Source: Candidatus Buchananbacteria bacterium (GTDB taxonomy: Bacteria > Patescibacteriota > Patescibacteriia > 2-01-FULL-39-33). From it: DNA of 64,000 bases. The notes beneath the pieces were generated by a model, which was not told where the DNA came from, ran no database searches, and worked only from the letters and a program-made list of their open reading frames with translations. A program made the position numbers and the translations under genes. Below are positions 1 to 64,000 of the stretch, one piece after another. How positions within the stretch are numbered: the stretch's first letter is position 1; every line of letters starts with the position of its first letter. The stretch covers positions 20,671 through 84,670 of the forward strand of contig CAIOLF010000046.1 in assembly GCA_903859075.1 (NCBI GenBank), read 5' to 3'.

Positions 1-416
1 TGGCGTAATTGTAAGCGTCATAAACCGTACGATGGTTATCAAAACTAAGCAAATCGCGGGAGAGATCCGGATCAGTCAAACCGCCGACGGAATCCGCCAG
101 CTTGACGGTATGATTACCGCCTGCTGGATAAATAATTGCTAGCCCCTCTTTATCCAGACGTTCAGTGATCGGATCAATAAGCGCGAGTGCCTGGGTTGGC
201 ATGAGGCCTTCCAAAGAAATAGCGCCGATGCGGCTGCCGGGATAAAAACGATGGGAATATTTAGCTTCAAAGAATAAAATTAAAGACAAAAAAATCAAGG
301 CGCAAACAAAAACAGCGGCTATCACCGCGAATAAAATCCACCACTTATTGATCCGACCACCTTCTTCTCGCCTGATTTTAATGTGGAATTTTTTAAAAAT
401 TCCGGCGGGCTTAATC
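1..416 (-). CDS. N-terminal part of a membrane-anchored protein with VanW-like architecture (gene continues past the left window edge)
   Basis: ATG at 416 (reverse strand), open frame to position 1 with no stop. Hand translation: MIKPAGIFKKFHIKIRREEGGRINKWWILFAVIAAVFVCALIFLSLILFF (TM helix) then YPGSRIGAISLEGLMPTQALALIDPITERLDKEGLAIIYPAGGNHTVKLADSVGG. Not in the supplied ORF track because it is truncated. The VanW resemblance is from memory of family N-termini. Confidence 0.4.
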
Positions 417-662
417 ATTGGTATGTAAAATTTGTTTGAGAATCTCTTTAGCGACTTTTTCCTGCCGCTGGCTGGCCAGATTATCGGCGGCACCGATGGC
501 TAACTCAACTAAATCGCCTTCTCCCAAATCATGGGGCAGCTTATCTCTTTGCCAAATCAACTCCTGGCGATCCTCGGTCTTAATGACCGCTTTATCGCCT
601 TCCAATCTATCGATGACTCCTTTTATGACAAAGGCGTCCATTTTATTGCCAGGACTATTCAT
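411..662 (-). CDS. small conserved protein, DUF3006-like
   Basis: 83-aa ORF; the pattern MDAFVIKGVIDRLEGDKAVIKTED...GDLVEL resembles DUF3006 family proteins. It overlaps the downstream gene's start by a few nucleotides, as in operons. Confidence 0.45.
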   Translation of the reverse strand: MNSPGNKMDAFVIKGVIDRLEGDKAVIKTEDRQELIWQRDKLPHDLGEGDLVELAIGAADNLASQRQEKVAKEILKQILHTND

Positions 663-1116
663 TGATTTTCTTGATCTTAATGGCTGAGGTCTTATGCTTC
701 TTCGGCAGCTTGATGGTCAAAACGCCATTTTTTAAATTAGCTCTGATTTTCTGCTGATCGACTTCTTGCGGCAAGACGATGGAACGGCTGAAAGCGCCCC
801 AGTAGCATTCCCGGCAATAATAATTATCTTCCTCAACTTCCTCATCGGTCTCGCGAAAGCCGCGAATAGTCAGTAAATCATTAGTCACGGAAATATCCAA
901 ATTCTTGGGATCGACGCCGGCCATAGTCGATTTTATGACAATATTATCCTTGTCCTGATAGACATCGCAAGATAATTGGCCTTCGCCGGTAAACAATTGC
1001 TCTTGTTGCGGCGAGAAAAAACCGCCCTTATCGGGAGTGTTAAAAAAATTCTCCGGCTCGGCCGGACCGGCAGCCGGCTTGCCATATGCCGATTTAGGAC
1101 GCAGGACATTAGCCAT
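655..1116 (-). CDS. Hsp20/alpha-crystallin family small heat-shock protein
   Basis: 153 aa; alpha-crystallin domain pattern (...LTIRGFRE..., C-terminal GVLTIKLPK motif typical of Hsp20). Confidence 0.8.
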   Translation of the reverse strand: MANVLRPKSAYGKPAAGPAEPENFFNTPDKGGFFSPQQEQLFTGEGQLSCDVYQDKDNIVIKSTMAGVDPKNLDISVTNDLLTIRGFRETDEEVEEDNYYCRECYWGAFSRSIVLPQEVDQQKIRANLKNGVLTIKLPKKHKTSAIKIKKINE

Positions 1117-1183
1117 ATTGATAGTAATGATTATTCTTAACTATATTATACAACAATCTATGATAATAATTCAAGTATAAATA

Positions 1184-1192
1184 TGTTATAAT
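1184..1192 (+). promoter_or_regulatory. extended -10 element (TGtTATAAT) ending 6 nt before the ATPase start codon; suggests a leaderless transcript
   Basis: Sequence atatgTTATAATataattATG; no Shine-Dalgarno between the element and ATG at 1199. Confidence 0.35.
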
Positions 1193-1198
1193 ATAATT

Positions 1199-3796
1199 AT
1201 GAAACCAACCATTACTCTCAACCCGTTACTGGCTAACATCAAGCCATTAACCCTGGAAGCTATCCGAGAAAATTCCCTGAATAAAATCTTTAGGGATCTA
1301 AAATCGGGCAAAAACGGATTGACCGACAAGGAGGCCTTCAGGCGCTCCCGTTTCTTCGGACTTAATGAAGTGGCGCATAAGAAAAAAGTGGCGCCTCTCG
1401 TCAAGCTGTTCTCATATTTCAAAAGCCCGCTAATCATTATCCTCTTGGTAGCCGCTTCTATTTCCGGACTGGCCGGGGAATTCAAAAATTTCTTCATTAT
1501 CATGGGCATGGTCTTGCTGGGAGTCATTCTAAACTTTTATCAAGAACACAAATCCAATCAGGCGGCAAATAAAATCGCCCACCAACTGGAGATCCGGGCT
1601 TCCGTCTGGCGTAATAATTCCCAGAAAGAAATCCTCGCCAAATATATCGTGCCGGGAGACGTGCTGCTGCTCTCAGCCGGCGATATCGTGCCGGCCGACG
1701 GCCGCATCATTTCCGCCGACGATTTTTTCGTCAATGAATCGGTCCTGACCGGCGAAAGCTTTCCCGTGGAGAAAAAAGTCGGCGCAGGCAAAACCGCCAC
1801 CCTCCTCTCCGGAACTCATGTTGTTTCCGGCTATTGCTATTTCATCGCCACTAGCACCGGCGGACAGACCGAATACGGCCGGCTGGCGCAAACCATGACG
1901 GAAGCAGAGACGCCGAATGCTTTTGAAAACGGCGTCAAAAATTTCGGCTTCCTAATCATTAAAATCATCATTATTATCGTCCTGCTGATATTCTTAGTCA
2001 GCGCTTTTGAAAGAAGGGACATTGTCGATTCCTTCGTCTTTGCCTTGGCGGTAGCCGTCGGCGTCACGCCGGAACTGCTGCCCATGATCATGAGCGTCAA
2101 TATGGCCAAGGGCTCGGTCAATATGGCTAAAAAAGGCGTTCTGGTGAAACGGCTCAATGCCATTCCTGATTTCGGCAGCATGGACATCCTCTGCACCGAC
2201 AAAACCGGCACGCTTACCGAGGATCGAATTACTTTAATAAAGCATCTGGACGTCTTTGGAGTGGATTCCCTGGCGGTGCTAAGCCAAGCCTACATCAACG
2301 GCTCACTGGAAACGGGAATAAAAAGCATCCTTGATAAAGCCATCTTGGAATTCAAAGATGTCGATATTAAAGGTATTAAAAAAATCGATGAGATCCCTTA
2401 CGACTTTATGCGCAAGCGATCTTCGGTAATTTATGAGAAAAATAAAAAAAGACGGCTGGTCACCAAGGGAGCGCCGGAAGAAATATTCAAAATCTGTACT
2501 GCCTATGAAGCTAAGGGCAAACATAAAAAACTGACGCCAGCAATGCTTAAAAAAATACAGAAGCTTTATGACGATCTCAGCAATGACGGCTTGCGGGTAC
2601 TGGCCATAGCGATCCGGGAAGTCAAAGACAAAAAACGCGTCTATTCCAAAACCGAAGAAAAAGATCTGACGCTGATCGGCTTTGTCGCTTTTTACGATCC
2701 GCCCAAGGCCAGCGCCAAAGAAACCATTACCGCCATGCGTGATTATGGAATCGAAGTAAAAATTCTCACCGGCGACAGCCCGCTGGTGACCAAAAAAATC
2801 TGCTCCGATCTGGGCTTGGACGTCAAAGGCATCTTAGTCGGCGAAGATTTGAATTTTGACAAAATGAATGATGAGACCATCGCCGCCAAAGCGGCGAATA
2901 ATACCATTTTTGCCAGGTTTTCTCCCATCCAAAAAAATCGCATCATCTCCGCGCTCAAAAAAAACGGCTCCGTCGTCGGCTACTTGGGCGATGGCATTAA
3001 TGACGCGCCGTCGCTAAAAAACGCCGACGTCGCCATCTCCGTCAGCAATGCCGTGGACGTGGCCAAAGAAGCGGCCGACATTATCCTAGTCAACAAAGGA
3101 CTGAAAGAATTAATGGAGGGAGTCATTGAAGGACGCAAGACCTTTGGCAATACCATGAAATACCTGATGATGGGGCTGAGCTCCAACTTCGGCAATATGT
3201 TTTCCATGATCGGCGCCGTGATTTATCTGCCTTTTTTTCCGATGCTGCCCGGCCAAATATTGCTCAATAATCTGCTCTACGACACCTCCCAGCTGTCAAT
3301 CCCCACTGACAATGTGGACTTAGAATATCTGCGCAAGCCGCGGCATTGGGATATGAAATTCATCAAATACTTCATGGTTATCTTTGGCCTGATCAGTTCG
3401 GTCTTTGACATTCTGACCTTTGTCTTGCTTTTTGGCTTTTTCGGACTGAGAAATTCCGTCTTTCAATCCGGCTGGTTTATTGAATCGCTGCTGACCCAGA
3501 TCCTGGTCATTTATATCATTCGAACGAAAAAAATACCTTTTTTGCAATCCCGTCCCAGCAAATATTTGCTTGCCACGACACTGCTGATAATTTCTTTTGG
3601 CTTACTGATCATCAGCACTAATATCGGCCACTTCTTCGGCTTTGGCGATCTGCCTTGGATAGCGTTGGTCTATATAATTATTCTTGTTTTAATTTATCTG
3701 TTAATAGTAGAGATAGCCAAGCAAATCTTTTATCGCCTGCTGCATACGCGGGATGATAAAAAAAATATGTTGCCAGTCAAAACCGCCGCAAAATAA
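1199..3796 (+). CDS. mgtA: P-type ATPase, magnesium-transporting MgtA-like (P3B-type cation pump)
   Basis: 865 aa; TGESFPV, phosphorylation motif ICTDKTGTLT, hinge GDGINDAPSLKNADVAISV, 10 predicted TM segments. The N-terminal region and overall layout resemble MgtA/MgtB. Confidence 0.85.
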   Translation: MKPTITLNPLLANIKPLTLEAIRENSLNKIFRDLKSGKNGLTDKEAFRRSRFFGLNEVAHKKKVAPLVKLFSYFKSPLIIILLVAASISGLAGEFKNFFIIMGMVLLGVILNFYQEHKSNQAANKIAHQLEIRASVWRNNSQKEILAKYIVPGDVLLLSAGDIVPADGRIISADDFFVNESVLTGESFPVEKKVGAGKTATLLSGTHVVSGYCYFIATSTGGQTEYGRLAQTMTEAETPNAFENGVKNFGFLIIKIIIIIVLLIFLVSAFERRDIVDSFVFALAVAVGVTPELLPMIMSVNMAKGSVNMAKKGVLVKRLNAIPDFGSMDILCTDKTGTLTEDRITLIKHLDVFGVDSLAVLSQAYINGSLETGIKSILDKAILEFKDVDIKGIKKIDEIPYDFMRKRSSVIYEKNKKRRLVTKGAPEEIFKICTAYEAKGKHKKLTPAMLKKIQKLYDDLSNDGLRVLAIAIREVKDKKRVYSKTEEKDLTLIGFVAFYDPPKASAKETITAMRDYGIEVKILTGDSPLVTKKICSDLGLDVKGILVGEDLNFDKMNDETIAAKAANNTIFARFSPIQKNRIISALKKNGSVVGYLGDGINDAPSLKNADVAISVSNAVDVAKEAADIILVNKGLKELMEGVIEGRKTFGNTMKYLMMGLSSNFGNMFSMIGAVIYLPFFPMLPGQILLNNLLYDTSQLSIPTDNVDLEYLRKPRHWDMKFIKYFMVIFGLISSVFDILTFVLLFGFFGLRNSVFQSGWFIESLLTQILVIYIIRTKKIPFLQSRPSKYLLATTLLIISFGLLIISTNIGHFFGFGDLPWIALVYIIILVLIYLLIVEIAKQIFYRLLHTRDDKKNMLPVKTAAK

Positions 3797-3803
3797 AAAA
3801 AAC

Positions 3804-3836
3804 AGCTTCTCACGAATCGTGAGAAGCTAACATTGG
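3804..3836 (-). terminator. rho-independent terminator for the RlpA-like gene; the hairpin overlaps the last 6 codons and is A-rich upstream, so partly bidirectional
   Basis: Stem agcttctcacg / cgtgagaagct with loop aat, followed on the minus strand by a T8 run. Confidence 0.6.
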
Positions 3837-4262
3837 CAAACTGGCCATTGGCGGCAAACTGGCCCTGGGGCCCGGCCGCTTAGGCAAGACGAGAGCAAAC
3901 ATTGGAGCCACTCCCTTCTTTTTGAGGCCTAGCTGGTCGGCCGCTCCTTCGGAAATATCGAGATCCCTTTCTGGCTTTGACGGACCTCGGTCATTGATCC
4001 TGACCTTGCAAAACCGCCAGGTTGACAGGTCAAGCCAATTTTCCGAGTAAAGCAGAAGTACCTCCGTATCAAACTGCAGCGTGCGGGACGCCGCAGTATA
4101 GCCGGCGGGAAAAAACTCCTCACCGCTGGCTGTCTGGGTCCCCTGCCTGTACCAGCTTACCACTGACACTGGCGGCAGAAGCTTCGAGATTGGCCGCGTA
4201 GCAGCAGTGCCACCTCCGGGCACCAGCTGCGTTATGGCCAACAGCAACACTAGATGCGTCAT
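3810..4262 (-). CDS. RlpA-like double-psi beta-barrel protein (septal ring lytic transglycosylase family), secreted
   Basis: Motifs SWYRQG..TASGE..TAASRTL..VRINDRGP..DLDISEGAADQLGL match RlpA DPBB. The start was moved to the internal ATG at 4262 (MTHLVLLLAITQLV signal peptide), which has GGAGG 7 nt upstream. The 198-aa ORF-track start at 4406 has no RBS. Confidence 0.7.
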   Translation of the reverse strand: MTHLVLLLAITQLVPGGGTAATRPISKLLPPVSVVSWYRQGTQTASGEEFFPAGYTAASRTLQFDTEVLLLYSENWLDLSTWRFCKVRINDRGPSKPERDLDISEGAADQLGLKKKGVAPMFALVLPKRPGPRASLPPMASLPMLASHDS

Positions 4263-4486
4263 CGACTTACCTCCATGCTCGGCCGAGGCCTCAAATATAC
4301 GAAAAAACATCTCTACAAACCTTACCGTGAAGGAATGCTTTTGGGAGTCGTTTTCTACTTCGAAGCCGGCTAAGGAAATTGGCTGAAGTCCGCGACGAGC
4401 GAACAATCAGCAACACTGCAAGCTTACGTAAGGAACGTTATAAATGCTAAAATAACTGCCGTAATTATAAACGATTTTTGGCCTCG

Positions 4487-4514
4487 TGTCAAGATGCAAT
4501 TTATCTGCTATAAT
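4487..4514 (+). promoter_or_regulatory. putative sigma-70 promoter (TGTCAA-16-TATAAT) upstream of the small basic protein gene
   Basis: Hexamers read directly, 30 nt upstream of ATG at 4545. Confidence 0.35.
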
Positions 4515-4544
4515 TAAACTGACTAAATAATAACTTTAAACAAT

Positions 4545-4817
4545 ATGCCTATCTCCAGAAAAACCGCTGCCAAAAAAAGCGCAGCTGGTAAAATGGCCGC
4601 CGAAAAAGCAGCGCCGATCCGCGGCCAGGTTGCCGTCGACGGCTTCAAAAAAATCGGCGATGACTTAGTCGCCGCCCTCAAAGAGGTACGCAGTCGCTAC
4701 CAAAAATTGGACAAAGACACCAAGAAAAAAATCATCACCGGCGTGGCCGGTACGCTGGCGCTTTTAGCCGGCATCCGCGCCGTAAAAAAGATGGCCAAAA
4801 GAAAGAAGAAAAAATAA
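4545..4817 (+). CDS. small lysine/alanine-rich basic protein with a C-terminal hydrophobic segment; function unknown
   Basis: 90-aa ORF followed by a strong terminator; composition AKKSAAGKMAAEKAAP...KRKKKK. Confidence 0.5.
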   Translation: MPISRKTAAKKSAAGKMAAEKAAPIRGQVAVDGFKKIGDDLVAALKEVRSRYQKLDKDTKKKIITGVAGTLALLAGIRAVKKMAKRKKKK

Positions 4818-4835
4818 AGAAAGCAAGTTTCCCAA

Positions 4836-4868
4836 AGACCCTCCTGGTTTCAGGAGGGTCTTTTTTAT
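4836..4868 (+). terminator. rho-independent terminator
   Basis: agaccctcctg-gtttc-caggagggtct followed by TTTTTTATT. Confidence 0.8.
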
Positions 4869-5072
4869 TGCCGTCCAAATAAGCGAATGTCCCTTATTAT
4901 TTAAAAAAATATGCCCCTATCATGGTGCATAATTAGGCCATTTGACCATTTATTTTTAGTATGTTAAAACTATTGCAGTACCTACTAAATCGGTTAGAGA
5001 GCGAGGTTTGAATGACTTCGCATGGCATAGAAGACATAGGAGTAAGTATTGACGGAAAGGAGAGACTGTGTT

Positions 5073-6113
5073 ATGGCAGCTAAGAGCCTAACGGCCATTG
5101 TGAAAAATCCAGCCGAAGCGCCACCATCGCTGCTGACGCCGAGGCAAATCCAAAGCTTCCTGCGACGTCTGGGAACGGACAAAGAGAGACAATTGCAAAC
5201 CTTGGCCAGAATGGCGGAAACCATGCTCGCCAATCAGGTCAAGCAACGGGCGATCTTGGAAGGACGGCGGACCAAGCTGGAAAGAAAACTGACGCAAATC
5301 CGGCTGGGTCTAAGAGAAACCGGGCGTAATGAAAGGAGAATCACCCGGCTCATCAACGGCCAGGCGGCCAAGCCGCCCGAGGCCGAAGTTAAGCCCGCGG
5401 GCAAAGCCAGCCGCAAACCGCCGGTGAAAAAGAAAGTTACGAAACGCAAGATCAAAAAGCGACCGCCAAAAATCCCGCGGACGCGTAAAGCGACGGGAGC
5501 GGGACCGCGAACCGGAAGCAAAAACGAGTCCCTGTTCAATGAGATTGTCCGTCACGGCAGTAAAGGAATCGCTTCCTCTGAGTTGGTGGATTTCGCAGTC
5601 ACGGATGAGACCATCAATCCGAAACACGAGGAACGCTCAGTAGTCGCCACGCGCGTCTTCGCCATGATCCAATCGCTGCGTGAAGCGGAACTGATTGAGA
5701 ACGTCGGTGAAACGCACAAGGCCGTCTGGCGCAGCACGACAACGGCGGAAGCCAAGGCGCCAAAGCCGGACGAGCAAGCCGACGGGCGGAATGTCCGACC
5801 CCCGAAGCAATCGAACTTGGGTGCTCCGCCAGCCCAGAAACCCACCGAATTGCGGGAACTGAGACAGTCCTTCCTCAACGCACTCCTGTGCGGGAAAAAA
5901 AAAGGGCTGATCCTCGACCGGATCGTCAAGGCGGTCAAAGAGTCGGATCACTCCGGCTTTATGACCGCGGACAAAGATGATGATGAGATCCGTATCGAGG
6001 TCGGCCAGTTCTTGCGAATGAACCGCCCAAATTACGCTTGCGACGCCAAGCTTCCAGAGCATTGGTGGGTCAAGGAGGAAGCCCCTTACCCTTTTGCCAA
6101 AGACCGGAAGTAG
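5073..6113 (+). CDS. hypothetical protein with a Lys/Arg-rich central segment (GC-rich, about 60-65% GC)
   Basis: ORF-track start TTG at 5049 replaced by ATG at 5073, which has AAGGAGAG 10 nt upstream. Contains KPPVKKKVTKRKIKKRPPKIPRTRK. No motif recognised. Confidence 0.55.
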   Translation: MAAKSLTAIVKNPAEAPPSLLTPRQIQSFLRRLGTDKERQLQTLARMAETMLANQVKQRAILEGRRTKLERKLTQIRLGLRETGRNERRITRLINGQAAKPPEAEVKPAGKASRKPPVKKKVTKRKIKKRPPKIPRTRKATGAGPRTGSKNESLFNEIVRHGSKGIASSELVDFAVTDETINPKHEERSVVATRVFAMIQSLREAELIENVGETHKAVWRSTTTAEAKAPKPDEQADGRNVRPPKQSNLGAPPAQKPTELRELRQSFLNALLCGKKKGLILDRIVKAVKESDHSGFMTADKDDDEIRIEVGQFLRMNRPNYACDAKLPEHWWVKEEAPYPFAKDRK

Positions 6114-6670
6114 ACCCGCTCCGCCTGATCCGGCCAATAAACGTGGAGCAGGTGCAGCCGCTATTTCCGTTACTGATCAAGCTGTTCGACCATTGGCTTA
6201 CCTTCCAGCAACTGCTAGAAGTAGCCAAGGCCTACGCGCCGGAAGTCGGCTTTGACTTGAGTTCAACTTCGTCGACCCTAATTGACAATGGCTTCCGACT
6301 GGCCATCGCTAAGTACTCTTTATATGAGGACGAGAACGGCATCGTCAAGCCGATGCGCGTTACTGAGAGGCCAACGCCCGCTAAACGTCCGCGCGCGCAA
6401 CAAACCACGATGGAGAAGAATCTCGTAGAAGACGATGATGGCTGGGAGCAAGTTATCCTGGAAACCGTCAAATACGAAGGGCCGATTTCCACCGACGATG
6501 CCAAAGAGCGAATCCGTGATCAAGGCGGGTCCGATTCGTGGCTCATCCCGAAGGATACGGAGGATGGCGAAATCGAGGACAAGGTCGGTGAGGCAATCGA
6601 CCGACTAGATGGCCGAGGTCTGATCGAAACCGATCCTGATGGAGGAGGATGGGTCATTAGAGAACAATAA
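6038..6670 (+). CDS. hypothetical protein with an acidic C-terminus (GC-rich); start uncertain
   Basis: 210-aa ORF overlapping the previous gene by 76 nt in a different frame. The true start may be GTG near 6143, or the pair may be one gene with a frameshift. Confidence 0.4.
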   Translation: MRRQASRALVGQGGSPLPFCQRPEVDPLRLIRPINVEQVQPLFPLLIKLFDHWLTFQQLLEVAKAYAPEVGFDLSSTSSTLIDNGFRLAIAKYSLYEDENGIVKPMRVTERPTPAKRPRAQQTTMEKNLVEDDDGWEQVILETVKYEGPISTDDAKERIRDQGGSDSWLIPKDTEDGEIEDKVGEAIDRLDGRGLIETDPDGGGWVIREQ

Positions 6671-6676
6671 TTATCC

Positions 6677-6745
6677 AGCTCGAAAACGCAAGTTTTTGAG
6701 CTGTTTCTTTTTTTTGCAAAAAAAAGGATCAGCCATAGCCGATCC
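6677..6745. terminator. pair of convergent terminators between 6670 (+) and 6775 (-)
   Basis: cagctcgaaaac-gcaa-gtttttgagctg then a T-run (plus strand). ggatcagccatagccgatcc is followed by a T8 run when read on the minus strand. Confidence 0.55.
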
Positions 6746-6774
6746 CAAACATACCCTATCCGAAAAAAACATCT

Positions 6775-7263
6775 TTAGAAAATGCTATCTTCCAACTCGT
6801 AATCCTCCACCGTGCTTCCGCCAGCATTGTAGTAAAACGTTCCCCTGACTTTTCGACCATTGAGTACGACTGGCAACCAAAGCGGATCAGCGGGCCACAT
6901 CTCGTCTTTTACCTGAAGCAGCTCTTCTGCCGTAAACCAGCGAGGTTCACCCATTTCCTCAGTTTCCCTCGACTCCCCCTTCCAGTGCCGGCAAATGAAG
7001 ACGTGCATTTGTCTCACTAGGCTATCACCGACAAAATGGAACTCTAGCTCGGCCGCCTTTTGCAACTGCAAAGGACTAATCTCCACCTCCGACTCCTGGG
7101 CGGTTTCCCTGATAGTTGCCGCTTCGATGGTCTCTCCCGGCTCAACTTTACCGCCGTAACCGTTCCACTTGCCGGCACCCCAACCGCGAAGCTTCTTAGC
7201 CAAGGCAACTCGGCCATCGCGGCAGAGCAGGCACAGCGTCAGAATCTTCTTTTCTTTTGCCAT
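6775..7263 (-). CDS. NUDIX hydrolase (MutT-like)
   Basis: Nudix box GGKVEPGETIEAATIRETAQESEVEI. Start set at the internal ATG (MAKEKKIL) with AAAGGAGG upstream, not the longer ORF-track start. Confidence 0.8.
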   Translation of the reverse strand: MAKEKKILTLCLLCRDGRVALAKKLRGWGAGKWNGYGGKVEPGETIEAATIRETAQESEVEISPLQLQKAAELEFHFVGDSLVRQMHVFICRHWKGESRETEEMGEPRWFTAEELLQVKDEMWPADPLWLPVVLNGRKVRGTFYYNAGGSTVEDYELEDSIF

Positions 7264-7368
7264 ATGTTTGATTCCTCCTTTCTTGGGCTCATCATAATAC
7301 AGGCCCGCTCTTTTGGCAAGGGCTCGTTTTGGAAGCAAAAATATGATAAAATGACTGTATAATAGTTA

Positions 7369-8064
7369 ATGGAATATATGAAAAACATCATCACTTTGCT
7401 AATCATCTTGGCTCTGGGACTCTTTATCGGCCAAGCCGCTCTGGCGCATCAGCCGCGCCTAGTCACCGTGAGCGGTCCGATTACTGTCAGTAATCCGGAA
7501 ATCTCCCAGGCCTTTTATGGCGAGCTCAAAGAAGAGCCGGCCACTTATATCATTAAATCAACAAAATCATTCAAGCTATACCTGAATCTCTTGACTCCCG
7601 ACATCACAGGAGCCCGCGAAGATTTTTCCGCGCAAGTGGATTATGAAGACAGCACCAAGGTAAAGAAAAAATTGTTATTTCTTGACGGACAAAACACTTC
7701 TTGGAGCTATATGTATGAGGAATATGCCGGCGACGGCTACTTCAAGGGTCCGGAAGTCAGAGCCGATGCCTATGCCGGCATTTATACCATTAAAGTTTTT
7801 AATCCTGATAATCAAGGTAAGTATGTGTTAGCCGTCGGTGAAACAGAATCTTTTCCGCTGACTGAAATGATAAAAACCTTGATTTTGCTGCCACGGCTTA
7901 AGGCCGACTTCTTTGGCAAACCCTGGTGGACATTCTTATTCAACCAAATTGGAGTTTATGTTTTGTATCTGGTAACAATAGTTGCCGTAGTAATCGCCGT
8001 CATTATTTACATTGTTAAAAAAATAAAACGGAAAAAAGACAAAGCCGCCGAGATCAAAGAATAA
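7369..8064 (+). CDS. secreted protein with N-terminal signal peptide and C-terminal TM anchor; function unknown
   Basis: 231 aa; signal-like MKNIITLLIILALGLFIGQAALA, C-terminal hydrophobic helix plus KKIKRKKDK tail. Confidence 0.6.
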   Translation: MEYMKNIITLLIILALGLFIGQAALAHQPRLVTVSGPITVSNPEISQAFYGELKEEPATYIIKSTKSFKLYLNLLTPDITGAREDFSAQVDYEDSTKVKKKLLFLDGQNTSWSYMYEEYAGDGYFKGPEVRADAYAGIYTIKVFNPDNQGKYVLAVGETESFPLTEMIKTLILLPRLKADFFGKPWWTFLFNQIGVYVLYLVTIVAVVIAVIIYIVKKIKRKKDKAAEIKE

Positions 8065-8083
8065 AAAATGGTAATCGGAGTTA

Positions 8084-8112
8084 TTGCCAAACTTTATTAA
8101 AATTGCTAGAAT
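8084..8112 (+). promoter_or_regulatory. putative sigma-70 promoter (TTGCCA-17-TAGAAT) for cfa
   Basis: Hexamers read directly, 28 nt upstream of ATG at 8140. Confidence 0.45.
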
Positions 8113-8139
8113 ATCGCCATAATTAATCAGTCAAAAAAT

Positions 8140-9258
8140 ATGTCTGCAGGCCTAAAAAAATGGATCAATCAAGTGATTGAGCCGACCGGCATCCGGCTAG
8201 ACGGCCCCAATCATTGGGATCCGCAAATTAAAAACCCCAAACTTTACGATCGCGTCAAGGCGGAGGGATCGCTGGGACTTGGCGATGCTTACGTGGACGG
8301 CTGGTGGGAGTGCGAGCGCCTGGATGAATTTTTCCATCGGCTACTTTCAATAAACATTCATGAGCGCCTCGGGCTATCGCTGCCTATTATCCTAGGATTT
8401 TTAAAAGCCAAGCTGATCAATATGCAAGGAGTGCGGCGCGCTTTCCAAGTCGGCGAGAAGCATTACGATACCGGCAATGACTTGTTTGTCGCCATGCTCG
8501 GGAAAACCATGGCTTACAGCTGTGGCTACTGGAAAAACGCTTCCACTTTGGACGAGGCGCAGGAAGCCAAGCTTGATCTGATCTGCAAAAAATTATATTT
8601 GCGGCCGGACATGAAAATCTTAGATATCGGTTCCGGCTGGGGCAGCCTGGTCAGGCACGCCGCCAAAAATTACAACGTCAGCGCCGTGGGCCTCACTGTT
8701 TCTAAAGAACAAGCTAAATTGGCGACTGAATTGTGCACCGGACTGCCGGTGGAATTCCGCTTGCAAGACTATCGCACCTTAAATGAAAAATTCGACCGGG
8801 TGATTTCCGTCGGCATGTTTGAACATGTGGGAGTGAAAAATTACCGCACTTACATGGAAGTGGCCAAGCGCTGCTTGAAGCCGGACGGCCTCTCAATGCT
8901 CCATACTATTGGCAGTCTCAAATCCGGCAACAGCACCGATCCCTGGATCGGCAAATACATTTTCCCCAACGGCCAACTGCCGTCGGTCAAACAGATTGCC
9001 ACCGCCGCGGAAAAAATCTTTGTCATTGAAGATCTGCATAACTTCGGAATCTATTACGATAAGACATTGATGGCTTGGAAAGAGAATTTTGAAACCGCCT
9101 GGCCGCAGCTCAAAAATAGTTACAGCGAAAAATTCTACCGTATGTGGCGGTATTACCTGCTCTGTTGCGCCGGCGCCTTCCGCGCCCGCTCCATCCAGCT
9201 CTGGCAGATAGTGCTTTCGCCTCATGGAGTTCCTGGGGGCTACGATTCCATCAGATAG
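8140..9258 (+). CDS. cfa: cyclopropane-fatty-acyl-phospholipid synthase (SAM-dependent methyltransferase)
   Basis: 372 aa; aligns by eye along its length with Cfa (HYDTGNDLF..., ILDIGSGWGSL, VGLTVSKEQ, FDRVISVGMFEHVG, PNGQLPS, YYLLCCAGAFRARSIQLWQIVL). Confidence 0.9.
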   Translation: MSAGLKKWINQVIEPTGIRLDGPNHWDPQIKNPKLYDRVKAEGSLGLGDAYVDGWWECERLDEFFHRLLSINIHERLGLSLPIILGFLKAKLINMQGVRRAFQVGEKHYDTGNDLFVAMLGKTMAYSCGYWKNASTLDEAQEAKLDLICKKLYLRPDMKILDIGSGWGSLVRHAAKNYNVSAVGLTVSKEQAKLATELCTGLPVEFRLQDYRTLNEKFDRVISVGMFEHVGVKNYRTYMEVAKRCLKPDGLSMLHTIGSLKSGNSTDPWIGKYIFPNGQLPSVKQIATAAEKIFVIEDLHNFGIYYDKTLMAWKENFETAWPQLKNSYSEKFYRMWRYYLLCCAGAFRARSIQLWQIVLSPHGVPGGYDSIR

Positions 9259-9263
9259 ATTTT

Positions 9264-9290
9264 AAAAGACGCCCGACCGGGCGTCTTTTA
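9264..9290. terminator. bidirectional rho-independent terminator
   Basis: aaaagacgccc-gacc-gggcgtctttt. Confidence 0.8.
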
Positions 9291-9338
9291 AAATTAAACA
9301 AAAAATGCTAAAATAAAATTAGCAATATCTAAGTCATT

Positions 9339-11330
9339 ATGGCTAAAAATCAAAAATCAGCTTTTAAATACCAGCTTTATTTAGCCGGCGGCATTGGCAT
9401 TTGGAAAGATTTTTTCAAGCCAAAGTATTCAGAATTTTTTAATAAAAAAGTTTATTTATTCGAGCCGGGATCTTTAGGCGGACCCAGTGATCACCGCTTT
9501 ATGCCCATTGGCATTGCCTGCTATGACCTCAATGAAATCAACCACGCTGATGCCTTGCTGGTGTATATGAAAAAGTACCGACCGGCTGACGGGTCGCCGA
9601 CCGGCACTGACAGCACCTGGGAATGCGGCTATGCCATCAGCCAGAGCAAACCAATAATTATGCTGATCGAAGATTTGGATCATTTGGATTATTACAATTT
9701 GCAGTGGATGGTAAGCTTTAGCATTAATGCGGTGCTGACCACTGATGAAAAAGTCGCCGAGACCTGCCGCAATCATCCTAAATTCGTCCACACCACCGTA
9801 TTATATGCTCCTTCAAAAAACCAACTGGAATCTAAAATTATTGAATATCTGACAAACTACTACCGCTCGATTTATTCCCGTTCCGGAATCATTAACTATC
9901 AAGTTGATGAGAGAGCCAGAGATTTATTCGGGGAAAAACGTTTGGCGGAAATGACCTTTACTGAAACAACGGCTGATAAGACTATTTATAAATTATTGAC
10001 TGGGCTAAAACAATGCCGATTTAATAATGACTCCGATTATCTTAAAGTTTGCGAAATAGAAAGAAAAGTTTCCGCTCATCTCCGGAACCGACTAACAGAA
10101 AAAAACATCAACTCAGCTTTAGCCGCCGTAATCAAGCATTGGGCCCCAAAAAAAGAAAATATAGTCAGTATTCTAAAACATTCCATTGTGCCGCCGTTTT
10201 TAAAGATCAAAAATCGACATGCCGGCATCATAAAAACTCGCCCGGAACTATTTTTTGAACTCTATGACCTGGTTAATCATCATCTGATTAGAGAGCAAAA
10301 GTTTATTAAAGATCCAGATTTCCCTTATGAAATGGGAGCAATTATTGAGTTGTATAATTGGATGAATACTTATAGTCTCGATGACACCTTCGATAGCTCT
10401 GATTATCGACAAAACATCCCAACAGTCTGGAAACAATTCGGCCGCCGGAATGCTATTTTTACCGGACTTACCGGGCATTTATTAGCCCTAAAATACTTAT
10501 TTTTAATAGCTCGTCCCAAGCCGCAACTGGCCGAGAGATTGGCGGGAATTTTAAATGATTACAATGAATTAATGTATCAAGGCCAAGTTCTGGATTTGAA
10601 ACTGACTTTTAGTTCCAGCCAAAAGAAAAAACTTTTAAATAAATTGGGACTGCGAGCCATCTGCAAGTTATATATCAAAAGAATTTACGGCATTTGCGGC
10701 GGCTTTTATGAAGCCGTCGGCGAGCTGGCCGCCCAGGCCGGAAATAAAGAAGCCCAGGTTCTTAATGGCAAGCAAATTGATAAAATTTCTCCCTTAATAG
10801 GCTTGTACTATGGCTTGATCCAAATGATCAGAAATGATCTGGCTGATTACTTGGTGATTGAAAAAATTAGCGGCATGAGCCACAGTATGAAGGGCATTTC
10901 GCATTCCGATATTAAAGAAGGCAAAATCGATCTGCCTTACTCCATCGCTTTTTATTCATCGAAACTTGATAAAAAAGAGAAAAGATTTCTCTTTACGGCA
11001 TTAGCCGATAAAGAGCTATCCGCTAAAGATAAGCTTCATATCAATGAACTACTTTGGAAATCAGGAGCCATTGATCTGACTGTTGATTTGATAATTAATT
11101 TGGCCAGTCACGTCAAAACTACCTTGCTGACAGAATACCAAGAAACTCCGACTCGCATGAAATGGATGTTTAGCCTGGTCGACATCACCAAAGAAATTCT
11201 AATTCCCTTTAAGAGTTTGGCCTTAAGCCATGGCTGGGTAAAATATCAATACGACCGTAAACTACTTAGAACAATAAGCGATCTGATATTACAACTGGAA
11301 TCAACTCCTCGCCCAAAAAGAATTAAATAA
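9339..11330 (+). CDS. two-domain fusion protein: N-terminal nucleoside 2-deoxyribosyltransferase/LOG-like Rossmann domain, C-terminal trans-polyprenyl diphosphate synthase-like domain
   Basis: N-terminus YLAGGIG...GTDSTWECGYAISQSKPIIMLIED (NDT-like catalytic Glu context). C-terminus LDDTFDSSDYRQNIPTVWKQFGRRNAIFTGLTGHLLALKYL (FARM-like DDxxD..RRG.PT.H..FG), YQGQVLDL (GQxxDL), GLIQMIRNDLADY (degenerate SARM, NDxxD). Confidence 0.65.
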   Translation: MAKNQKSAFKYQLYLAGGIGIWKDFFKPKYSEFFNKKVYLFEPGSLGGPSDHRFMPIGIACYDLNEINHADALLVYMKKYRPADGSPTGTDSTWECGYAISQSKPIIMLIEDLDHLDYYNLQWMVSFSINAVLTTDEKVAETCRNHPKFVHTTVLYAPSKNQLESKIIEYLTNYYRSIYSRSGIINYQVDERARDLFGEKRLAEMTFTETTADKTIYKLLTGLKQCRFNNDSDYLKVCEIERKVSAHLRNRLTEKNINSALAAVIKHWAPKKENIVSILKHSIVPPFLKIKNRHAGIIKTRPELFFELYDLVNHHLIREQKFIKDPDFPYEMGAIIELYNWMNTYSLDDTFDSSDYRQNIPTVWKQFGRRNAIFTGLTGHLLALKYLFLIARPKPQLAERLAGILNDYNELMYQGQVLDLKLTFSSSQKKKLLNKLGLRAICKLYIKRIYGICGGFYEAVGELAAQAGNKEAQVLNGKQIDKISPLIGLYYGLIQMIRNDLADYLVIEKISGMSHSMKGISHSDIKEGKIDLPYSIAFYSSKLDKKEKRFLFTALADKELSAKDKLHINELLWKSGAIDLTVDLIINLASHVKTTLLTEYQETPTRMKWMFSLVDITKEILIPFKSLALSHGWVKYQYDRKLLRTISDLILQLESTPRPKRIK

Positions 11331-11359
11331 AAATCCCTCCGCCGCGGCGGAGGGATTTT
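11331..11359. terminator. bidirectional rho-independent terminator between convergent genes
   Basis: aaatccctccgcc-gcg-gcggagggattt, with an A-run on one side and a T-run on the other. Confidence 0.8.
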
Positions 11360-11362
11360 AAG

Positions 11363-11956
11363 TTATTGTTTTCTTTTTATTTCCAGCCAATCCGGTACCG
11401 GAGTAAAAGTAATTTCTTCCAAATGATCTATTTCTTCCTCGGTGACTTCATAATACTTTTGATAAGCCGTTTCCACGCTGCCATGCAGCGCCTCATTCCA
11501 ATCAAAGCCCAGCTTAGCGGCGACCGACCGCACATTTTCTTCCGTCTCCGCCTCAAGCTCCACAAAAGGCGGTATCCACGGCCAGGTGTCAATCGTCACT
11601 TCACAGCCGCTTAGCTCCCACGTTTCGCGCTTAGTCTCCTGATAGGAGCGGCAATCCAGTCCCGTGGCCAAGAGAAAGTCGCAAGCGGCGTCAAAATTAT
11701 CGACATTAAAAACTATTTCCTTCGTCCCCTGAAAAGTCCGGTCAACTAACCGCTTGTAGCTCATCGTAATCTTTTTGCCTTCATCCCGTACTCTGATCCA
11801 GGCGCCGATTTTCTCCAGGCGTTTATCAGAATAATCAAAAATCTTGCGTCGCATCAACACCTCCGCTTGGACTAGAGTCCCGCCATGACTTTTCAGCGCT
11901 TCCCGTAATTGCCGCGGATTAACGTCTAAGAATTTTGCTTCAACTTCAGTCTTCAT
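11363..11956 (-). CDS. CYTH-domain protein (triphosphate tunnel metalloenzyme family)
   Basis: 197 aa; N-terminal EVEAKF (ExExK signature), size and acidic-residue pattern typical of CYTH. Confidence 0.75.
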   Translation of the reverse strand: MKTEVEAKFLDVNPRQLREALKSHGGTLVQAEVLMRRKIFDYSDKRLEKIGAWIRVRDEGKKITMSYKRLVDRTFQGTKEIVFNVDNFDAACDFLLATGLDCRSYQETKRETWELSGCEVTIDTWPWIPPFVELEAETEENVRSVAAKLGFDWNEALHGSVETAYQKYYEVTEEEIDHLEEITFTPVPDWLEIKRKQ

Positions 11957-11958
11957 AG

Positions 11959-12822
11959 TTACTTTAGAATAATTTTTATTAATAAATCATTAATAAAATC
12001 AAAATCACCATCGCCGGTAATTACCGCATCAAACTTTTCTCTGTAAAGCTGCAGATTTTCTTCAATATTCTTATTTAAAAATCCGACCTTAATCAGATTA
12101 TCATAATTAAAACCGGTAATCATCTCCACGTCGTCCGAACCGTCGCCGAGTAGCAAGACATTTTTTCTTTCCTTGACCTTATCATAAAAAGAAAAATTGT
12201 CCAGCACGGTTTCTTCCTTATTAAAGGCATGAATAATCGGCTCCCTGACGGCAATTGCTCGACCGGCATCGTCCCAAATGAATTCATTAGAGACAATATA
12301 AACATTATCTGAAAGCAAATTCTGCCGCTTAAGATACAAAGAAATCGACTCTACTCCTAAACCGCTGGAAGACATAATCACCAAAGGAATGTCGCGCTCT
12401 CTTAAAAACTCAAAAAACTGCGCCACTCCCGAACGTAGCTGCAATCTTTGCGAGGTGATGGCTCGCTCAACATCTTTTTTCCGCAGGCCGGAAGCGATCA
12501 GCAGATCAAAATGCCTGGACCACCACTGCCGCATGGCCTCACGCTTTTCCGCGTGAGGCACTGACGGATCAATCTCGATCGCGTGATAATAATTGAACAA
12601 TTCTTTGGCTTTATCCGGATAGTCGGGCGTCAGATAGCCCTCGCTGCGCAAGACGGAGATTATTGAAGGCACTTCCTCCCCCGCCACAAACATCTTGGTA
12701 AGCGTACGATCAAAATCCGACAGAACGTGGAGTTTTTCCGCTCCGCCGATACTAATCGCTCTTTTAATCGACTCCAGACGCTGAGAATTAGAAATAATAA
12801 TATCTCCGGTCATATTAATCAT
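11959..12822 (-). CDS. HAD-superfamily pyrimidine 5'-nucleotidase-like protein (UMPH-1/cN-III family)
   Basis: 287 aa; motif I VLSDFDRTLTK, later LLLGDGSDD. Three bp downstream of the CYTH gene, so in an operon. Confidence 0.7.
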   Translation of the reverse strand: MINMTGDIIISNSQRLESIKRAISIGGAEKLHVLSDFDRTLTKMFVAGEEVPSIISVLRSEGYLTPDYPDKAKELFNYYHAIEIDPSVPHAEKREAMRQWWSRHFDLLIASGLRKKDVERAITSQRLQLRSGVAQFFEFLRERDIPLVIMSSSGLGVESISLYLKRQNLLSDNVYIVSNEFIWDDAGRAIAVREPIIHAFNKEETVLDNFSFYDKVKERKNVLLLGDGSDDVEMITGFNYDNLIKVGFLNKNIEENLQLYREKFDAVITGDGDFDFINDLLIKIILK

Positions 12823-12830
12823 TAATTAAA

Positions 12831-13349
12831 TTAGGATTTAATAATTTTTAAATCGCTGACATCCAGACTGCCGCGATACAAAATGTGAGCCACGCCGTGA
12901 AAGGGCAGGACTTTTTGTCCCGCACTGACGGCCTTGGCATAATAGTCCGTGGCGTTCTCCGACAGTTCGGCCAGATCGGCGACTAACTTTGGATCAAACG
13001 GCTTGAATTCATCGGGCTCAATTTTATTGTCTTCCCGCCGATAAAGATAAATCACCGCCCGGTGGCTATCAATGATTTCTAAAGGGACTTCAAAAAAGTT
13101 TTCCCGGAAAGGATGGCCGAGCTTGAGCAAGGCCTCCTTGATTTTTGTCGGATGAACCGCGCTGAAATGCAGTACGTCATTCCAAAGGCAATTAAGGAAA
13201 GGGATGATTTCTTGCAATAGATATTCCCGGCCCTGATATTTTTTTACTGCCGCTTCATAGATCTCCGGGTTAATCTTTTCCATGACATTTAGCGGATAGA
13301 GGATATTGCCCGACATATTGGTCGGGACTTTATGATAAATAAAAGCCAT
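12831..13349 (-). CDS. hypothetical protein, first gene of the nucleotidase/CYTH operon
   Basis: 172-aa ORF, 8 bp upstream of the nucleotidase gene. No motif recognised. Confidence 0.55.
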   Translation of the reverse strand: MAFIYHKVPTNMSGNILYPLNVMEKINPEIYEAAVKKYQGREYLLQEIIPFLNCLWNDVLHFSAVHPTKIKEALLKLGHPFRENFFEVPLEIIDSHRAVIYLYRREDNKIEPDEFKPFDPKLVADLAELSENATDYYAKAVSAGQKVLPFHGVAHILYRGSLDVSDLKIIKS

Positions 13350-13431
13350 ATTTTTTGTGATTATCTGCCCTAATTATAGCTCAATCGGCCCGGCCAGACA
13401 AGCTGAAAAGAAAAGACCGCCAAACGCGAAG

Positions 13432-14163
13432 TCAGCGGTCCAGGAAAAATGCCAGCAAGGCGACGACCAGCAGTATCATCAGATTATCGTCGAGGTAAAA
13501 CCTGGAGAGCTGATGCGCTACCGGACTGGGAAAACAGCGCCGAAGCCGCGAAGTAAGCGGTCTGCACCAGCCGACCCAGCTCGGAGTGTAGGTCTCTGCC
13601 AGTGCGACGGTTACGCTGATGATAAAGATGTTGGCAGCATCTAATCGGCTGCCCAGGAATGCTGCTACTCGGCTCATGACCAAATAACTGACCAAAGCGA
13701 ATACCAGCAATCCCAAGCCGCGGGAGCTGTTGACGCCCCAGCGCGACAGACGATAACGCGCCCAAGCGGCGGCCGGATCTGCCAGGCCTAGAACCATCAC
13801 GGCCATCACCAGGATTGATTCTTTGATGGGCCCCAACCAGACGCCGGTCATCAGTAAGGAGGCTCCCAGCAAATAGTAGGTGCTGGCGGTAAACCTCTGA
13901 TGTTCATGCTCACGCAGAATAAACCGGAATATTGACATCTTGATAAACCGCTCATTGTGGCGCGGGCTTTGATGCCGGACCAAGTCCATCAGCAAAAACA
14001 CTGCCGTCATCATCCAGGCGATGCCGGTGAGCATTGCCAAGGGATTAGCCGGCATCCCGCAGATGTCCCTAAGTCCCCGCCACCAGTAAAAGACGGCGAG
14101 CATTAGAAGACATCCCGAGATATGCCAGATCTTTCGGATCCAGTTGAACTCGTAGATAACCAA
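13432..14163 (-). CDS. integral membrane protein, polyprenol (dolichol/phytol) kinase-like CTP-transferase family
   Basis: 243 aa, 6-7 TM helices. GLADPAAAWARYRLSRWG resembles the G(D)GLAD..GR.(F)G motif of Sec59/VTE5-type kinases. TTG start with AAGGAGGA upstream. Confidence 0.45.
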   Translation of the reverse strand: MVIYEFNWIRKIWHISGCLLMLAVFYWWRGLRDICGMPANPLAMLTGIAWMMTAVFLLMDLVRHQSPRHNERFIKMSIFRFILREHEHQRFTASTYYLLGASLLMTGVWLGPIKESILVMAVMVLGLADPAAAWARYRLSRWGVNSSRGLGLLVFALVSYLVMSRVAAFLGSRLDAANIFIISVTVALAETYTPSWVGWCRPLTSRLRRCFPSPVAHQLSRFYLDDNLMILLVVALLAFFLDR

Positions 14164-14286
14164 GGTGCTATCCTCCTTCTTTTACTGAGTTTGCTTCACT
14201 CTGCCAGTTTCTCTACTTCGGATTATAGACCAAAGGATATTAATTTTCAACTGTGATCAAATAAGCTTATTTTAACAGCTATATTA

Positions 14287-15519
14287 TTAACAGACAAAGG
14301 TCAGCGCTTTGCCCATTTGGTCGCCACGGCCGGTCCGGCCGATGCGATGGACATAATCGTCATAGGTAGCCGGGACATCATAATTAATCACGTGGCTGAC
14401 GTTGGGAATATCCAGGCCTCTGGCGGCGACATCGGTCGCTACCAGAATTTTGGTTTTATTCTCTTTAAATAATCTTAAGGCCGCTTGGCGCTTGCTTTGG
14501 TTCTTGTTGCCATGAATGGCGTCCGCTTTAAAGCCCTTTTGAATCAGACCAACGGATAATCTCTCCACGCCGAATTTGGTCCGGCCGAAAACCAACACTT
14601 TGGTGAATTCCGGCTTGGCCAAAAGATTATGCAGGACGCTTATTTTTTCGTGCTCGTGGCTGATTTTGATAATGTCCTGATCGACATTCTTGGCAGTGTC
14701 TCCGGTCTTGACGGAAATCGTCACCGGGCTGGTTAAAAATTCTTTGACTAGCTTATCAATTTCCCGGCTGACGGTAGCGGAGAAAAATAAGGTCTGGCGA
14801 GTAACCGGCATCAGCGACATGATAAATCTCATATCATTGACAAAGCCCATATCCAGCATGCGGTCGGCTTCGTCAAGCACTAAAGTGGAAAATCTTTCCG
14901 GACGGATCAAGCCGCGCTCGATCAGATCCTTGAGCCGGCCCGGCGTGCCAATGACAAAATTATAGCCGCGGCGCAAATCGGAAATCTGGCGGCCGATGGA
15001 AGCGCCGCCGACGCAGCAGACGGAAAAAATCCTCAATCGTCCGCGGAACGCAATCAATTCTTGATTGATCTGATCAGCCAATTCATGAGTCGGTACGATG
15101 ATTAAAATATTTTCCCGGTTATCCAATATGACTTTATGAAGCAATGGCAAAAGAAAAGCCGCCGTTTTGCCGGTGCCGGTATTGGCAACACCGACCACAT
15201 CGCACCCCTCCAGAATCGCCGGAATCGTCTGGTCTTGGATCGGGGTGGGAGTGACATAACCTTTGGTGACAATATTTTCTTTCAATCTTTGATCAATAGC
15301 AAAATCAGCGAAAGCATGTTGCGGCTGATAGGGCTTGGATTCGGTTTGGGGCTTGGCTTTGCAGACAAACCGGGAGCAATCAATATATTGATCGCGAAAA
15401 CCGCCGCGTCTGGCAAGCGGTCTTTTTCCTCCAAAAGACGGCCGGCCGCTTGAAGCGGCTAAGCGGCGTCTAGGAGAACGGCCGAGGCGAGAGCCCCGTC
15501 CGAAATTCCTGGTAGACAT
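14287..15519 (-). CDS. DEAD-box ATP-dependent RNA helicase
   Basis: 410 aa; Q-motif region, GTGKTAAF (motif I), VLDEADRMLDMGF (DEAD box), SAT, HRIGRTGRG (motif VI). Unusual RG-rich N-terminal extension. Confidence 0.9.
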   Translation of the reverse strand: MSTRNFGRGSRLGRSPRRRLAASSGRPSFGGKRPLARRGGFRDQYIDCSRFVCKAKPQTESKPYQPQHAFADFAIDQRLKENIVTKGYVTPTPIQDQTIPAILEGCDVVGVANTGTGKTAAFLLPLLHKVILDNRENILIIVPTHELADQINQELIAFRGRLRIFSVCCVGGASIGRQISDLRRGYNFVIGTPGRLKDLIERGLIRPERFSTLVLDEADRMLDMGFVNDMRFIMSLMPVTRQTLFFSATVSREIDKLVKEFLTSPVTISVKTGDTAKNVDQDIIKISHEHEKISVLHNLLAKPEFTKVLVFGRTKFGVERLSVGLIQKGFKADAIHGNKNQSKRQAALRLFKENKTKILVATDVAARGLDIPNVSHVINYDVPATYDDYVHRIGRTGRGDQMGKALTFVC

Positions 15520-15755
15520 GAGTTAGGTTTTAATTTTTAGCTTTAAAGCAGACAGGCCACCGGCCATTCATAAATTTCCATCAAAGCTAAATAATTAAAG
15601 CTAGAGTTAAGAAATGCCTGAATTGGGATTTCTTAAAATGGAACTAAATGAGATATACTTTAAGAACTTAAGTATAGCACGCATTAATGTTTTTGTCAAT
15701 TTAAAAACCTCCGCCGGGAGATTTTTGTATTAAATTGACTCAATTGGGCGGCTAT

Positions 15756-16842
15756 TTAAAACAGGTTTGAATTTACCAGCAGTTGCGTTTTCTGGACGCT
15801 GTTCTGATAAATTAGGCGGCTGGCAGCGGAGATAAACGGCCGATTGACAATTTTTTCATTATTTTGAAGATAGTCCAGCATTTTTTGCGGCGTCTTTTTC
15901 AGGATGTTCATCATGGAGTTGAAACTGGCGGCAGAATACATAGAAGTGAAGTCCAAATCATTAAACAGGCCAAGGATTTTGTTTTTATGATAAAGTTGAT
16001 GATCATTGAAAGCCCAATTGTCATGGATGGCGATATAATTAGAAATCTTGTTAGCCAAGCGCTTCGGGTAATTCACTTGCCTTAAAATCTTTTTAGCGAT
16101 TTGTTTGCCGGCTTGCATATGGCTTTTTCTGGAATCGCTGGCAAAGGGACTGTCTATCTTAGCCGCGCTATAACCCACGTCATGCAGCAGGATAAACGGA
16201 ATAAAAATCTGTTCCTCAATATTTTCCTGCTTGGCCAGCAGCAAGCTCTGCTTAATGAGCCATTCAATATGTTTTTCCGTATAGTCCTGTCCCTGATGAT
16301 TGTATCTTTTAGCTAAACGCCAAATCTTGTTATAAATTTCCGGCATAGGGTAGCTCTGCCAATCATGGGAAAAAGTATCTTCGGCATTCTCCAGATAATT
16401 ATTTTCATAAATAAGCTTTTGCCATTTATCAATAATATTTTGGTCAAAAATGTTGCCGATCATTACCTCGCAGCAGACATCATCCTTATCTTCCGGCATA
16501 ATAACCTGGCCATCCGGATTAATCATAAAATAAGCATTGGCTCTCTGGCGCCTGGGGGAGATAATAATATTTATCTGCCGGCCATAGGCGGCCATAATCT
16601 TTTCCGACTCGGCCAAAAAAGTTTTTTCATCAATTAATAATTTTTTTGATATCCGATCGCAGTAGCGGCTCACCGCCGGTAATAGTGATGGATTTGACTC
16701 CCTTCTTTGCCAGCAAAGAAAAAACTTTTTGCAGTTGTGAAAAATCCAATTCCGGAATATTCTTGGGGCCATAGCAAAAATCGCAATCCTTGGTGCAACG
16801 GGAGGTAACGCGGAAAGTGACGATTTCCGGGAAATGGTCCAT
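15756..16842 (-). pseudogene. radical-SAM (CX3CX2C) / HD-domain protein interrupted by a single-base frameshift in an A7 run; either a pseudogene or a homopolymer sequencing error
   Basis: ORF 16630-16842 (RCTKDCDFCYG, GGEPLL) stops after DIKKIIN. Removing one A from aaaaaaa at 16641-16647 reads DIKKLLIDEKTFLAE and continues into ORF 15756-16772, which carries an HD motif (H..IPFILLHDVGY, later H and D). Confidence 0.55.
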
Positions 16843-16927
16843 AAATAAACTTAATTTAAGTACATAATACTCCTTTTTCTGGCCGATGTTAATGCCCGTT
16901 TTCCCCTTTTTAAATCTACAAGCAATA

Positions 16928-16956
16928 TTGACAAAATGGCATTATCATAGTAATCT
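16928..16956 (+). promoter_or_regulatory. putative promoter with exact -35 TTGACA, 17-nt spacer and weak -10 TAATCT
   Basis: Read directly; 46 nt upstream of ATG at 17002. Confidence 0.3.
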
Positions 16957-17001
16957 CTGAGGTAAGAATTGATAGCGGAGAATCAACGAGGAGGGATCGC
17001 C

Positions 17002-17613
17002 ATGTCGCCATTTTATAGAAATACGCATGATGTTGAGGTAGGGTCGCTTATTGCCAGTGGTATTGCCACGAACGAACAACATGCGGAACGAATCCTGAAA
17101 GAAACAAGCAAGCGGAGGGAGCGGGCCGATCTGTACATTTTCTATACTAATCGCCACGTAGTCAAAACGTGCCTAGCGACACGTCCTGTCGATGAACGGC
17201 CGTACAACGGCTCAAATGTCCGGGTAGCCACCATTCCTTCGGGATCAATGAGTCGGATCGGAAAACTCCCGGGATTAACCAGCTCGTTAGCGATTGGCGC
17301 GTTGAAGGAGCTCGTCCCGAAAGCCGAGCTTGCCCAGGAAGCCACCGGTCAGGGAATCAAGCTGGTGGCCTTCGTGAGGAACTTCCAAATTGACGGCAAA
17401 TTAGGCGTCTTCCTGAGCTCCACGTCAGCCGAAGCCATTCACGCTCAGGGAAGGAAGACCCTTGATGAGAAAGAAAATCTGCTTCGCGTAGAATTCTCTC
17501 TCATCGGCGGCGATTTTGTTCTGGGCATGTTCAGCGCCTGGAACCAGCAGCCGTTTGGCGATAGCGTTTCACTGGTTCTGTGGATGCCCAGGTCGCAGAC
17601 CATCGCCTTGTGA
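17002..17613 (+). CDS. hypothetical protein (GC-rich)
   Basis: Start moved to ATG at 17002 (MSPFYRN), which has GAGGAGGG upstream. About 58% GC. No motif recognised. Confidence 0.5.
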   Translation: MSPFYRNTHDVEVGSLIASGIATNEQHAERILKETSKRRERADLYIFYTNRHVVKTCLATRPVDERPYNGSNVRVATIPSGSMSRIGKLPGLTSSLAIGALKELVPKAELAQEATGQGIKLVAFVRNFQIDGKLGVFLSSTSAEAIHAQGRKTLDEKENLLRVEFSLIGGDFVLGMFSAWNQQPFGDSVSLVLWMPRSQTIAL

Positions 17614-17774
17614 ATCAGAAACGACTGCCGCGGATCATTGACGACAAATAAGCCAAGGATTATTTCCTCTGGCTTTTCTTTTTTTATGTAAAAATCTCTC
17701 CCAAAAGCATCTCACGGAAACTAGAAAATGTTGCAAACAGTGTCAGAAAAAATAATTATTGGCCTAAGCTGCCA

Positions 17775-17803
17775 TTGACATAGACTAAATATTATACTAT
17801 GAT
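17775..17803 (+). promoter_or_regulatory. near-consensus sigma-70 promoter TTGACA-17-TATGAT upstream of the S51 peptidase gene
   Basis: Hexamers read directly; the gene start at 17878 has AGGAGGGGG upstream. Confidence 0.5.
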
Positions 17804-17877
17804 AGCTTATCGAACATTTCGCCATACAAGCAACCGCAAATCCAACCGCAAATCGCCCAAACAGGAGGGGGCTGATA

Positions 17878-18651
17878 ATGAAGACTCACGGCAAGAGAAA
17901 TATAGTAGCTATTGGTGGCGGACAAGTATTCGTGCCCTGCAAGCCGCCGGAAACCTTGGCCATTGACGGGTACATCGTCCGCCTGGCCGAGGAGAATTTG
18001 TCGCTAAGCCGGCAACCAAGAAAGCCGCGCCTACTATTTGTCCCAACGGCCAGCGGAGACGACCTTTTGTACTGCAACACCATCTACAATTTGTACGAGT
18101 TGCGTCTCGGCTGCCAGTTCGACCACCTGCGCCTTCTGGCCGAACGCCTGACTGACCAGGAAATCCGCCAGAAAATAAGCTGGGCCGACATTATTTACGT
18201 CGGTGGCGGCAACACCTACCGGATGATGCGAGCCTGGCGACGCCGCGGCGTCGGCCAACTGCTCATCGCTGCCTATAACTCCGGCACGGTGATGTGCGGA
18301 CTTTCCGCCGGAGCGATCTGCTGGTTTGACTCCGGCGTCAGCGACTCGCGCAAGGAGTCCAATCCCACCGATTGGAAACCGATTCTGGTGAAGGGACTGG
18401 GGCTGATACCGGCCGTTTGCTGCCCGCATTATGATTCGGAAGGAGAATGGCGCAAGTCGGCTTGTGAAGATCTGCTGCGGCGCCACCCCTCTCTCCCGGG
18501 CATTGCCTTGGAAGATCTCTGCGCGCTGCAAGCCATCGATGGCAGTCAATACAAAGTGATCTCGCCCGCCGGCAAAAAATGTTACCATTTATCCTGGCAA
18601 GAGGGTCTCTTTGTTCCCCGCAGAATCGCCGAGGAGAAAATCAAATCATAG
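17878..18651 (+). CDS. peptidase S51 family protein (dipeptidase E / cyanophycinase-like)
   Basis: 257 aa; YVGGGNTYRM and GLSAGAI motifs typical of S51 serine peptidases. GC-rich. Confidence 0.7.
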   Translation: MKTHGKRNIVAIGGGQVFVPCKPPETLAIDGYIVRLAEENLSLSRQPRKPRLLFVPTASGDDLLYCNTIYNLYELRLGCQFDHLRLLAERLTDQEIRQKISWADIIYVGGGNTYRMMRAWRRRGVGQLLIAAYNSGTVMCGLSAGAICWFDSGVSDSRKESNPTDWKPILVKGLGLIPAVCCPHYDSEGEWRKSACEDLLRRHPSLPGIALEDLCALQAIDGSQYKVISPAGKKCYHLSWQEGLFVPRRIAEEKIKS

Positions 18652-18658
18652 TAGTATC

Positions 18659-18696
18659 CGCCGTTGCCGCCACTTAGGGCCGCAACGGTTTTTTTA
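18659..18696 (+). terminator. rho-independent terminator
   Basis: ccgttgccgcc-acttaggg-ccgcaacgg followed by a T7 run. Confidence 0.7.
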
Positions 18697-19005
18697 TTGA
18701 TTTTTAACAATATTAGGTATAGTATTTAAACATCATATGGAAAAATTTGATTCGCAAAAACATCTCCAGCTTGCCAGCCATTTGCCTTTTTCTTATTATT
18801 CCCTGCCTTTATACCTGGACTTCTCCGCTTACTTACTGCCCCGGAATAATGAACGAGTGATCGTAACGCAAGACCTTTATTACCCGCATGAATTCCCGGC
18901 TATTTTCTTGCCCCAAAATCCAGAGAATTGGGATAATTTTATTTTTCCTGGGTGGGCTTTGTGATATGCTCAGAACTTTAGAACTGTCTAAAATAGACAA
19001 GGAGC

Positions 19006-20385
19006 TTATTCTATCACTTTAATAATACTTTTGGCTTCAAAATATTCCAATGGCACGATTTTAACGTCGCTTAAGGCCTGCCTTTCCGGCGAATCTTGGG
19101 GTAAACTGTCAATTCTTGCCTCAAGCCATCGCTTTACTTTGTTGGTTTCATTTTTTGGCGCCCGAATCTCTTTTAGTTGTCCGTTTTCTATCGGCTGTTT
19201 TGTCCTTCTTTCCGAAACCAGCCCTGATGTCAGAGTATCCAAATCTTCCCCTGGCAGATCTTTACCTTCATAAATCAAAATCGTAGGAAAGGGGTCGGTC
19301 ATTTCCTGCCGCATTTCTGGCGTTTCATTCTCATAAGTTCTTATTCCATTTTCCAGTTTCGCGATCTCTTGCGACTTTTTGTCAATTTTCCATTGTTCGC
19401 CTCCCTGCTTTAATCTATCTCTCTCTTCATTCAGCGCAACTAACTTTTTTCTTGATTGTTCCGGGTCAAAATAATATTTTCGTTCCTGCAGTCCCTGCAT
19501 TTTTTCAGCCATTAATTCTTCGTCTGAAATTTCCTTGTCACCTTTCATTATTTTTATGGCGGATTCTACTTGGACTCGCTCCTTAGCGCCGAGCTTTGGC
19601 AATTCTGCAAAAACCGTTTTGACAATATCCTCTTCACAGCCGATTCCCATGATGTCTTTTTTATCCAAAGCCAATCTTGACTGCTGTTCATTTTTCCTCG
19701 CATAAAAATAGCTGACGGTTTCCGATTGATCATAGCCGCCGATTACAAAAGATGTCGTATCAATTTCCTCGCCGGTAGCCGCCTGTTCACCGGTGGCGAT
19801 ATTCTTCTTTGATTCCAATGCCCCGTGTTCCAAAATCTTGGCCAAGCCGTAAGAACCGGTGCTATGGTAAATGGGCATATCGGCCAGAGCTTCCTGGGGC
19901 CGGGAATAATGACCCAGCGCTTCTTCAAAAACCTTCGTCTTTGAGCCATCGCTATCCTTTTCCTTGATAAGCTTTCTGGCTTTGGCAATTACCTCTTCCG
20001 CATTCCCTCCCAGCTCAAGATTATTGAACAATGTCAATCTCTTTTTTTCTGCGGCCAATGAATCGAATCTCTCGTTTTCTTTCTGCGCCTGCTCAATAAC
20101 GCTATCTACTAGATTTGCATGGATCATTTCTGTGCTTTCATCGCCAAGCCTTTTACCAAGTCCGCTCTCCAGTTCTGCGAGTTTTGATTGATATTCCATT
20201 TCCCTTTTAACTTGTATCATATCCATTTCTTCCTGGGTGGCAGCTTTGTGATTATATTCAGCTAATTCTTTATTAATTTGTTCAACTCTACTATTCCTTT
20301 TTTCAGTTATAGTTTGCGGAGCCACCTCGGCTTTTGGCTGTTCAATTATTTCCTTTTTATTGGATTGTTGTTCGTGGTCATTCAT
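19006..20385 (-). CDS. hypothetical coiled-coil protein, Glu/Lys-rich
   Basis: 459-aa ORF, AT-rich. Heptad-like charged repeats. No catalytic motif recognised. Confidence 0.55.
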   Translation of the reverse strand: MNDHEQQSNKKEIIEQPKAEVAPQTITEKRNSRVEQINKELAEYNHKAATQEEMDMIQVKREMEYQSKLAELESGLGKRLGDESTEMIHANLVDSVIEQAQKENERFDSLAAEKKRLTLFNNLELGGNAEEVIAKARKLIKEKDSDGSKTKVFEEALGHYSRPQEALADMPIYHSTGSYGLAKILEHGALESKKNIATGEQAATGEEIDTTSFVIGGYDQSETVSYFYARKNEQQSRLALDKKDIMGIGCEEDIVKTVFAELPKLGAKERVQVESAIKIMKGDKEISDEELMAEKMQGLQERKYYFDPEQSRKKLVALNEERDRLKQGGEQWKIDKKSQEIAKLENGIRTYENETPEMRQEMTDPFPTILIYEGKDLPGEDLDTLTSGLVSERRTKQPIENGQLKEIRAPKNETNKVKRWLEARIDSLPQDSPERQALSDVKIVPLEYFEAKSIIKVIE

Positions 20386-20426
20386 ATATCTCTATTTTAC
20401 CATTATATTAATGAATCTCAAACCGC

Positions 20427-20461
20427 TAAAAACAAGACACCTCCCTAATGGAAGGTGTCTT
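20427..20461 (-). terminator. rho-independent terminator downstream of the TrmB gene
   Basis: Minus-strand reading aagacacct(t)cc-attaggg-aggtgtctt followed by GTTTTTAG. Confidence 0.6.
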
Positions 20462-20547
20462 AAATTTGGGTCGCAACCGTGATTTGCTCATACGGATACT
20501 AGCGGATCCAGAGGAGATTGGCTTAATTAAACAGAGATTAAAAAATA

Positions 20548-21348
20548 TTAAACAGTCTTCAGGAATGAATCCGTATACTTAGGTTGCGGTTTTACCGGTT
20601 TGGAAATTTTCCAAATCACCTCAAATTGCTGTTTCATTAAGTTAGTGAAGTCCCTGCTATGCACTACAAAGCCAAAACTTTCCGCCTCGGAAGAAATAAA
20701 AGCGATCTTATCGGAGTACAGCCAATAGCTCATATCCCAATTCATTGGGGACGGTGCGATTCTAAGCTCCCTTAAATGCCCCTTACCAACCCCCAAAAAA
20801 GGATATTCCTTAAGCTTAACCGCTTTATTCGCTGGCCAAATCCCCTTAATTGAGATTTTTTGCTTGATTCTTTTACGATTTAAATCTTCCAAATACTCTC
20901 TTCCCAAGATGTCAACCATATCACTAATCGGCCACATAGTATAGGTTTCTATATTATCATGCCAAAGCATATCTCGCAGTACCTGTCTGATGCCGTCTAT
21001 CCCTGAATAAAATTTAATCTTCGGCTCCAAGGCTGGGCTTGTTTTCAAATTAGACCGCCAATCCTTTATCTTCTTTTTTGCCTTGTTTAGATTATCAATT
21101 TTATCGTCTAATAATCTCTCAAATTCATTTGGCTCATCAATATTAAACATTTTTTTCCCATTTTGTTCCTTTTCGACGACTAAACTATTTTTAATGAGGA
21201 TGCCCAGATTGTCATAAATAGTCGCGCGTGGCAAACCTAAATTCTCCGCCAATTGCCGAGCGGACAAATACCCGGCTTCCGCCAATTTCAAATAGATTCT
21301 ACTGGCAATCTCCGGGATGCTGAGTTCTTTTAAAATCTTATCAATCAT
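20548..21348 (-). CDS. TrmB-family transcriptional regulator
   Basis: 266 aa; N-terminal wHTH LSIPEIASRIYLKLAEAGYLSARQLAENLGLPRATIYDNLGILIKNSLV plus a TrmB-type C-terminal domain. Divergent from the downstream operon. Confidence 0.75.
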   Translation of the reverse strand: MIDKILKELSIPEIASRIYLKLAEAGYLSARQLAENLGLPRATIYDNLGILIKNSLVVEKEQNGKKMFNIDEPNEFERLLDDKIDNLNKAKKKIKDWRSNLKTSPALEPKIKFYSGIDGIRQVLRDMLWHDNIETYTMWPISDMVDILGREYLEDLNRKRIKQKISIKGIWPANKAVKLKEYPFLGVGKGHLRELRIAPSPMNWDMSYWLYSDKIAFISSEAESFGFVVHSRDFTNLMKQQFEVIWKISKPVKPQPKYTDSFLKTV

Positions 21349-21473
21349 ATGACTATATTGATTGTCGCTTGCCGACGGCAGTTTGACACTATTTATTATA
21401 TAGGTTTAAATTAAATAAATCAAATTACGGTATCTGTGCCCGAATATCTTCTAAATTATTAACTAATTGCAAT

Positions 21474-22115
21474 ATGATCGAGAAAATAAAGCACTCAAAG
21501 AAAGTAATTAACGAAGCAATGAATCGGCATCCCAAAATCGCCTTAGCCTGTTCATTTGGCAAGGATAGTATGGTTTTATTGCATTTGGCGCTTCAGCTTA
21601 AGCCGGATATGCCTATTTTTACAATTATGACTCCATTCAAGCCCCGGGAAACCTTTGAGTTTAAGGATCTGGTAACTAAACTTTGGAATTTAAATATTAA
21701 AGAATACATCCAAAAAGATAATATTGGAGCTGAAAAAGAAAAATTATGGCTGAATAATCCAGAAAAATGTTGCGAGTATTTCAAGGTAGAACCAACAATC
21801 AAGGCAATTGACGGTCTGGATGCTTGGATTACCGGCCTGAGGAATACGGAGGGCGAAACTAGAAAAAATTTTAAGGAAGTTGAGCATAAAAAGATAATTA
21901 AAATTAATCCTATTCTTGATTGGACGGAGTTAGATATTTGGCGCTACATCGCTTTTAATCAAATCCCCGTGCATCCCTGGTATAAAAATGGGTACAGAAG
22001 TTTAGGCTGCGAGCCCTGCACTGCTATTATTGCCGATGATCAATCAGAAAGATCCGGCAGATGGCAAAGGACTAATAAATGCGGAGGAGAATGCGGAATA
22101 CATACAAAAATTTAA
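21474..22115 (+). CDS. APS/PAPS reductase family protein (CysH-like, with Fe-S cysteine pattern)
   Basis: 213 aa; SFGKDS PP-loop, CC..KVEP, SLGCEPCT, C-terminal ECGIH catalytic motif. Confidence 0.8.
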   Translation: MIEKIKHSKKVINEAMNRHPKIALACSFGKDSMVLLHLALQLKPDMPIFTIMTPFKPRETFEFKDLVTKLWNLNIKEYIQKDNIGAEKEKLWLNNPEKCCEYFKVEPTIKAIDGLDAWITGLRNTEGETRKNFKEVEHKKIIKINPILDWTELDIWRYIAFNQIPVHPWYKNGYRSLGCEPCTAIIADDQSERSGRWQRTNKCGGECGIHTKI

Positions 22116-23063
22116 TTGCCTGTCGGCACATCTTATATGAAGGACTTGCTTCATTATATTGGCAATACGCCATTAATAAAATTAACCGGGTTCACAACCC
22201 AAAACGATGCCACAATATATGTGAAATTAGAACACTTAAATCCTGCCGGTACGCATAAAGTACGAGCATATTTGAACATGATTGAAAAAATAGAACGGGA
22301 TAAAAAAATCACCAAGAATACGATTTTTGTAGAAGCATCAAGCGGTAATTCAGCAATTGCCGGGGCGTTTATTTGCGCCGTAAAAGGATATAAATTCAAA
22401 GCTTTTATCCCAGATTATGTTTCCAAAGAAAGAGGCAAGATAGTAAAAGCTTACGGAGCGGAGGTTGTGATAAGTAAAATGGAATCTCCATCGCGCCATA
22501 AAGAACAAGCTTTGGAATTCATAAAGCAAGATCCTCAAAATAGAATTTTTATTAATCAATATAATAATTCGGCCAATCCTGAAAGTTTTAAAATTTTAGG
22601 AAAGGAAATTTATAAAAATTGCAATGAAAAAAAAATTATTCCGGACTACTTTTTGTCTGGCGCCGGAACTTATGGACTAATCACGGGGGTGGCTATAAGC
22701 CTTAAAAAATACTATCCAAACATTCAAACTATTCTTATAGAATCACCAACTGCTCCCTATATCCATGCCAAAAGGAATAACTATACTTTTTTGTATCAAA
22801 TACCTGAACTAACCGGGATGGGAGGCGCGTCACTTCCCAAAATTGCCGATGAAAAATTATATGACATTGCGGATGTGGCCGATGAAAAAGATGCCGTAGC
22901 AATGACTAGAAAGTTGGCCAAAGTCGGTTTATTTGTAGGAAAAACATCGGGGGCTAACATCGATATGACTATTAAATATGCTAGAAAACTCGGAAAAGAA
23001 AAAATTATTATCACTAACACGTTTGATACCGGAGAAAGATATTTAAGCGAAAATTTATGGTGA
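22116..23063 (+). CDS. PLP-dependent fold-type II enzyme of the cysteine synthase (CysK/CysM/cysteate synthase) family
   Basis: GNTPLIKL, lysine in KLEHLNPAGTHKVRAY, SSGNSAIAGAF, glycine loop SGAGTYGLITG. The true start is probably ATG at 22137 (MKDLLHYIGNTPL). Confidence 0.75.
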   Translation: MPVGTSYMKDLLHYIGNTPLIKLTGFTTQNDATIYVKLEHLNPAGTHKVRAYLNMIEKIERDKKITKNTIFVEASSGNSAIAGAFICAVKGYKFKAFIPDYVSKERGKIVKAYGAEVVISKMESPSRHKEQALEFIKQDPQNRIFINQYNNSANPESFKILGKEIYKNCNEKKIIPDYFLSGAGTYGLITGVAISLKKYYPNIQTILIESPTAPYIHAKRNNYTFLYQIPELTGMGGASLPKIADEKLYDIADVADEKDAVAMTRKLAKVGLFVGKTSGANIDMTIKYARKLGKEKIIITNTFDTGERYLSENLW

Positions 23064-24145
23064 ATAAAATCCCAAAAATATTCCGAGGAACGCCGTTGCA
23101 TTTGTCAAAATCCGGCCGACTGAATGATTTCGCATATTTGATGATCAACTTGCCATTTTTGTGTAATTACAAATGCAAAAAATGTTTTAATTTGAAAAAT
23201 AATAACTTTTATATTCAAGATAATCCAATAACTACGGATAAAATATTCAAATTAATAAAAGAAGCGAGAGACATGAATGGGAAGGCGGTTATTTTGGCGG
23301 GAGAGGGGGAACCCAGTTTACATAAAAGTATTAAAAAAATTGTCAAAAAGATCGATTCTTCGGGCATGATGACTATTATTTATAGCAATGGAAGTACTCT
23401 AACGGAAGAACTGATTGGCTTTTATGCCGCACACAATGTTTCGTTGGTTATCAGCTTTGATTCATTCTTACCCGAACTCTACCTTAAGTTAACCGGCAAC
23501 AATGATAAAAACATTTTTTTGCAGGTTCTAAAAAATATCAAACAGGCAAGGAAAATTTACGGCAAACTTATTCGGCAGGAAAATGGCTGCCGAGTTGTTA
23601 GATTGGCCTTTAATGCCACTGTTAACGGCTTAAATAAAGAGGAAATGAAAAAAATTAAAGAATTCTGCGGCGATGACATATATTTCATTTGTAATCCATT
23701 GGCTAAATTAGGGAATGCCGTGGGTAATTGGGATGAATTATCATTGGGTAATGACAATTATAAAGAGATTGAGCAGATTATAAGGGAGCTATCAGAGAGT
23801 ACTGGTCCGCTTACCCTGGGCAGCAATGGCCTTTGCGGATACTCAAGTAATGGCATTGCCATTAGCCCCGCCGGAAATTATATGACTTGCGCCTACACTT
23901 CAGCGACGGACGGATTATTGGGAAACGTCTTTAATAAAACATTGTCAGAAAGCTATGCCTACAAGAAGAACCAGGAGCAAAAATTTTATAACACTTATGG
24001 TAATTGTCCGTGCTTGGTTAGATCGCCTAAATTTAAAACATATGTGGAAACATTAGAAAAACAAATTAAAATGAATAATATCTCAATTTATAAAAATTCT
24101 TTAGTTCAACTCCCTTCCTTGCCCAACAAAAAATACCCCAATTAA
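23057..24145 (+). CDS. radical SAM protein with C-terminal Cys-rich SPASM/twitch-like region
   Basis: 362 aa; CNYKCKKC (CX3CX2C), GEGEPSL, C-terminal ...GLCGY...MTCAYT...GNCPCLV. Overlaps the previous gene by 7 nt, so an operon. Confidence 0.75.
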   Translation: MVNKIPKIFRGTPLHLSKSGRLNDFAYLMINLPFLCNYKCKKCFNLKNNNFYIQDNPITTDKIFKLIKEARDMNGKAVILAGEGEPSLHKSIKKIVKKIDSSGMMTIIYSNGSTLTEELIGFYAAHNVSLVISFDSFLPELYLKLTGNNDKNIFLQVLKNIKQARKIYGKLIRQENGCRVVRLAFNATVNGLNKEEMKKIKEFCGDDIYFICNPLAKLGNAVGNWDELSLGNDNYKEIEQIIRELSESTGPLTLGSNGLCGYSSNGIAISPAGNYMTCAYTSATDGLLGNVFNKTLSESYAYKKNQEQKFYNTYGNCPCLVRSPKFKTYVETLEKQIKMNNISIYKNSLVQLPSLPNKKYPN

Positions 24146-24212
24146 GGGATATTTTTTGTTTTTGTACTCATTTATCCTAACAATTAATCTAGGTATAATA
24201 AGTACCAAAATG

Positions 24213-24287
24213 GGTGAGTGACCGGGGTTGAACCGGCAACCGCTCGGACCACAACCGAGTGCTCTAACCAATTGAGCTACACTCACC
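24213..24287 (-). tRNA. tRNA-His (anticodon GTG), with encoded G-1; CCA not encoded
   Basis: Sense sequence GGTGAGTGTAGCTCAATTGGTTAGAGCACTCGGTTGTGGTCCGAGCGGTTGCCGGTTCAACCCCGGTCACTCACC folded by hand: 8-bp acceptor including G-1:C73, anticodon loop TTGTGGT. Confidence 0.85.
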
Positions 24288-24291
24288 ATAA

Positions 24292-24363
24292 TGCTCCCAC
24301 CAGGACTCGAACCTGGATTTTAGGTTCCGGAAACCCATGTTCTATCCCTTGAACTATAGGAGC
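24292..24363 (-). tRNA. tRNA-Arg (anticodon CCG)
   Basis: Sense GCTCCTATAGTTCAAGGGATAGAACATGGGTTTCCGGAACCTAAAATCCAGGTTCGAGTCCTGGTGGGAGCA: cloverleaf folded by hand, T-loop TTCGAGT, anticodon loop TTCCGGA. Confidence 0.8.
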
Positions 24364-24407
24364 TGAATTGTTTTATCAAAATAGATTAGTTCAATTCCTA
24401 TCTTGAC

Positions 24408-24482
24408 TGGTGTCCCCGCTAGGAGTCGAACCTAGATCCAGAGCTTAGAAGGCTCTTGTTCTATCCGTTGAACTACGGGGAC
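24408..24482 (-). tRNA. tRNA-Arg (anticodon TCT), CCA encoded
   Basis: Sense GTCCCCGTAGTTCAACGGATAGAACAAGAGCCTTCTAAGCTCTGGATCTAGGTTCGACTCCTAGCGGGGACACCA; anticodon loop CTTCTAA. Confidence 0.85.
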
Positions 24483-24530
24483 AAAAAACTTTTAATACAA
24501 CTAAAATAATAACAAAAAAACCCGAAAAAG

Positions 24531-25820
24531 TCAAATACTTTGCCCCTTTTGCCCAGTATTTTTAATAAATGACAAATTCTTATAAATCCCGCCGAAGAGC
24601 TTGATAAAGATTATTAAAACCGCAAAACATAAAATTGCCCAGGCTAAATTAAGCGGAGCCAAAAAACTGTAAAAACTAATAAAGGCAATCAGCAGCCAAG
24701 CTATCTTCTTTTGCCATAAAAACATAAAGCTGAGCGGAATGATAAAGTGCCAAGGATAGGACAGGCACAACAGCAATAATGGCACCAGCAAAGAGGCCAG
24801 AGCGCCGGCTCCGATGTCAGAGATTTTCCCTTTCCAAAACAATCTATAGATAAACAAATACAGCGCTAAAAAAATGATCAAAGAAACCATGACTCCCTCG
24901 GCCGAGCTAAGCCAAGGGAAAAAATCATAAATCAGCAATTTGCCCCGGCCCATTCCTCCGCCGCTGCCGCCGATAAAAGCGGCCCTGATCATCGGCCAGA
25001 ATTTAAATCCTAAAATCAGCTTAAGCAATAAAAGAGAAACGCCACCGGTAATAACAAAATAAATAAATTTTCTGACAATATTCTTTTTGCCGCACCAAAA
25101 AGGCAGCAGGAACCAGCCGTAGATTTTTACCAGTCCCGCCAAAGCGCCGAGCCAAACGCCGAATAATTCTTTTTTCTGGACATACCAAGCAGAAAGCAAT
25201 AAAGCGGCAATAAATATATCCGCGTGCGGCGTCGCCAGATTATTAAAGAGCAGCACCGGACAAAGCAAAAACAGATAAGCCAGCTGTTTTTTACCCGTTA
25301 ATCTGTAAATCAAATAAGCCGACCAAAGGTAGCCAGCCAGATTGAATATTTTAAGTCCTGCCAATCCCAGCCATAATTTATCTAGGGATATAAAATTAAT
25401 CACCACCATCGCCAGCTGCCACAACGGCCCGTAGGGACTGTAAATTTTGGTCCACCAGATATGATAAAAATACGATGAATACTGATCGGCCGGCAGATTA
25501 ATTGGCAGTACCTCATAGGGTGAAGCGTGGTAAGAAGCGATCATCTTTCCGTCAAACAGATAGCGGAAAATATCATAGGAAGTTGTCGGCACGGAAAAAA
25601 TAGCCAAGGCCATAACCGCTAGCGGCAGCAACCATAGCCAACGGGAAATCTTCTGTCTTAGAAACAGAAAAAATAAAACCGCAAAAATAAAACCGCTAAT
25701 AATATACCAAATAGAAGTGAACTCATACGTCGGCTTCTGAACGTATGAATTGAAAAAAATAATGAAATTAACAACCAGATAAGCAAAGCAAAAAAATAAA
25801 CTGCTGATTTTTTTTATCAT
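24531..25820 (-). CDS. polytopic membrane protein, GT-C-type glycosyltransferase-like (DUF2029/GT87-like)
   Basis: 429 aa, more than 10 TM helices. A periplasmic-loop motif SYDIFRYLFDGKMIASYHASPY resembles mannosyltransferase-like GT-C proteins. Confidence 0.45.
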   Translation of the reverse strand: MIKKISSLFFCFAYLVVNFIIFFNSYVQKPTYEFTSIWYIISGFIFAVLFFLFLRQKISRWLWLLPLAVMALAIFSVPTTSYDIFRYLFDGKMIASYHASPYEVLPINLPADQYSSYFYHIWWTKIYSPYGPLWQLAMVVINFISLDKLWLGLAGLKIFNLAGYLWSAYLIYRLTGKKQLAYLFLLCPVLLFNNLATPHADIFIAALLLSAWYVQKKELFGVWLGALAGLVKIYGWFLLPFWCGKKNIVRKFIYFVITGGVSLLLLKLILGFKFWPMIRAAFIGGSGGGMGRGKLLIYDFFPWLSSAEGVMVSLIIFLALYLFIYRLFWKGKISDIGAGALASLLVPLLLLCLSYPWHFIIPLSFMFLWQKKIAWLLIAFISFYSFLAPLNLAWAILCFAVLIIFIKLFGGIYKNLSFIKNTGQKGQSI

Positions 25821-25977
25821 GAGGAAGATTAAGCCCCAAAATTCGGAGTTTTAGCCGCTTCCAGGGGCGTTTTATAGATGAATTTTACCCTTATTTTTAT
25901 TATTTTTCAAGCCGGCAACCCTTTGATTATCACCTAAATTATGCTAGAATAGACCTATTAAAACCTCACCCAATCTT

Positions 25978-27024
25978 ATGAAATCCAACCATAACCAAAA
26001 AGTGATTGAATCCCTGCTGGCCCTGCCTGATCAGCTCTCTTCTGCCTGGCAGGAAGGGCAATTTCTCAACGTCAAAAAACTTAGCGGCACAAAATTCAAA
26101 AACATCGTCTGCTGCGGCATGGGCGGCTCCAATCTGGCCATGGAGCTGGTGCGCTCGGTCTACGGCCACCAATTGAAGGTGCCGGTCGTTCTTGTGCGAA
26201 ATTACCATCTGCCTACATTTGCCGGCAAAGACAGTCTGATTATCATCTCCAGCTACTCCGGCACGACCGAGGAAACAATCTCCTGCCTGCGGGAAGCCCG
26301 CCCTAAGAAGCTTAAAATCTTCTGTCTTTCCACTGGCGGCGAAATAATCAGCCAAGCCAAGCGTTACAAATTGCCCTATTACTTGCTGGACCTAAAAAGC
26401 AACCCTTCCGGCCAGCCGCGCTATGGCATCAACTCGCAAATCGGCATTCTCATCGCTTTGCTAAGTAAGCTAAAAATTATCAGCGCTACCACTCGAGAAA
26501 TAGACGCTCTCTCCGCCAACCTAAAAAATCTCAACTTCTCTTATTGGAGCAAAAACGGCGAAGCCAACCCGGCCACTGATCTGGCAGCTCAGCTCGCCAA
26601 CAAGAGCATCATCATCGTCTCAGCTCAATTCCTGGCCGCCAACGGCCACATCCTGGCCAATCAGATAAATGAAAGCGCCAAACAATTGGCCCATCCCTAT
26701 CTTCTGCCGGAACTCAATCATCATCTGCTTGATGGCCTGGCCTTTCCCCGCTCTGTCTCCAAAGCGACAAAATTTGTTTTCCTTAATTCTTCCAACTACG
26801 AAAATAATATCCATAAACGAACAGCCATAACTCAAAAGATATTGAGCCGGCAAAAAATTTCCTTTGTTAATCACTTCTCTCCCGCCTCCAGCCGCTTGGC
26901 CGCTGCGCTAGAAATATTGCTCTTCGGCTCCTGGGTCAGCTATTATCTCAGCGAAATCAATGGCGTCGATCCGACCGATGTTCCTTGGGTGAAATTTCTC
27001 AAAGCGGAACTTAAAAAAAATTAA
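25978..27024 (+). CDS. SIS-domain bifunctional phosphoglucose/phosphomannose isomerase (archaeal-type PGI/PMI)
   Basis: 348 aa; IVCCGMGGSNLAMEL, LIIISSYSGTTEET, FCLSTGGE; two SIS halves. Confidence 0.7.
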   Translation: MKSNHNQKVIESLLALPDQLSSAWQEGQFLNVKKLSGTKFKNIVCCGMGGSNLAMELVRSVYGHQLKVPVVLVRNYHLPTFAGKDSLIIISSYSGTTEETISCLREARPKKLKIFCLSTGGEIISQAKRYKLPYYLLDLKSNPSGQPRYGINSQIGILIALLSKLKIISATTREIDALSANLKNLNFSYWSKNGEANPATDLAAQLANKSIIIVSAQFLAANGHILANQINESAKQLAHPYLLPELNHHLLDGLAFPRSVSKATKFVFLNSSNYENNIHKRTAITQKILSRQKISFVNHFSPASSRLAAALEILLFGSWVSYYLSEINGVDPTDVPWVKFLKAELKKN

Positions 27025-27145
27025 GGTACTAATATACGAATTATGCTAATGAAACTAATGGATACTAATAATAAATTACTAAAAAATAATTCGTAACCAT
27101 TCGTATCATTAGTATCTATTAGTATATTAGTATCTTTAATCCCTT

Positions 27146-28765
27146 ATGTTGACTTTTAAGAAAATTAATCATCAGCTGATCAATAACCAGTTCCTTGCCG
27201 GATTGGTTGTTTTTTTAATCTCGCTTATCATCTTTTCTTATCTGCAATTTTATCCCGGCATCAACGACCCGGATGCCTTTTACCACGTCAAAATTGCCCA
27301 GCTGATGAGCCAGCGGGGACTGATTACCGATTTCCCCTGGATGCAATTTTCCACCTGGAAAGACGGCTTTGTCGACCACCATTTCCTCTACCACGTGCTG
27401 CTGATACCCTTTGTCAGTTTTTTGCCGCCGCTTATCGGCGGAAAAATCTTTCAGATCATTCTCTGCTCTTTAGCCGTACTCGCCTTTTATTGGATGTTAA
27501 AAAAACTAAAAATCAAAGCCGCTTTCTGGTTTACTCTCGTCTTATTCCTGGCGCCATCGCTGCTCTTTCGCGTCAGCTTGGTCAAGGCGCAGCCGCTATC
27601 GCTGATAATCCTTTTTATCGGCTTGCATTTTATTTTCAATAAAAAACATTTTTCGCTTTTTTTAACCTCGCTGATTTACGTCCTGAGCTACGGCGGCTGG
27701 ATTTTGCTGCCGATTTTTTCCGTGCTTTACGCGCTGGTCGCGGCCTTTGATCAAGCGCTCCAATCCCTGCCCCAATTGCCCAAAAGCTACTGGCGCGCCG
27801 GCTGGCAACTGCTGCTTCGCTCATTAAAAAATTTATTCTCTTCCAAACTGTTTTGGCCGCTGGCCGCCTTTTCCGGCGCGGCCGCCGGACTGATTATCAA
27901 CCCTTTCTTCCCGCAGAATATTAATTTTTACTGGGTGCATATTTTCAAAATCGGCCTAATCAACTATCAAAAATACGTCGGCGTCGGCGGCGAATGGTAT
28001 CCGCTGAACTTTTCCGATTTGGCCTACCACGCGCTTATCCCTTTACTGCTGGCGACTATCGGGGCCGGCCTGCTGTTGTTTTATTTCCGCTCCAGCCGCA
28101 CCCCGGCCAAATTCTTCCTACTAAGTTCTTTTTTGCTACTGCTTTTGACGCTTAAATCACAACGAAATATTGAATACTTAATTCCTTTTTTGGTCGCTTC
28201 CGCCGCCGGCTCGCTTAATCTTTTCTGGGAAAACCAGCAGGCCCAAAACTGCCTGCTTCAGCTGGCCGGCAAGCTGAAAAAACTTTTTCCTGAAGCTTGG
28301 GTCAAAAAAACTGCCTGGTCGTTGGCTATCGTCATGCTTCTTTGTCTGGGAATTTTCTGCTTAGTTGACGCCAAAAAAAGATTAACGGACACCTCATTTT
28401 CCTTTGACTATTTAGGCGGCGCTTCGCGCTATCTGGCGAGCCACAGCCAGCCGCGCGATCTGGTGCTAAACAGCAACTGGTCCTATTTCCCGATGCTGTT
28501 TTATCATAATGACAAAAATTATTACGTCATCGGGCTTGATCCGACATTCATGTATCTCTATGATAAAAATCTGCAGAAAAAGATGATTGATATTACTTTG
28601 GGTAAGAGATATGAAGAGGCCTACGGAATCATTAAAAATGAATTGCGGGCAAAATACGTCCAAGTGGAAGCGAAGAATACCCTGTTCAAAAGCATCTTGG
28701 ATAATAACTTCAAATTCAAGAAGGTTTATGAAGACGGTGAAGGAGCGATTTATGAAGTGCTATAA
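27146..28765 (+). CDS. polytopic membrane glycosyltransferase, GT-C fold (ArnT/PMT/STT3-like) with C-terminal soluble domain
   Basis: 539 aa; about 12 TM helices, DPDAFYH in the first extracytoplasmic loop, C-terminal globular domain of about 120 aa. Confidence 0.5.
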   Translation: MLTFKKINHQLINNQFLAGLVVFLISLIIFSYLQFYPGINDPDAFYHVKIAQLMSQRGLITDFPWMQFSTWKDGFVDHHFLYHVLLIPFVSFLPPLIGGKIFQIILCSLAVLAFYWMLKKLKIKAAFWFTLVLFLAPSLLFRVSLVKAQPLSLIILFIGLHFIFNKKHFSLFLTSLIYVLSYGGWILLPIFSVLYALVAAFDQALQSLPQLPKSYWRAGWQLLLRSLKNLFSSKLFWPLAAFSGAAAGLIINPFFPQNINFYWVHIFKIGLINYQKYVGVGGEWYPLNFSDLAYHALIPLLLATIGAGLLLFYFRSSRTPAKFFLLSSFLLLLLTLKSQRNIEYLIPFLVASAAGSLNLFWENQQAQNCLLQLAGKLKKLFPEAWVKKTAWSLAIVMLLCLGIFCLVDAKKRLTDTSFSFDYLGGASRYLASHSQPRDLVLNSNWSYFPMLFYHNDKNYYVIGLDPTFMYLYDKNLQKKMIDITLGKRYEEAYGIIKNELRAKYVQVEAKNTLFKSILDNNFKFKKVYEDGEGAIYEVL

Positions 28766-28777
28766 TGTCCAAAACTA

Positions 28778-28806
28778 TTGACAAAACACAAAAAGTATGC
28801 TATAAT
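28778..28806 (+). promoter_or_regulatory. perfect-consensus sigma-70 promoter TTGACA-17-TATAAT
   Basis: ttgacaaaacacaaaaagtatgctataat read directly; about 150 nt upstream of the lipoprotein ATG. Confidence 0.55.
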
Positions 28807-28954
28807 TATATTTATACTACCTTATTAGCAAATCTGTGATTTTAGCTAAAATATAATAAATAATCCCAAAGTAGCTAAGATTATAGGTTTGGAAATAATG
28901 TAATCAACAGTACAAATGGTCGACTGCCAAAGGCAGCGACTTAGGGAGAATACA

Positions 28955-29344
28955 ATGAAAATGAGTTCTTTCGCGATCCTGGCTGCTCTGGCGATGATCC
29001 TGGCACTGGGCAGTGGCTGTGCCACCAGCGGGCCGGAATACGAGCGGAGCGCCTTTCATCAGGTCGTCGCCGGCCTTGACCACCCTCTTCGTGAGGGCGT
29101 GGTCGAAAACGGGCGTGACTATTCGGTAACCGTTTCAATCGACGGTGGCCCAGAGAAGTCGATTCCGGCCAGGTGTTTTACCACAATGTGCGCTCATGCC
29201 AATGCTAAATCGCACTTCGTGGTGAAGGCGGGATCAAGAGTCGTCTATGACGGCTACTACCCCATCTACAACGAACCCCTGGGCCACCTGTACGTGATGC
29301 CCGGGGGAAAAGGCATGGATACCGGCTGGATCTTCGGGATCTAG
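28955..29344 (+). CDS. putative lipoprotein (GC-rich, about 62% GC), function unknown
   Basis: Start at ATG 28955 with AGGGAGA upstream; signal peptide MKMSSFAILAALAMILALGSGC with a lipobox-like LGSGC. The ORF-track start 28916 has no RBS. Confidence 0.55.
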   Translation: MKMSSFAILAALAMILALGSGCATSGPEYERSAFHQVVAGLDHPLREGVVENGRDYSVTVSIDGGPEKSIPARCFTTMCAHANAKSHFVVKAGSRVVYDGYYPIYNEPLGHLYVMPGGKGMDTGWIFGI

Positions 29345-29363
29345 CCACAACCGTAAAACAAAA

Positions 29364-29410
29364 CCGCGGCGGGAAGCATGTTTGCGCTTCCCGCCGCGTT
29401 TCCTTTTCAA
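29364..29410. terminator. bidirectional GC-rich terminator between the lipoprotein and the first pilin gene
   Basis: ccgcggcgggaagc-atgtttgc-gcttcccgccgcgg, flanked by A/T runs on both sides. Confidence 0.8.
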
Positions 29411-29419
29411 AAAATAATT

Positions 29420-29851
29420 TTATCCGGCCGTGCCCCCGGCAGCTGTCTTGCCAATCTGAGCGATTACGAAAGAGGTAATGGCATAAGCCATAAAAATAAT
29501 CACAATGGCGACAACGCCCTGAATGATGGTCTTTCTGGCTTTGGTAATTTTAGTTTCATCGCCTTGAGCCATCATCCACATGAATCCGGCGTAAATAACG
29601 ATGAGCACGAACACAACGCCGAGCAGTCCCAGTAAGACCCCAACCACATTGCCGATGGTCTTCGGCAGATTGGCGCCCTCACCGCCTAATTGCTGAAGTC
29701 CAGTGGCCGTAAGATTTCCTTCTATATTGGTCACAATATCGGCCGAGGCCGGATGTACCAGGCCTAGCCCCAAAACCGGCACGGCCAGGAACATAACCAC
29801 CATCAGAAAAGAAAATAGATGTTTTCTCTTTTCCTTTAATAATTTTTTCAT
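29420..29851 (-). CDS. TrbC/VirB2-like (T4SS-type) pilin family small membrane protein, paralog 5 of 5
   Basis: 143 aa; N-terminal signal/TM, conserved C-terminal block IYAGFMWMMAQGDETKITKARKTIIQGVVAIVIIFMAYAITSFV shared with neighbours. Confidence 0.6.
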   Translation of the reverse strand: MKKLLKEKRKHLFSFLMVVMFLAVPVLGLGLVHPASADIVTNIEGNLTATGLQQLGGEGANLPKTIGNVVGVLLGLLGVVFVLIVIYAGFMWMMAQGDETKITKARKTIIQGVVAIVIIFMAYAITSFVIAQIGKTAAGGTAG

Positions 29852-29953
29852 AGCTTTTTAGTTAATTTTATATTAATTATTTATTTTTACTTTCAATCAC
29901 TTAGGCGGACTGCCGCCTAAGCCATGAAAACAATCTATCTAAACTAGAAGATT

Positions 29954-30364
29954 CTATCTGAACTTGAAAATATTGACCACAAACGACGTAATACCATAAG
30001 AAAGCATGACAATAATAAACCCAGTGAGTGCCGTAATGATTATATTGCGAGCTGATTTTATTTTTGTCTCGTCGCCGCGAGCCAGCATCCACATTACTCC
30101 GGCATAAATCGTCAAGACCAGAAAAAGAACTCCGATACCGGCCAGCACTGTTTTAATCACATTGCCGACAAAACTCGGCAGACTGGTCGATCTATCCAGA
30201 CCGGTGCCGGCGACCGCTCTCCTCAGTCCGGAAATCGGATTTACCGTGTCCGCGGCATAAACGGCGGTAAAACAAAAAATCCCTACAAGCAGAAAAAACA
30301 GCAAGGTGCTCAAAAAACGATAATTGATTTTATTTTTCCAAAGCATTTTTCTGGGTTTAATCAA
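29954..30364 (-). CDS. TrbC/VirB2-like pilin family small membrane protein, paralog 4
   Basis: 136 aa; IYAGVMWMLARGDETKIKSARNIIITALTGFIIVMLSYGITSFV. Confidence 0.6.
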   Translation of the reverse strand: MIKPRKMLWKNKINYRFLSTLLFFLLVGIFCFTAVYAADTVNPISGLRRAVAGTGLDRSTSLPSFVGNVIKTVLAGIGVLFLVLTIYAGVMWMLARGDETKIKSARNIIITALTGFIIVMLSYGITSFVVNIFKFR

Positions 30365-30403
30365 GGGGGGCGTAAAAACGCCCCCTTTGTTAAATTATAT
30401 TTA

Positions 30404-30781
30404 TTACACTGTGGCGTTGCTCTGGGCAGCCAAGCTGCCAATAACAAATTGGGCGATGGCGAAAGCGGCAAAAATAACCACCAAACCGATAATACCGGCG
30501 ATGATGAGTTTTTTGGCTTTGGTCACCTTTTCTTCGTTGCCGGCAGCAGTCATCCACATAAAACCGCCGTAAAGGATGATAAGAACCGCTACGACGCCGA
30601 GCAATCCCATAATGACATTGACGATGCCGCCAATCATCGGGACAAATTCCGCAGTGCCGCCTCCGGCTGCTTCTCTGAAATTTGTAAAGTTCTCACTTTG
30701 GGCAAAAACGATGGCTGGCATAATGAAGGCCATAACAGCCGCGGAAATCGCAGAAATCTTAATTAAAGCTAATTTTTTCAT
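30404..30781 (-). CDS. TrbC/VirB2-like pilin family small membrane protein, paralog 3
   Basis: 125 aa; signal peptide then LYGGFMWMTAAGNEEKVTKAKKLIIAGIIGLVVIFAAFAIAQFV. Confidence 0.6.
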   Translation of the reverse strand: MKKLALIKISAISAAVMAFIMPAIVFAQSENFTNFREAAGGGTAEFVPMIGGIVNVIMGLLGVVAVLIILYGGFMWMTAAGNEEKVTKAKKLIIAGIIGLVVIFAAFAIAQFVIGSLAAQSNATV

Positions 30782-30926
30782 GTTGTCACCCCCTTTCTTG
30801 GCCTCGCTTTATAAAAAAAATTATTAGCGAGAGTTGTTATTTATATACTAATTATAAAACATTCTGCTGATTTAAGCCACTATTTATCCACACTAAAACA
30901 AAAAAAATGCGCCTAATTTGGAGCAA

Positions 30927-31292
30927 TTATCTCGCCGAAGCTCCCGGCGTCGGATAGCCGAAGGCGTTGAAAACAAGCACCAAGATGCTATAAGAGGCAA
31001 AAATAATCACCAGACCGGCCACCGCCCAGATCATGGTTTTTTTGGCTTTGGTAATCTTTCCGGCATCGCCGCCGGAAGTCATCCAAGTAAATCCCGCCCA
31101 AATAAAAGCCAGTAAAGCGATTACGCCCAACATTCCCAGCGTGACATTGAGGGCATTGCTTAGCATCGCCGATAAGTCCGCTGCCGGAGCTGCCGGATGA
31201 TAAGTAACGCTGTCCGCCTGGGCATGGACCGTACCGGCAAACGCTAGCCAGGAAACAGTCGAGGTAAACGATGCTAAGAAAAATTTCTTCAT
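30927..31292 (-). CDS. TrbC/VirB2-like pilin family small membrane protein, paralog 2
   Basis: 121 aa; signal peptide (...AGTVHA) then IWAGFTWMTSGGDAGKITKAKKTMIWAVAGLVIIFASYSI. Confidence 0.6.
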   Translation of the reverse strand: MKKFFLASFTSTVSWLAFAGTVHAQADSVTYHPAAPAADLSAMLSNALNVTLGMLGVIALLAFIWAGFTWMTSGGDAGKITKAKKTMIWAVAGLVIIFASYSILVLVFNAFGYPTPGASAR

Positions 31293-31299
31293 AGAATAA

Positions 31300-31779
31300 T
31301 TATTGGCCGCCGCACTTATACGTCTGCAAACTGCTGCTTTTTGTCATTGCGCTCAAAGCGCTAGGAAAAGCGCCGGAAGGAGAGCTGCCGTAGAAAGCAA
31401 AAACTAAAGTGTTGGCCAAGGTCCAAGAAGCAAAAATTATCAGCAGGCCGACCAGAGTGGCAATGATGATATTTTTCCCCATAGTAATGCGATCGCTGCC
31501 ATAAGCGGTGATCATTATGATGCCGCCGATAATAAACATCAAAATGGCAATCGCTCCCGAGAAAGAAACAATCATGTCCGACGCATTAACGCCCACCTGA
31601 ATTAGATCGCAGGGGGTGCAATTGCCGGTGCCAATGCAGCCAGGGCTGACCCCTTGCATTAAGTAGGCGCCGCTGCCTGCGCCGCCTTCGTCCGCAGCGC
31701 CAGCCGCTGAGGCCAAAAAAACATTAGCGCCAAGAATCAGGCTCATAACGATTAACATTGTCGCTGCTATTTTTTTCAT
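31300..31779 (-). CDS. divergent member of the same small-membrane-protein family, Cys-rich ectodomain, paralog 1
   Basis: 159 aa; signal peptide, CIGTGNCTPC, then ITAYGSDRITMGKNIIIATLVGLLIIFASWTL (weaker match to the family block). Confidence 0.5.
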   Translation of the reverse strand: MKKIAATMLIVMSLILGANVFLASAAGAADEGGAGSGAYLMQGVSPGCIGTGNCTPCDLIQVGVNASDMIVSFSGAIAILMFIIGGIIMITAYGSDRITMGKNIIIATLVGLLIIFASWTLANTLVFAFYGSSPSGAFPSALSAMTKSSSLQTYKCGGQ

Positions 31780-31792
31780 AAGTCAAGGTTAC

Positions 31793-33211
31793 TTATTTTT
31801 TCGCCGGCGGGATCGGATCGGGAAGATTCTGCTCAGTGTCCACCGTCTGGGCGATTTTTTCCAACGCTATGCTCAGAATATCTTTTATCTGCCTGGGATC
31901 GGTTGCCGCCAGATATTTGTCGATCATCTCCGCGAAAGCGGCTTCGGCTGCCTTCGGCTCTTTGCCCTTATACCAAGTCTTGGCCGTCAAAATCTGGGAA
32001 ACTGAAGGGTATAAATCCTGATCTTCGATTTGCTTTTCGATTAATTTTTTGAGCGCCGTCGGACGCTTGGTCTTGTCTAAGAATTTTTTGGCCTCCGCGT
32101 CCTTGGTGGTGGCAAAAAGCACAAAATCCCAGGCTTCATCTTTATATTTCGTTTTTTTAGAAACCGACTCCACCCAATAATCGGCATAATTAGCCGTGGG
32201 GTTGCCGGGAATCTGGGGGATCGGCGCGATAGTAAAATTAAGCTTGGGAGCGCGAGCCCGGATAATCGGAATTTGAAAATTATAATCAAGGATAAAAGCC
32301 GTTTTTCCCGAAAGAAAAGTCTCAAAAGCGCTGCTGGCCATGGAGCCGTTCCAGCTGTAAACGCCCTTTAAGGGATTGGCAAAATCAGTATAAAACTGCA
32401 AAGCTACCTGTCCCTCGCTCTCCTTCTCGCCCTTTTTGGGAGTAAAAAATGTCGGTTGTCCCAAGGGGCCGGCCATCTGGGCGCCGTTCTGCATCATTAA
32501 GACGGAAAGGATGTCAAAACTTTGCTCGACGTTGGCGCCGGTACCCAAGGCCGCGCCCGAGAGAATAATATTATTATCCTGATCTATCTTGGTTATTTTT
32601 TGGACTGCCTGCTGAAATGATTTCCAATCAGCCGGCACCTGGGAGATTCCGGCCTGATTAAGAATGTCTTTATTATAAAACATTATCAAACTCTCCAAGC
32701 TCAGCGGCAAGCCGTAGACTTGCTGACGCAAAATAACGTCATCAGCGACAGTATCAGCGAACAATTCTTTAAGCTGACGCAGGCTGGGCGTCGGTGAAGT
32801 CTTGAGAGTGACAACCGTTTCCTTTTTAATCGTGCCTTGAATTTCTGAATAAGCCATGGTTAACTGGGACGGCATCGGCTCGATCTTGGCCTGATAACTT
32901 CTTATCCAACTCTGAGGGATGGAGAAAATGTCCGGCCCGCGATCCTCGGCTAAAGCATTTAAAAGCTCCGTCTCGTACTCCTCATAACGGAATTTGCGGT
33001 AATTAATCCTGATATTGGGGTGAGCCGTCTGATAATCCTTGATAATATCAGTAAAAGAATCGTCATCATCCCAAACACGCCAATAATTAAGAGTGATATC
33101 TTTCATTTTTTCCTGGGTCTGCTGATCCTGGAGCTTGCAGCCGAAGCCGGAAGTTATTAAGAAAACGGCTATGAGCGATAAACTTAATATGCGGGAATAG
33201 CTATTCTTCAT
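31793..33211 (-). CDS. extracellular solute-binding protein family 1 (ABC-type sugar-binding-like) lipoprotein
   Basis: 472 aa; signal plus lipobox-like ITSGFGC, SBP_bac_1-like N-terminal block LNYWRVWDDDD...PDIF. Heads the pilin operon; no permease or ATPase genes are adjacent. Confidence 0.7.
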   Translation of the reverse strand: MKNSYSRILSLSLIAVFLITSGFGCKLQDQQTQEKMKDITLNYWRVWDDDDSFTDIIKDYQTAHPNIRINYRKFRYEEYETELLNALAEDRGPDIFSIPQSWIRSYQAKIEPMPSQLTMAYSEIQGTIKKETVVTLKTSPTPSLRQLKELFADTVADDVILRQQVYGLPLSLESLIMFYNKDILNQAGISQVPADWKSFQQAVQKITKIDQDNNIILSGAALGTGANVEQSFDILSVLMMQNGAQMAGPLGQPTFFTPKKGEKESEGQVALQFYTDFANPLKGVYSWNGSMASSAFETFLSGKTAFILDYNFQIPIIRARAPKLNFTIAPIPQIPGNPTANYADYWVESVSKKTKYKDEAWDFVLFATTKDAEAKKFLDKTKRPTALKKLIEKQIEDQDLYPSVSQILTAKTWYKGKEPKAAEAAFAEMIDKYLAATDPRQIKDILSIALEKIAQTVDTEQNLPDPIPPAKK

Positions 33212-33214
33212 AAA

Positions 33215-33259
33215 AATGTCTTAAATTATAATGTCTTAAATTATAATGTCTTAAATTAT
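33215..33259. repeat. three tandem copies of a 15-bp unit (aatgtcttaaattat), each carrying TATAAT on the minus strand, starting 4 nt upstream of the SBP start codon
   Basis: Read directly: aatgtcttaaattat x3 at 33215-33229, 33230-33244 and 33245-33259. Confidence 0.85.
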
Positions 33260-33346
33260 AAAAAATGCCCTAAATGATCGTGCCTGGCCTCAGCAATTCA
33301 TTAATTTTATTATAGCATATTTACGCGTATAATAAAAAATATCTCC

Positions 33347-33375
33347 TTGACAAAAATAAAGTCGCCTTGTATACT
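33347..33375 (+). promoter_or_regulatory. near-consensus sigma-70 promoter TTGACA-17-TATACT
   Basis: ttgacaaaaataaagtcgccttgtatact; followed by an AAGGAGA Shine-Dalgarno and ATG at 33435. Confidence 0.55.
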
Positions 33376-33434
33376 AATTTTTGGTCGCTCAGTACAGGCG
33401 GCTGTAGTGTAAGTCAAATCAAGGAGAAATAGGC

Positions 33435-33824
33435 ATGGCGAGTAAAAAGACGAATGTATGGGAAACAATCATGGCCTCGTTAAATGAGGACGAGGACGCC
33501 GCGGTCTGGCAAAAGCTGCCCAAGGACGATGATGCCGGACTGCCTAGCGGGATCCACGCCTGGCAAATCAACTTGGCCCTAATGAGAATAATCCGGGCCA
33601 GTGATCCGCCCAAACGCCTGCACCGGCGCCTGGTGCTCGCGGTAATCCATAACTCGGCCATTAACGCCGACGAGACGCAGTATCGGGCTGAGGCGGCCAA
33701 AGTCATCCGGCTGCTCTTGGGCCGAGAATTGCTGCAAGACGCCCTCGATGAGGCAGTCGGCGACAAGCGAGACAACTTGGCCGCTCTTCGAGACGAAGTT
33801 ATCCAATTGGACGTGGGGAAGTAG
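33435..33824 (+). CDS. hypothetical protein (GC-rich, about 60%), last gene before the palindrome axis
   Basis: 129-aa ORF with a strong promoter and Shine-Dalgarno; Asp/Glu-rich N-terminus. No motif recognised. Confidence 0.55.
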   Translation: MASKKTNVWETIMASLNEDEDAAVWQKLPKDDDAGLPSGIHAWQINLALMRIIRASDPPKRLHRRLVLAVIHNSAINADETQYRAEAAKVIRLLLGRELLQDALDEAVGDKRDNLAALRDEVIQLDVGK

Positions 33825-33844
33825 AACGACGGGGATACCTCCCT

Positions 33845-33890
33845 TATGACACAAAAGGTTCGGACTTAAGTCCGAACCTTTTGTGTCATA
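33845..33890. repeat. axis of the window-scale inverted repeat; locally a perfect hairpin gacacaaaaggttcggac-TTAA-gtccgaaccttttgtgtc centred on CTTAAG
   Basis: Read directly; the centre lies between 33867 and 33868. Confidence 0.9.
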
Positions 33891-33910
33891 AGGGAGGTAT
33901 CCCCGTCGTT

Positions 33911-34300
33911 CTACTTCCCCACGTCCAATTGGATAACTTCGTCTCGAAGAGCGGCCAAGTTGTCTCGCTTGTCGCCGACTGCCTCATCGAGGGCGTCTTG
34001 CAGCAATTCTCGGCCCAAGAGCAGCCGGATGACTTTGGCCGCCTCAGCCCGATACTGCGTCTCGTCGGCGTTAATGGCCGAGTTATGGATTACCGCGAGC
34101 ACCAGGCGCCGGTGCAGGCGTTTGGGCGGATCACTGGCCCGGATTATTCTCATTAGGGCCAAGTTGATTTGCCAGGCGTGGATCCCGCTAGGCAGTCCGG
34201 CATCATCGTCCTTGGGCAGCTTTTGCCAGACCGCGGCGTCCTCGTCCTCATTTAACGAGGCCATGATTGTTTCCCATACATTCGTCTTTTTACTCGCCAT
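33911..34300 (-). CDS. mirror copy of 33435-33824: hypothetical GC-rich protein
   Basis: Identical protein on the opposite strand at 67735 - x. Confidence 0.55.
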   Translation of the reverse strand: MASKKTNVWETIMASLNEDEDAAVWQKLPKDDDAGLPSGIHAWQINLALMRIIRASDPPKRLHRRLVLAVIHNSAINADETQYRAEAAKVIRLLLGRELLQDALDEAVGDKRDNLAALRDEVIQLDVGK

Positions 34301-34475
34301 GCCTATTTCTCCTTGATTTGACTTACACTACAGCCGCCTGTACTGAGCGACCAAAAATTAGTATACAAGGCGACTTTATTTTTGTCAAGGAGATATTTTT
34401 TATTATACGCGTAAATATGCTATAATAAAATTAATGAATTGCTGAGGCCAGGCACGATCATTTAGGGCATTTTTT

Positions 34476-34520
34476 ATAATTTAAGACATTATAATTTAAG
34501 ACATTATAATTTAAGACATT
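34476..34520. repeat. mirror copy of the 3 x 15-bp tandem repeat
   Basis: Reverse complement of 33215-33259. Confidence 0.85.
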
Positions 34521-34523
34521 TTT

Positions 34524-35942
34524 ATGAAGAATAGCTATTCCCGCATATTAAGTTTATCGCTCATAGCCGTTTTCTTAATAACTTCCGGCTTCGGCTGCAA
34601 GCTCCAGGATCAGCAGACCCAGGAAAAAATGAAAGATATCACTCTTAATTATTGGCGTGTTTGGGATGATGACGATTCTTTTACTGATATTATCAAGGAT
34701 TATCAGACGGCTCACCCCAATATCAGGATTAATTACCGCAAATTCCGTTATGAGGAGTACGAGACGGAGCTTTTAAATGCTTTAGCCGAGGATCGCGGGC
34801 CGGACATTTTCTCCATCCCTCAGAGTTGGATAAGAAGTTATCAGGCCAAGATCGAGCCGATGCCGTCCCAGTTAACCATGGCTTATTCAGAAATTCAAGG
34901 CACGATTAAAAAGGAAACGGTTGTCACTCTCAAGACTTCACCGACGCCCAGCCTGCGTCAGCTTAAAGAATTGTTCGCTGATACTGTCGCTGATGACGTT
35001 ATTTTGCGTCAGCAAGTCTACGGCTTGCCGCTGAGCTTGGAGAGTTTGATAATGTTTTATAATAAAGACATTCTTAATCAGGCCGGAATCTCCCAGGTGC
35101 CGGCTGATTGGAAATCATTTCAGCAGGCAGTCCAAAAAATAACCAAGATAGATCAGGATAATAATATTATTCTCTCGGGCGCGGCCTTGGGTACCGGCGC
35201 CAACGTCGAGCAAAGTTTTGACATCCTTTCCGTCTTAATGATGCAGAACGGCGCCCAGATGGCCGGCCCCTTGGGACAACCGACATTTTTTACTCCCAAA
35301 AAGGGCGAGAAGGAGAGCGAGGGACAGGTAGCTTTGCAGTTTTATACTGATTTTGCCAATCCCTTAAAGGGCGTTTACAGCTGGAACGGCTCCATGGCCA
35401 GCAGCGCTTTTGAGACTTTTCTTTCGGGAAAAACGGCTTTTATCCTTGATTATAATTTTCAAATTCCGATTATCCGGGCTCGCGCTCCCAAGCTTAATTT
35501 TACTATCGCGCCGATCCCCCAGATTCCCGGCAACCCCACGGCTAATTATGCCGATTATTGGGTGGAGTCGGTTTCTAAAAAAACGAAATATAAAGATGAA
35601 GCCTGGGATTTTGTGCTTTTTGCCACCACCAAGGACGCGGAGGCCAAAAAATTCTTAGACAAGACCAAGCGTCCGACGGCGCTCAAAAAATTAATCGAAA
35701 AGCAAATCGAAGATCAGGATTTATACCCTTCAGTTTCCCAGATTTTGACGGCCAAGACTTGGTATAAGGGCAAAGAGCCGAAGGCAGCCGAAGCCGCTTT
35801 CGCGGAGATGATCGACAAATATCTGGCGGCAACCGATCCCAGGCAGATAAAAGATATTCTGAGCATAGCGTTGGAAAAAATCGCCCAGACGGTGGACACT
35901 GAGCAGAATCTTCCCGATCCGATCCCGCCGGCGAAAAAATAA
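34524..35942 (+). CDS. mirror copy of 31793-33211: solute-binding lipoprotein
   Basis: Identical 472-aa protein. Confidence 0.7.
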   Translation: MKNSYSRILSLSLIAVFLITSGFGCKLQDQQTQEKMKDITLNYWRVWDDDDSFTDIIKDYQTAHPNIRINYRKFRYEEYETELLNALAEDRGPDIFSIPQSWIRSYQAKIEPMPSQLTMAYSEIQGTIKKETVVTLKTSPTPSLRQLKELFADTVADDVILRQQVYGLPLSLESLIMFYNKDILNQAGISQVPADWKSFQQAVQKITKIDQDNNIILSGAALGTGANVEQSFDILSVLMMQNGAQMAGPLGQPTFFTPKKGEKESEGQVALQFYTDFANPLKGVYSWNGSMASSAFETFLSGKTAFILDYNFQIPIIRARAPKLNFTIAPIPQIPGNPTANYADYWVESVSKKTKYKDEAWDFVLFATTKDAEAKKFLDKTKRPTALKKLIEKQIEDQDLYPSVSQILTAKTWYKGKEPKAAEAAFAEMIDKYLAATDPRQIKDILSIALEKIAQTVDTEQNLPDPIPPAKK

Positions 35943-35955
35943 GTAACCTTGACTT

Positions 35956-36435
35956 ATGAAAAAAATAGCAGCGACAATGTTAATCGTTATGAGCCTGATT
36001 CTTGGCGCTAATGTTTTTTTGGCCTCAGCGGCTGGCGCTGCGGACGAAGGCGGCGCAGGCAGCGGCGCCTACTTAATGCAAGGGGTCAGCCCTGGCTGCA
36101 TTGGCACCGGCAATTGCACCCCCTGCGATCTAATTCAGGTGGGCGTTAATGCGTCGGACATGATTGTTTCTTTCTCGGGAGCGATTGCCATTTTGATGTT
36201 TATTATCGGCGGCATCATAATGATCACCGCTTATGGCAGCGATCGCATTACTATGGGGAAAAATATCATCATTGCCACTCTGGTCGGCCTGCTGATAATT
36301 TTTGCTTCTTGGACCTTGGCCAACACTTTAGTTTTTGCTTTCTACGGCAGCTCTCCTTCCGGCGCTTTTCCTAGCGCTTTGAGCGCAATGACAAAAAGCA
36401 GCAGTTTGCAGACGTATAAGTGCGGCGGCCAATAA
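35956..36435 (+). CDS. mirror copy of 31300-31779: pilin-family paralog 1
   Basis: Identical 159-aa protein. Confidence 0.5.
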   Translation: MKKIAATMLIVMSLILGANVFLASAAGAADEGGAGSGAYLMQGVSPGCIGTGNCTPCDLIQVGVNASDMIVSFSGAIAILMFIIGGIIMITAYGSDRITMGKNIIIATLVGLLIIFASWTLANTLVFAFYGSSPSGAFPSALSAMTKSSSLQTYKCGGQ

Positions 36436-36442
36436 TTATTCT

Positions 36443-36808
36443 ATGAAGAAATTTTTCTTAGCATCGTTTACCTCGACTGTTTCCTGGCTAGCGTTTGCCG
36501 GTACGGTCCATGCCCAGGCGGACAGCGTTACTTATCATCCGGCAGCTCCGGCAGCGGACTTATCGGCGATGCTAAGCAATGCCCTCAATGTCACGCTGGG
36601 AATGTTGGGCGTAATCGCTTTACTGGCTTTTATTTGGGCGGGATTTACTTGGATGACTTCCGGCGGCGATGCCGGAAAGATTACCAAAGCCAAAAAAACC
36701 ATGATCTGGGCGGTGGCCGGTCTGGTGATTATTTTTGCCTCTTATAGCATCTTGGTGCTTGTTTTCAACGCCTTCGGCTATCCGACGCCGGGAGCTTCGG
36801 CGAGATAA
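36443..36808 (+). CDS. mirror copy of 30927-31292: pilin-family paralog 2
   Basis: Identical 121-aa protein. Confidence 0.6.
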   Translation: MKKFFLASFTSTVSWLAFAGTVHAQADSVTYHPAAPAADLSAMLSNALNVTLGMLGVIALLAFIWAGFTWMTSGGDAGKITKAKKTMIWAVAGLVIIFASYSILVLVFNAFGYPTPGASAR

Positions 36809-36953
36809 TTGCTCCAAATTAGGCGCATTTTTTTTGTTTTAGTGTGGATAAATAGTGGCTTAAATCAGCAGAATGTTTTATAATTAGTATATAAATAACA
36901 ACTCTCGCTAATAATTTTTTTTATAAAGCGAGGCCAAGAAAGGGGGTGACAAC

Positions 36954-37331
36954 ATGAAAAAATTAGCTTTAATTAAGATTTCTGCGATTTCCGCGGCTGT
37001 TATGGCCTTCATTATGCCAGCCATCGTTTTTGCCCAAAGTGAGAACTTTACAAATTTCAGAGAAGCAGCCGGAGGCGGCACTGCGGAATTTGTCCCGATG
37101 ATTGGCGGCATCGTCAATGTCATTATGGGATTGCTCGGCGTCGTAGCGGTTCTTATCATCCTTTACGGCGGTTTTATGTGGATGACTGCTGCCGGCAACG
37201 AAGAAAAGGTGACCAAAGCCAAAAAACTCATCATCGCCGGTATTATCGGTTTGGTGGTTATTTTTGCCGCTTTCGCCATCGCCCAATTTGTTATTGGCAG
37301 CTTGGCTGCCCAGAGCAACGCCACAGTGTAA
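36954..37331 (+). CDS. mirror copy of 30404-30781: pilin-family paralog 3
   Basis: Identical 125-aa protein. Confidence 0.6.
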   Translation: MKKLALIKISAISAAVMAFIMPAIVFAQSENFTNFREAAGGGTAEFVPMIGGIVNVIMGLLGVVAVLIILYGGFMWMTAAGNEEKVTKAKKLIIAGIIGLVVIFAAFAIAQFVIGSLAAQSNATV

Positions 37332-37370
37332 TAAATATAATTTAACAAAGGGGGCGTTTTTACGCCCCCC

Positions 37371-37781
37371 TTGATTAAACCCAGAAAAATGCTTTGGAAA
37401 AATAAAATCAATTATCGTTTTTTGAGCACCTTGCTGTTTTTTCTGCTTGTAGGGATTTTTTGTTTTACCGCCGTTTATGCCGCGGACACGGTAAATCCGA
37501 TTTCCGGACTGAGGAGAGCGGTCGCCGGCACCGGTCTGGATAGATCGACCAGTCTGCCGAGTTTTGTCGGCAATGTGATTAAAACAGTGCTGGCCGGTAT
37601 CGGAGTTCTTTTTCTGGTCTTGACGATTTATGCCGGAGTAATGTGGATGCTGGCTCGCGGCGACGAGACAAAAATAAAATCAGCTCGCAATATAATCATT
37701 ACGGCACTCACTGGGTTTATTATTGTCATGCTTTCTTATGGTATTACGTCGTTTGTGGTCAATATTTTCAAGTTCAGATAG
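37371..37781 (+). CDS. mirror copy of 29954-30364: pilin-family paralog 4
   Basis: Identical 136-aa protein. Confidence 0.6.
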   Translation: MIKPRKMLWKNKINYRFLSTLLFFLLVGIFCFTAVYAADTVNPISGLRRAVAGTGLDRSTSLPSFVGNVIKTVLAGIGVLFLVLTIYAGVMWMLARGDETKIKSARNIIITALTGFIIVMLSYGITSFVVNIFKFR

Positions 37782-37883
37782 AATCTTCTAGTTTAGATAG
37801 ATTGTTTTCATGGCTTAGGCGGCAGTCCGCCTAAGTGATTGAAAGTAAAAATAAATAATTAATATAAAATTAACTAAAAAGCT

Positions 37884-38315
37884 ATGAAAAAATTATTAAA
37901 GGAAAAGAGAAAACATCTATTTTCTTTTCTGATGGTGGTTATGTTCCTGGCCGTGCCGGTTTTGGGGCTAGGCCTGGTACATCCGGCCTCGGCCGATATT
38001 GTGACCAATATAGAAGGAAATCTTACGGCCACTGGACTTCAGCAATTAGGCGGTGAGGGCGCCAATCTGCCGAAGACCATCGGCAATGTGGTTGGGGTCT
38101 TACTGGGACTGCTCGGCGTTGTGTTCGTGCTCATCGTTATTTACGCCGGATTCATGTGGATGATGGCTCAAGGCGATGAAACTAAAATTACCAAAGCCAG
38201 AAAGACCATCATTCAGGGCGTTGTCGCCATTGTGATTATTTTTATGGCTTATGCCATTACCTCTTTCGTAATCGCTCAGATTGGCAAGACAGCTGCCGGG
38301 GGCACGGCCGGATAA
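37884..38315 (+). CDS. mirror copy of 29420-29851: pilin-family paralog 5
   Basis: Identical 143-aa protein. Confidence 0.6.
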   Translation: MKKLLKEKRKHLFSFLMVVMFLAVPVLGLGLVHPASADIVTNIEGNLTATGLQQLGGEGANLPKTIGNVVGVLLGLLGVVFVLIVIYAGFMWMMAQGDETKITKARKTIIQGVVAIVIIFMAYAITSFVIAQIGKTAAGGTAG

Positions 38316-38390
38316 AATTATTTTTTGAAAAGGAAACGCGGCGGGAAGCGCAAACATGCTTCCCGCCGCGGTTTTGTTTTACGGTTGTGG

Positions 38391-38780
38391 CTAGATCCCG
38401 AAGATCCAGCCGGTATCCATGCCTTTTCCCCCGGGCATCACGTACAGGTGGCCCAGGGGTTCGTTGTAGATGGGGTAGTAGCCGTCATAGACGACTCTTG
38501 ATCCCGCCTTCACCACGAAGTGCGATTTAGCATTGGCATGAGCGCACATTGTGGTAAAACACCTGGCCGGAATCGACTTCTCTGGGCCACCGTCGATTGA
38601 AACGGTTACCGAATAGTCACGCCCGTTTTCGACCACGCCCTCACGAAGAGGGTGGTCAAGGCCGGCGACGACCTGATGAAAGGCGCTCCGCTCGTATTCC
38701 GGCCCGCTGGTGGCACAGCCACTGCCCAGTGCCAGGATCATCGCCAGAGCAGCCAGGATCGCGAAAGAACTCATTTTCAT
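38391..38780 (-). CDS. mirror copy of 28955-29344: GC-rich lipoprotein
   Basis: Identical protein. Confidence 0.55.
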   Translation of the reverse strand: MKMSSFAILAALAMILALGSGCATSGPEYERSAFHQVVAGLDHPLREGVVENGRDYSVTVSIDGGPEKSIPARCFTTMCAHANAKSHFVVKAGSRVVYDGYYPIYNEPLGHLYVMPGGKGMDTGWIFGI

Positions 38781-38969
38781 TGTATTCTCCCTAAGTCGCT
38801 GCCTTTGGCAGTCGACCATTTGTACTGTTGATTACATTATTTCCAAACCTATAATCTTAGCTACTTTGGGATTATTTATTATATTTTAGCTAAAATCACA
38901 GATTTGCTAATAAGGTAGTATAAATATAATTATAGCATACTTTTTGTGTTTTGTCAATAGTTTTGGACA

Positions 38970-40589
38970 TTATAGCACTTCATAAATCGCTCCTTCACCG
39001 TCTTCATAAACCTTCTTGAATTTGAAGTTATTATCCAAGATGCTTTTGAACAGGGTATTCTTCGCTTCCACTTGGACGTATTTTGCCCGCAATTCATTTT
39101 TAATGATTCCGTAGGCCTCTTCATATCTCTTACCCAAAGTAATATCAATCATCTTTTTCTGCAGATTTTTATCATAGAGATACATGAATGTCGGATCAAG
39201 CCCGATGACGTAATAATTTTTGTCATTATGATAAAACAGCATCGGGAAATAGGACCAGTTGCTGTTTAGCACCAGATCGCGCGGCTGGCTGTGGCTCGCC
39301 AGATAGCGCGAAGCGCCGCCTAAATAGTCAAAGGAAAATGAGGTGTCCGTTAATCTTTTTTTGGCGTCAACTAAGCAGAAAATTCCCAGACAAAGAAGCA
39401 TGACGATAGCCAACGACCAGGCAGTTTTTTTGACCCAAGCTTCAGGAAAAAGTTTTTTCAGCTTGCCGGCCAGCTGAAGCAGGCAGTTTTGGGCCTGCTG
39501 GTTTTCCCAGAAAAGATTAAGCGAGCCGGCGGCGGAAGCGACCAAAAAAGGAATTAAGTATTCAATATTTCGTTGTGATTTAAGCGTCAAAAGCAGTAGC
39601 AAAAAAGAACTTAGTAGGAAGAATTTGGCCGGGGTGCGGCTGGAGCGGAAATAAAACAACAGCAGGCCGGCCCCGATAGTCGCCAGCAGTAAAGGGATAA
39701 GCGCGTGGTAGGCCAAATCGGAAAAGTTCAGCGGATACCATTCGCCGCCGACGCCGACGTATTTTTGATAGTTGATTAGGCCGATTTTGAAAATATGCAC
39801 CCAGTAAAAATTAATATTCTGCGGGAAGAAAGGGTTGATAATCAGTCCGGCGGCCGCGCCGGAAAAGGCGGCCAGCGGCCAAAACAGTTTGGAAGAGAAT
39901 AAATTTTTTAATGAGCGAAGCAGCAGTTGCCAGCCGGCGCGCCAGTAGCTTTTGGGCAATTGGGGCAGGGATTGGAGCGCTTGATCAAAGGCCGCGACCA
40001 GCGCGTAAAGCACGGAAAAAATCGGCAGCAAAATCCAGCCGCCGTAGCTCAGGACGTAAATCAGCGAGGTTAAAAAAAGCGAAAAATGTTTTTTATTGAA
40101 AATAAAATGCAAGCCGATAAAAAGGATTATCAGCGATAGCGGCTGCGCCTTGACCAAGCTGACGCGAAAGAGCAGCGATGGCGCCAGGAATAAGACGAGA
40201 GTAAACCAGAAAGCGGCTTTGATTTTTAGTTTTTTTAACATCCAATAAAAGGCGAGTACGGCTAAAGAGCAGAGAATGATCTGAAAGATTTTTCCGCCGA
40301 TAAGCGGCGGCAAAAAACTGACAAAGGGTATCAGCAGCACGTGGTAGAGGAAATGGTGGTCGACAAAGCCGTCTTTCCAGGTGGAAAATTGCATCCAGGG
40401 GAAATCGGTAATCAGTCCCCGCTGGCTCATCAGCTGGGCAATTTTGACGTGGTAAAAGGCATCCGGGTCGTTGATGCCGGGATAAAATTGCAGATAAGAA
40501 AAGATGATAAGCGAGATTAAAAAAACAACCAATCCGGCAAGGAACTGGTTATTGATCAGCTGATGATTAATTTTCTTAAAAGTCAACAT
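38970..40589 (-). CDS. mirror copy of 27146-28765: GT-C membrane glycosyltransferase
   Basis: Identical 539-aa protein. Confidence 0.5.
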   Translation of the reverse strand: MLTFKKINHQLINNQFLAGLVVFLISLIIFSYLQFYPGINDPDAFYHVKIAQLMSQRGLITDFPWMQFSTWKDGFVDHHFLYHVLLIPFVSFLPPLIGGKIFQIILCSLAVLAFYWMLKKLKIKAAFWFTLVLFLAPSLLFRVSLVKAQPLSLIILFIGLHFIFNKKHFSLFLTSLIYVLSYGGWILLPIFSVLYALVAAFDQALQSLPQLPKSYWRAGWQLLLRSLKNLFSSKLFWPLAAFSGAAAGLIINPFFPQNINFYWVHIFKIGLINYQKYVGVGGEWYPLNFSDLAYHALIPLLLATIGAGLLLFYFRSSRTPAKFFLLSSFLLLLLTLKSQRNIEYLIPFLVASAAGSLNLFWENQQAQNCLLQLAGKLKKLFPEAWVKKTAWSLAIVMLLCLGIFCLVDAKKRLTDTSFSFDYLGGASRYLASHSQPRDLVLNSNWSYFPMLFYHNDKNYYVIGLDPTFMYLYDKNLQKKMIDITLGKRYEEAYGIIKNELRAKYVQVEAKNTLFKSILDNNFKFKKVYEDGEGAIYEVL

Positions 40590-40710
40590 AAGGGATTAAA
40601 GATACTAATATACTAATAGATACTAATGATACGAATGGTTACGAATTATTTTTTAGTAATTTATTATTAGTATCCATTAGTTTCATTAGCATAATTCGTA
40701 TATTAGTACC

Positions 40711-41757
40711 TTAATTTTTTTTAAGTTCCGCTTTGAGAAATTTCACCCAAGGAACATCGGTCGGATCGACGCCATTGATTTCGCTGAGATAATAGCTGAC
40801 CCAGGAGCCGAAGAGCAATATTTCTAGCGCAGCGGCCAAGCGGCTGGAGGCGGGAGAGAAGTGATTAACAAAGGAAATTTTTTGCCGGCTCAATATCTTT
40901 TGAGTTATGGCTGTTCGTTTATGGATATTATTTTCGTAGTTGGAAGAATTAAGGAAAACAAATTTTGTCGCTTTGGAGACAGAGCGGGGAAAGGCCAGGC
41001 CATCAAGCAGATGATGATTGAGTTCCGGCAGAAGATAGGGATGGGCCAATTGTTTGGCGCTTTCATTTATCTGATTGGCCAGGATGTGGCCGTTGGCGGC
41101 CAGGAATTGAGCTGAGACGATGATGATGCTCTTGTTGGCGAGCTGAGCTGCCAGATCAGTGGCCGGGTTGGCTTCGCCGTTTTTGCTCCAATAAGAGAAG
41201 TTGAGATTTTTTAGGTTGGCGGAGAGAGCGTCTATTTCTCGAGTGGTAGCGCTGATAATTTTTAGCTTACTTAGCAAAGCGATGAGAATGCCGATTTGCG
41301 AGTTGATGCCATAGCGCGGCTGGCCGGAAGGGTTGCTTTTTAGGTCCAGCAAGTAATAGGGCAATTTGTAACGCTTGGCTTGGCTGATTATTTCGCCGCC
41401 AGTGGAAAGACAGAAGATTTTAAGCTTCTTAGGGCGGGCTTCCCGCAGGCAGGAGATTGTTTCCTCGGTCGTGCCGGAGTAGCTGGAGATGATAATCAGA
41501 CTGTCTTTGCCGGCAAATGTAGGCAGATGGTAATTTCGCACAAGAACGACCGGCACCTTCAATTGGTGGCCGTAGACCGAGCGCACCAGCTCCATGGCCA
41601 GATTGGAGCCGCCCATGCCGCAGCAGACGATGTTTTTGAATTTTGTGCCGCTAAGTTTTTTGACGTTGAGAAATTGCCCTTCCTGCCAGGCAGAAGAGAG
41701 CTGATCAGGCAGGGCCAGCAGGGATTCAATCACTTTTTGGTTATGGTTGGATTTCAT
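40711..41757 (-). CDS. mirror copy of 25978-27024: PGI/PMI SIS-domain isomerase
   Basis: Identical 348-aa protein. Confidence 0.7.
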   Translation of the reverse strand: MKSNHNQKVIESLLALPDQLSSAWQEGQFLNVKKLSGTKFKNIVCCGMGGSNLAMELVRSVYGHQLKVPVVLVRNYHLPTFAGKDSLIIISSYSGTTEETISCLREARPKKLKIFCLSTGGEIISQAKRYKLPYYLLDLKSNPSGQPRYGINSQIGILIALLSKLKIISATTREIDALSANLKNLNFSYWSKNGEANPATDLAAQLANKSIIIVSAQFLAANGHILANQINESAKQLAHPYLLPELNHHLLDGLAFPRSVSKATKFVFLNSSNYENNIHKRTAITQKILSRQKISFVNHFSPASSRLAAALEILLFGSWVSYYLSEINGVDPTDVPWVKFLKAELKKN

Positions 41758-41914
41758 AAGATTGGGTGAGGTTTTAATAGGTCTATTCTAGCATAATTTA
41801 GGTGATAATCAAAGGGTTGCCGGCTTGAAAAATAATAAAAATAAGGGTAAAATTCATCTATAAAACGCCCCTGGAAGCGGCTAAAACTCCGAATTTTGGG
41901 GCTTAATCTTCCTC

Positions 41915-43204
41915 ATGATAAAAAAAATCAGCAGTTTATTTTTTTGCTTTGCTTATCTGGTTGTTAATTTCATTATTTTTTTCAATTCATACGTTCAGAA
42001 GCCGACGTATGAGTTCACTTCTATTTGGTATATTATTAGCGGTTTTATTTTTGCGGTTTTATTTTTTCTGTTTCTAAGACAGAAGATTTCCCGTTGGCTA
42101 TGGTTGCTGCCGCTAGCGGTTATGGCCTTGGCTATTTTTTCCGTGCCGACAACTTCCTATGATATTTTCCGCTATCTGTTTGACGGAAAGATGATCGCTT
42201 CTTACCACGCTTCACCCTATGAGGTACTGCCAATTAATCTGCCGGCCGATCAGTATTCATCGTATTTTTATCATATCTGGTGGACCAAAATTTACAGTCC
42301 CTACGGGCCGTTGTGGCAGCTGGCGATGGTGGTGATTAATTTTATATCCCTAGATAAATTATGGCTGGGATTGGCAGGACTTAAAATATTCAATCTGGCT
42401 GGCTACCTTTGGTCGGCTTATTTGATTTACAGATTAACGGGTAAAAAACAGCTGGCTTATCTGTTTTTGCTTTGTCCGGTGCTGCTCTTTAATAATCTGG
42501 CGACGCCGCACGCGGATATATTTATTGCCGCTTTATTGCTTTCTGCTTGGTATGTCCAGAAAAAAGAATTATTCGGCGTTTGGCTCGGCGCTTTGGCGGG
42601 ACTGGTAAAAATCTACGGCTGGTTCCTGCTGCCTTTTTGGTGCGGCAAAAAGAATATTGTCAGAAAATTTATTTATTTTGTTATTACCGGTGGCGTTTCT
42701 CTTTTATTGCTTAAGCTGATTTTAGGATTTAAATTCTGGCCGATGATCAGGGCCGCTTTTATCGGCGGCAGCGGCGGAGGAATGGGCCGGGGCAAATTGC
42801 TGATTTATGATTTTTTCCCTTGGCTTAGCTCGGCCGAGGGAGTCATGGTTTCTTTGATCATTTTTTTAGCGCTGTATTTGTTTATCTATAGATTGTTTTG
42901 GAAAGGGAAAATCTCTGACATCGGAGCCGGCGCTCTGGCCTCTTTGCTGGTGCCATTATTGCTGTTGTGCCTGTCCTATCCTTGGCACTTTATCATTCCG
43001 CTCAGCTTTATGTTTTTATGGCAAAAGAAGATAGCTTGGCTGCTGATTGCCTTTATTAGTTTTTACAGTTTTTTGGCTCCGCTTAATTTAGCCTGGGCAA
43101 TTTTATGTTTTGCGGTTTTAATAATCTTTATCAAGCTCTTCGGCGGGATTTATAAGAATTTGTCATTTATTAAAAATACTGGGCAAAAGGGGCAAAGTAT
43201 TTGA
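41915..43204 (+). CDS. mirror copy of 24531-25820: GT-C-like membrane protein
   Basis: Identical 429-aa protein. Confidence 0.45.
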   Translation: MIKKISSLFFCFAYLVVNFIIFFNSYVQKPTYEFTSIWYIISGFIFAVLFFLFLRQKISRWLWLLPLAVMALAIFSVPTTSYDIFRYLFDGKMIASYHASPYEVLPINLPADQYSSYFYHIWWTKIYSPYGPLWQLAMVVINFISLDKLWLGLAGLKIFNLAGYLWSAYLIYRLTGKKQLAYLFLLCPVLLFNNLATPHADIFIAALLLSAWYVQKKELFGVWLGALAGLVKIYGWFLLPFWCGKKNIVRKFIYFVITGGVSLLLLKLILGFKFWPMIRAAFIGGSGGGMGRGKLLIYDFFPWLSSAEGVMVSLIIFLALYLFIYRLFWKGKISDIGAGALASLLVPLLLLCLSYPWHFIIPLSFMFLWQKKIAWLLIAFISFYSFLAPLNLAWAILCFAVLIIFIKLFGGIYKNLSFIKNTGQKGQSI

Positions 43205-43252
43205 CTTTTTCGGGTTTTTTTGTTATTATTTTAGTTGTATTAAAAGTTTTTT

Positions 43253-43327
43253 GTCCCCGTAGTTCAACGGATAGAACAAGAGCCTTCTAAGCTCTGGATC
43301 TAGGTTCGACTCCTAGCGGGGACACCA
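43253..43327 (+). tRNA. mirror copy: tRNA-Arg (TCT)
   Basis: Reverse complement of 24408-24482. Confidence 0.85.
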
Positions 43328-43371
43328 GTCAAGATAGGAATTGAACTAATCTATTTTGATAAAACAATTCA

Positions 43372-43443
43372 GCTCCTATAGTTCAAGGGATAGAACATGG
43401 GTTTCCGGAACCTAAAATCCAGGTTCGAGTCCTGGTGGGAGCA
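43372..43443 (+). tRNA. mirror copy: tRNA-Arg (CCG)
   Basis: Reverse complement of 24292-24363. Confidence 0.8.
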
Positions 43444-43447
43444 TTAT

Positions 43448-43522
43448 GGTGAGTGTAGCTCAATTGGTTAGAGCACTCGGTTGTGGTCCGAGCGGTTGCC
43501 GGTTCAACCCCGGTCACTCACC
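43448..43522 (+). tRNA. mirror copy: tRNA-His (GTG)
   Basis: Reverse complement of 24213-24287. Confidence 0.85.
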
Positions 43523-43589
43523 CATTTTGGTACTTATTATACCTAGATTAATTGTTAGGATAAATGAGTACAAAAACAAAAAATATCCC

Positions 43590-44678
43590 TTAATTGGGGT
43601 ATTTTTTGTTGGGCAAGGAAGGGAGTTGAACTAAAGAATTTTTATAAATTGAGATATTATTCATTTTAATTTGTTTTTCTAATGTTTCCACATATGTTTT
43701 AAATTTAGGCGATCTAACCAAGCACGGACAATTACCATAAGTGTTATAAAATTTTTGCTCCTGGTTCTTCTTGTAGGCATAGCTTTCTGACAATGTTTTA
43801 TTAAAGACGTTTCCCAATAATCCGTCCGTCGCTGAAGTGTAGGCGCAAGTCATATAATTTCCGGCGGGGCTAATGGCAATGCCATTACTTGAGTATCCGC
43901 AAAGGCCATTGCTGCCCAGGGTAAGCGGACCAGTACTCTCTGATAGCTCCCTTATAATCTGCTCAATCTCTTTATAATTGTCATTACCCAATGATAATTC
44001 ATCCCAATTACCCACGGCATTCCCTAATTTAGCCAATGGATTACAAATGAAATATATGTCATCGCCGCAGAATTCTTTAATTTTTTTCATTTCCTCTTTA
44101 TTTAAGCCGTTAACAGTGGCATTAAAGGCCAATCTAACAACTCGGCAGCCATTTTCCTGCCGAATAAGTTTGCCGTAAATTTTCCTTGCCTGTTTGATAT
44201 TTTTTAGAACCTGCAAAAAAATGTTTTTATCATTGTTGCCGGTTAACTTAAGGTAGAGTTCGGGTAAGAATGAATCAAAGCTGATAACCAACGAAACATT
44301 GTGTGCGGCATAAAAGCCAATCAGTTCTTCCGTTAGAGTACTTCCATTGCTATAAATAATAGTCATCATGCCCGAAGAATCGATCTTTTTGACAATTTTT
44401 TTAATACTTTTATGTAAACTGGGTTCCCCCTCTCCCGCCAAAATAACCGCCTTCCCATTCATGTCTCTCGCTTCTTTTATTAATTTGAATATTTTATCCG
44501 TAGTTATTGGATTATCTTGAATATAAAAGTTATTATTTTTCAAATTAAAACATTTTTTGCATTTGTAATTACACAAAAATGGCAAGTTGATCATCAAATA
44601 TGCGAAATCATTCAGTCGGCCGGATTTTGACAAATGCAACGGCGTTCCTCGGAATATTTTTGGGATTTTATTCACCAT
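43590..44678 (-). CDS. mirror copy of 23057-24145: radical SAM/SPASM protein
   Basis: Identical 362-aa protein. Confidence 0.75.
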   Translation of the reverse strand: MVNKIPKIFRGTPLHLSKSGRLNDFAYLMINLPFLCNYKCKKCFNLKNNNFYIQDNPITTDKIFKLIKEARDMNGKAVILAGEGEPSLHKSIKKIVKKIDSSGMMTIIYSNGSTLTEELIGFYAAHNVSLVISFDSFLPELYLKLTGNNDKNIFLQVLKNIKQARKIYGKLIRQENGCRVVRLAFNATVNGLNKEEMKKIKEFCGDDIYFICNPLAKLGNAVGNWDELSLGNDNYKEIEQIIRELSESTGPLTLGSNGLCGYSSNGIAISPAGNYMTCAYTSATDGLLGNVFNKTLSESYAYKKNQEQKFYNTYGNCPCLVRSPKFKTYVETLEKQIKMNNISIYKNSLVQLPSLPNKKYPN

Positions 44679-45619
44679 AAATTTTCGCTTAAATATCTTT
44701 CTCCGGTATCAAACGTGTTAGTGATAATAATTTTTTCTTTTCCGAGTTTTCTAGCATATTTAATAGTCATATCGATGTTAGCCCCCGATGTTTTTCCTAC
44801 AAATAAACCGACTTTGGCCAACTTTCTAGTCATTGCTACGGCATCTTTTTCATCGGCCACATCCGCAATGTCATATAATTTTTCATCGGCAATTTTGGGA
44901 AGTGACGCGCCTCCCATCCCGGTTAGTTCAGGTATTTGATACAAAAAAGTATAGTTATTCCTTTTGGCATGGATATAGGGAGCAGTTGGTGATTCTATAA
45001 GAATAGTTTGAATGTTTGGATAGTATTTTTTAAGGCTTATAGCCACCCCCGTGATTAGTCCATAAGTTCCGGCGCCAGACAAAAAGTAGTCCGGAATAAT
45101 TTTTTTTTCATTGCAATTTTTATAAATTTCCTTTCCTAAAATTTTAAAACTTTCAGGATTGGCCGAATTATTATATTGATTAATAAAAATTCTATTTTGA
45201 GGATCTTGCTTTATGAATTCCAAAGCTTGTTCTTTATGGCGCGATGGAGATTCCATTTTACTTATCACAACCTCCGCTCCGTAAGCTTTTACTATCTTGC
45301 CTCTTTCTTTGGAAACATAATCTGGGATAAAAGCTTTGAATTTATATCCTTTTACGGCGCAAATAAACGCCCCGGCAATTGCTGAATTACCGCTTGATGC
45401 TTCTACAAAAATCGTATTCTTGGTGATTTTTTTATCCCGTTCTATTTTTTCAATCATGTTCAAATATGCTCGTACTTTATGCGTACCGGCAGGATTTAAG
45501 TGTTCTAATTTCACATATATTGTGGCATCGTTTTGGGTTGTGAACCCGGTTAATTTTATTAATGGCGTATTGCCAATATAATGAAGCAAGTCCTTCATAT
45601 AAGATGTGCCGACAGGCAA
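44672..45619 (-). CDS. mirror copy of 22116-23063: CysK-family PLP enzyme
   Basis: Identical 315-aa protein. Confidence 0.75.
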   Translation of the reverse strand: MPVGTSYMKDLLHYIGNTPLIKLTGFTTQNDATIYVKLEHLNPAGTHKVRAYLNMIEKIERDKKITKNTIFVEASSGNSAIAGAFICAVKGYKFKAFIPDYVSKERGKIVKAYGAEVVISKMESPSRHKEQALEFIKQDPQNRIFINQYNNSANPESFKILGKEIYKNCNEKKIIPDYFLSGAGTYGLITGVAISLKKYYPNIQTILIESPTAPYIHAKRNNYTFLYQIPELTGMGGASLPKIADEKLYDIADVADEKDAVAMTRKLAKVGLFVGKTSGANIDMTIKYARKLGKEKIIITNTFDTGERYLSENLW

Positions 45620-46261
45620 TTAAATTTTTGTATGTATTCCGCATTCTCCTCCGCATTTATTAGTCCTTTGCCATCTGCCGGATCTTTCTGATTGATCATC
45701 GGCAATAATAGCAGTGCAGGGCTCGCAGCCTAAACTTCTGTACCCATTTTTATACCAGGGATGCACGGGGATTTGATTAAAAGCGATGTAGCGCCAAATA
45801 TCTAACTCCGTCCAATCAAGAATAGGATTAATTTTAATTATCTTTTTATGCTCAACTTCCTTAAAATTTTTTCTAGTTTCGCCCTCCGTATTCCTCAGGC
45901 CGGTAATCCAAGCATCCAGACCGTCAATTGCCTTGATTGTTGGTTCTACCTTGAAATACTCGCAACATTTTTCTGGATTATTCAGCCATAATTTTTCTTT
46001 TTCAGCTCCAATATTATCTTTTTGGATGTATTCTTTAATATTTAAATTCCAAAGTTTAGTTACCAGATCCTTAAACTCAAAGGTTTCCCGGGGCTTGAAT
46101 GGAGTCATAATTGTAAAAATAGGCATATCCGGCTTAAGCTGAAGCGCCAAATGCAATAAAACCATACTATCCTTGCCAAATGAACAGGCTAAGGCGATTT
46201 TGGGATGCCGATTCATTGCTTCGTTAATTACTTTCTTTGAGTGCTTTATTTTCTCGATCAT
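45620..46261 (-). CDS. mirror copy of 21474-22115: APS/PAPS reductase-like protein
   Basis: Identical 213-aa protein. Confidence 0.8.
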   Translation of the reverse strand: MIEKIKHSKKVINEAMNRHPKIALACSFGKDSMVLLHLALQLKPDMPIFTIMTPFKPRETFEFKDLVTKLWNLNIKEYIQKDNIGAEKEKLWLNNPEKCCEYFKVEPTIKAIDGLDAWITGLRNTEGETRKNFKEVEHKKIIKINPILDWTELDIWRYIAFNQIPVHPWYKNGYRSLGCEPCTAIIADDQSERSGRWQRTNKCGGECGIHTKI

Positions 46262-46386
46262 ATTGCAATTAGTTAATAATTTAGAAGATATTCGGGCACA
46301 GATACCGTAATTTGATTTATTTAATTTAAACCTATATAATAAATAGTGTCAAACTGCCGTCGGCAAGCGACAATCAATATAGTCAT

Positions 46387-47187
46387 ATGATTGATAAGAT
46401 TTTAAAAGAACTCAGCATCCCGGAGATTGCCAGTAGAATCTATTTGAAATTGGCGGAAGCCGGGTATTTGTCCGCTCGGCAATTGGCGGAGAATTTAGGT
46501 TTGCCACGCGCGACTATTTATGACAATCTGGGCATCCTCATTAAAAATAGTTTAGTCGTCGAAAAGGAACAAAATGGGAAAAAAATGTTTAATATTGATG
46601 AGCCAAATGAATTTGAGAGATTATTAGACGATAAAATTGATAATCTAAACAAGGCAAAAAAGAAGATAAAGGATTGGCGGTCTAATTTGAAAACAAGCCC
46701 AGCCTTGGAGCCGAAGATTAAATTTTATTCAGGGATAGACGGCATCAGACAGGTACTGCGAGATATGCTTTGGCATGATAATATAGAAACCTATACTATG
46801 TGGCCGATTAGTGATATGGTTGACATCTTGGGAAGAGAGTATTTGGAAGATTTAAATCGTAAAAGAATCAAGCAAAAAATCTCAATTAAGGGGATTTGGC
46901 CAGCGAATAAAGCGGTTAAGCTTAAGGAATATCCTTTTTTGGGGGTTGGTAAGGGGCATTTAAGGGAGCTTAGAATCGCACCGTCCCCAATGAATTGGGA
47001 TATGAGCTATTGGCTGTACTCCGATAAGATCGCTTTTATTTCTTCCGAGGCGGAAAGTTTTGGCTTTGTAGTGCATAGCAGGGACTTCACTAACTTAATG
47101 AAACAGCAATTTGAGGTGATTTGGAAAATTTCCAAACCGGTAAAACCGCAACCTAAGTATACGGATTCATTCCTGAAGACTGTTTAA
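46387..47187 (+). CDS. mirror copy of 20548-21348: TrmB-family regulator
   Basis: Identical 266-aa protein. Confidence 0.75.
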   Translation: MIDKILKELSIPEIASRIYLKLAEAGYLSARQLAENLGLPRATIYDNLGILIKNSLVVEKEQNGKKMFNIDEPNEFERLLDDKIDNLNKAKKKIKDWRSNLKTSPALEPKIKFYSGIDGIRQVLRDMLWHDNIETYTMWPISDMVDILGREYLEDLNRKRIKQKISIKGIWPANKAVKLKEYPFLGVGKGHLRELRIAPSPMNWDMSYWLYSDKIAFISSEAESFGFVVHSRDFTNLMKQQFEVIWKISKPVKPQPKYTDSFLKTV

Positions 47188-47349
47188 TATTTTTTAATCT
47201 CTGTTTAATTAAGCCAATCTCCTCTGGATCCGCTAGTATCCGTATGAGCAAATCACGGTTGCGACCCAAATTTAAGACACCTTCCATTAGGGAGGTGTCT
47301 TGTTTTTAGCGGTTTGAGATTCATTAATATAATGGTAAAATAGAGATAT

Positions 47350-48729
47350 ATGAATGACCACGAACAACAATCCAATAAAAAGGAAATAATTGAACAGCCA
47401 AAAGCCGAGGTGGCTCCGCAAACTATAACTGAAAAAAGGAATAGTAGAGTTGAACAAATTAATAAAGAATTAGCTGAATATAATCACAAAGCTGCCACCC
47501 AGGAAGAAATGGATATGATACAAGTTAAAAGGGAAATGGAATATCAATCAAAACTCGCAGAACTGGAGAGCGGACTTGGTAAAAGGCTTGGCGATGAAAG
47601 CACAGAAATGATCCATGCAAATCTAGTAGATAGCGTTATTGAGCAGGCGCAGAAAGAAAACGAGAGATTCGATTCATTGGCCGCAGAAAAAAAGAGATTG
47701 ACATTGTTCAATAATCTTGAGCTGGGAGGGAATGCGGAAGAGGTAATTGCCAAAGCCAGAAAGCTTATCAAGGAAAAGGATAGCGATGGCTCAAAGACGA
47801 AGGTTTTTGAAGAAGCGCTGGGTCATTATTCCCGGCCCCAGGAAGCTCTGGCCGATATGCCCATTTACCATAGCACCGGTTCTTACGGCTTGGCCAAGAT
47901 TTTGGAACACGGGGCATTGGAATCAAAGAAGAATATCGCCACCGGTGAACAGGCGGCTACCGGCGAGGAAATTGATACGACATCTTTTGTAATCGGCGGC
48001 TATGATCAATCGGAAACCGTCAGCTATTTTTATGCGAGGAAAAATGAACAGCAGTCAAGATTGGCTTTGGATAAAAAAGACATCATGGGAATCGGCTGTG
48101 AAGAGGATATTGTCAAAACGGTTTTTGCAGAATTGCCAAAGCTCGGCGCTAAGGAGCGAGTCCAAGTAGAATCCGCCATAAAAATAATGAAAGGTGACAA
48201 GGAAATTTCAGACGAAGAATTAATGGCTGAAAAAATGCAGGGACTGCAGGAACGAAAATATTATTTTGACCCGGAACAATCAAGAAAAAAGTTAGTTGCG
48301 CTGAATGAAGAGAGAGATAGATTAAAGCAGGGAGGCGAACAATGGAAAATTGACAAAAAGTCGCAAGAGATCGCGAAACTGGAAAATGGAATAAGAACTT
48401 ATGAGAATGAAACGCCAGAAATGCGGCAGGAAATGACCGACCCCTTTCCTACGATTTTGATTTATGAAGGTAAAGATCTGCCAGGGGAAGATTTGGATAC
48501 TCTGACATCAGGGCTGGTTTCGGAAAGAAGGACAAAACAGCCGATAGAAAACGGACAACTAAAAGAGATTCGGGCGCCAAAAAATGAAACCAACAAAGTA
48601 AAGCGATGGCTTGAGGCAAGAATTGACAGTTTACCCCAAGATTCGCCGGAAAGGCAGGCCTTAAGCGACGTTAAAATCGTGCCATTGGAATATTTTGAAG
48701 CCAAAAGTATTATTAAAGTGATAGAATAA
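47350..48729 (+). CDS. mirror copy of 19006-20385: coiled-coil hypothetical protein
   Basis: Identical 459-aa protein. Confidence 0.55.
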   Translation: MNDHEQQSNKKEIIEQPKAEVAPQTITEKRNSRVEQINKELAEYNHKAATQEEMDMIQVKREMEYQSKLAELESGLGKRLGDESTEMIHANLVDSVIEQAQKENERFDSLAAEKKRLTLFNNLELGGNAEEVIAKARKLIKEKDSDGSKTKVFEEALGHYSRPQEALADMPIYHSTGSYGLAKILEHGALESKKNIATGEQAATGEEIDTTSFVIGGYDQSETVSYFYARKNEQQSRLALDKKDIMGIGCEEDIVKTVFAELPKLGAKERVQVESAIKIMKGDKEISDEELMAEKMQGLQERKYYFDPEQSRKKLVALNEERDRLKQGGEQWKIDKKSQEIAKLENGIRTYENETPEMRQEMTDPFPTILIYEGKDLPGEDLDTLTSGLVSERRTKQPIENGQLKEIRAPKNETNKVKRWLEARIDSLPQDSPERQALSDVKIVPLEYFEAKSIIKVIE

Positions 48730-49083
48730 GCTCCTTGTCTATTTTAGACAGTTCTAAAGTTCTGAGCATATCACAAAGCCCACCCAGGAAAAATAAAATT
48801 ATCCCAATTCTCTGGATTTTGGGGCAAGAAAATAGCCGGGAATTCATGCGGGTAATAAAGGTCTTGCGTTACGATCACTCGTTCATTATTCCGGGGCAGT
48901 AAGTAAGCGGAGAAGTCCAGGTATAAAGGCAGGGAATAATAAGAAAAAGGCAAATGGCTGGCAAGCTGGAGATGTTTTTGCGAATCAAATTTTTCCATAT
49001 GATGTTTAAATACTATACCTAATATTGTTAAAAATCAATAAAAAAACCGTTGCGGCCCTAAGTGGCGGCAACGGCGGATACTA

Positions 49084-49857
49084 CTATGATTTGATTTTCT
49101 CCTCGGCGATTCTGCGGGGAACAAAGAGACCCTCTTGCCAGGATAAATGGTAACATTTTTTGCCGGCGGGCGAGATCACTTTGTATTGACTGCCATCGAT
49201 GGCTTGCAGCGCGCAGAGATCTTCCAAGGCAATGCCCGGGAGAGAGGGGTGGCGCCGCAGCAGATCTTCACAAGCCGACTTGCGCCATTCTCCTTCCGAA
49301 TCATAATGCGGGCAGCAAACGGCCGGTATCAGCCCCAGTCCCTTCACCAGAATCGGTTTCCAATCGGTGGGATTGGACTCCTTGCGCGAGTCGCTGACGC
49401 CGGAGTCAAACCAGCAGATCGCTCCGGCGGAAAGTCCGCACATCACCGTGCCGGAGTTATAGGCAGCGATGAGCAGTTGGCCGACGCCGCGGCGTCGCCA
49501 GGCTCGCATCATCCGGTAGGTGTTGCCGCCACCGACGTAAATAATGTCGGCCCAGCTTATTTTCTGGCGGATTTCCTGGTCAGTCAGGCGTTCGGCCAGA
49601 AGGCGCAGGTGGTCGAACTGGCAGCCGAGACGCAACTCGTACAAATTGTAGATGGTGTTGCAGTACAAAAGGTCGTCTCCGCTGGCCGTTGGGACAAATA
49701 GTAGGCGCGGCTTTCTTGGTTGCCGGCTTAGCGACAAATTCTCCTCGGCCAGGCGGACGATGTACCCGTCAATGGCCAAGGTTTCCGGCGGCTTGCAGGG
49801 CACGAATACTTGTCCGCCACCAATAGCTACTATATTTCTCTTGCCGTGAGTCTTCAT
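49084..49857 (-). CDS. mirror copy of 17878-18651: peptidase S51
   Basis: Identical 257-aa protein. Confidence 0.7.
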   Translation of the reverse strand: MKTHGKRNIVAIGGGQVFVPCKPPETLAIDGYIVRLAEENLSLSRQPRKPRLLFVPTASGDDLLYCNTIYNLYELRLGCQFDHLRLLAERLTDQEIRQKISWADIIYVGGGNTYRMMRAWRRRGVGQLLIAAYNSGTVMCGLSAGAICWFDSGVSDSRKESNPTDWKPILVKGLGLIPAVCCPHYDSEGEWRKSACEDLLRRHPSLPGIALEDLCALQAIDGSQYKVISPAGKKCYHLSWQEGLFVPRRIAEEKIKS

Positions 49858-50121
49858 TATCAGCCCCCTCCTGTTTGGGCGATTTGCGGTTGGATTTGCG
49901 GTTGCTTGTATGGCGAAATGTTCGATAAGCTATCATAGTATAATATTTAGTCTATGTCAATGGCAGCTTAGGCCAATAATTATTTTTTCTGACACTGTTT
50001 GCAACATTTTCTAGTTTCCGTGAGATGCTTTTGGGAGAGATTTTTACATAAAAAAAGAAAAGCCAGAGGAAATAATCCTTGGCTTATTTGTCGTCAATGA
50101 TCCGCGGCAGTCGTTTCTGAT

Positions 50122-50733
50122 TCACAAGGCGATGGTCTGCGACCTGGGCATCCACAGAACCAGTGAAACGCTATCGCCAAACGGCTGCTGGTTCCAGGCG
50201 CTGAACATGCCCAGAACAAAATCGCCGCCGATGAGAGAGAATTCTACGCGAAGCAGATTTTCTTTCTCATCAAGGGTCTTCCTTCCCTGAGCGTGAATGG
50301 CTTCGGCTGACGTGGAGCTCAGGAAGACGCCTAATTTGCCGTCAATTTGGAAGTTCCTCACGAAGGCCACCAGCTTGATTCCCTGACCGGTGGCTTCCTG
50401 GGCAAGCTCGGCTTTCGGGACGAGCTCCTTCAACGCGCCAATCGCTAACGAGCTGGTTAATCCCGGGAGTTTTCCGATCCGACTCATTGATCCCGAAGGA
50501 ATGGTGGCTACCCGGACATTTGAGCCGTTGTACGGCCGTTCATCGACAGGACGTGTCGCTAGGCACGTTTTGACTACGTGGCGATTAGTATAGAAAATGT
50601 ACAGATCGGCCCGCTCCCTCCGCTTGCTTGTTTCTTTCAGGATTCGTTCCGCATGTTGTTCGTTCGTGGCAATACCACTGGCAATAAGCGACCCTACCTC
50701 AACATCATGCGTATTTCTATAAAATGGCGACAT
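50122..50733 (-). CDS. mirror copy of 17002-17613: GC-rich hypothetical protein
   Basis: Identical protein. Confidence 0.5.
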   Translation of the reverse strand: MSPFYRNTHDVEVGSLIASGIATNEQHAERILKETSKRRERADLYIFYTNRHVVKTCLATRPVDERPYNGSNVRVATIPSGSMSRIGKLPGLTSSLAIGALKELVPKAELAQEATGQGIKLVAFVRNFQIDGKLGVFLSSTSAEAIHAQGRKTLDEKENLLRVEFSLIGGDFVLGMFSAWNQQPFGDSVSLVLWMPRSQTIAL

Positions 50734-50892
50734 GGCGATCCCTCCTCGTTGATTCTCCGCTATCAATTCTTACCTCAGAGATTACTATGATAATGCCATT
50801 TTGTCAATATTGCTTGTAGATTTAAAAAGGGGAAAACGGGCATTAACATCGGCCAGAAAAAGGAGTATTATGTACTTAAATTAAGTTTATTT

Positions 50893-51979
50893 ATGGACCA
50901 TTTCCCGGAAATCGTCACTTTCCGCGTTACCTCCCGTTGCACCAAGGATTGCGATTTTTGCTATGGCCCCAAGAATATTCCGGAATTGGATTTTTCACAA
51001 CTGCAAAAAGTTTTTTCTTTGCTGGCAAAGAAGGGAGTCAAATCCATCACTATTACCGGCGGTGAGCCGCTACTGCGATCGGATATCAAAAAAATTATTA
51101 ATTGATGAAAAAACTTTTTTGGCCGAGTCGGAAAAGATTATGGCCGCCTATGGCCGGCAGATAAATATTATTATCTCCCCCAGGCGCCAGAGAGCCAATG
51201 CTTATTTTATGATTAATCCGGATGGCCAGGTTATTATGCCGGAAGATAAGGATGATGTCTGCTGCGAGGTAATGATCGGCAACATTTTTGACCAAAATAT
51301 TATTGATAAATGGCAAAAGCTTATTTATGAAAATAATTATCTGGAGAATGCCGAAGATACTTTTTCCCATGATTGGCAGAGCTACCCTATGCCGGAAATT
51401 TATAACAAGATTTGGCGTTTAGCTAAAAGATACAATCATCAGGGACAGGACTATACGGAAAAACATATTGAATGGCTCATTAAGCAGAGCTTGCTGCTGG
51501 CCAAGCAGGAAAATATTGAGGAACAGATTTTTATTCCGTTTATCCTGCTGCATGACGTGGGTTATAGCGCGGCTAAGATAGACAGTCCCTTTGCCAGCGA
51601 TTCCAGAAAAAGCCATATGCAAGCCGGCAAACAAATCGCTAAAAAGATTTTAAGGCAAGTGAATTACCCGAAGCGCTTGGCTAACAAGATTTCTAATTAT
51701 ATCGCCATCCATGACAATTGGGCTTTCAATGATCATCAACTTTATCATAAAAACAAAATCCTTGGCCTGTTTAATGATTTGGACTTCACTTCTATGTATT
51801 CTGCCGCCAGTTTCAACTCCATGATGAACATCCTGAAAAAGACGCCGCAAAAAATGCTGGACTATCTTCAAAATAATGAAAAAATTGTCAATCGGCCGTT
51901 TATCTCCGCTGCCAGCCGCCTAATTTATCAGAACAGCGTCCAGAAAACGCAACTGCTGGTAAATTCAAACCTGTTTTAA
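50893..51979 (+). pseudogene. mirror copy of 15756-16842: frameshifted radical-SAM/HD gene, carrying the same A7 frameshift
   Basis: Both ORF fragments are identical, at 50893-51105 and 50963-51979. Confidence 0.55.
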
Positions 51980-52215
51980 ATAGCCGCCCAATTGAGTCAA
52001 TTTAATACAAAAATCTCCCGGCGGAGGTTTTTAAATTGACAAAAACATTAATGCGTGCTATACTTAAGTTCTTAAAGTATATCTCATTTAGTTCCATTTT
52101 AAGAAATCCCAATTCAGGCATTTCTTAACTCTAGCTTTAATTATTTAGCTTTGATGGAAATTTATGAATGGCCGGTGGCCTGTCTGCTTTAAAGCTAAAA
52201 ATTAAAACCTAACTC

Positions 52216-53448
52216 ATGTCTACCAGGAATTTCGGACGGGGCTCTCGCCTCGGCCGTTCTCCTAGACGCCGCTTAGCCGCTTCAAGCGGCCGGCCGTCTT
52301 TTGGAGGAAAAAGACCGCTTGCCAGACGCGGCGGTTTTCGCGATCAATATATTGATTGCTCCCGGTTTGTCTGCAAAGCCAAGCCCCAAACCGAATCCAA
52401 GCCCTATCAGCCGCAACATGCTTTCGCTGATTTTGCTATTGATCAAAGATTGAAAGAAAATATTGTCACCAAAGGTTATGTCACTCCCACCCCGATCCAA
52501 GACCAGACGATTCCGGCGATTCTGGAGGGGTGCGATGTGGTCGGTGTTGCCAATACCGGCACCGGCAAAACGGCGGCTTTTCTTTTGCCATTGCTTCATA
52601 AAGTCATATTGGATAACCGGGAAAATATTTTAATCATCGTACCGACTCATGAATTGGCTGATCAGATCAATCAAGAATTGATTGCGTTCCGCGGACGATT
52701 GAGGATTTTTTCCGTCTGCTGCGTCGGCGGCGCTTCCATCGGCCGCCAGATTTCCGATTTGCGCCGCGGCTATAATTTTGTCATTGGCACGCCGGGCCGG
52801 CTCAAGGATCTGATCGAGCGCGGCTTGATCCGTCCGGAAAGATTTTCCACTTTAGTGCTTGACGAAGCCGACCGCATGCTGGATATGGGCTTTGTCAATG
52901 ATATGAGATTTATCATGTCGCTGATGCCGGTTACTCGCCAGACCTTATTTTTCTCCGCTACCGTCAGCCGGGAAATTGATAAGCTAGTCAAAGAATTTTT
53001 AACCAGCCCGGTGACGATTTCCGTCAAGACCGGAGACACTGCCAAGAATGTCGATCAGGACATTATCAAAATCAGCCACGAGCACGAAAAAATAAGCGTC
53101 CTGCATAATCTTTTGGCCAAGCCGGAATTCACCAAAGTGTTGGTTTTCGGCCGGACCAAATTCGGCGTGGAGAGATTATCCGTTGGTCTGATTCAAAAGG
53201 GCTTTAAAGCGGACGCCATTCATGGCAACAAGAACCAAAGCAAGCGCCAAGCGGCCTTAAGATTATTTAAAGAGAATAAAACCAAAATTCTGGTAGCGAC
53301 CGATGTCGCCGCCAGAGGCCTGGATATTCCCAACGTCAGCCACGTGATTAATTATGATGTCCCGGCTACCTATGACGATTATGTCCATCGCATCGGCCGG
53401 ACCGGCCGTGGCGACCAAATGGGCAAAGCGCTGACCTTTGTCTGTTAA
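52216..53448 (+). CDS. mirror copy of 14287-15519: DEAD-box RNA helicase
   Basis: Identical 410-aa protein. Confidence 0.9.
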   Translation: MSTRNFGRGSRLGRSPRRRLAASSGRPSFGGKRPLARRGGFRDQYIDCSRFVCKAKPQTESKPYQPQHAFADFAIDQRLKENIVTKGYVTPTPIQDQTIPAILEGCDVVGVANTGTGKTAAFLLPLLHKVILDNRENILIIVPTHELADQINQELIAFRGRLRIFSVCCVGGASIGRQISDLRRGYNFVIGTPGRLKDLIERGLIRPERFSTLVLDEADRMLDMGFVNDMRFIMSLMPVTRQTLFFSATVSREIDKLVKEFLTSPVTISVKTGDTAKNVDQDIIKISHEHEKISVLHNLLAKPEFTKVLVFGRTKFGVERLSVGLIQKGFKADAIHGNKNQSKRQAALRLFKENKTKILVATDVAARGLDIPNVSHVINYDVPATYDDYVHRIGRTGRGDQMGKALTFVC

Positions 53449-53571
53449 TAATATAGCTGTTAAAATAAGCTTATTTGATCACAGTTGAAAATTAATATCC
53501 TTTGGTCTATAATCCGAAGTAGAGAAACTGGCAGAGTGAAGCAAACTCAGTAAAAGAAGGAGGATAGCACC

Positions 53572-54303
53572 TTGGTTATCTACGAGTTCAACTGGATCCG
53601 AAAGATCTGGCATATCTCGGGATGTCTTCTAATGCTCGCCGTCTTTTACTGGTGGCGGGGACTTAGGGACATCTGCGGGATGCCGGCTAATCCCTTGGCA
53701 ATGCTCACCGGCATCGCCTGGATGATGACGGCAGTGTTTTTGCTGATGGACTTGGTCCGGCATCAAAGCCCGCGCCACAATGAGCGGTTTATCAAGATGT
53801 CAATATTCCGGTTTATTCTGCGTGAGCATGAACATCAGAGGTTTACCGCCAGCACCTACTATTTGCTGGGAGCCTCCTTACTGATGACCGGCGTCTGGTT
53901 GGGGCCCATCAAAGAATCAATCCTGGTGATGGCCGTGATGGTTCTAGGCCTGGCAGATCCGGCCGCCGCTTGGGCGCGTTATCGTCTGTCGCGCTGGGGC
54001 GTCAACAGCTCCCGCGGCTTGGGATTGCTGGTATTCGCTTTGGTCAGTTATTTGGTCATGAGCCGAGTAGCAGCATTCCTGGGCAGCCGATTAGATGCTG
54101 CCAACATCTTTATCATCAGCGTAACCGTCGCACTGGCAGAGACCTACACTCCGAGCTGGGTCGGCTGGTGCAGACCGCTTACTTCGCGGCTTCGGCGCTG
54201 TTTTCCCAGTCCGGTAGCGCATCAGCTCTCCAGGTTTTACCTCGACGATAATCTGATGATACTGCTGGTCGTCGCCTTGCTGGCATTTTTCCTGGACCGC
54301 TGA
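53572..54303 (+). CDS. mirror copy of 13432-14163: polyprenol-kinase-like membrane protein
   Basis: Identical 243-aa protein. Confidence 0.45.
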   Translation: MVIYEFNWIRKIWHISGCLLMLAVFYWWRGLRDICGMPANPLAMLTGIAWMMTAVFLLMDLVRHQSPRHNERFIKMSIFRFILREHEHQRFTASTYYLLGASLLMTGVWLGPIKESILVMAVMVLGLADPAAAWARYRLSRWGVNSSRGLGLLVFALVSYLVMSRVAAFLGSRLDAANIFIISVTVALAETYTPSWVGWCRPLTSRLRRCFPSPVAHQLSRFYLDDNLMILLVVALLAFFLDR

Positions 54304-54385
54304 CTTCGCGTTTGGCGGTCTTTTCTTTTCAGCTTGTCTGGCCGGGCCGATTGAGCTATAATTAGGGCAGATAATCACAAAAAAT

Positions 54386-54904
54386 ATGGCTTTTATTTAT
54401 CATAAAGTCCCGACCAATATGTCGGGCAATATCCTCTATCCGCTAAATGTCATGGAAAAGATTAACCCGGAGATCTATGAAGCGGCAGTAAAAAAATATC
54501 AGGGCCGGGAATATCTATTGCAAGAAATCATCCCTTTCCTTAATTGCCTTTGGAATGACGTACTGCATTTCAGCGCGGTTCATCCGACAAAAATCAAGGA
54601 GGCCTTGCTCAAGCTCGGCCATCCTTTCCGGGAAAACTTTTTTGAAGTCCCTTTAGAAATCATTGATAGCCACCGGGCGGTGATTTATCTTTATCGGCGG
54701 GAAGACAATAAAATTGAGCCCGATGAATTCAAGCCGTTTGATCCAAAGTTAGTCGCCGATCTGGCCGAACTGTCGGAGAACGCCACGGACTATTATGCCA
54801 AGGCCGTCAGTGCGGGACAAAAAGTCCTGCCCTTTCACGGCGTGGCTCACATTTTGTATCGCGGCAGTCTGGATGTCAGCGATTTAAAAATTATTAAATC
54901 CTAA
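54386..54904 (+). CDS. mirror copy of 12831-13349: hypothetical protein
   Basis: Identical 172-aa protein. Confidence 0.55.
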   Translation: MAFIYHKVPTNMSGNILYPLNVMEKINPEIYEAAVKKYQGREYLLQEIIPFLNCLWNDVLHFSAVHPTKIKEALLKLGHPFRENFFEVPLEIIDSHRAVIYLYRREDNKIEPDEFKPFDPKLVADLAELSENATDYYAKAVSAGQKVLPFHGVAHILYRGSLDVSDLKIIKS

Positions 54905-54912
54905 TTTAATTA

Positions 54913-55776
54913 ATGATTAATATGACCGGAGATATTATTATTTCTAATTCTCAGCGTCTGGAGTCGATTAAAAGAGCGATTAGTATCGGCGGAGCGGAAA
55001 AACTCCACGTTCTGTCGGATTTTGATCGTACGCTTACCAAGATGTTTGTGGCGGGGGAGGAAGTGCCTTCAATAATCTCCGTCTTGCGCAGCGAGGGCTA
55101 TCTGACGCCCGACTATCCGGATAAAGCCAAAGAATTGTTCAATTATTATCACGCGATCGAGATTGATCCGTCAGTGCCTCACGCGGAAAAGCGTGAGGCC
55201 ATGCGGCAGTGGTGGTCCAGGCATTTTGATCTGCTGATCGCTTCCGGCCTGCGGAAAAAAGATGTTGAGCGAGCCATCACCTCGCAAAGATTGCAGCTAC
55301 GTTCGGGAGTGGCGCAGTTTTTTGAGTTTTTAAGAGAGCGCGACATTCCTTTGGTGATTATGTCTTCCAGCGGTTTAGGAGTAGAGTCGATTTCTTTGTA
55401 TCTTAAGCGGCAGAATTTGCTTTCAGATAATGTTTATATTGTCTCTAATGAATTCATTTGGGACGATGCCGGTCGAGCAATTGCCGTCAGGGAGCCGATT
55501 ATTCATGCCTTTAATAAGGAAGAAACCGTGCTGGACAATTTTTCTTTTTATGATAAGGTCAAGGAAAGAAAAAATGTCTTGCTACTCGGCGACGGTTCGG
55601 ACGACGTGGAGATGATTACCGGTTTTAATTATGATAATCTGATTAAGGTCGGATTTTTAAATAAGAATATTGAAGAAAATCTGCAGCTTTACAGAGAAAA
55701 GTTTGATGCGGTAATTACCGGCGATGGTGATTTTGATTTTATTAATGATTTATTAATAAAAATTATTCTAAAGTAA
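54913..55776 (+). CDS. mirror copy of 11959-12822: HAD 5'-nucleotidase-like protein
   Basis: Identical 287-aa protein. Confidence 0.7.
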   Translation: MINMTGDIIISNSQRLESIKRAISIGGAEKLHVLSDFDRTLTKMFVAGEEVPSIISVLRSEGYLTPDYPDKAKELFNYYHAIEIDPSVPHAEKREAMRQWWSRHFDLLIASGLRKKDVERAITSQRLQLRSGVAQFFEFLRERDIPLVIMSSSGLGVESISLYLKRQNLLSDNVYIVSNEFIWDDAGRAIAVREPIIHAFNKEETVLDNFSFYDKVKERKNVLLLGDGSDDVEMITGFNYDNLIKVGFLNKNIEENLQLYREKFDAVITGDGDFDFINDLLIKIILK

Positions 55777-55778
55777 CT

Positions 55779-56372
55779 ATGAAGACTGAAGTTGAAGCAA
55801 AATTCTTAGACGTTAATCCGCGGCAATTACGGGAAGCGCTGAAAAGTCATGGCGGGACTCTAGTCCAAGCGGAGGTGTTGATGCGACGCAAGATTTTTGA
55901 TTATTCTGATAAACGCCTGGAGAAAATCGGCGCCTGGATCAGAGTACGGGATGAAGGCAAAAAGATTACGATGAGCTACAAGCGGTTAGTTGACCGGACT
56001 TTTCAGGGGACGAAGGAAATAGTTTTTAATGTCGATAATTTTGACGCCGCTTGCGACTTTCTCTTGGCCACGGGACTGGATTGCCGCTCCTATCAGGAGA
56101 CTAAGCGCGAAACGTGGGAGCTAAGCGGCTGTGAAGTGACGATTGACACCTGGCCGTGGATACCGCCTTTTGTGGAGCTTGAGGCGGAGACGGAAGAAAA
56201 TGTGCGGTCGGTCGCCGCTAAGCTGGGCTTTGATTGGAATGAGGCGCTGCATGGCAGCGTGGAAACGGCTTATCAAAAGTATTATGAAGTCACCGAGGAA
56301 GAAATAGATCATTTGGAAGAAATTACTTTTACTCCGGTACCGGATTGGCTGGAAATAAAAAGAAAACAATAA
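55779..56372 (+). CDS. mirror copy of 11363-11956: CYTH-domain protein
   Basis: Identical 197-aa protein. Confidence 0.75.
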   Translation: MKTEVEAKFLDVNPRQLREALKSHGGTLVQAEVLMRRKIFDYSDKRLEKIGAWIRVRDEGKKITMSYKRLVDRTFQGTKEIVFNVDNFDAACDFLLATGLDCRSYQETKRETWELSGCEVTIDTWPWIPPFVELEAETEENVRSVAAKLGFDWNEALHGSVETAYQKYYEVTEEEIDHLEEITFTPVPDWLEIKRKQ

Positions 56373-56404
56373 CTTAAAATCCCTCCGCCGCGGCGGAGGG
56401 ATTT

Positions 56405-58396
56405 TTATTTAATTCTTTTTGGGCGAGGAGTTGATTCCAGTTGTAATATCAGATCGCTTATTGTTCTAAGTAGTTTACGGTCGTATTGATATTTTACCCA
56501 GCCATGGCTTAAGGCCAAACTCTTAAAGGGAATTAGAATTTCTTTGGTGATGTCGACCAGGCTAAACATCCATTTCATGCGAGTCGGAGTTTCTTGGTAT
56601 TCTGTCAGCAAGGTAGTTTTGACGTGACTGGCCAAATTAATTATCAAATCAACAGTCAGATCAATGGCTCCTGATTTCCAAAGTAGTTCATTGATATGAA
56701 GCTTATCTTTAGCGGATAGCTCTTTATCGGCTAATGCCGTAAAGAGAAATCTTTTCTCTTTTTTATCAAGTTTCGATGAATAAAAAGCGATGGAGTAAGG
56801 CAGATCGATTTTGCCTTCTTTAATATCGGAATGCGAAATGCCCTTCATACTGTGGCTCATGCCGCTAATTTTTTCAATCACCAAGTAATCAGCCAGATCA
56901 TTTCTGATCATTTGGATCAAGCCATAGTACAAGCCTATTAAGGGAGAAATTTTATCAATTTGCTTGCCATTAAGAACCTGGGCTTCTTTATTTCCGGCCT
57001 GGGCGGCCAGCTCGCCGACGGCTTCATAAAAGCCGCCGCAAATGCCGTAAATTCTTTTGATATATAACTTGCAGATGGCTCGCAGTCCCAATTTATTTAA
57101 AAGTTTTTTCTTTTGGCTGGAACTAAAAGTCAGTTTCAAATCCAGAACTTGGCCTTGATACATTAATTCATTGTAATCATTTAAAATTCCCGCCAATCTC
57201 TCGGCCAGTTGCGGCTTGGGACGAGCTATTAAAAATAAGTATTTTAGGGCTAATAAATGCCCGGTAAGTCCGGTAAAAATAGCATTCCGGCGGCCGAATT
57301 GTTTCCAGACTGTTGGGATGTTTTGTCGATAATCAGAGCTATCGAAGGTGTCATCGAGACTATAAGTATTCATCCAATTATACAACTCAATAATTGCTCC
57401 CATTTCATAAGGGAAATCTGGATCTTTAATAAACTTTTGCTCTCTAATCAGATGATGATTAACCAGGTCATAGAGTTCAAAAAATAGTTCCGGGCGAGTT
57501 TTTATGATGCCGGCATGTCGATTTTTGATCTTTAAAAACGGCGGCACAATGGAATGTTTTAGAATACTGACTATATTTTCTTTTTTTGGGGCCCAATGCT
57601 TGATTACGGCGGCTAAAGCTGAGTTGATGTTTTTTTCTGTTAGTCGGTTCCGGAGATGAGCGGAAACTTTTCTTTCTATTTCGCAAACTTTAAGATAATC
57701 GGAGTCATTATTAAATCGGCATTGTTTTAGCCCAGTCAATAATTTATAAATAGTCTTATCAGCCGTTGTTTCAGTAAAGGTCATTTCCGCCAAACGTTTT
57801 TCCCCGAATAAATCTCTGGCTCTCTCATCAACTTGATAGTTAATGATTCCGGAACGGGAATAAATCGAGCGGTAGTAGTTTGTCAGATATTCAATAATTT
57901 TAGATTCCAGTTGGTTTTTTGAAGGAGCATATAATACGGTGGTGTGGACGAATTTAGGATGATTGCGGCAGGTCTCGGCGACTTTTTCATCAGTGGTCAG
58001 CACCGCATTAATGCTAAAGCTTACCATCCACTGCAAATTGTAATAATCCAAATGATCCAAATCTTCGATCAGCATAATTATTGGTTTGCTCTGGCTGATG
58101 GCATAGCCGCATTCCCAGGTGCTGTCAGTGCCGGTCGGCGACCCGTCAGCCGGTCGGTACTTTTTCATATACACCAGCAAGGCATCAGCGTGGTTGATTT
58201 CATTGAGGTCATAGCAGGCAATGCCAATGGGCATAAAGCGGTGATCACTGGGTCCGCCTAAAGATCCCGGCTCGAATAAATAAACTTTTTTATTAAAAAA
58301 TTCTGAATACTTTGGCTTGAAAAAATCTTTCCAAATGCCAATGCCGCCGGCTAAATAAAGCTGGTATTTAAAAGCTGATTTTTGATTTTTAGCCAT
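56405..58396 (-). CDS. mirror copy of 9339-11330: NDT/LOG-like plus polyprenyl-synthase-like fusion protein
   Basis: Identical 663-aa protein. Confidence 0.65.
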   Translation of the reverse strand: MAKNQKSAFKYQLYLAGGIGIWKDFFKPKYSEFFNKKVYLFEPGSLGGPSDHRFMPIGIACYDLNEINHADALLVYMKKYRPADGSPTGTDSTWECGYAISQSKPIIMLIEDLDHLDYYNLQWMVSFSINAVLTTDEKVAETCRNHPKFVHTTVLYAPSKNQLESKIIEYLTNYYRSIYSRSGIINYQVDERARDLFGEKRLAEMTFTETTADKTIYKLLTGLKQCRFNNDSDYLKVCEIERKVSAHLRNRLTEKNINSALAAVIKHWAPKKENIVSILKHSIVPPFLKIKNRHAGIIKTRPELFFELYDLVNHHLIREQKFIKDPDFPYEMGAIIELYNWMNTYSLDDTFDSSDYRQNIPTVWKQFGRRNAIFTGLTGHLLALKYLFLIARPKPQLAERLAGILNDYNELMYQGQVLDLKLTFSSSQKKKLLNKLGLRAICKLYIKRIYGICGGFYEAVGELAAQAGNKEAQVLNGKQIDKISPLIGLYYGLIQMIRNDLADYLVIEKISGMSHSMKGISHSDIKEGKIDLPYSIAFYSSKLDKKEKRFLFTALADKELSAKDKLHINELLWKSGAIDLTVDLIINLASHVKTTLLTEYQETPTRMKWMFSLVDITKEILIPFKSLALSHGWVKYQYDRKLLRTISDLILQLESTPRPKRIK

Positions 58397-58476
58397 AATG
58401 ACTTAGATATTGCTAATTTTATTTTAGCATTTTTTGTTTAATTTTAAAAGACGCCCGGTCGGGCGTCTTTTAAAAT

Positions 58477-59595
58477 CTATCTGATGGAATCGTAGCCCCC
58501 AGGAACTCCATGAGGCGAAAGCACTATCTGCCAGAGCTGGATGGAGCGGGCGCGGAAGGCGCCGGCGCAACAGAGCAGGTAATACCGCCACATACGGTAG
58601 AATTTTTCGCTGTAACTATTTTTGAGCTGCGGCCAGGCGGTTTCAAAATTCTCTTTCCAAGCCATCAATGTCTTATCGTAATAGATTCCGAAGTTATGCA
58701 GATCTTCAATGACAAAGATTTTTTCCGCGGCGGTGGCAATCTGTTTGACCGACGGCAGTTGGCCGTTGGGGAAAATGTATTTGCCGATCCAGGGATCGGT
58801 GCTGTTGCCGGATTTGAGACTGCCAATAGTATGGAGCATTGAGAGGCCGTCCGGCTTCAAGCAGCGCTTGGCCACTTCCATGTAAGTGCGGTAATTTTTC
58901 ACTCCCACATGTTCAAACATGCCGACGGAAATCACCCGGTCGAATTTTTCATTTAAGGTGCGATAGTCTTGCAAGCGGAATTCCACCGGCAGTCCGGTGC
59001 ACAATTCAGTCGCCAATTTAGCTTGTTCTTTAGAAACAGTGAGGCCCACGGCGCTGACGTTGTAATTTTTGGCGGCGTGCCTGACCAGGCTGCCCCAGCC
59101 GGAACCGATATCTAAGATTTTCATGTCCGGCCGCAAATATAATTTTTTGCAGATCAGATCAAGCTTGGCTTCCTGCGCCTCGTCCAAAGTGGAAGCGTTT
59201 TTCCAGTAGCCACAGCTGTAAGCCATGGTTTTCCCGAGCATGGCGACAAACAAGTCATTGCCGGTATCGTAATGCTTCTCGCCGACTTGGAAAGCGCGCC
59301 GCACTCCTTGCATATTGATCAGCTTGGCTTTTAAAAATCCTAGGATAATAGGCAGCGATAGCCCGAGGCGCTCATGAATGTTTATTGAAAGTAGCCGATG
59401 GAAAAATTCATCCAGGCGCTCGCACTCCCACCAGCCGTCCACGTAAGCATCGCCAAGTCCCAGCGATCCCTCCGCCTTGACGCGATCGTAAAGTTTGGGG
59501 TTTTTAATTTGCGGATCCCAATGATTGGGGCCGTCTAGCCGGATGCCGGTCGGCTCAATCACTTGATTGATCCATTTTTTTAGGCCTGCAGACAT
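58477..59595 (-). CDS. cfa: mirror copy of 8140-9258: cyclopropane-fatty-acyl-phospholipid synthase
   Basis: Identical 372-aa protein. Confidence 0.9.
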   Translation of the reverse strand: MSAGLKKWINQVIEPTGIRLDGPNHWDPQIKNPKLYDRVKAEGSLGLGDAYVDGWWECERLDEFFHRLLSINIHERLGLSLPIILGFLKAKLINMQGVRRAFQVGEKHYDTGNDLFVAMLGKTMAYSCGYWKNASTLDEAQEAKLDLICKKLYLRPDMKILDIGSGWGSLVRHAAKNYNVSAVGLTVSKEQAKLATELCTGLPVEFRLQDYRTLNEKFDRVISVGMFEHVGVKNYRTYMEVAKRCLKPDGLSMLHTIGSLKSGNSTDPWIGKYIFPNGQLPSVKQIATAAEKIFVIEDLHNFGIYYDKTLMAWKENFETAWPQLKNSYSEKFYRMWRYYLLCCAGAFRARSIQLWQIVLSPHGVPGGYDSIR

Positions 59596-59670
59596 ATTTT
59601 TTGACTGATTAATTATGGCGATATTCTAGCAATTTTAATAAAGTTTGGCAATAACTCCGATTACCATTTT

Positions 59671-60366
59671 TTATTCTTTGATCTCGGCGGCTTTGTCTTT
59701 TTTCCGTTTTATTTTTTTAACAATGTAAATAATGACGGCGATTACTACGGCAACTATTGTTACCAGATACAAAACATAAACTCCAATTTGGTTGAATAAG
59801 AATGTCCACCAGGGTTTGCCAAAGAAGTCGGCCTTAAGCCGTGGCAGCAAAATCAAGGTTTTTATCATTTCAGTCAGCGGAAAAGATTCTGTTTCACCGA
59901 CGGCTAACACATACTTACCTTGATTATCAGGATTAAAAACTTTAATGGTATAAATGCCGGCATAGGCATCGGCTCTGACTTCCGGACCCTTGAAGTAGCC
60001 GTCGCCGGCATATTCCTCATACATATAGCTCCAAGAAGTGTTTTGTCCGTCAAGAAATAACAATTTTTTCTTTACCTTGGTGCTGTCTTCATAATCCACT
60101 TGCGCGGAAAAATCTTCGCGGGCTCCTGTGATGTCGGGAGTCAAGAGATTCAGGTATAGCTTGAATGATTTTGTTGATTTAATGATATAAGTGGCCGGCT
60201 CTTCTTTGAGCTCGCCATAAAAGGCCTGGGAGATTTCCGGATTACTGACAGTAATCGGACCGCTCACGGTGACTAGGCGCGGCTGATGCGCCAGAGCGGC
60301 TTGGCCGATAAAGAGTCCCAGAGCCAAGATGATTAGCAAAGTGATGATGTTTTTCATATATTCCAT
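59671..60366 (-). CDS. mirror copy of 7369-8064: secreted/membrane-anchored protein
   Basis: Identical 231-aa protein. Confidence 0.6.
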   Translation of the reverse strand: MEYMKNIITLLIILALGLFIGQAALAHQPRLVTVSGPITVSNPEISQAFYGELKEEPATYIIKSTKSFKLYLNLLTPDITGAREDFSAQVDYEDSTKVKKKLLFLDGQNTSWSYMYEEYAGDGYFKGPEVRADAYAGIYTIKVFNPDNQGKYVLAVGETESFPLTEMIKTLILLPRLKADFFGKPWWTFLFNQIGVYVLYLVTIVAVVIAVIIYIVKKIKRKKDKAAEIKE

Positions 60367-60471
60367 TAACTATTATACAGTCATTTTATCATATTTTTGC
60401 TTCCAAAACGAGCCCTTGCCAAAAGAGCGGGCCTGTATTATGATGAGCCCAAGAAAGGAGGAATCAAACAT

Positions 60472-60960
60472 ATGGCAAAAGAAAAGAAGATTCTGACGCT
60501 GTGCCTGCTCTGCCGCGATGGCCGAGTTGCCTTGGCTAAGAAGCTTCGCGGTTGGGGTGCCGGCAAGTGGAACGGTTACGGCGGTAAAGTTGAGCCGGGA
60601 GAGACCATCGAAGCGGCAACTATCAGGGAAACCGCCCAGGAGTCGGAGGTGGAGATTAGTCCTTTGCAGTTGCAAAAGGCGGCCGAGCTAGAGTTCCATT
60701 TTGTCGGTGATAGCCTAGTGAGACAAATGCACGTCTTCATTTGCCGGCACTGGAAGGGGGAGTCGAGGGAAACTGAGGAAATGGGTGAACCTCGCTGGTT
60801 TACGGCAGAAGAGCTGCTTCAGGTAAAAGACGAGATGTGGCCCGCTGATCCGCTTTGGTTGCCAGTCGTACTCAATGGTCGAAAAGTCAGGGGAACGTTT
60901 TACTACAATGCTGGCGGAAGCACGGTGGAGGATTACGAGTTGGAAGATAGCATTTTCTAA
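60472..60960 (+). CDS. mirror copy of 6775-7263: NUDIX hydrolase
   Basis: Identical protein. Confidence 0.8.
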   Translation: MAKEKKILTLCLLCRDGRVALAKKLRGWGAGKWNGYGGKVEPGETIEAATIRETAQESEVEISPLQLQKAAELEFHFVGDSLVRQMHVFICRHWKGESRETEEMGEPRWFTAEELLQVKDEMWPADPLWLPVVLNGRKVRGTFYYNAGGSTVEDYELEDSIF

Positions 60961-61064
60961 AGATGTTTTTTTCGGATAGGGTATGTTTGGGATCGGCTAT
61001 GGCTGATCCTTTTTTTTGCAAAAAAAAGAAACAGCTCAAAAACTTGCGTTTTCGAGCTGGATAA

Positions 61065-61697
61065 TTATTGTTCTCTAATGACCCATCCTCCTCCATCAGG
61101 ATCGGTTTCGATCAGACCTCGGCCATCTAGTCGGTCGATTGCCTCACCGACCTTGTCCTCGATTTCGCCATCCTCCGTATCCTTCGGGATGAGCCACGAA
61201 TCGGACCCGCCTTGATCACGGATTCGCTCTTTGGCATCGTCGGTGGAAATCGGCCCTTCGTATTTGACGGTTTCCAGGATAACTTGCTCCCAGCCATCAT
61301 CGTCTTCTACGAGATTCTTCTCCATCGTGGTTTGTTGCGCGCGCGGACGTTTAGCGGGCGTTGGCCTCTCAGTAACGCGCATCGGCTTGACGATGCCGTT
61401 CTCGTCCTCATATAAAGAGTACTTAGCGATGGCCAGTCGGAAGCCATTGTCAATTAGGGTCGACGAAGTTGAACTCAAGTCAAAGCCGACTTCCGGCGCG
61501 TAGGCCTTGGCTACTTCTAGCAGTTGCTGGAAGGTAAGCCAATGGTCGAACAGCTTGATCAGTAACGGAAATAGCGGCTGCACCTGCTCCACGTTTATTG
61601 GCCGGATCAGGCGGAGCGGGTCTACTTCCGGTCTTTGGCAAAAGGGTAAGGGGCTTCCTCCTTGACCCACCAATGCTCTGGAAGCTTGGCGTCGCAA
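61065..61697 (-). CDS. mirror copy of 6038-6670: hypothetical acidic protein
   Basis: Identical 210-aa protein. Confidence 0.4.
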   Translation of the reverse strand: MRRQASRALVGQGGSPLPFCQRPEVDPLRLIRPINVEQVQPLFPLLIKLFDHWLTFQQLLEVAKAYAPEVGFDLSSTSSTLIDNGFRLAIAKYSLYEDENGIVKPMRVTERPTPAKRPRAQQTTMEKNLVEDDDGWEQVILETVKYEGPISTDDAKERIRDQGGSDSWLIPKDTEDGEIEDKVGEAIDRLDGRGLIETDPDGGGWVIREQ

Positions 61698-62662
61698 GCG
61701 TAATTTGGGCGGTTCATTCGCAAGAACTGGCCGACCTCGATACGGATCTCATCATCATCTTTGTCCGCGGTCATAAAGCCGGAGTGATCCGACTCTTTGA
61801 CCGCCTTGACGATCCGGTCGAGGATCAGCCCTTTTTTTTTCCCGCACAGGAGTGCGTTGAGGAAGGACTGTCTCAGTTCCCGCAATTCGGTGGGTTTCTG
61901 GGCTGGCGGAGCACCCAAGTTCGATTGCTTCGGGGGTCGGACATTCCGCCCGTCGGCTTGCTCGTCCGGCTTTGGCGCCTTGGCTTCCGCCGTTGTCGTG
62001 CTGCGCCAGACGGCCTTGTGCGTTTCACCGACGTTCTCAATCAGTTCCGCTTCACGCAGCGATTGGATCATGGCGAAGACGCGCGTGGCGACTACTGAGC
62101 GTTCCTCGTGTTTCGGATTGATGGTCTCATCCGTGACTGCGAAATCCACCAACTCAGAGGAAGCGATTCCTTTACTGCCGTGACGGACAATCTCATTGAA
62201 CAGGGACTCGTTTTTGCTTCCGGTTCGCGGTCCCGCTCCCGTCGCTTTACGCGTCCGCGGGATTTTTGGCGGTCGCTTTTTGATCTTGCGTTTCGTAACT
62301 TTCTTTTTCACCGGCGGTTTGCGGCTGGCTTTGCCCGCGGGCTTAACTTCGGCCTCGGGCGGCTTGGCCGCCTGGCCGTTGATGAGCCGGGTGATTCTCC
62401 TTTCATTACGCCCGGTTTCTCTTAGACCCAGCCGGATTTGCGTCAGTTTTCTTTCCAGCTTGGTCCGCCGTCCTTCCAAGATCGCCCGTTGCTTGACCTG
62501 ATTGGCGAGCATGGTTTCCGCCATTCTGGCCAAGGTTTGCAATTGTCTCTCTTTGTCCGTTCCCAGACGTCGCAGGAAGCTTTGGATTTGCCTCGGCGTC
62601 AGCAGCGATGGTGGCGCTTCGGCTGGATTTTTCACAATGGCCGTTAGGCTCTTAGCTGCCAT
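61622..62662 (-). CDS. mirror copy of 5073-6113: Lys/Arg-rich hypothetical protein
   Basis: Identical protein. Confidence 0.55.
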   Translation of the reverse strand: MAAKSLTAIVKNPAEAPPSLLTPRQIQSFLRRLGTDKERQLQTLARMAETMLANQVKQRAILEGRRTKLERKLTQIRLGLRETGRNERRITRLINGQAAKPPEAEVKPAGKASRKPPVKKKVTKRKIKKRPPKIPRTRKATGAGPRTGSKNESLFNEIVRHGSKGIASSELVDFAVTDETINPKHEERSVVATRVFAMIQSLREAELIENVGETHKAVWRSTTTAEAKAPKPDEQADGRNVRPPKQSNLGAPPAQKPTELRELRQSFLNALLCGKKKGLILDRIVKAVKESDHSGFMTADKDDDEIRIEVGQFLRMNRPNYACDAKLPEHWWVKEEAPYPFAKDRK

Positions 62663-62917
62663 AACACAGTCTCTCCTTTCCGTCAATACTTACTCCTATG
62701 TCTTCTATGCCATGCGAAGTCATTCAAACCTCGCTCTCTAACCGATTTAGTAGGTACTGCAATAGTTTTAACATACTAAAAATAAATGGTCAAATGGCCT
62801 AATTATGCACCATGATAGGGGCATATTTTTTTAAATAATAAGGGACATTCGCTTATTTGGACGGCAATAAAAAAGACCCTCCTGAAACCAGGAGGGTCTT
62901 TGGGAAACTTGCTTTCT

Positions 62918-63190
62918 TTATTTTTTCTTCTTTCTTTTGGCCATCTTTTTTACGGCGCGGATGCCGGCTAAAAGCGCCAGCGTACCGGCCACGCCGGTGA
63001 TGATTTTTTTCTTGGTGTCTTTGTCCAATTTTTGGTAGCGACTGCGTACCTCTTTGAGGGCGGCGACTAAGTCATCGCCGATTTTTTTGAAGCCGTCGAC
63101 GGCAACCTGGCCGCGGATCGGCGCTGCTTTTTCGGCGGCCATTTTACCAGCTGCGCTTTTTTTGGCAGCGGTTTTTCTGGAGATAGGCAT
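62918..63190 (-). CDS. mirror copy of 4545-4817: small basic protein
   Basis: Identical 90-aa protein. Confidence 0.5.
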   Translation of the reverse strand: MPISRKTAAKKSAAGKMAAEKAAPIRGQVAVDGFKKIGDDLVAALKEVRSRYQKLDKDTKKKIITGVAGTLALLAGIRAVKKMAKRKKKK

Positions 63191-63472
63191 ATTGTTTAAA
63201 GTTATTATTTAGTCAGTTTAATTATAGCAGATAAATTGCATCTTGACACGAGGCCAAAAATCGTTTATAATTACGGCAGTTATTTTAGCATTTATAACGT
63301 TCCTTACGTAAGCTTGCAGTGTTGCTGATTGTTCGCTCGTCGCGGACTTCAGCCAATTTCCTTAGCCGGCTTCGAAGTAGAAAACGACTCCCAAAAGCAT
63401 TCCTTCACGGTAAGGTTTGTAGAGATGTTTTTTCGTATATTTGAGGCCTCGGCCGAGCATGGAGGTAAGTCG

Positions 63473-63925
63473 ATGACGCATCTAGTGTTGCTGTTGGCCA
63501 TAACGCAGCTGGTGCCCGGAGGTGGCACTGCTGCTACGCGGCCAATCTCGAAGCTTCTGCCGCCAGTGTCAGTGGTAAGCTGGTACAGGCAGGGGACCCA
63601 GACAGCCAGCGGTGAGGAGTTTTTTCCCGCCGGCTATACTGCGGCGTCCCGCACGCTGCAGTTTGATACGGAGGTACTTCTGCTTTACTCGGAAAATTGG
63701 CTTGACCTGTCAACCTGGCGGTTTTGCAAGGTCAGGATCAATGACCGAGGTCCGTCAAAGCCAGAAAGGGATCTCGATATTTCCGAAGGAGCGGCCGACC
63801 AGCTAGGCCTCAAAAAGAAGGGAGTGGCTCCAATGTTTGCTCTCGTCTTGCCTAAGCGGCCGGGCCCCAGGGCCAGTTTGCCGCCAATGGCCAGTTTGCC
63901 AATGTTAGCTTCTCACGATTCGTGA
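63473..63925 (+). CDS. mirror copy of 3810-4262: RlpA-like DPBB protein
   Basis: Identical protein. Confidence 0.7.
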   Translation: MTHLVLLLAITQLVPGGGTAATRPISKLLPPVSVVSWYRQGTQTASGEEFFPAGYTAASRTLQFDTEVLLLYSENWLDLSTWRFCKVRINDRGPSKPERDLDISEGAADQLGLKKKGVAPMFALVLPKRPGPRASLPPMASLPMLASHDS

Positions 63926-63938
63926 GAAGCTGTTTTTT

Positions 63939-64000
63939 TTATTTTGCGGCGGTTTTGACTGGCAACATATTTTTTTTATCATCCCGCGTATGCAGCAGGC
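63939..64000 (-). CDS. mgtA: 3'-terminal 62 nt of the mirrored MgtA-type ATPase copy (gene continues beyond the right window edge)
   Basis: Reverse complement of 3735-3796, encoding the ...LLHTRDDKKNMLPVKTAAK C-terminus and stop. Confidence 0.5.
   Translation of the reverse strand, partial: LLHTRDDKKNMLPVKTAAK

Follow-up and report, generated by a model that had tools for sequence, protein, structure and literature searches.

How does a bacterial contig come to carry a long sequence that is followed, with nothing in between, by its own reverse complement? The window analysed here, a stretch of 64,000 nucleotides taken as a whole, raises this question: positions 3735-33867 (the left arm, forward strand) are the exact reverse complement of positions 33868-64000 (the right arm, reverse strand). 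A base-by-base comparison of each position x with 67735-x returned 0 mismatches over 30,133 pairs, from which it follows that the palindrome has neither indels nor a spacer and that its axis lies at 33867|33868, just as an earlier note on this DNA had claimed. That note was also right that tRNAs and ORFs recur in mirror image, since a trio of tRNA genes at 24212-24482 on the reverse strand returns at 43253-43523, and the translations of mirrored ORFs are identical between the arms. An exact mirror of 30,133 pairs cannot have arisen by chance. The answer I will argue for, judging from the sequence, is that the 60-kb palindrome is very probably a technical fold-back and not biology, with the left arm taken as genuine, an ordinary segment of a Patescibacteria chromosome, and the right arm an exact copy that would be an artefact and adds no independent information.

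The arm length of 30.1 kb stands as the lower bound that the earlier note had stated, but position 3735, which it gave as the limit of the repeat, is simply the partner of the last base of the window (64000); the left limit falls there because the window end cuts the mirror, and it is not a repeat boundary. By the same arithmetic (67735-x), positions 1-3734 on the forward strand, which hold an HSP20 gene and the larger part of a P-type ATPase gene (Pfam), seem unique because their mirror would fall beyond 64000. Such a mirror may be present past the window end, and the true start of the left arm is probably at or before window base 1. The sole long contig encoding these proteins measures 109,074 bp, an even number, and this fits a palindrome spanning the whole contig, since such a palindrome requires an even size. 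An even size would also turn up by luck 50% of the time.

In its predicted gene content the arm is ordinary Patescibacteria chromosome, and it is syntenic with Patescibacteria MAGs. A 472-aa ABC-transporter substrate-binding protein (SBP_bac_1; 31793-33211, reverse strand) provided the anchor for finding relatives and other contigs; in distant relatives, at 40-57% identity, contigs of 320-860 kb carry the SBP-pilin locus at an internal position, and the scan of GTDB genomes with this protein, from which the phylum was recognized, yielded no close genome, the best relatives reaching at most 57% identity. Searches of the arm ORFs against Pfam, NCBIfam and PHROGs, covering 34 kb of the genome, found no telomere resolvase (ResT, TelN, TelK, TelA) and no phage or plasmid families, and megablast with 25 kb of the arm returned a tRNA-His match only from phages and zero matches from plasmids.

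What lies at the axis itself is more informative. The axis falls inside the 4-nt loop of an 11-bp-stem hairpin at 33855-33880 (forward strand), which begins 31 nt 3' of the stop codon of a 129-aa gene, the distance from that stop codon to the axis being 43 nt. The stem AAGGTTCGGAC (33855-33865), the loop TTAA (33866-33869) and the returning stem GTCCGAACCTT (33870-33880) together form a perfect palindrome of 26 nt in the window strain, limits that are set by the point where two contigs of a close strain diverge from the window and that would give its native size in the source strain. These two contigs, L081 (ENA, with a k141_ name) and L082 (JGI), represent this locus in a strain ~99% identical to that of the window (10 substitutions in ~1.3 kb), and their alignment to the window stops exactly at 33880, the end of the stem. 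Past this point L081 continues for 180 nt and L082 for 225 nt of unrelated, non-mirrored sequence starting CTTCTTTTTT (in L082 the flank opens CTTCTTCTTTTTTATAAAAAATTTGATATTTAAATC...), a native continuation with which the right arm past 33880 conflicts. Sequence leaving 33867 for non-mirrored DNA was what the earlier note had named as speaking against the biological readings, and it is seen here in two contigs of another strain than the source rather than in reads of the source sample. L081 and L082 do not differ from each other (100% identity) and may therefore come from a single population, or even from the same sample. At its opposite end L081 is chimeric.

In L081 the hairpin (1791-1816) has a stem of 11 pairs, a 4-nt loop and the tail CTTCTTTTTT, and it folds at -17.7 kcal/mol (z = -5.9), with 0 of 200 shuffles folding equally well. 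A T-run directly after the stem marks the hairpin as an intrinsic terminator, and the native axis element, a GC-containing stem-loop plus T-run 3' of a stop codon, is accordingly read from its sequence as the predicted terminator of the 129-aa gene. It resembles Rho-independent terminators in its GC-containing 11-bp stem, 4-nt loop and T-rich tail, while the window departs from them in having the mirrored left flank (TTTTGTGTCAT...) in place of that tail. A single base in the loop also separates the strains, because at 33866 the window reads TTAA, which is palindromic, and L081 and L082 read CTAA, which is not. An Rfam match to MIR7994 at the axis fell under the gathering score and reflects the long artificial hairpin.

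The native right flank is AT-rich and then hairpin-rich over the 225 nt covered. L081 and L082 both stop less than 230 nt right of the stem, and two sibling ENA assemblies (ERZ1426812 and ERZ1426843) break before the axis, at about 33766 and 33290, which indicates that this neighbourhood is hard to assemble. A JGI scan with the hairpin pattern gave no contig besides L082, and a scan of viral contigs gave no match. Nothing supports reading the right flank as a dispersed repeat, because Rfam returned no family for it that would account for the assembly breaks, and in the window its 13-nt inverted-repeat arm is no commoner than expected by chance. A 79-aa ORF in the flank is of low complexity and apparently non-coding.

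How, then, would one strand have been written twice? The real chromosome would run from the 129-aa gene through the terminator hairpin at 33855-33880 into a different flank, and the recorded sequence would reverse in the terminator loop and retrace its own reverse complement, in which case the mirrored arm would be absent from the organism. The most likely route, clearly ahead of a chimera formed at the bench, is that the assembler itself created a palindromic unitig, and this event would most likely have taken place in the source assembly itself. A C-to-T change in the loop would have made the hairpin a perfect 26-nt palindrome in the source strain, so that for k up to 27 some k-mer would have a self-complementary (k-1)-suffix; were the k-mers of the true right flank then lost, either through low coverage or because a short dead end was clipped off as a tip, the incoming path could be continued only by its reverse complement, and the assembler would output a palindromic unitig that multi-k assemblers would pass on to later k. 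A missing or clipped right flank is needed for this route because, given good coverage, the hairpin should be resolved by reads of more than 27 nt.

A toy doubled de Bruijn graph, built on sequence from 33300 onward and leaving out a 15-nt tandem repeat at 33215-33261, behaved in this manner: with the TTAA loop and no right flank it produced a perfectly palindromic unitig, including the 120-nt junction of the window, at k = 21, 23, 25 and 27, and none at k >= 29, and with the CTAA loop it produced none at any tested k. Palindromic unitigs have been treated in theory and are emitted whole by SPAdes and MEGAHIT (Rahman & Medvedev 2022, PMC9528984), and palindromes spanning whole contigs have been reported as artefacts in SPAdes assemblies (PMC9455707) and in single-cell assemblies (bioRxiv 10.1101/2023.06.06.543983). 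The window resembles such contigs in that its halves mirror each other exactly without a spacer, with the axis on a short self-complementary string, and in that each duplicated gene has an identical second copy, which inflates the number of paralogues; it differs in the unusual length of its arms, at least 30 kb each, and in having a seed that can be traced to one natural terminator with one SNP in its loop. Identical, spacer-less arms fit one path written twice and would be unexpected for evolved duplicates. Three features by which a fold-back artefact would be recognized are found here, namely exact arms without spacer or divergence, an axis palindrome (26 nt) at least as long as k-1 for common small k, and the same locus running elsewhere, in L081 and L082, into non-mirrored DNA.

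The earlier note had also put a technical fold-back first, and the non-mirrored continuation in L081 and L082 together with the exact identity of the arms bears this out, although the MDA or long-read routes that it had in mind are not favoured over a small-k assembler unitig once the toy graph and the published theory (PMC9528984) are considered. Within the technical reading, a fold-back at the bench is a possible but clearly less probable origin: a single-stranded 3' end in the terminator hairpin would have snapped back and extended itself, during phi29 MDA or end repair, or else a long read would have gone round the fold-back, and the assembler would have built the resulting palindrome faithfully. 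More than 85% of MDA chimeras are inverted, are primed by stretches of 2-21 complementary nt and usually have the sequence in between deleted (Lasken & Stockwell 2007, PMC1855051), and the join in the window is likewise inverted and sits at 11 nt of complementarity, the stem of the axis hairpin falling within that range; MDA-amplified single-cell assemblies, moreover, have been reported to contain palindromic contigs (bioRxiv 10.1101/2023.06.06.543983). The typical deletion, however, is missing here, the gap being the 4-nt loop only, and the known chimeras occur in single reads. Two arms with zero differences over 30 kb would be unusual in a long-read consensus, nothing indicates that amplified DNA was sequenced, and snapping back would be equally possible with CTAA, whereas dependence on TTAA is specific to the graph route.

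That the palindrome is real, either as a hairpin-capped chromosome end or as an inverted duplication, at least 60 kb long, newly formed in vivo by a fold-back that the C-to-T loop change seeded, is highly unlikely, and the biological readings remain improbable even when they are pooled. Hairpin telomeres and replicated telomere junctions are known with Borrelia ResT, phage N15 TelN and Agrobacterium TelA, and sequencing round a closed end of this kind, or through a dimer junction that has not been resolved, generates a perfect palindrome without a spacer. The axis could therefore be the covalently closed telomere or head-to-head dimer junction of a linear replicon of this type, which the earlier note had offered as a biological alternative, and every contig available for this locus does end within ~230 nt right of the hairpin; but this is the least probable of all the readings weighed here and found no support. 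The ~99% identical strain runs 180-225 nt past the hairpin into non-mirrored sequence, so that the site is internal and no physical end there, and the SBP-pilin locus lies inside 320-860 kb contigs even in relatives at 40-57% identity. The natural palindrome spans merely 22-26 nt, directly after a stop codon and followed by a T-run, as befits a terminator, and this 26-nt stem-loop contrasts with a resolvase target of ~50 bp. Resolvase, phage and plasmid families are likewise missing among the arm ORFs, and at the DNA level the phage and plasmid matches amount to one tRNA.

Only marginally less improbable is a very recent inverted duplication in vivo, in which a break near the terminator hairpin would have led to intrastrand fold-back and, after replication, to a giant palindrome. 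Short inverted repeats do seed palindromes in vivo, the TTAA loop of the source would supply a perfectly palindromic seed, and zero divergence is compatible with a very recent event. Nevertheless, a palindrome that spans 60 kb or more without a spacer would be highly unstable and would have had to dominate the population in order to be assembled; in a genome measuring ~1 Mb it would also have deleted or displaced everything to the terminator's right, and the same structure is documented as assembler output that needs no biology. The comparison with L081 and L082 is weaker against a rearrangement specific to the source strain, since these contigs come from a different one. If true, the palindrome would be a first for CPR bacteria, and no evidence here points that way.

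Taking the technical fold-back as the reading to act upon, the value of this locus is practical rather than biological, as it exposes a quality-control problem. A phantom copy would make up about 30 kb of the window and perhaps half of a public contig of 109 kb. It would present each gene, tRNA and regulatory site twice and would bias estimates of genome size, completeness and contamination as well as the number of paralogues and analyses of repeats and synteny. The earlier note was correct in warning that the arms are not independent and that the unique information amounts to ~34 kb; the right arm being an exact copy, only positions 1-33867 are to be treated and counted as unique sequence. 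The locus also provides a clean worked example of how a change of one base in a loop can yield a perfect palindrome on which a de Bruijn assembler can fold a contig back upon itself, and the screen is a simple one, to compare each contig with its own reverse complement and cut at the axis.

The 129-aa gene beside the axis (33435-33824, forward strand; mirror copy at 33911-34300, reverse strand) is itself an orphan. Its protein had no Pfam, NCBIfam or PHROG matches and an exact look-up gave no match, and its cluster holds only 3 members among 5.8 billion proteins. At 57% GC the gene stands out against the 45% of the arm, and 5' of it lies a promoter-like site, TTGACA and TATACT separated by 17 nt, which was found on L081 (1283-1311), placed in the window at 33347-33375 (forward strand) through a constant offset, and also read in the window sequence.

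The record does contain the palindrome: when each position x from 3735 to 33867 was compared directly with 67735 - x, none of the 30,133 pairs was mismatched, and there are therefore no indels, no spacer and an axis at 33867|33868, as the earlier note had described. The mirroring it reported for tRNAs and ORFs was also seen, with the tRNA-His/Arg/Arg trio at 24212-24482 (-) recurring at 43253-43523 (+) and the ORFs near the axis having identical translations in both arms, and, the right arm being an exact reverse complement, its figure of about 34 kb of unique sequence stands. Its arm length of at least 30.1 kb holds as a lower bound, but 3735 does not hold as the limit of the repeat, because that position pairs with the final base of the window; window 1-3734 may be mirrored too, outside the window. 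Rfam in E-value mode also placed a plant microRNA precursor, MIR7994, on both strands at 33822-33913, a spurious hit that scores 76.9 bits against a gathering threshold of 100 and is produced by the long artificial hairpin.

As biology, the palindrome is almost certainly not real; most likely the assembler folded some 34 kb of Patescibacteria chromosome back on itself at a natural terminator hairpin. The gene that immediately precedes the axis (33435-33824; promoter-like site TTGACA-17-TATACT at 33347-33375) is an orphan with 57% GC against 45% for the unique arm; its 129-aa product matches nothing in Pfam, NCBIfam or PHROG and falls in a cluster that, out of 5.8 billion sequences, holds just three near-identical members, namely the window's own (NCBI/ENA contig of 109,074 bp), P0002 on ENA contig k141_856419 (1,996 bp; locus L081) and P0003 on JGI contig Ga0209777_10212074 (1,549 bp; locus L082). 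Past the stop codon of this gene the window reads AACGACGGGGATACCTCCCTTATGACACAAAAGGTTCGGACTT|AAGTCCGAACCTTTTGTG..., whereas L081 and L082, the same locus in a close strain and 98.0% identical to the window over 1.3 kb (10 substitutions and one 15-nt repeat unit differ), cease to align exactly at 33880, 13 nt beyond the axis, and run on for 180 and 225 nt, starting CTTCTTTTTTATAAAAAATTTGATATTTAAATC..., with no mirrored part and no occurrence of this sequence elsewhere in the window. Their native element, AAGGTTCGGAC-CTAA-GTCCGAACCTT with a T-rich tail after it, was scored by a terminator scan (11-pair stem, 4-nt loop) and folds at -17.7 kcal/mol (0 of 200 shuffles fold as well); the window axis therefore lies inside the loop of the 129-aa gene's intrinsic terminator (33855-33880). 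The chromosome of this very close strain evidently carries on past the terminator, and the non-mirrored sequence that the earlier note had named as refuting biological readings is thus found, in assemblies of another strain rather than in reads of the source sample. L081 and L082 are 100% identical across 1,482 nt and may therefore stem from one population or even from two assemblies of one sample. The neighbourhood of the axis is demonstrably hard to assemble, because two sibling ENA assemblies break near it (at about 33766 and 33290) and L081 and L082 both terminate at a second inverted repeat, <230 nt right of the terminator stem.

At position 33866 the window opens its loop as TTAA, whereas L081 and L082 have CTAA. 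TTAA is self-complementary, so that stem and loop together form a 26-nt perfect palindrome; the CTAA loop leaves no long k-mer common to both strands. A k-mer whose (k-1)-suffix is its own reverse complement produces an inverted self-loop; in a doubled de Bruijn graph the outcome is a palindromic maximal unitig, and such unitigs are emitted whole by SPAdes and MEGAHIT (Rahman and Medvedev, PMC9528984). In a toy doubled graph of window 33300-33854, the hairpin and the L082 right flank, the TTAA loop with right-flank k-mers missing gave as maximal unitig a perfect palindrome at k = 21, 23, 25 and 27, including the window's 120-nt junction, and no fold-back at k >= 29; with the right flank included, the path at k <= 27 halted at a branch or merge, and CTAA gave a fold-back at none of the tested k. 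Both SPAdes and MEGAHIT usually start at k = 21, reuse the contigs of lower-k rounds at higher k and remove short dead-end tips. In the source strain, the TTAA loop would make the terminator hairpin a 26-nt palindrome, which with missing right-flank k-mers would give a palindromic unitig at k <= 27, and this would carry into the higher-k rounds; I infer that this sequence of events took place in the source assembly.

Judged from sequence comparison, then, the palindrome is very probably a technical artefact, and the technical fold-back that the earlier note had put foremost is strengthened by the close-strain read-through past 33880, the axis in the terminator loop and the graph that reproduces the junction; its favoured route, MDA or a long read, gives way to the assembler. 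A wet-lab fold-back (a phi29 MDA product, snap-back synthesis or a fold-back long read) takes up the smaller part of that technical probability and is itself rather unlikely: it would likewise centre on the hairpin, and the 11-nt stem falls within the 2-21 nt of priming complementarity of MDA chimeras, but these mostly carry intervening deletions (PMC1855051), a perfect TTAA loop is unnecessary for snap-back, and there is no indication of sample amplification. An inverted duplication that truly arose in vivo, and very recently, could have been seeded at the same hairpin but is highly improbable, as a palindrome of 60 kb or more, unstable as it is, would have to dominate the population and the rest of the small chromosome would be displaced. 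Least probable of all is a hairpin telomere or dimer junction at the axis, a suggestion of the earlier note that is made less likely by the close strain reading through, by the axis element being built as a terminator, by the lack of a resolvase in the window (that family is absent from every family scan of window ORFs) and by relatives having the locus inside their contigs.

For the assembler-made fold-back there is precedent, in that contigs palindromic over their full length have been described as errors of assembly, 81 of them in SPAdes assemblies of M. bovis (PMC9455707) and others in single-cell assemblies (bioRxiv 10.1101/2023.06.06.543983). The sole long contig with the window's proteins has 109,074 bp, an even number, as a whole-contig palindrome requires, which is suggestive only; were the entire contig palindromic, the computed positions would be 54,537 for the axis and 20,671 for the first window base. 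The palindrome matters chiefly for quality control, and the usable sequence is window 1-33867, or strictly 1-33880, so as to keep the native 3' side of the terminator stem.

Ordinary chromosomal DNA makes up the unique arm, which encodes HSP20, a P-type ATPase, a NUDIX hydrolase, a cyclopropane-fatty-acid-synthase-like methyltransferase, a DEAD-box helicase, peptidase S51, PAPS reductase, a PLP enzyme, a radical-SAM protein, a bacterial PGI, the three tRNAs, and a 472-aa ABC-transporter substrate-binding protein (SBP; 31793-33211, -) with small TrbC/T4SS-pilin-like genes in a row after it. Nothing in its sequence suggests a phage or plasmid origin; megablast of 25 kb of the arm gave only a tRNA match to phage DNA and no match to plasmid DNA, and arm ORFs lacking an assignment had no PHROG or NCBIfam family. 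Among the best 80 of 98 SBP relatives from a scan covering each GTDB species by one genome, titles that give a taxon are mostly Patescibacteria (Buchanan-, Falkow-, Uhr-, Komeilibacteria and similar), many of the remainder are titled "uncultured Gammaproteobacteria", and the closest relative in the scan is 57% identical. The gene order SBP, pilin paralogues, 539-aa membrane protein and PGI is conserved in relatives, where the SBP locus is internal in contigs of up to 716,806 and 860,445 bp. Five small TrbC/VirB2-like (T4SS_pilin) paralogues lie directly downstream of the SBP (29420-31779), and the array is kept across Patescibacteria relatives (loci L010, at 11844-16164, L012 and L054), some with about 10 paralogues.

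Elsewhere in the arm, a 663-aa protein (9339-11330) joins a polyprenyl synthetase domain to a weak N-terminal nucleoside 2-deoxyribosyltransferase-like match, an unusual fusion, and a UMPH-1-type pyrimidine 5'-nucleotidase (E = 6.5e-64), of a family best known from eukaryotes, adjoins a CYTH-domain protein (11363-12822). A GC-rich block at 4400-6700 (51-57% GC; AT skew +0.25 in 4001-6000) holds overlapping long putative ORFs on both strands (5049-6113, 6038-6670) that match no family. In the MEGAHIT contig L081, nt 1-514 are unrelated AT-rich sequence joined in frame within the SBP gene, the contig matching window SBP residues 1-216 exactly with the switch at a shared AATAATATTATTATCC string; the contig is either chimeric or carries a recombinant SBP at its far end. 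The 225 nt known of the native right flank matched no Rfam family; the second inverted repeat there (L082 1499-1547) is a strong one, GGGCGGGCAAAAA / TTTTTGCCCGCCC, with a 13-bp stem, a 23-nt G-rich loop and an arm motif without enrichment in the window. Between the divergent SBP and 129-aa genes there is a perfect 15-nt tandem repeat, AATGTCTTAAATTAT x3.1 (33215-33261; mirror 34474-34520), which has one unit fewer in the L081 and L082 strain and is therefore polymorphic in copy number, and some 30 nt right of this repeat, near 33290, a sibling ENA contig breaks off.

Follow-up and report, generated by a model that had tools for sequence, protein, structure and literature searches.

An NDT-like domain fused to a divergent trans-isoprenyl diphosphate synthase fold in ultra-small uncultured lineages: a candidate enzyme of prenyl-nucleobase metabolism

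The window analyzed here, a stretch of DNA of 64,000 nucleotides, encodes a 663-residue protein (9339..11330, + strand) in which an NDT-like domain is followed by a helical linker and then by an ND-type trans-IPPS-fold domain, as seen from the open reading frame, Pfam matches, homologues and an AF2 model (pLDDT 87.2, pTM 0.86). Such a fusion was noticed in the initial annotation, where its architecture was called non-standard, and both points are borne out. Conservation of the fusion extends over 34 non-redundant loci (40–83% identity), so the halves are not separate genes in all relatives, and literature searches on the fusion architecture, on the pairing of NDT with UbiA and on isoprenoid fusions in the CPR found nothing relevant; the architecture is non-standard and uncharacterized. 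Full-length homologues number 59 as clusters at 90% identity and three at 50% identity, the latter among 1.84 billion representatives, and they are found only in MAGs of ultra-small uncultured lineages labeled Patescibacteria or archaeon, the CPR assignment resting on these homologue names. CPR bacteria and DPANN archaea are host-attached and have a minimal metabolism, and function is assigned to very few of the enzymes specific to these lineages; the fusion forms a well-defined and strongly conserved two-domain enzyme with a readable active site in each part. The best explanation, which taken as a whole is tentative, is that the gene product is one soluble two-domain enzyme with both halves in the same pathway, and we cautiously propose that it couples prenyl transfer to an N-glycosidase reaction so as to produce or process a nucleobase or nucleoside carrying a prenyl group, the two activities probably working together.

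The N-terminal domain (residues 1–180; 9339..9878, + strand) has the Rossmann-like, flavodoxin-like alpha/beta fold of the NDT family. In HMMER alignments to 2a0k and 8rh3, E95 (codon 9621..9623, + strand; motif GTDSTWECGY) falls at the position of the nucleophilic Glu of NDT catalysis, and Y14 in strand 1 and D71 in strand 3 match the active-site Tyr and Asp. E95 is invariant in the alignments of both the fusion family and the N-domain clade, the three residues are invariant or at least 90% conserved, and together with D91 and W94 they form a set that is invariant or nearly so. Many aromatic residues are also invariant in the N-domain clade (W22, F26, Y30, F41, W94, Y98, Y118, Y119, and W123). 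The fusion protein itself scores below the cutoff of PF05014 (23.6 bits versus 28.8, E = 6e-5); its stand-alone N-domain relatives, which are 37–53% identical, exceed that cutoff (31.6–44.4 bits), and a precomputed PF05014 match is present in many of the fused homologues. The initial annotation had assigned the domain to an NDT/LOG type, of which the NDT part stands and the LOG part does not, since a Pfam search of the fusion protein gave no match to the LOG/lysine-decarboxylase-like PF03641 at E ≤ 1, LOG structures are absent from the top 50 fold matches of the model, and the loop reads P-T-G-T-D-S-T-W-E where LOG has PGGxGTxxE. Compared with the NDT-family N-glycosidases NDT/PTD, DNPH1/Rcl and MilB/BlsM/BcmB (PF05014, PF15891), to which it is 14–19% identical, the domain has an additional beta-alpha unit (residues 131–181), a GTDS loop ahead of the nucleophile, and a Trp just before the Glu. 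The N-terminal half is thus best explained, on its conserved residues, as a predicted, catalytically intact N-glycosyl hydrolase or transferase of the NDT family, with Glu95 the likely nucleophile.

The helical region that follows (residues 181–290; 9879..10208, + strand) consists, by AF2 secondary structure, of extra linker helices and the first helices of the synthase fold, and shows the lowest conservation in the protein (alignment columns 201–300). The trans-IPPS-fold core (residues 291–663; 10209..11327, + strand) carries motif I (GIIKTRP), FARM, GQxxD, altered KT, altered SARM and motif VI in an all-alpha isoprenoid-synthase fold, and the profile search proposed for this half returned PF00348 (polyprenyl_synt) above its curated cutoff (48.4 bits versus 27, E = 9e-13, residues 331–557). 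All NCBIfam equivalog models fall far short of their cutoffs, the best being NF041169 (42 bits versus 450), while the GGPPS, FPPS, and SPS models give 12–17 bits against cutoffs of 380–600. The FARM is a canonical DDxxD (DDTFD; 10380..10394, + strand) in which D348, D349, and D352 are invariant among 31 aligned sequences. The SARM (RNDLAD; 10830..10847, + strand), already described as degenerate in the initial annotation, has R498, N499, and D500 invariant and D503 nearly so, with Asn499 in place of the first Asp in all 31 aligned family members. Two further losses accompany it. In the altered KT motif (RIYGICGGF; 10680..10706, + strand), GICGGFYE aligns with GKTGALFE of the GGPPS 1wy0, so that Lys becomes Ile452 and Thr becomes Cys453, both invariant, and the RRG after the FARM becomes R357-Q358, with RS instead of RQ in one subclade; it is the second of the two Arg in RRG that contacts IPP in ternary complexes of E. 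coli FPPS. Three canonical catalytic or ligand residues (SARM Asp1, KT Lys, and the second RRG Arg) are therefore replaced in every member, and this systematic alteration makes non-canonical prenyl chemistry a reasonable proposal. In the protein of the window specifically, the motif-I Lys298 is also replaced, by Ile. The domain is only 13–20% identical to trans-IPPS enzymes (FPPS/GGPPS/long-chain, PF00348; 9jqs, 6kd7, 1wy0), from which the fusion also differs by about 110 extra helical residues, the NDT-like N-terminal domain and an ETPTRxKW motif. By its motifs, the C-domain is assigned to a wider "ND-type" clade defined by SARM Asp to Asn, loss of the KT Lys and RRG to RQ; when an ND-type C-domain profile was run in a word-indexed search, most matches were to the fusion family or to ordinary synthases.

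The ETPTRMKW motif near the C-terminus (11142..11165, + strand) is specific to the fusion family and is not invariant in stand-alone ND-type relatives. P604 and K608 are invariant in the fusion-family alignment and E602, T603, T605, R606, and W609 are at least 90% conserved; residues 601–620 around it are modeled at lower confidence (pLDDT 69–72), and the motif is possibly a lid or an interface. A reading of NDLADYLVIE as the NSE/DTE motif of terpene cyclases was rejected on spacing and on the model, as position 5 is Asp rather than Ser or Thr, the Glu falls one place late, at position 10 and not 9, and the model helix ends at residue 502.

Both domain clades are associated genomically with isoprenoid enzymes. 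Stand-alone N-domain relatives adjoin UbiA prenyltransferases in four of five loci, an IPP isomerase is fused to one member of the ND-type clade, and an IPP isomerase lies directly downstream of the fusion at one locus. Two independent lines of genomic evidence, fusion and operon adjacency, thereby link one domain clade to prenyltransferases, and in this that clade differs from the characterized NDT-family members, for none of which we know of a link to a prenyl enzyme. The cytokinin-like prenyl-nucleobase idea of the initial annotation is possible and gains indirect support from the UbiA genes beside stand-alone N-domain genes and from the IPP isomerase fused or adjacent to the C-domain clade.

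The C-terminal half is a complete trans-IPPS fold of a divergent clade. It retains the site for an allylic diphosphate and Mg (FARM DDxxD, R357, GQxxD, D500/D503, K518, D524, and K529), and the residues replaced at SARM Asp1 (Asn499), KT Lys (Ile452), RRG (RQ) and Lys298 (Ile) serve canonical synthases for the third Mg and the incoming IPP. The folds of both halves, their conserved catalytic residues, the conservation of the fusion and the genomic association of both clades are observations; the scheme built on them is inferred in its substrates, order of steps and product alike. In it, the C-terminal half would ionize a short allylic diphosphate, with DMAPP the likeliest, and hand the prenyl group on to an acceptor that replaces IPP or is used besides it. 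The N-terminal half would act on the bond between base and ribose in a nucleoside or nucleotide, either cutting it or exchanging the base, with Glu95 as nucleophile, helped by Tyr14 and Asp71, which are aligned with NDT catalytic positions, and by the invariant Asp91. Either the glycosidase would free a base that the prenyl domain then alkylates, or the prenyl domain would alkylate a nucleotide from which the glycosidase releases the prenylated base, the latter by analogy to IPT plus LOG.

In cytokinin synthesis, IPT transfers a dimethylallyl group to a purine nucleotide, LOG is an N-glycosidase that frees the prenylated base, and fungal IPT-LOG fusion proteins exist. The logic is that of the favored model, but this is an analogy only, as both folds differ: IPT is a P-loop enzyme rather than an IPPS-fold one, and LOG, not detected in the fusion, is a separate family of the wider superfamily. 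Chrysanthemyl diphosphate synthase, a plant enzyme derived from and closely related to FPPS that catalyzes the irregular coupling of DMAPP with DMAPP, has NDxxD for its SARM, the same single change of the first Asp to Asn as in the fusion family, within a site that is otherwise FPPS-like, but it retains KT and RRG and has no N-terminal domain. A precedent for non-canonical prenyl chemistry is provided by the all-alpha-helical IPPS-fold prenyltransferases with a pseudo-SARM, Ord1/XiaM (acting on indole) and ComQ (acting on Trp of ComX) (PMC12510300). These are single-domain enzymes of actinobacterial or Bacillus pathways without a sequence-level relationship to the two-domain fusion beyond the superfamily, and the SARM change is different (DDxxA in Ord1, NDxxD in the fusion family).

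If the prenyl-nucleobase chemistry holds, it would be a new enzymatic solution joining isoprenoid and nucleotide metabolism, and both the wider ND-type clade and the UbiA–NDT-like gene pair would gain their first assigned function. A broader extension, which we consider unlikely, is that the fusion family and the UbiA-linked stand-alone N-domain genes represent an unrecognized route to prenylated nucleobases or nucleosides, perhaps host-directed in CPR/DPANN. In such a route, terpene-nucleoside or cytokinin-like metabolites would be produced by a prenyltransferase, either IPPS-fold or UbiA, together with a glycosidase of the NDT family, enzymes whose folds are unrelated to those of IPT/LOG or of the Rv3377c/Rv3378c tuberculosinyl-adenosine pathway, and episymbiotic CPR bacteria and DPANN archaea might use the product at their hosts as a membrane-active or signaling molecule.

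An alternative account, somewhat unlikely in our estimate, is that an ordinary prenyl-diphosphate synthase is joined to an unrelated salvage or regulatory domain with which it shares no substrate. The C-terminal half would be the FPP/GGPP synthase of a reduced genome, condensing IPP normally despite the SARM Asn, the N-terminal half would be a salvage N-glycosidase for nucleosides or nucleotides or a nucleotide-sensing regulatory domain, and their fusion would be accidental or would serve co-regulation in tiny genomes. Were the protein only a GGPP/FPP synthase, SARM Asn and loss of the KT Lys would be compatible with chain elongation, which would be useful for annotation. Against this account are the three replaced residues in every member and the rarity of the family in its few clusters, which argues that it is not the housekeeping synthase of the CPR in general. 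One locus, L011, has besides the fusion an additional gene of trans-IPPS type, a polyprenyl_synt gene 2.7 kb upstream, and a chance fusion leaves the UbiA adjacency of the stand-alone N-domain relatives unexplained.

It is very unlikely that the enzyme makes a ribosyl lipid, with a (phospho)ribosyl-Glu95 intermediate passing its sugar to a prenyl alcohol or prenyl phosphate that is made or held by the synthase-fold domain, or by the UbiA partner in other organisms, to give a prenyl-(phospho)ribose lipid with a role like that of decaprenyl-phosphoribose. The glycosyl-enzyme intermediate of the NDT-family mechanism can be resolved by different acceptors, enzymes binding long, hydrophobic prenyl chains recur consistently as partners, and the invariant N-domain aromatics could line a hydrophobic acceptor site. 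However, we know of no precedent for an NDT-family enzyme with a lipid acceptor, the UbiA partners match generic prenyltransferase models best (NF009516) and no decaprenyl-phosphate phosphoribosyltransferase model is among their matches. Moreover, the synthase domain yields a diphosphate, whereas the acceptor must be a monophosphate or alcohol, and the flanking-ORF analysis of the loci found no conserved phosphatase near the fusion.

The initial annotation also joined the fusion to a convergent operon on the − strand as a local prenylated-nucleotide metabolism or signaling module. This operon begins with a 172-residue hypothetical protein (12831..13349) with no match in Pfam, NCBIfam, PADLOC or PDB, continues with a 287-residue UMPH-1/cN-III-like HAD-IE 5'-nucleotidase (11959..12822; PF05822, E = 6.5e-64; PDB cN-III and cN-IIIB, E about 1e-43) and ends with a 197-residue CYTH-domain protein (11363..11956; PF01928, E = 7.9e-11). 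The genes are adjacent, nucleotide phosphates are the known or predicted substrates of all of them, and the arrangement recurs in one other locus, L048, but that relative is 83% identical and the synteny hence short-range. When flanking ORFs were clustered over the 34 non-redundant loci, 22 of them with at least 1.5 kb downstream, the CYTH, UMPH-1 and 172-residue genes were absent from every other locus with downstream sequence. The convergent units are separated by a strong bidirectional intrinsic terminator (11330..11359) with a 13-bp perfect stem (AAAATCCCTCCGC/GCGGAGGGATTTT), and defense/signaling-system models match none of the four proteins. The CYTH protein and the 5'-nucleotidase are neighbors rather than conserved partners, and the module, largely refuted by this neighborhood analysis, is most improbable.

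Other associations were also rejected. An anti-phage defense system was dismissed as PADLOC models matched neither the fusion, nor the three operon proteins, nor two stand-alone N-domain proteins, and a TrmB regulator upstream of the fusion occurs in too few loci (3 of 20). A NUDIX gene recurs in four loci, and one is present in the window 2 kb upstream of the fusion, but these genes are not one orthologous group; those other than the L011 gene, an IPP isomerase and the only informative case, are MutT-like (15–25% identity). The window is a perfect 30-kb palindrome, probably an assembly artifact, and its other arm holds a mirror copy of the fusion gene (56405..58396, − strand) that encodes an identical protein.

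The open reading frame at 9339..11330(+) is genuine, with an ATG start and 663 codons' worth of protein, and the motif strings that the initial annotation had read in it are all located where it placed them. Its description of a domain resembling nucleoside deoxyribosyltransferase (NDT) or LOG, fused to one resembling polyprenyl diphosphate synthase, proved accurate apart from the LOG part, since no LOG model in Pfam matched even at E ≤ 1. The synthase-fold half (C-domain) matches polyprenyl_synt (PF00348) over residues 331-557 (48.4 bits, gathering score 27, E = 9e-13), and Nuc_deoxyrib_tr matches residues 59-116 of the N-terminal domain (N-domain, residues 1-180) at 23.6 bits, under its gathering score of 28.8 (E = 6e-5). 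The PF05014 gathering score is passed by stand-alone relatives with 37-53% identity to the N-domain, and a profile of the N-domain and its stand-alone relatives matched only NDT-family entries among 177,635 PDB sequences, in alignments that place Tyr14, Asp71 and Glu95 on the NDT active-site Tyr, Asp and catalytic Glu. An AlphaFold2 model computed with 31 homologues is confident (pLDDT 87.2, pTM 0.86). Both domains fall in known superfamilies, and the fusion is publicly annotated as 'polyprenyl synthetase family protein' or 'geranylgeranyl pyrophosphate synthase/nucleoside 2-deoxyribosyltransferase'.

The fusion family has few members and clear boundaries. When 5.8 billion proteins were searched by word index, 59 clusters at 39-100% identity came up, essentially all full-length and fused, with no match between E = 1e-146 and the cutoff, and an exhaustive scan with HMMER, over 1.84 billion representatives at 50% identity, yielded only three full-length clusters (P0004, P0040 and P0060), plus fragments. 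To judge from source names and the titles of MAGs, its members come from Patescibacteria/CPR (Paceibacterota, Parcubacteria, Kazan, Kuenenbacteria, Vogelbacteria and Buchananbacteria), and several bins carry the label 'uncultured archaeon' (fusion-bearing contigs at loci L004, L005, L007 and L011). The family may be common to CPR bacteria and DPANN archaea, or else these bins may be mislabelled. Across an alignment of 31 sequences, conservation is highest in the N-domain, whose invariant residues include D91, W94 and E95 within GTDSTWECGY, and the invariant residues of the C-domain include D348, D349, D352, R357, G415, Q416, D419, R448, G451-G454, Q495, R498, N499, D500, K518, S521, H522, D524, G528 and K529. 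One member (P0007, 724 aa, L001 7794-9968), named 'excisionase' by JGI, is called with an N-terminal extension of ~60 residues that carries an excisionase-type HTH (PF12728), probably an artefact of an upstream start codon or of gene merging.

The C-domain is a non-canonical synthase. In a motif table of the fusion family, E. coli IspA and about 40 distant relatives, the first aspartate-rich motif (FARM), GQxxD, motif I and motif VI are retained, motif I being GxKKTRP, or GIIKTRP in the 663-aa fusion. In the fusion family and in most of its nearest ~350-aa relatives the first Asp of the second aspartate-rich motif (SARM) is replaced by Asn, the KT position is not Lys and a single Arg follows the FARM, whereas canonical enzymes in the table keep DD, KT and RR. 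Compared with Pyrococcus horikoshii GGPPS (1wy0), GKTGALFE has become GICGGFYE and IWDDVLD has become IRNDLGD. In FPPS ternary complexes the third Mg is held by the first SARM Asp, the diphosphate is contacted by the KT Lys and IPP by the second Arg. Set against these roles, the replacements suggest from sequence that the allylic site is largely intact and that the IPP side is altered. All NCBIfam equivalog models of named synthases score far under cutoff for the fusion.

Proteins of ~350 aa that match the C-half alone were found in the exhaustive scan, and P0071, from a Micrarchaeia (DPANN) MAG, is a stand-alone protein of the same ND-type, in which the first SARM Asp is Asn and the KT Lys is lost. 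The distant polyprenyl_synt relatives P0071-P0113, also ~350 aa, have Asn at the first SARM Asp and no KT lysine, several have GEGFN or GQxLN in place of GQxxD, and they form a broad, apparently uncharacterised clade with at least one Micrarchaeia member. In P0137, a natural fusion, a type-1 IPP isomerase (153 bits vs. 127) is joined to an ND-type synthase domain, and at locus L011 a type-1 IPP isomerase gene (TIGR02150, 112 bits vs. 105.8) begins 5 bp after the fusion; the C-domain clade is thus linked to IPP/DMAPP supply. P0137 is 586 aa long, shares a 90% cluster with P0073 and has even more degenerate motifs (GKPKARS, RE, QIAGVF and RNDFMN). L011 is the informative neighbourhood case, and also has a separate polyprenyl_synt gene 2.7 kb upstream of the fusion. 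Its other neighbours look archaeal (an HTH_10 regulator and an ATP-dependent DNA ligase).

The N-domain also exists alone, as proteins of 160-193 aa that match only residues ~10-172 in the exhaustive scan, and in four of five close-relative loci its gene directly adjoins that of a UbiA-family prenyltransferase. UbiA lies upstream on the same strand by 28 bp in L017 and by 21 bp in L051, two UbiA genes occur on the same strand in L019, the nearer one 5 bp upstream, and in L013 the UbiA gene is convergent with overlapping ends; in the fifth locus, L018, the sequence stops at the N-domain gene, leaving no downstream side to inspect. Identity among these stand-alone N-domain proteins is 33-66%, and they share 43-49% with the N-domain of the fusion; the UbiA partners, whose best NCBIfam model is in every case NF009516 (prenyltransferase), are 28-55% identical, so the adjacency has been maintained across deep divergence. 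Occurring as a fusion in one lineage and in operons in others, the N-domain clade is thus tied to prenyl-transfer enzymes. The conserved two-gene unit (L017 5119-6525, L019 599-2899, L051 1366-2754 and L013 114-1275) consists of the prenyltransferase followed by an NDT-like protein of about 170-185 aa. Both L019 and L051 encode a PaaK-like adenylating enzyme nearby, and the surroundings of L019, with an aromatic ammonia-lyase, an LNT and a PEMT-like methyltransferase, look like a small biosynthetic cluster.

The fusion combines two intact catalytic domains, is conserved down to 40% identity, has a second metal/IPP region that is altered clade-wide in the synthase fold, and contains an NDT-like domain whose clade is repeatedly coupled, genomically, to prenyl-diphosphate-using enzymes. 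From these features we tentatively infer that prenyl transfer, putatively from a short allylic diphosphate, would be coupled to breaking or exchanging an N-glycosidic bond, by which a prenylated nucleobase or nucleoside might be made or processed; the substrate could be a nucleoside or a nucleotide. The main alternative, somewhat less likely, is an ordinary FPP or GGPP synthase with a salvage or regulatory domain unrelated to it. In its favour are a structure that resembles true synthases more closely and the IPP isomerase association; against it stand the replacement of three canonical residues, how rare the family is, the additional synthase gene of L011 and the linkage to UbiA. A model of ribosyl-lipid synthesis seems improbable. 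Prenyl-nucleobase chemistry, if shown, would sharply raise the interest of the fusion; a literature search found no paper on the fusion architecture, the ND-type clade or the UbiA–NDT-like gene pair.

The initial annotation had also proposed a module of the fusion with the convergent operon. The operon itself is as described, with three tightly packed opposite-strand ORFs ending 32 bp from the fusion stop codon, and the intergenic perfect hairpin (13-bp stem) scores as a terminator on both strands. Its products are a 172-aa protein with no match in any search, a UMPH-1/cN-III-like HAD-IE nucleotidase (Pfam E = 6.5e-64, PDB cN-III E about 1e-43) and a CYTH protein. The 44 fusion-carrying loci collected reduce to 34 non-redundant ones, with at least 1.5 kb upstream in 20 and downstream in 22, and clustering of all flanking ORFs found no consistent gene-family companion of the fusion among the 34. 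Downstream CYTH and UMPH-1 genes are confined to the window and L048 (83% identical), an upstream cyclopropane-fatty-acid synthase recurs only in L020 and L035 (81-82% identical), and a NUDIX cluster in four loci is heterogeneous. The proposed module is therefore unsupported and highly improbable: its two units converge, have a terminator between them and keep their synteny only over a short evolutionary distance. The nucleotidase (11959-12822(-)) is homologous to the cytosolic 5'-nucleotidase III/7-methylguanosine-phosphate nucleotidase of eukaryotes, with E about 1e-43 to human and Drosophila structures. Its gene is unusual to find in a bacterium, and together with its operon-mates, CYTH and the orphan protein, may be of interest in its own right.

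Positions 3735..64000 of the window form a perfect inverted repeat in which position i pairs with 67735-i, with 0 mismatches over the 30,133 bp compared per arm and no spacer; it is centred between 33867 and 33868 (sequence GGTTCGGACTTAAGTCCGAACC). All genes are mirrored: the fusion has an identical second copy at 56405..58396(-), and a tRNA-His/Arg/Arg cluster lies at both 24212-24482 and 43253-43523. The palindrome most likely arose not biologically but as a fold-back chimera during amplification or long-read assembly. G+C is 0.37-0.40 at 20001-26000 and its mirror 42001-48000, vs. about 0.46 elsewhere, and this low-G+C region contains a PAPS reductase, a PALP enzyme and the tRNA cluster.

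Follow-up and report, generated by a model that had tools for sequence, protein, structure and literature searches.

The split locus at 15756-16842 on the minus strand of the window (the whole stretch of DNA that was analysed, 64,000 nt) is very probably a pseudogene of recent origin, left when a single internal deletion broke a rare gene that fuses a viperin-like radical-SAM domain to an HD domain. The ancestral gene would have had about 483 codons, encoding a viperin-like radical-SAM domain (1 to about 285) followed by an HD metal-dependent phosphohydrolase domain (about 288-483), and a single 365-bp internal deletion with both ends in short A-rich sequence (AAA/AAR) removed codons 67-188. 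The removed part comprised beta3-beta6 and helices, including the invariant W-K-x-Y-Q that is aligned with viperin RWKVFQ, and the downstream part fell out of frame, 365 being no multiple of three, with the joined A-tracts now reading A7. The deletion probably occurred by a microhomology mechanism. The lesion is that of an ordinary deletion pseudogene: ordinary bacterial deletion pseudogenes share the single internal deletion at short A-tracts, the frame break as a by-product and the lack of added lesions, and there is no substantive difference from them. The only novel element, and a mildly novel one, is the unusual domain architecture of the parent gene.

Two minus-strand reading frames make up the locus. 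The ORF 16842..16630 consists of 70 codons, with an ATG at 16842 and a stop codon at 16630-16632, and its product reads MDHFPEIVTFRVTSRCTKDCDFCYGP...ITITGGEPLLRSDIKKIIN; after codon 66 it passes through four out-of-frame codons (K-I-I-N) to TGA, the A7 run at 16641-16647 being followed by ATT ATT AAT TGA. The second ORF, 16772..15756, overlaps the first in a different frame. The features of the locus, with P0001 denoting the closest uninterrupted orthologue, are:

16630..16842, minus strand: N-terminal remnant, 70 aa; codons 1-66 homologous to P0001 residues 1-66
15756..16640, minus strand: C-terminal remainder, an open frame homologous to P0001 residues 189-483; zero internal stops
about 16389-16640, minus strand: last strands of the radical-SAM domain and C-terminal extension, part of the C-terminal remainder
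15759..16388, minus strand: HD-superfamily phosphohydrolase domain (predicted), 210 aa; family-invariant H40, H69-D70, H90, H122-D123 and D144 retained (window-domain numbering)
15756-15758, minus strand: stop codon of the C-terminal remainder
15756..16616, minus strand: 286-aa ORF with a TTG start; P0003 is 100% identical
16864..16892, minus strand: promoter-like TTAACA-17-TATTAT, 22 nt upstream of the ATG, by consensus match alone
50893..51979, plus strand: mirror copy of the entire locus in the second palindrome arm; base-for-base identical and not independent evidence

A preliminary description had placed a radical-SAM N-terminus in the first ORF, and the motifs that it cited are present, the Fe-S motif CX3CX2C as RCTKDCDFC (C16/C20/C23) together with GGEPLL; Pfam Radical_SAM (PF04055) matches the N-terminal remnant with E = 1.2e-9 (38.9 bits vs a cut-off of 29.5). 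Its observations of a stop directly after the A7 run, and of a join by removal of one A, were both reproduced in the sequence, although the two frames merge into 361 codons and the product is 361 aa long rather than about 395 aa. The TTG of the 286-aa ORF lies 14 nt past the stop of the N-terminal remnant, and P0003, which has the same sequence, is recorded at both NCBI and ENA; this remnant had zero PADLOC or Pfam matches. The 58 nt upstream of the ATG of the window gene are conserved with L001, a contig that carries the closest orthologue. A terminator scan made no call at the CTCCCGGCGGAG-TTTTT hairpin located after the stop codon.

The evidence for a deletion comes from comparison with uninterrupted relatives. 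A homology search with the joined sequence returned 21 proteins, thirteen of which (477-496 aa) align end to end and are uninterrupted, the closest being P0001 (483 aa, 84% identical, E = 4e-198) and P0002 (483 aa, 82% identical). When the window DNA was aligned to L001 and L002, the Logan-assembly contigs encoding P0001, a single 365-column gap and no other was found in the coding region, and the DNA flanking it is 82-83% identical on either side. The gene is 1452 nt long in the orthologue vs 1087 nt in the window, and the missing 365 nt correspond to P0001 residues 67-188, a size measured against an orthologue of 84% identity, so that in-frame indels may have made the ancestral segment somewhat longer or shorter, with the frame consequence unchanged. 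The left flank of the junction reads ...GAT ATC AAA (D-I-K66) and the right flank AAA TTA TTA ATT GAT (K189-L-L-I-D), with one extra A between them; at the matching sites L001 has GAT ATT AAG GAA... and ...GAC AAA TTA TTG. As read from this alignment, the A7 run is the deletion junction, made of two short A-rich stretches, and the frame changes because 365 = 3x121+2. A 366-nt in-frame deletion with a later +1 A slip was also considered; it is indistinguishable from a single 365-nt deletion and leaves the conclusion unaffected. Between GGEPLLRSDIK and LLIDEK, each of the thirteen uninterrupted orthologues has about 122 residues that are missing from the window. As such, the preliminary description of a gene broken only by a 1-nt homopolymer frameshift has to give way to a 365-nt internal deletion with the A7 run at its junction, and the joined product cannot stand as the restored protein, given the orthologue lengths of 477-496 aa and its coverage of the Pfam Radical_SAM profile at 3-73/166 only.

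The AlphaFold model of P0001 (pLDDT 88.5) places strands 78-82, 101-105, 141-148 and 170-175, plus helices, in the lost segment, which equals beta3-beta6, four of the six core strands of the radical-SAM barrel. The invariant W171-K172-x-Y174-Q175 (P0001) also falls within it. Consistently, the orthologues cover the Pfam Radical_SAM profile from 3-139 to 3-166, against 3-73/166 in the window, and the NCBIfam families match just the first 60-90 residues of the joined protein. The complete (beta/alpha)6 partial TIM-barrel core is thus absent in the window copy and present in the intact orthologues. Radical-SAM activity has probably been lost in the window copy, since the remnant keeps the Fe-S motif but, with four of the six barrel strands gone, has no means of building the SAM/substrate site.

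The same junction occurs in other assemblies, where the exact 70-aa product, ending four codons beyond the junction, is also called:

L007: ENA ERZ18627221, scaffold from SAMEA6872784, 567 nt
L008: ERZ27313101, k141 MEGAHIT contig, 512 nt

Each matches the window at 100% identity from end to end, the A7 run and both flanks included; these junction-sharing assemblies may derive from one site or study, and the shared junction accordingly establishes a real allele there, not its fixation everywhere. The run length is A7 in the window, L007 and L008 alike, with no variation at the assembly-consensus level. A third assembly (L006) gives a 100% match to the 3' end of the gene and the downstream helicase gene. 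Because other assemblies carry the identical junction, it is very unlikely that long reads miscounted the homopolymer or that the palindromic contig alone suffered a collapse, and the sequencing-error option of the preliminary description falls with the 100% identity of the junction in L007 and the MEGAHIT contig L008. L007 and L008 both end at the exact same base, window position 16953, 111 nt upstream of the gene. The segment 16969-17613 (0.6 kb) has a GC of 0.51-0.57 vs 0.41 for the gene and holds a 214-aa plus-strand ORF, for which no Pfam or PADLOC match was obtained; the segment adjoining 16953 may be strain-variable or repeated.

The question of an artefact arises from the contig itself, in which two 30,133-nt arms form a perfect inverted repeat with zero spacer (3735-33867 vs 33868-64000), reaching the window end and typical of a fold-back (chimeric) assembly artefact. 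The palindrome centre lies inside mirrored ORFs, and a short-read contig matching one arm at 100% stops short of the centre. The identity of the mirror copy, anticipated in the preliminary description, follows from this palindrome, 50893-51979 being the same sequence. One alternative draws on the artefact directly and holds that a 1-nt insertion, or an A6 misread as A7, interrupts an otherwise intact gene; the frame is indeed restored by deleting one A, but the restored protein would be without the 122 residues found in all thirteen uninterrupted orthologues, and two other assemblies, including a MEGAHIT k141 contig, show the same A7 run and flanks, all of which leaves this explanation highly improbable. 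It is similarly improbable in the extreme that the 365-nt gap is an assembly collapse and that the real genome holds an intact gene. Although the source contig is demonstrably mis-assembled elsewhere, at the palindrome, the gap has just 3-4 nt of A at its edges and no flanking repeat able to cause a collapse, and the three assemblies, made with different pipelines, do not differ at a single base. Furthermore, the protein database holds no allele with the missing segment that is closer than 84% to the window protein. The C-terminal part of P0004 is 86% identical, and its contig is cut 17 nt before the ATG, so the deletion status is not visible there. A metagenome scan for same-species alleles with a degenerate GGEPLLRSDIK pattern gave 39 loci, all of them unrelated radical-SAM genes with zero blastn matches to the window.

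A second orthologue is also split. In the Patescibacteria MAG SO_2017_LW4_52 (L004, L005, L011) the gene is broken into two ORFs (91 and 402 aa) by a T8 run where T7 keeps the frame (AAA ATT TTT TTG GAC; L004 7993-8003), at about codons 80-82 and about 15 codons downstream of the junction in the window; minus one T, this copy has 482 uninterrupted codons. A programmed +1 ribosomal frameshift, transcriptional slippage on the A-run or a phase-variable contingency locus could be proposed on the grounds that a homopolymer sits at the frame junction and that the SO_2017_LW4_52 orthologue (T8 for T7) also needs a +1 shift. However, the breaks differ in kind and codon (after codon 66 vs about codons 80-82), thirteen orthologues are unbroken, the shifted window product would be without the catalytic core and the run length is constant among three assemblies, and such recoding has next to no probability. 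The programmed frameshift entertained in the preliminary description is set aside on the same evidence, its product having lost four of six core strands that the thirteen uninterrupted orthologues keep. Given their different kinds and positions, the most plausible reading of the two breaks is that the gene was inactivated twice independently, and not that a recoding site is conserved.

The intact fusion family is real but rare. Intact radical-SAM/HD fusions were found in related genomes by the ortholog comparison that the preliminary description had proposed, and a profile search among 1.84 billion representative proteins recovered the full fusion in 4 clusters (P0013, P0014, P0023, P0024), together with many proteins in which either domain stands by itself or in a different fusion. 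Across 185,579 species-representative genomes, one Patescibacteria MAG and one Berkelbacteria MAG carry the fusion, and all fusion loci with an assigned organism belong to Patescibacteria or Berkelbacteria. In the same genomes the radical-SAM domain alone was found at 9 loci at E < 1e-20 and 13 at E < 1e-5, and the HD-like domain without a viperin-like gene within 6 kb at about 47 loci, nearly all of them genes of about 190 aa, hosted mostly by Woesearchaeota or Nanoarchaeota and in some cases by Patescibacteria. This stand-alone HD-like family (loci L018-L063) has 30-45% identity to the C-terminal domain and is without conserved neighbours. Neighbour analysis of 60 loci showed no conserved partner gene for either domain, and no description of a viperin-HD fusion was found in the literature searched. 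The GC of the gene is 0.41 in the window and 0.43 in L001 (1548-2999) vs 0.50-0.61 in the flanking genes, a foreign composition in both genomes that suggests horizontal acquisition. A solitary gene, unconserved neighbours, domain fusions and atypical GC would fit a mobile, defence-type gene and do not prove one; known defence genes are likewise solitary, with unconserved neighbours and atypical GC.

By sequence and predicted structure, the N-terminal domain of the intact orthologues is viperin-like and, by the NCBI criterion, no canonical viperin. The best NCBIfam match is NF038283 ("viperin family antiviral radical SAM protein"; E = 3e-22 to 6e-26, profile 3-250/281), which scores 79-91 bits in the fusion orthologues, 61-72 in two further representatives and 71-117 in radical-SAM-only relatives, all below the curated cut-off of 180. 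Of the 12 proteins scanned, 10 have it as their best match, P0028 has it in second place and P0024 in eleventh, and the MoaA profiles score below it (58-71 vs 79-91 bits). The PADLOC pVip model PDLC02903 matches an orthologue with E = 5e-29 over profile 2-226/257. Similarly, in a Foldseek comparison of the P0001 model against the PDB, the top 4 hits are viperins (9DFN, 6Q2P, 7N7I, 5VSL; TM 0.74-0.77 normalised to target, about 290 aligned columns) and viperins fill 14 of the first 15 places, MoaA and SPASM maturases ranking behind. A family profile run against PDB sequences also places viperin-like enzymes first, with WKIYQ aligned to RWKVFQ. The small activase-like radical-SAM module suggested in the preliminary description is therefore replaced by a full viperin-like domain of about 285 aa in the intact copies.

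The intact orthologues have in common with viperins (pVips NF038283, PDLC02903/02904; RSAD2 6Q2P, 5VSL; T. virens 9DFN, 7N7I) the CX3CX2C and GGEP motifs, the W-K-x-(Y/F)-Q and (K/R)-x-x-T-V-V-T motifs and, in the predicted structure, the full-length fold including the C-terminal extension. In contrast, the viperin N-terminal motif NYHFTR.C...CFH is replaced by FRITSRC...CYGP, the arginine of the RWK motif is unconserved, and an HD domain is additionally carried in the fusion family, whereas the window copy is without the core altogether. Published viperin fusions involve kinases, an E3 ligase, a triphosphatase/cyclase and a reverse transcriptase, and the criterion for a viperin is a phylogeny in which the protein branches with known viperins and not with the MoaA outgroup (bioRxiv 10.1101/2023.09.13.557418). 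Relatives of the viperin-like radical-SAM domain (P0042, P0052, P0039, P0065) are fused to TIR_2, WD40 propellers, AsnC/HTH and a methyltransferase, architectures that are typical of conflict systems.

The HD motif call of the preliminary description proved correct: the motif residues are present in the window, in the stretches HIEW, LLHDVGY, HMQAG, IHDNW and NDLD, and are invariant across the family. The metal-ligand residues H313, H342, D343, H363, H395, D396 and D417 of P0001 are invariant in 13 sequences, and the corresponding residues of the window domain (H40, H69, D70, H90, H122, D123, D144) in 16 sequences. Pfam HD (PF01966) scores 12.2 bits in the window and 16-20 in the fusion orthologues against a gathering cut-off of 22, while 6/10 stand-alone homologues pass at 23-33 bits. 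A search of the PDB with the HD domain sequence detected no relatives, and only fold comparison succeeded, by which the C-terminal domain has the HD fold. YpgQ-type and related small HD phosphohydrolases (2PQ7, 5DQV/5IHY YpgQ, 6Z3N, small alarmone hydrolases, HDDC2) share the H...HD...H...HD...D pattern, which is invariant in the family, but their sequence identity to the C-terminal domain is only 8-15%.

The remnants are well preserved. All of the family-invariant residues within residues 1-66 are kept in the window (17/17), as are those of the radical-SAM tail and the HD domain, and there are no further stops or frameshifts in the window remnants. Against L001, the N remnant has a dN/dS of 0.175 and the radical-SAM tail one of 0.163, with 0.053 in the HD part and 0.08 across the C-terminal remainder 15756..16640 as a whole. 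Because the N remnant, which is no longer functional, is preserved as well as the rest, the deletion is probably recent. The low dN/dS and the open C-terminal frame would be equally compatible with continued function of the C-terminal part.

Such continued function would amount to domain fission, in which the radical-SAM half is dead and the C-terminal ORF is still translated as a predicted stand-alone HD phosphohydrolase, starting at TTG 16616 or ATG 16598, 14-32 nt past the upstream stop and possibly by reinitiation. In roughly 47 species-representative genomes the HD-like domain has a gene to itself (about 190 aa), and here the C-terminal frame is fully open with all invariant metal-ligand residues kept, a dN/dS of 0.05 and a retained promoter-like site. 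Against this, the N remnant is equally intact though its function is lost, so that intactness reflects a recent event; the product would bear about 85 residues of orphan radical-SAM tail; and there is no obvious Shine-Dalgarno sequence before TTG 16616 or ATG 16598. Fission is on balance unlikely, and a young deletion pseudogene is the preferred reading of the locus.

Several features of the neighbourhood were also observed. A CYTH (triphosphate tunnel) gene at 11363-11956 (minus strand) and a UMPH-1 pyrimidine 5'-nucleotidase gene at 11959-12822 (minus strand) lie 3-5 kb downstream of the split gene on the same strand; the CYTH gene recalls the predicted triphosphatase/cyclase domain that is a published viperin fusion partner, possibly by coincidence. 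A 372-aa CMAS-type methyltransferase is encoded at 8140-9258 (plus strand) in the window and at 15078-16196 (minus strand) in L004, about 6 kb from the gene and in the same relative orientation in both, and is a possible synteny anchor. At 15671-15699 (minus strand) there is a near-consensus promoter (TTGACA-17-TATACT, preceded by a TG), and a leader of about 150 nt (to 15519) separates it from the DEAD-box helicase gene at 14287-15519 (minus strand). tRNA-His(GTG), tRNA-Arg(CCG) and tRNA-Arg(TCT) are clustered at 24212-24482 (minus strand), and an Rfam scan of the palindrome arm returned tRNAs only. For the unassigned neighbour genes, PADLOC and Pfam gave no match.

Recognising the deletion removes a false lead, as neither a programmed frameshift nor a sequencing-error signature is present at the locus, and indicates that the palindromic contig is base-accurate at the split locus. 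The immediate value is modest, since the fusion is rare and limited to uncultured lineages and the window copy is dead. By analogy with viperins, which produce 3'-deoxy-3',4'-didehydro-NTP (ddhNTP) and confer antiviral protection, the radical-SAM domain of intact copies would convert a nucleoside triphosphate, and the HD domain would act on the phosphate chain of the product or substrate. A more speculative extension, which we hold only tentatively, is that the intact relatives (about 480 aa) are an undescribed, self-contained nucleotide-modifying defence enzyme of ultra-small bacteria, in which the radical-SAM domain would make a ddh-nucleotide or related modified NTP and the fused HD domain would process its phosphate chain, for example taking the product to the monophosphate or nucleoside, or serving in self-protection. 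The window would then record a very recent radical-SAM loss that possibly left a working stand-alone HD protein and, if this is true, would capture one way in which the widespread stand-alone HD genes of DPANN archaea and Patescibacteria might originate. The known partners of viperin chemistry are mainly nucleotide kinases, and a viperin-like enzyme covalently joined to an HD phosphohydrolase would be a new one; an intact orthologue could reveal the fate of ddh-nucleotides after their synthesis.

What the first reader, a model, noticed from the sequence alone, without database searches (positions are those of the whole stretch)
20548..24482. AT-rich, tRNA-flanked operon with a TrmB regulator: APS-reductase-like, CysK/cysteate-synthase-like and radical SAM/SPASM genes; candidate novel sulfur-metabolite or modification pathway
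The block 21474-24145 is about 30-35% GC against about 48% for the surrounding housekeeping genes. Its genes are tightly packed (1 bp gap, then a 7-nt overlap), which suggests translational coupling, and it is regulated divergently by a TrmB-family regulator. It ends at three tRNA genes (His, Arg, Arg), the classic insertion context for genomic islands. The first gene has every hallmark of a true CysH-type APS/PAPS reductase (PP-loop SFGKDS, CC...CxxC Fe-S cysteines, C-terminal ECGIH) and so would make sulfite. No ATP sulfurylase, APS kinase or sulfite reductase is present. The second gene is a fold-type II PLP enzyme of the CysK family, and members of this family (cysteate synthase, CysM) are known to use sulfite or thiosulfate directly. 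The third gene is a radical SAM enzyme with a Cys-rich SPASM/twitch-like C-terminus, as found in anSME-type or peptide-maturase-type enzymes. One coherent reading is a short route from an activated sulfate to a sulfonate or thio-amino acid (cysteate-like) that is further modified by the rSAM enzyme. Another is a sulfur-insertion or maturation system for an unidentified substrate. Neither combination is a textbook operon, and the host otherwise looks biosynthetically minimal.
Basis: inference. Interest (0 to 1): 0.7.

Follow-up and report, generated by a model that had tools for sequence, protein, structure and literature searches.

The report
Sulfur operon built around unknown radical-SAM enzyme
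A small regulated gene cluster in a likely candidate-phyla-radiation bacterium joins a sulfite-making enzyme and an unusual cysteine-synthase-like enzyme to a radical-SAM enzyme of unknown function, which elsewhere sits beside sulfonate-type importers; this suggests, without proving, an oxygen-free route for acquiring sulfur.

Summary
The genes are real. They are a TrmB-like regulator (20548-21348, minus strand) facing CysH (21474-22115), a CysK-like PLP enzyme (22137-23063) and a radical-SAM enzyme (23057-24145), followed by tRNA-His/Arg/Arg.

- The operon genes are 36-38% GC, not 30-35%.
- The "1 bp gap" depends on a TTG start. Homologues support ATG 22137, which gives a 21-nt gap.
- No SPASM domain is detected. 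Only four conserved C-terminal cysteines are present (twitch-like).
- There is no integrase and no att-like repeat.
- The window is a perfect 30-kb foldback, so everything is mirrored at 43253-47187.

Comparative genomics changes the picture. The conserved core is the radical-SAM enzyme. In 10 distinct CPR/DPANN loci it sits next to a divergent TrmB-like gene. In 9 loci of larger genomes it follows an SsuA-like ABC transporter and an unknown protein. The CysH/CysK-like/rSAM trio recurs in four lineages in two gene orders, with conserved overlapping stop/start codons and a conserved operator. One relative carries the transporter as well. The CysK-like enzyme forms a tiny separate clade, about 37% identical to ordinary CysK. 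I found no published characterisation of the radical-SAM family.

Best reading: an anaerobic sulfur-acquisition module, with the radical-SAM enzyme most likely releasing sulfite from sulfonates. That specific step is inferred, not shown.

The parts
20433..20462 (-). Terminator-like hairpin (13-bp stem plus T run), 86 nt downstream of the TrmB-like stop codon
   Evidence: Consensus scan. A pattern match only.
20548..21348 (-). TrmB-like regulator, 266 aa. It has an N-terminal winged helix-turn-helix, a coiled coil and a C-terminal domain of about 130 aa with no family match
   Evidence: PF01978 33.3 bits (cutoff 25.6) on residues 6-69. Homologues 21-66% identical lie divergent to the rSAM gene, or to its operon, in nine further distinct loci.
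21363..21380 (.). Candidate operator, TGTCG-N8-CGRCA (TGTCGCTTGCCGACGGCA), ending 2 nt before the -35 box
   Evidence: The block is conserved in the window, L045 and L012 intergenic regions. The pattern is found only there among 47 loci. It occurs twice in the window, the site and its foldback mirror, against 0.09 expected.
21383..21412 (+). Promoter-like site for the operon (TTGACA, 18 nt, TAAATT)
   Evidence: 10 of 12 positions matched. TTGAC is conserved in the three aligned intergenic regions. A consensus match only.
21474..22115 (+). CysH-type thioredoxin-dependent APS/PAPS reductase, 213 aa, with Fe-S cysteines (CC, CxxC) and the catalytic ECGIH motif
   Evidence: NF002537 197.5 bits (cutoff 154) and PF01507 1.4e-44. 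The best PDB match is the Fe-S-type reductase 7lhr (5.8e-34), followed by the P. aeruginosa APS reductase 2goy. The motifs are conserved in L045 and L001.
22137..23063 (+). Divergent CysK-family PLP enzyme, 308 aa (the ORF opens at TTG 22116; the homologue-supported start is ATG 22137)
   Evidence: PF00291 7e-53. cysK scores 223.6 bits against a cutoff of 350.95. Only four close relatives exist among 5.8e9 proteins, then identity falls to <=41%. The clade is a separate NJ branch. Clade-specific changes are GTHKVR for GS(V/I)K(D/T)R, GTYGL for GTGGT, and a 6-residue insert.
23057..24145 (+). Radical-SAM enzyme of an uncharacterised family, 362 aa. It has CxxxCxxC at C36/C40/C43 and conserved C212, C260, C278 and C319. 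The C-terminal ~25 aa are not conserved
24212..24482 (-). tRNA-His(GTG), tRNA-Arg(CCG) and tRNA-Arg(TCT). These are neighbours, not part of the operon
   Evidence: The same trio lies 3.2 kb downstream of the rSAM gene in L001.
43253..47187 (.). Exact reverse-complement mirror of the whole feature, created by the foldback
   Evidence: Inverted repeat 3735-33867 / 33868-64000, 100% complementary with 0 nt between the arms. The tRNAs are mirrored at 43253-43523 and the operator at 46355-46372.

Best explanation
This is a sulfur-acquisition operon, the small-genome counterpart of a sulfate-starvation cys/ssu cluster. It is controlled by a dedicated TrmB-like repressor or activator that binds a palindrome next to the -35 box.

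Proposed roles:
- CysH reduces APS (or PAPS) to sulfite.
- The radical-SAM enzyme is the constant element of the module. It is proposed to be the oxygen-independent counterpart of SsuD/TauD. It would use a 5'-deoxyadenosyl radical to break the C-S bond of an imported sulfonate and release sulfite.
- The divergent CysK-like PLP enzyme is translationally coupled to the radical-SAM enzyme. It would fix the released inorganic sulfur onto an activated serine.

Shown:
- the gene identities at family level
- the conserved linkage and the coupling of the genes
- the conserved operator
- the association of the rSAM family with CysH, with Cys/Met PLP enzymes and with SsuA-like ABC transporters

Inferred:
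- the substrate and reaction of the radical-SAM enzyme
- the nucleophile used by the CysK-like enzyme (sulfide, sulfite or thiosulfate)
- the ligand of the regulator
- the source of APS

I put about 0.7 on the general claim that this is a sulfur-acquisition module centred on the rSAM enzyme. I put about 0.3 on the specific desulfonation step.
For: 1. The CysH assignment passes a curated equivalog cutoff and has all catalytic motifs.

2. The rSAM family is repeatedly linked to sulfur genes in unrelated lineages:
- the window has CysH-CysK-like-rSAM
- L045 has CysK-like-rSAM-CysH-Cys_Met_Meta_PP
- L051/L052 have CysK-like-rSAM-CysH
- L001 has CysH-rSAM
- L012 has CysK-like-rSAM
- L021/L049 have Cys_Met_Meta_PP-rSAM
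- L007 has a distant PALP enzyme followed by rSAM

3. In Planctomycetes, Aminicenantes, a Bacteroidetes MAG and further unclassified contigs, the rSAM gene ends an operon of ABC permease, ATPase, substrate-binding protein and an unknown protein. This holds for L002, L004, L005, L022, L024, L026, L029 and L048, and partly for L019.

4. For seven such binding proteins, from six of these loci and L052, the best NCBIfam hit is SsuA_fam (94-120 bits, E 1e-26 to 1e-35), followed by the taurine-binding protein. No nitrate, bicarbonate or cyanate model is hit.

5. L052 joins both contexts. An SsuA-like ABC transporter and two TrmB-like genes lie directly upstream of CysK-like-rSAM-CysH.

6. Textbook precedent: in ssuEADCB and tauABCD, the enzyme encoded with the sulfonate importer is the desulfonating enzyme. 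[quoted passage not shown] An rSAM protein is required for anaerobic isethionate assimilation in Rhodobacter (PMC11423573).

7. Overlapping stop/start codons are conserved: 7 nt between CysK-like and rSAM in four loci, and 8 nt between rSAM and CysH in L045 and L051.

8. The operator is conserved across loci whose regulators are 31-66% identical.
Against: - No biochemical evidence exists for any member of the rSAM family, and no paper was found on it.
- The SsuA-like binding proteins all score below the family cutoff of 163.5 bits, so their substrate is not established.
- The window itself holds no transporter, sulfurylase, CysE or sulfite reductase. The pathway is therefore incomplete as seen, and the rest of the genome could not be examined.
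- If both CysH and the rSAM enzyme make sulfite, a sulfite-to-sulfide step is still missing. The alternative is that the CysK-like enzyme uses sulfite directly.
- Most of the closest structural neighbours are peptide or protein maturases.
- In five loci the rSAM gene has only the TrmB-like neighbour. In six others it has neither partner, though two of those contigs begin at or near the rSAM gene (L006, L008, L011/L023, L018, L028, L050).
- The CysK-like enzyme is closer to CysK than to any known sulfite-using enzyme.
Confidence: 0.4

Rival explanations
1. This is a biosynthetic pathway to a sulfonated or thio-amino acid. CysH makes sulfite, the CysK-like enzyme adds it to O-phospho- or O-acetylserine to give cysteate (or S-sulfocysteine), and the rSAM enzyme then modifies that amino acid, for example by decarboxylation, epimerisation or C-C/C-S chemistry.
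For: - The CysK-like clade is distinct and has altered active-site loops.
- It occurs mostly with this rSAM family: 3 of the 4 close relatives with usable contigs.
- The CysK-like stop and rSAM start codons overlap.
- A CysK-family cysteate synthase (CapA) has a curated NCBIfam model.
Against: - In other loci the partner upstream of the rSAM gene is a Cys/Met gamma-family PLP enzyme, an unrelated unknown protein, or nothing. That is hard to reconcile with a single amino-acid substrate made by the CysK-like enzyme.
- The CapA model scores 132 bits against a cutoff of 600, well below the CysK score.
- The link to sulfonate-type importers suggests uptake rather than synthesis of sulfonates.
Confidence: 0.2
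2. The rSAM enzyme supplies the missing reductive step. It converts sulfite (from CysH or from sulfonates) into sulfide or a persulfide that the adjacent CysK-like or Cys/Met gamma-family PLP enzyme captures as cysteine or homocysteine. This would replace siroheme sulfite reductase in minimal genomes.
For: - Pathway logic: every neighbour has a textbook role around sulfite or sulfide, and the only textbook step with no candidate is sulfite reduction.
- Both beta- and gamma-replacement PLP enzymes sit directly upstream of the rSAM gene. That fits capture of one small nucleophile.
- Stand-alone regulator-plus-rSAM pairs would make sense as inducible sulfite detoxification.
Against: - No radical-SAM enzyme is known to carry out a six-electron reduction of sulfite (my own knowledge).
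- The SAM-binding motifs are strictly conserved, which argues for ordinary 5'-deoxyadenosyl radical chemistry.
- In textbook ssu and tau operons, the enzyme encoded with the importer is the desulfonating enzyme, not a sulfite reductase.
Confidence: 0.1
3. The rSAM enzyme is a protein or peptide maturase of the anSME or RiPP kind. It would modify the product of the neighbouring gene (the CysK-like enzyme, the Cys/Met PLP enzyme, the unknown 338-460-aa proteins, or the TrmB-like protein).
For: - The gene immediately upstream varies between loci, but its stop codon overlaps the rSAM start codon wherever this was checked.
- The unknown partner family ends in a conserved CPC motif.
Against: - No RiPP-recognition domain, SPASM domain or precursor ORF is present.
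- The TrmB-like family has no conserved cysteine or other obvious target residue.
- Five loci have no upstream partner gene.
- anSME model: 29.4 bits against a cutoff of 349.
Confidence: 0.1
4. This is ordinary cysteine biosynthesis (CysH plus CysK), with an unrelated rSAM gene adjacent by chance, on a horizontally acquired AT-rich island inserted at tRNA genes.
For: - The three genes have the lowest GC in the window.
- The rSAM family is scattered across CPR, DPANN, Planctomycetes, Aminicenantes and Bacteroidota, which implies horizontal transfer.
- In L048 the module lies between defence genes and an integrase.
Against: - The linkage recurs in two gene orders with conserved overlapping stop/start codons.
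- The CysK-like enzyme is not an ordinary CysK.
- The window has no integrase and no att repeats.
- The tRNA trio is syntenic in L001.
Confidence: 0.05
5. This is an antiviral, viperin-like nucleotide-modifying system, or a cyanide/nitrile-handling cluster of the Nit1C kind (rSAM plus nitrilase, with a beta-cyanoalanine-synthase-like CysK homologue).
For: - PADLOC pVip models hit the rSAM core (E 1e-18) and BrxP hits CysH (2e-13).
- A CN_hydrolase gene follows the rSAM gene in L004 and L022.
- Papers on cyanide assimilation in Pseudomonas pseudoalcaligenes mention both 'radical SAM' and 'cysteine synthase'. That a Nit1C cluster pairs a nitrilase with an rSAM gene is my own recollection.
Against: - The pVip NCBIfam model scores 59.9 bits against a cutoff of 180, and only over the common rSAM core.
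- There is no phage homologue.
- CysH passes the true CysH equivalog cutoff, so the BrxP hit only reflects the shared fold.
- CN_hydrolase is present only in two closely related loci.
Confidence: 0.03

Closest known systems
ssuEADCB / tauABCD sulfate-starvation operons (aerobic sulfonate assimilation)
   Same: - In nine loci an SsuA-like ABC importer is encoded with the candidate desulfonating enzyme. One relative of the window's operon (L052) carries the importer next to it.
- The module is linked to cysteine-synthesis genes and has a dedicated regulator.
   Different: - The oxygen-dependent enzymes (SsuD with SsuE, or TauD) are replaced by a radical-SAM enzyme.
- The binding proteins score below the SsuA family cutoff.
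- The window itself has no transporter.
- The regulator is TrmB-like rather than a LysR-type protein such as CysB or Cbl.
Anaerobic sulfonate C-S cleavage systems: IslAB (a glycyl-radical enzyme and its activase) and IsrBHDK (a nitrogenase-like enzyme plus the rSAM protein IsrB)
   Same: - Both are oxygen-independent and use radical or rSAM chemistry.
- IslA releases sulfite, and the genetics indicate that IsrBHDK does too.
- The genes lie near sulfonate ABC transporters (PMC6386719; PMC11423573).
   Different: - No glycyl-radical enzyme or NifHDK-like genes lie nearby in any locus examined.
- The authors describe IsrB as BciD-like.
- Here the rSAM enzyme would itself be the lyase.
Bacterial assimilatory sulfate reduction (CysH, CysIJ/Sir, CysK)
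   Same: A true Fe-S-type CysH and a CysK-family enzyme lie in one operon.
   Different: - No sulfurylase, kinase, sulfite reductase or CysE lies within 34 kb.
- The CysK-like enzyme fails all CysK and CysM equivalog cutoffs and has an altered PLP-phosphate loop.
- An rSAM gene overlaps the CysK-like stop codon by 7 nt.
Twitch and SPASM radical-SAM enzymes (SkfB, SuiB, anSME, MoaA, viperin, BlsE)
   Different: - No curated family model approaches its cutoff.
- There is no RiPP-recognition domain.
- Only four conserved C-terminal cysteines are present.
- A conserved N-terminal GTPxHLSxxGxL motif is specific to this family.
CapA cysteate synthase, CysM, SbnA and other CysK-family beta-replacement enzymes with non-sulfide nucleophiles
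   Same: They share the fold-type II PLP scaffold, the Schiff-base lysine, the (S/T)SGN(S/T) carboxylate loop and the conserved glutamine.
   Different: - Scores are far below each model's cutoff.
- The clade has its own signature (GTHKVR, GTYGL and a 6-residue insert).
- Its nucleophile is unknown.

Membership tests
CysH-type thioredoxin-dependent APS/PAPS reductase | PAPS_reduct (adenine nucleotide alpha-hydrolase) fold, scoring above a curated equivalog cutoff | tested here: met
   PF01507 E 1.4e-44. NF002537 197.5 bits against a cutoff of 154. TIGR00434 cysH scores 163.5 against 165.1, just under its cutoff.
CysH-type thioredoxin-dependent APS/PAPS reductase | C-terminal catalytic cysteine in an ECG(L/I)H motif | tested here: met
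   ECGIH at residues 206-210. It aligns to ECGLH of 7lhr and 2goy and is conserved in L045 and L001.
CysH-type thioredoxin-dependent APS/PAPS reductase | Fe-S cluster cysteines (CC...CxxC) that mark the APS-preferring bacterial subgroup | tested here: met
   C99, C100, C179 and C182 are present and aligned to the Fe-S-type structures. The TIGR02055 APS_reductase model scores 152.5 against a cutoff of 235.3, so subgroup membership by score is not met. The preference for APS or PAPS was not testable.
CysK/CysM O-acetylserine sulfhydrylase | Fold-type II PLP enzyme with the Schiff-base lysine, the (T/S)SGN(T/S) substrate loop and the conserved glutamine | tested here: met
   PF00291 7e-53. K41, S69-G70-N71 and Q141 are invariant or nearly invariant in the alignment with ordinary CysKs.
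CysK/CysM O-acetylserine sulfhydrylase | Score above the curated CysK, CysM or CysKM cutoffs, and grouping with ordinary enzymes | tested here: not met
   cysKM 226.7 against 344.15. cysK 223.6 against 350.95. cysM 185.4 against 394.2. Identity to ordinary CysK is 37% on average and 40% at most, whereas those enzymes are 61% identical to one another. The clade is a separate NJ branch.
CysK/CysM O-acetylserine sulfhydrylase | Canonical GTGGT PLP-phosphate loop and S(V/I)KDR lysine motif | tested here: not met
   GTYGL (GTFGL or GTHGV in relatives) and THKVR replace them across the clade.
CapA-type cysteate synthase | Score above the NF053679 cutoff | tested here: not met
   132.3 bits against a cutoff of 600. 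Use of sulfite as nucleophile is not testable with these tools.
Radical SAM superfamily | CxxxCxxC cluster motif and the rSAM core fold | tested here: met
   [not shown]
SPASM-domain radical SAM enzymes (anSME, PqqE, sactipeptide maturases) | C-terminal seven-cysteine SPASM motif that binds two auxiliary clusters | tested here: not met
   No SPASM Pfam hit at E<=0.01. Only C212, C260, C278 and C319 are conserved. TIGR03942 anSME scores 29.4 against 349.45 and PqqE 30.6 against 381. One auxiliary cluster (twitch-like) is plausible but inferred.
Prokaryotic viperin (pVip) | Score above the NF038283 cutoff over the full length | tested here: not met
   59.9 bits against a cutoff of 180, over residues 36-196 only. 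The PADLOC pVip hit (1e-18) covers the same core.
TrmB family transcription regulators | N-terminal TrmB-type winged helix-turn-helix | tested here: met
   PF01978 33.3 bits against 25.6, residues 6-69.
TrmB family transcription regulators | C-terminal sugar-binding effector domain of TrmB proper | tested here: not met
   No Pfam or NCBIfam match covers residues ~100-266. The TrmB equivalog models score 14-25 bits against cutoffs of 500-650. The fold of this domain was not predicted.
tRNA-targeted genomic island | Integrase and flanking direct repeats derived from the tRNA | tested here: not met
   No integrase lies among the neighbouring ORFs. No tRNA-derived direct repeat lies within 18600-24700. 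The compositional deviation is present.

The most novel reading that the evidence does not exclude
The radical-SAM family is a previously unrecognised, siroheme-independent and oxygen-independent enzyme of sulfur assimilation. It would either release sulfite from sulfonates without a glycyl-radical or nitrogenase-like partner, or convert sulfite or sulfonate sulfur into a form that the coupled CysK-like or Cys/Met PLP enzymes fix directly. This would let CPR bacteria and DPANN archaea with minimal genomes make cysteine or homocysteine from oxidised sulfur.
Probability: 0.3. Interest if true: 0.8.

Novelty: new variant of a known kind. Interest (0 to 1): 0.6.

Why it matters
Anaerobic assimilation of sulfonates and of oxidised sulfur in general is poorly understood. 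Only glycyl-radical lyases and one nitrogenase-like system are known to break the sulfonate C-S bond without oxygen. CPR bacteria and DPANN archaea are usually described as unable to assimilate sulfur.

This module is compact, mobile and regulated, and it carries an uncharacterised radical-SAM enzyme. That gives a concrete, testable candidate for such a route. It also supplies a regulator-operator pair and a distinct CysK clade whose specificity can be measured. If the radical-SAM enzyme proves to be a sulfonate lyase or a sulfur-mobilising enzyme, it would add a new enzyme class to the anoxic sulfur cycle and would revise the metabolic picture of organisms with minimal genomes.

Tried and rejected
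- **Source contig.** The look-up of the window's own rSAM protein and of its 100% match P0001 found nothing on record. The rest of the host genome could therefore not be checked for sat, cysC, sir or cysE.
- **Phage origin.** tblastn of the rSAM protein against 50,697 phage records gave no match.
- **Defence system.** PADLOC gave only core-fold hits (pVip, BrxP) and nothing for the partner proteins.
- **Precursor peptide.** Only 21-22-aa ORFs lie wholly inside the two spacers. One overlaps the operator, and the longer ORFs run into CysH or the tRNA genes.
- **Riboswitch or leader.** Rfam found only the three tRNAs and two sub-threshold chance hits.
- **Island integration.** No att-like repeats were found.
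- **IsrB analogy.** The paper was read.
- **Family scans of the unknown partners.** Pfam, NCBIfam and PDB sequence searches of the unknown 338-aa and 424-aa proteins found nothing.
- **AlphaFold-database fold search.** It was not available.
- **Literature.** Five searches found no description of this rSAM family or gene combination.

Full report
**What is in the window**

ORF listing, tRNA search and family scans confirm the anatomy.
- A TrmB-like gene lies at 20548-21348 on the minus strand. A 125-nt spacer separates it from the plus-strand operon.
- The operon is CysH (21474-22115), a CysK-family PLP enzyme and a radical-SAM (rSAM) enzyme (23057-24145).
- The CysK-like ORF opens at TTG 22116. 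Its homologues start MK(N/D)LL, which matches ATG 22137.
- tRNA-His, tRNA-Arg(CCG) and tRNA-Arg(TCT) follow on the minus strand at 24212-24482.
- The CysK-like stop codon and the rSAM start codon overlap by 7 nt.
- The three operon genes have the lowest GC (35.8-38.0%) and GC3 of 33 ORFs in the unique sequence, whose mean is 47 +/- 6%.
- No riboswitch and no plausible small precursor ORF lies in the spacers.
- Nothing in the remaining 34 kb of unique sequence encodes a sulfurylase, APS kinase, sulfite reductase or serine acetyltransferase.

The window is a perfect foldback. Positions 3735-33867 and 33868-64000 are 100% reverse-complementary with no spacer. Only about 33.9 kb is unique, and the whole feature recurs at 43253-47187. 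A palindrome of this kind is most simply an assembly or amplification chimera. It does not affect the reading of the operon.

**The individual proteins**

*CysH.* This is a genuine member of its family.
- It exceeds the curated NF002537 cutoff (197.5 bits against 154).
- It aligns best to the Fe-S-type reductase structure 7lhr (5.8e-34) and next to the P. aeruginosa APS reductase 2goy.
- It keeps the CC, CxxC and ECGIH motifs.
- In a library of 1.84 billion representatives its nearest relative is 65% identical.

*The CysK-like enzyme.* This is not an ordinary O-acetylserine sulfhydrylase.
- It fails every CysK, CysM, SbnA, CBS and CapA cutoff.
- It has only four close relatives among 5.8 billion proteins. 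Identity then drops to <=41%.
- In an NJ tree it forms a separate branch, together with an archaeal relative.
- It keeps the Schiff-base lysine, the SSGNS carboxylate loop and the conserved glutamine.
- It replaces S(V/I)KDR by THKVR and the GTGGT phosphate loop by GTYGL, and it has a 6-residue insert.

*The rSAM enzyme.* It belongs to a compact and well-conserved family.
- 90 clusters match at E<=1e-3. The 87 best (E<=1e-48) are 42-100% identical to the query.
- No curated model comes near its cutoff.
- CxxxCxxC is invariant. Only C212, C260, C278 and C319 are conserved in the C-terminal half. No SPASM domain is detected, so a single twitch-like auxiliary cluster is the most that can be inferred.

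**Comparative genomics**

This is the decisive evidence. Loci were fetched from species-representative genomes, from metagenomes and by exact-protein look-up. They were annotated with BLAST and with family scans. Four patterns emerge.

1. *The rSAM gene's most constant neighbour is a divergently transcribed TrmB-like gene.*
   - This holds for the window, L003/L014, L007, L012, L020, L021/L049, L025, L027, L045 and L051/L052. It also holds for the more distant L032 and L036.
   - In five of these loci no other gene lies between the two.

2. *The trio CysH, CysK-like and rSAM recurs in related CPR-type loci, but in a different order.*
   - L045 has CysK-like-rSAM-CysH-Cys/Met-PLP, and L051/L052 have CysK-like-rSAM-CysH.
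   - L001 (Candidatus Buchananbacteria) has CysH directly upstream of the rSAM gene, at a contig end.
   - L012 has CysK-like-rSAM-HD.
   - The 7-nt CysK-like/rSAM overlap is kept in L012, L045 and L051. The rSAM and CysH genes overlap by 8 nt in L045 and L051.

3. *The gene upstream of the rSAM gene can also be something else.*
   - It is a Cys/Met gamma-family PLP enzyme in L021/L049 and a very divergent PALP enzyme in L007.
   - It is an unknown 338-aa protein in L003/L014.

4. *In organisms with larger genomes the rSAM gene closes a transporter operon.*
   - The organisms are Planctomycetes, Aminicenantes, a Bacteroidetes MAG and further unclassified contigs, one of them 3.75 Mb long.
   - The operon is ABC permease, ATPase, substrate-binding protein and an unknown 360-460-aa protein, then rSAM. 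It occurs in L002, L004, L005, L022, L024, L026, L029 and L048, and partly in L019.
   - For seven such binding proteins, six from these loci and one from L052, the best NCBIfam hit is the aliphatic-sulfonate SsuA family (94-120 bits, below the cutoff of 163.5). The taurine-binding protein comes next. No nitrate, bicarbonate or cyanate model is hit.
   - L052 unites the two contexts. An SsuA-like transporter and two TrmB-like genes lie directly upstream of CysK-like-rSAM-CysH.

**Regulation**

The intergenic regions of the window, L045 and L012 share a conserved block, TGTCG-N8-CGRCA, immediately followed by TTGAC.
- The pattern occurs only in these loci among the 47 loci then held.
- In the window it occurs only at 21363-21380 and at its foldback mirror, against 0.09 expected by chance.
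- It ends 2 nt before a promoter-like -35 hexamer at 21383-21388.
- This supports control of the operon by the TrmB-like protein. The ligand is unknown. The C-terminal domain matches no family, and the protein fails the TrmB equivalog models.

**Is it an island at tRNA genes?**

- The composition is deviant, and the rSAM family is patchily distributed across distant phyla. Horizontal transfer of the module is therefore likely.
- In L048 the module lies between defence genes and an integrase.
- In the window, however, there is no integrase and no tRNA-derived direct repeat.
- The related L001 contig has the same tRNA trio 3.2 kb downstream of its rSAM gene, with three other genes in between.
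- The tRNA neighbourhood is therefore shared synteny within this lineage, not evidence of insertion.

**Mechanism**

Every identifiable neighbour of the rSAM family handles sulfur at the sulfite, sulfide or sulfonate level.
- CysH makes sulfite.
- CysK-family and Cys/Met gamma-family PLP enzymes fix small sulfur nucleophiles.
- SsuA-like transporters import sulfonates.

In the textbook ssu and tau operons the enzyme encoded with the importer is the desulfonating enzyme. Radical chemistry is the known oxygen-free way to break a sulfonate C-S bond with release of sulfite, as in the glycyl-radical enzyme IslA. An rSAM protein is required in the Rhodobacter IsrBHDK system (PMC6386719, PMC8473560, PMC11423573).

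I therefore read the operon as a sulfur-acquisition module. In it the rSAM enzyme is the oxygen-independent C-S lyase, CysH is a parallel source of sulfite from APS, and the CysK-like enzyme fixes the sulfur. I put about 0.7 on the general claim and about 0.3 on the specific desulfonation step.

The weak points are these:
- No sulfite-to-sulfide step is visible.
- The binding proteins score below their family threshold.
- The structural neighbours are mostly maturases.
- The window has no transporter.
- The rest of the host genome could not be examined.

The evidence excludes none of them, and each is scored in the rival explanations.

**A lead that stays open**

**Novelty**

Five full-text searches found no description of this rSAM family or of this gene combination. 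The parts belong to known superfamilies and the logic resembles known sulfur-starvation operons. The central enzyme is uncharacterised, however, and the CysK-like clade is distinct. I class the feature as a new variant of a known kind, with moderate to high interest. It offers a directly testable candidate for anaerobic sulfur assimilation in organisms with minimal genomes.

Noticed in passing
window 3735-33867 and 33868-64000: The two arms form a perfect 30,133-nt inverted repeat with no spacer. The contig folds back on itself, so only about 33.9 kb is unique. This is probably an assembly or amplification chimera. Every feature right of 33868 is a mirror (mirror coordinate = 67735 - x).
   Followed up: partly
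[not shown]
   Followed up: partly
L048 (3.75-Mb contig), 1-11822: Here the ABC-unknown-rSAM module lies between GAPS4 defence genes and NA37 upstream, and a SIR2_2 gene and a phage-type integrase downstream. This looks like a mobile or defence island. Two small ORFs (40 and 52 aa) follow the rSAM gene.
   Followed up: no
L009:6957-11822 and L010:3037-8008: Uncultured Gammaproteobacteria carry four adjacent genes that group, by BLAST single linkage, with the rSAM family, separated by one unrelated gene. The first two are 29-33% identical to the window's rSAM enzyme. This is a different and unexplored context.
   Followed up: no
L046:4809-6954 and L047: In an archaeal contig (its neighbours are TBP, MCM and eIF-5/eIF-2B (PF01873)), a longer TrmB-like gene (370 aa) lies divergent to the nearest outgroup of the CysK-like clade (41% identity). 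No rSAM gene lies beside it. The regulator and the CysK-like enzyme can therefore also pair on their own.
   Followed up: partly
L014:4255-6111 (also L003 and L015): Next to the TrmB-like gene of an Aenigmatarchaeota locus lies a 618-aa fusion of an amino-acid permease with a SAM-dependent methyltransferase domain. A convergent metallo-beta-lactamase-fold gene follows the rSAM gene; it also matches the anti-Pycsar Apyc1 Pfam family (PF23023).
   Followed up: no
window 19006-20385 (minus strand): A 459-aa, highly charged (Glu/Lys-rich) protein with no family match lies directly upstream of the TrmB-like gene. A strong hairpin terminator at 20433-20462 separates the two genes.
   Followed up: no
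window 9339-11330: A 663-aa ORF combines a polyprenyl-synthetase match (residues 331-557) with a weak, sub-threshold N-terminal match to nucleoside 2-deoxyribosyltransferase. The architecture is unusual if it is real.
   Followed up: no
window 1-33867: Gene GC content varies widely, from 36% to 57%. The highest values are in the S51 peptidase gene at 17878-18651 and in several ORFs with no family match. Some of the high-GC ORFs may be spurious frames, or the contig may be a mosaic.
   Followed up: no
window 29420-31779: A run of five small genes on the minus strand each begins with a hydrophobic, signal-like N-terminus. One matches a T4SS/TrbC-type pilin (PF18895). A solute-binding protein gene follows at 31793-33211.
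   Followed up: no
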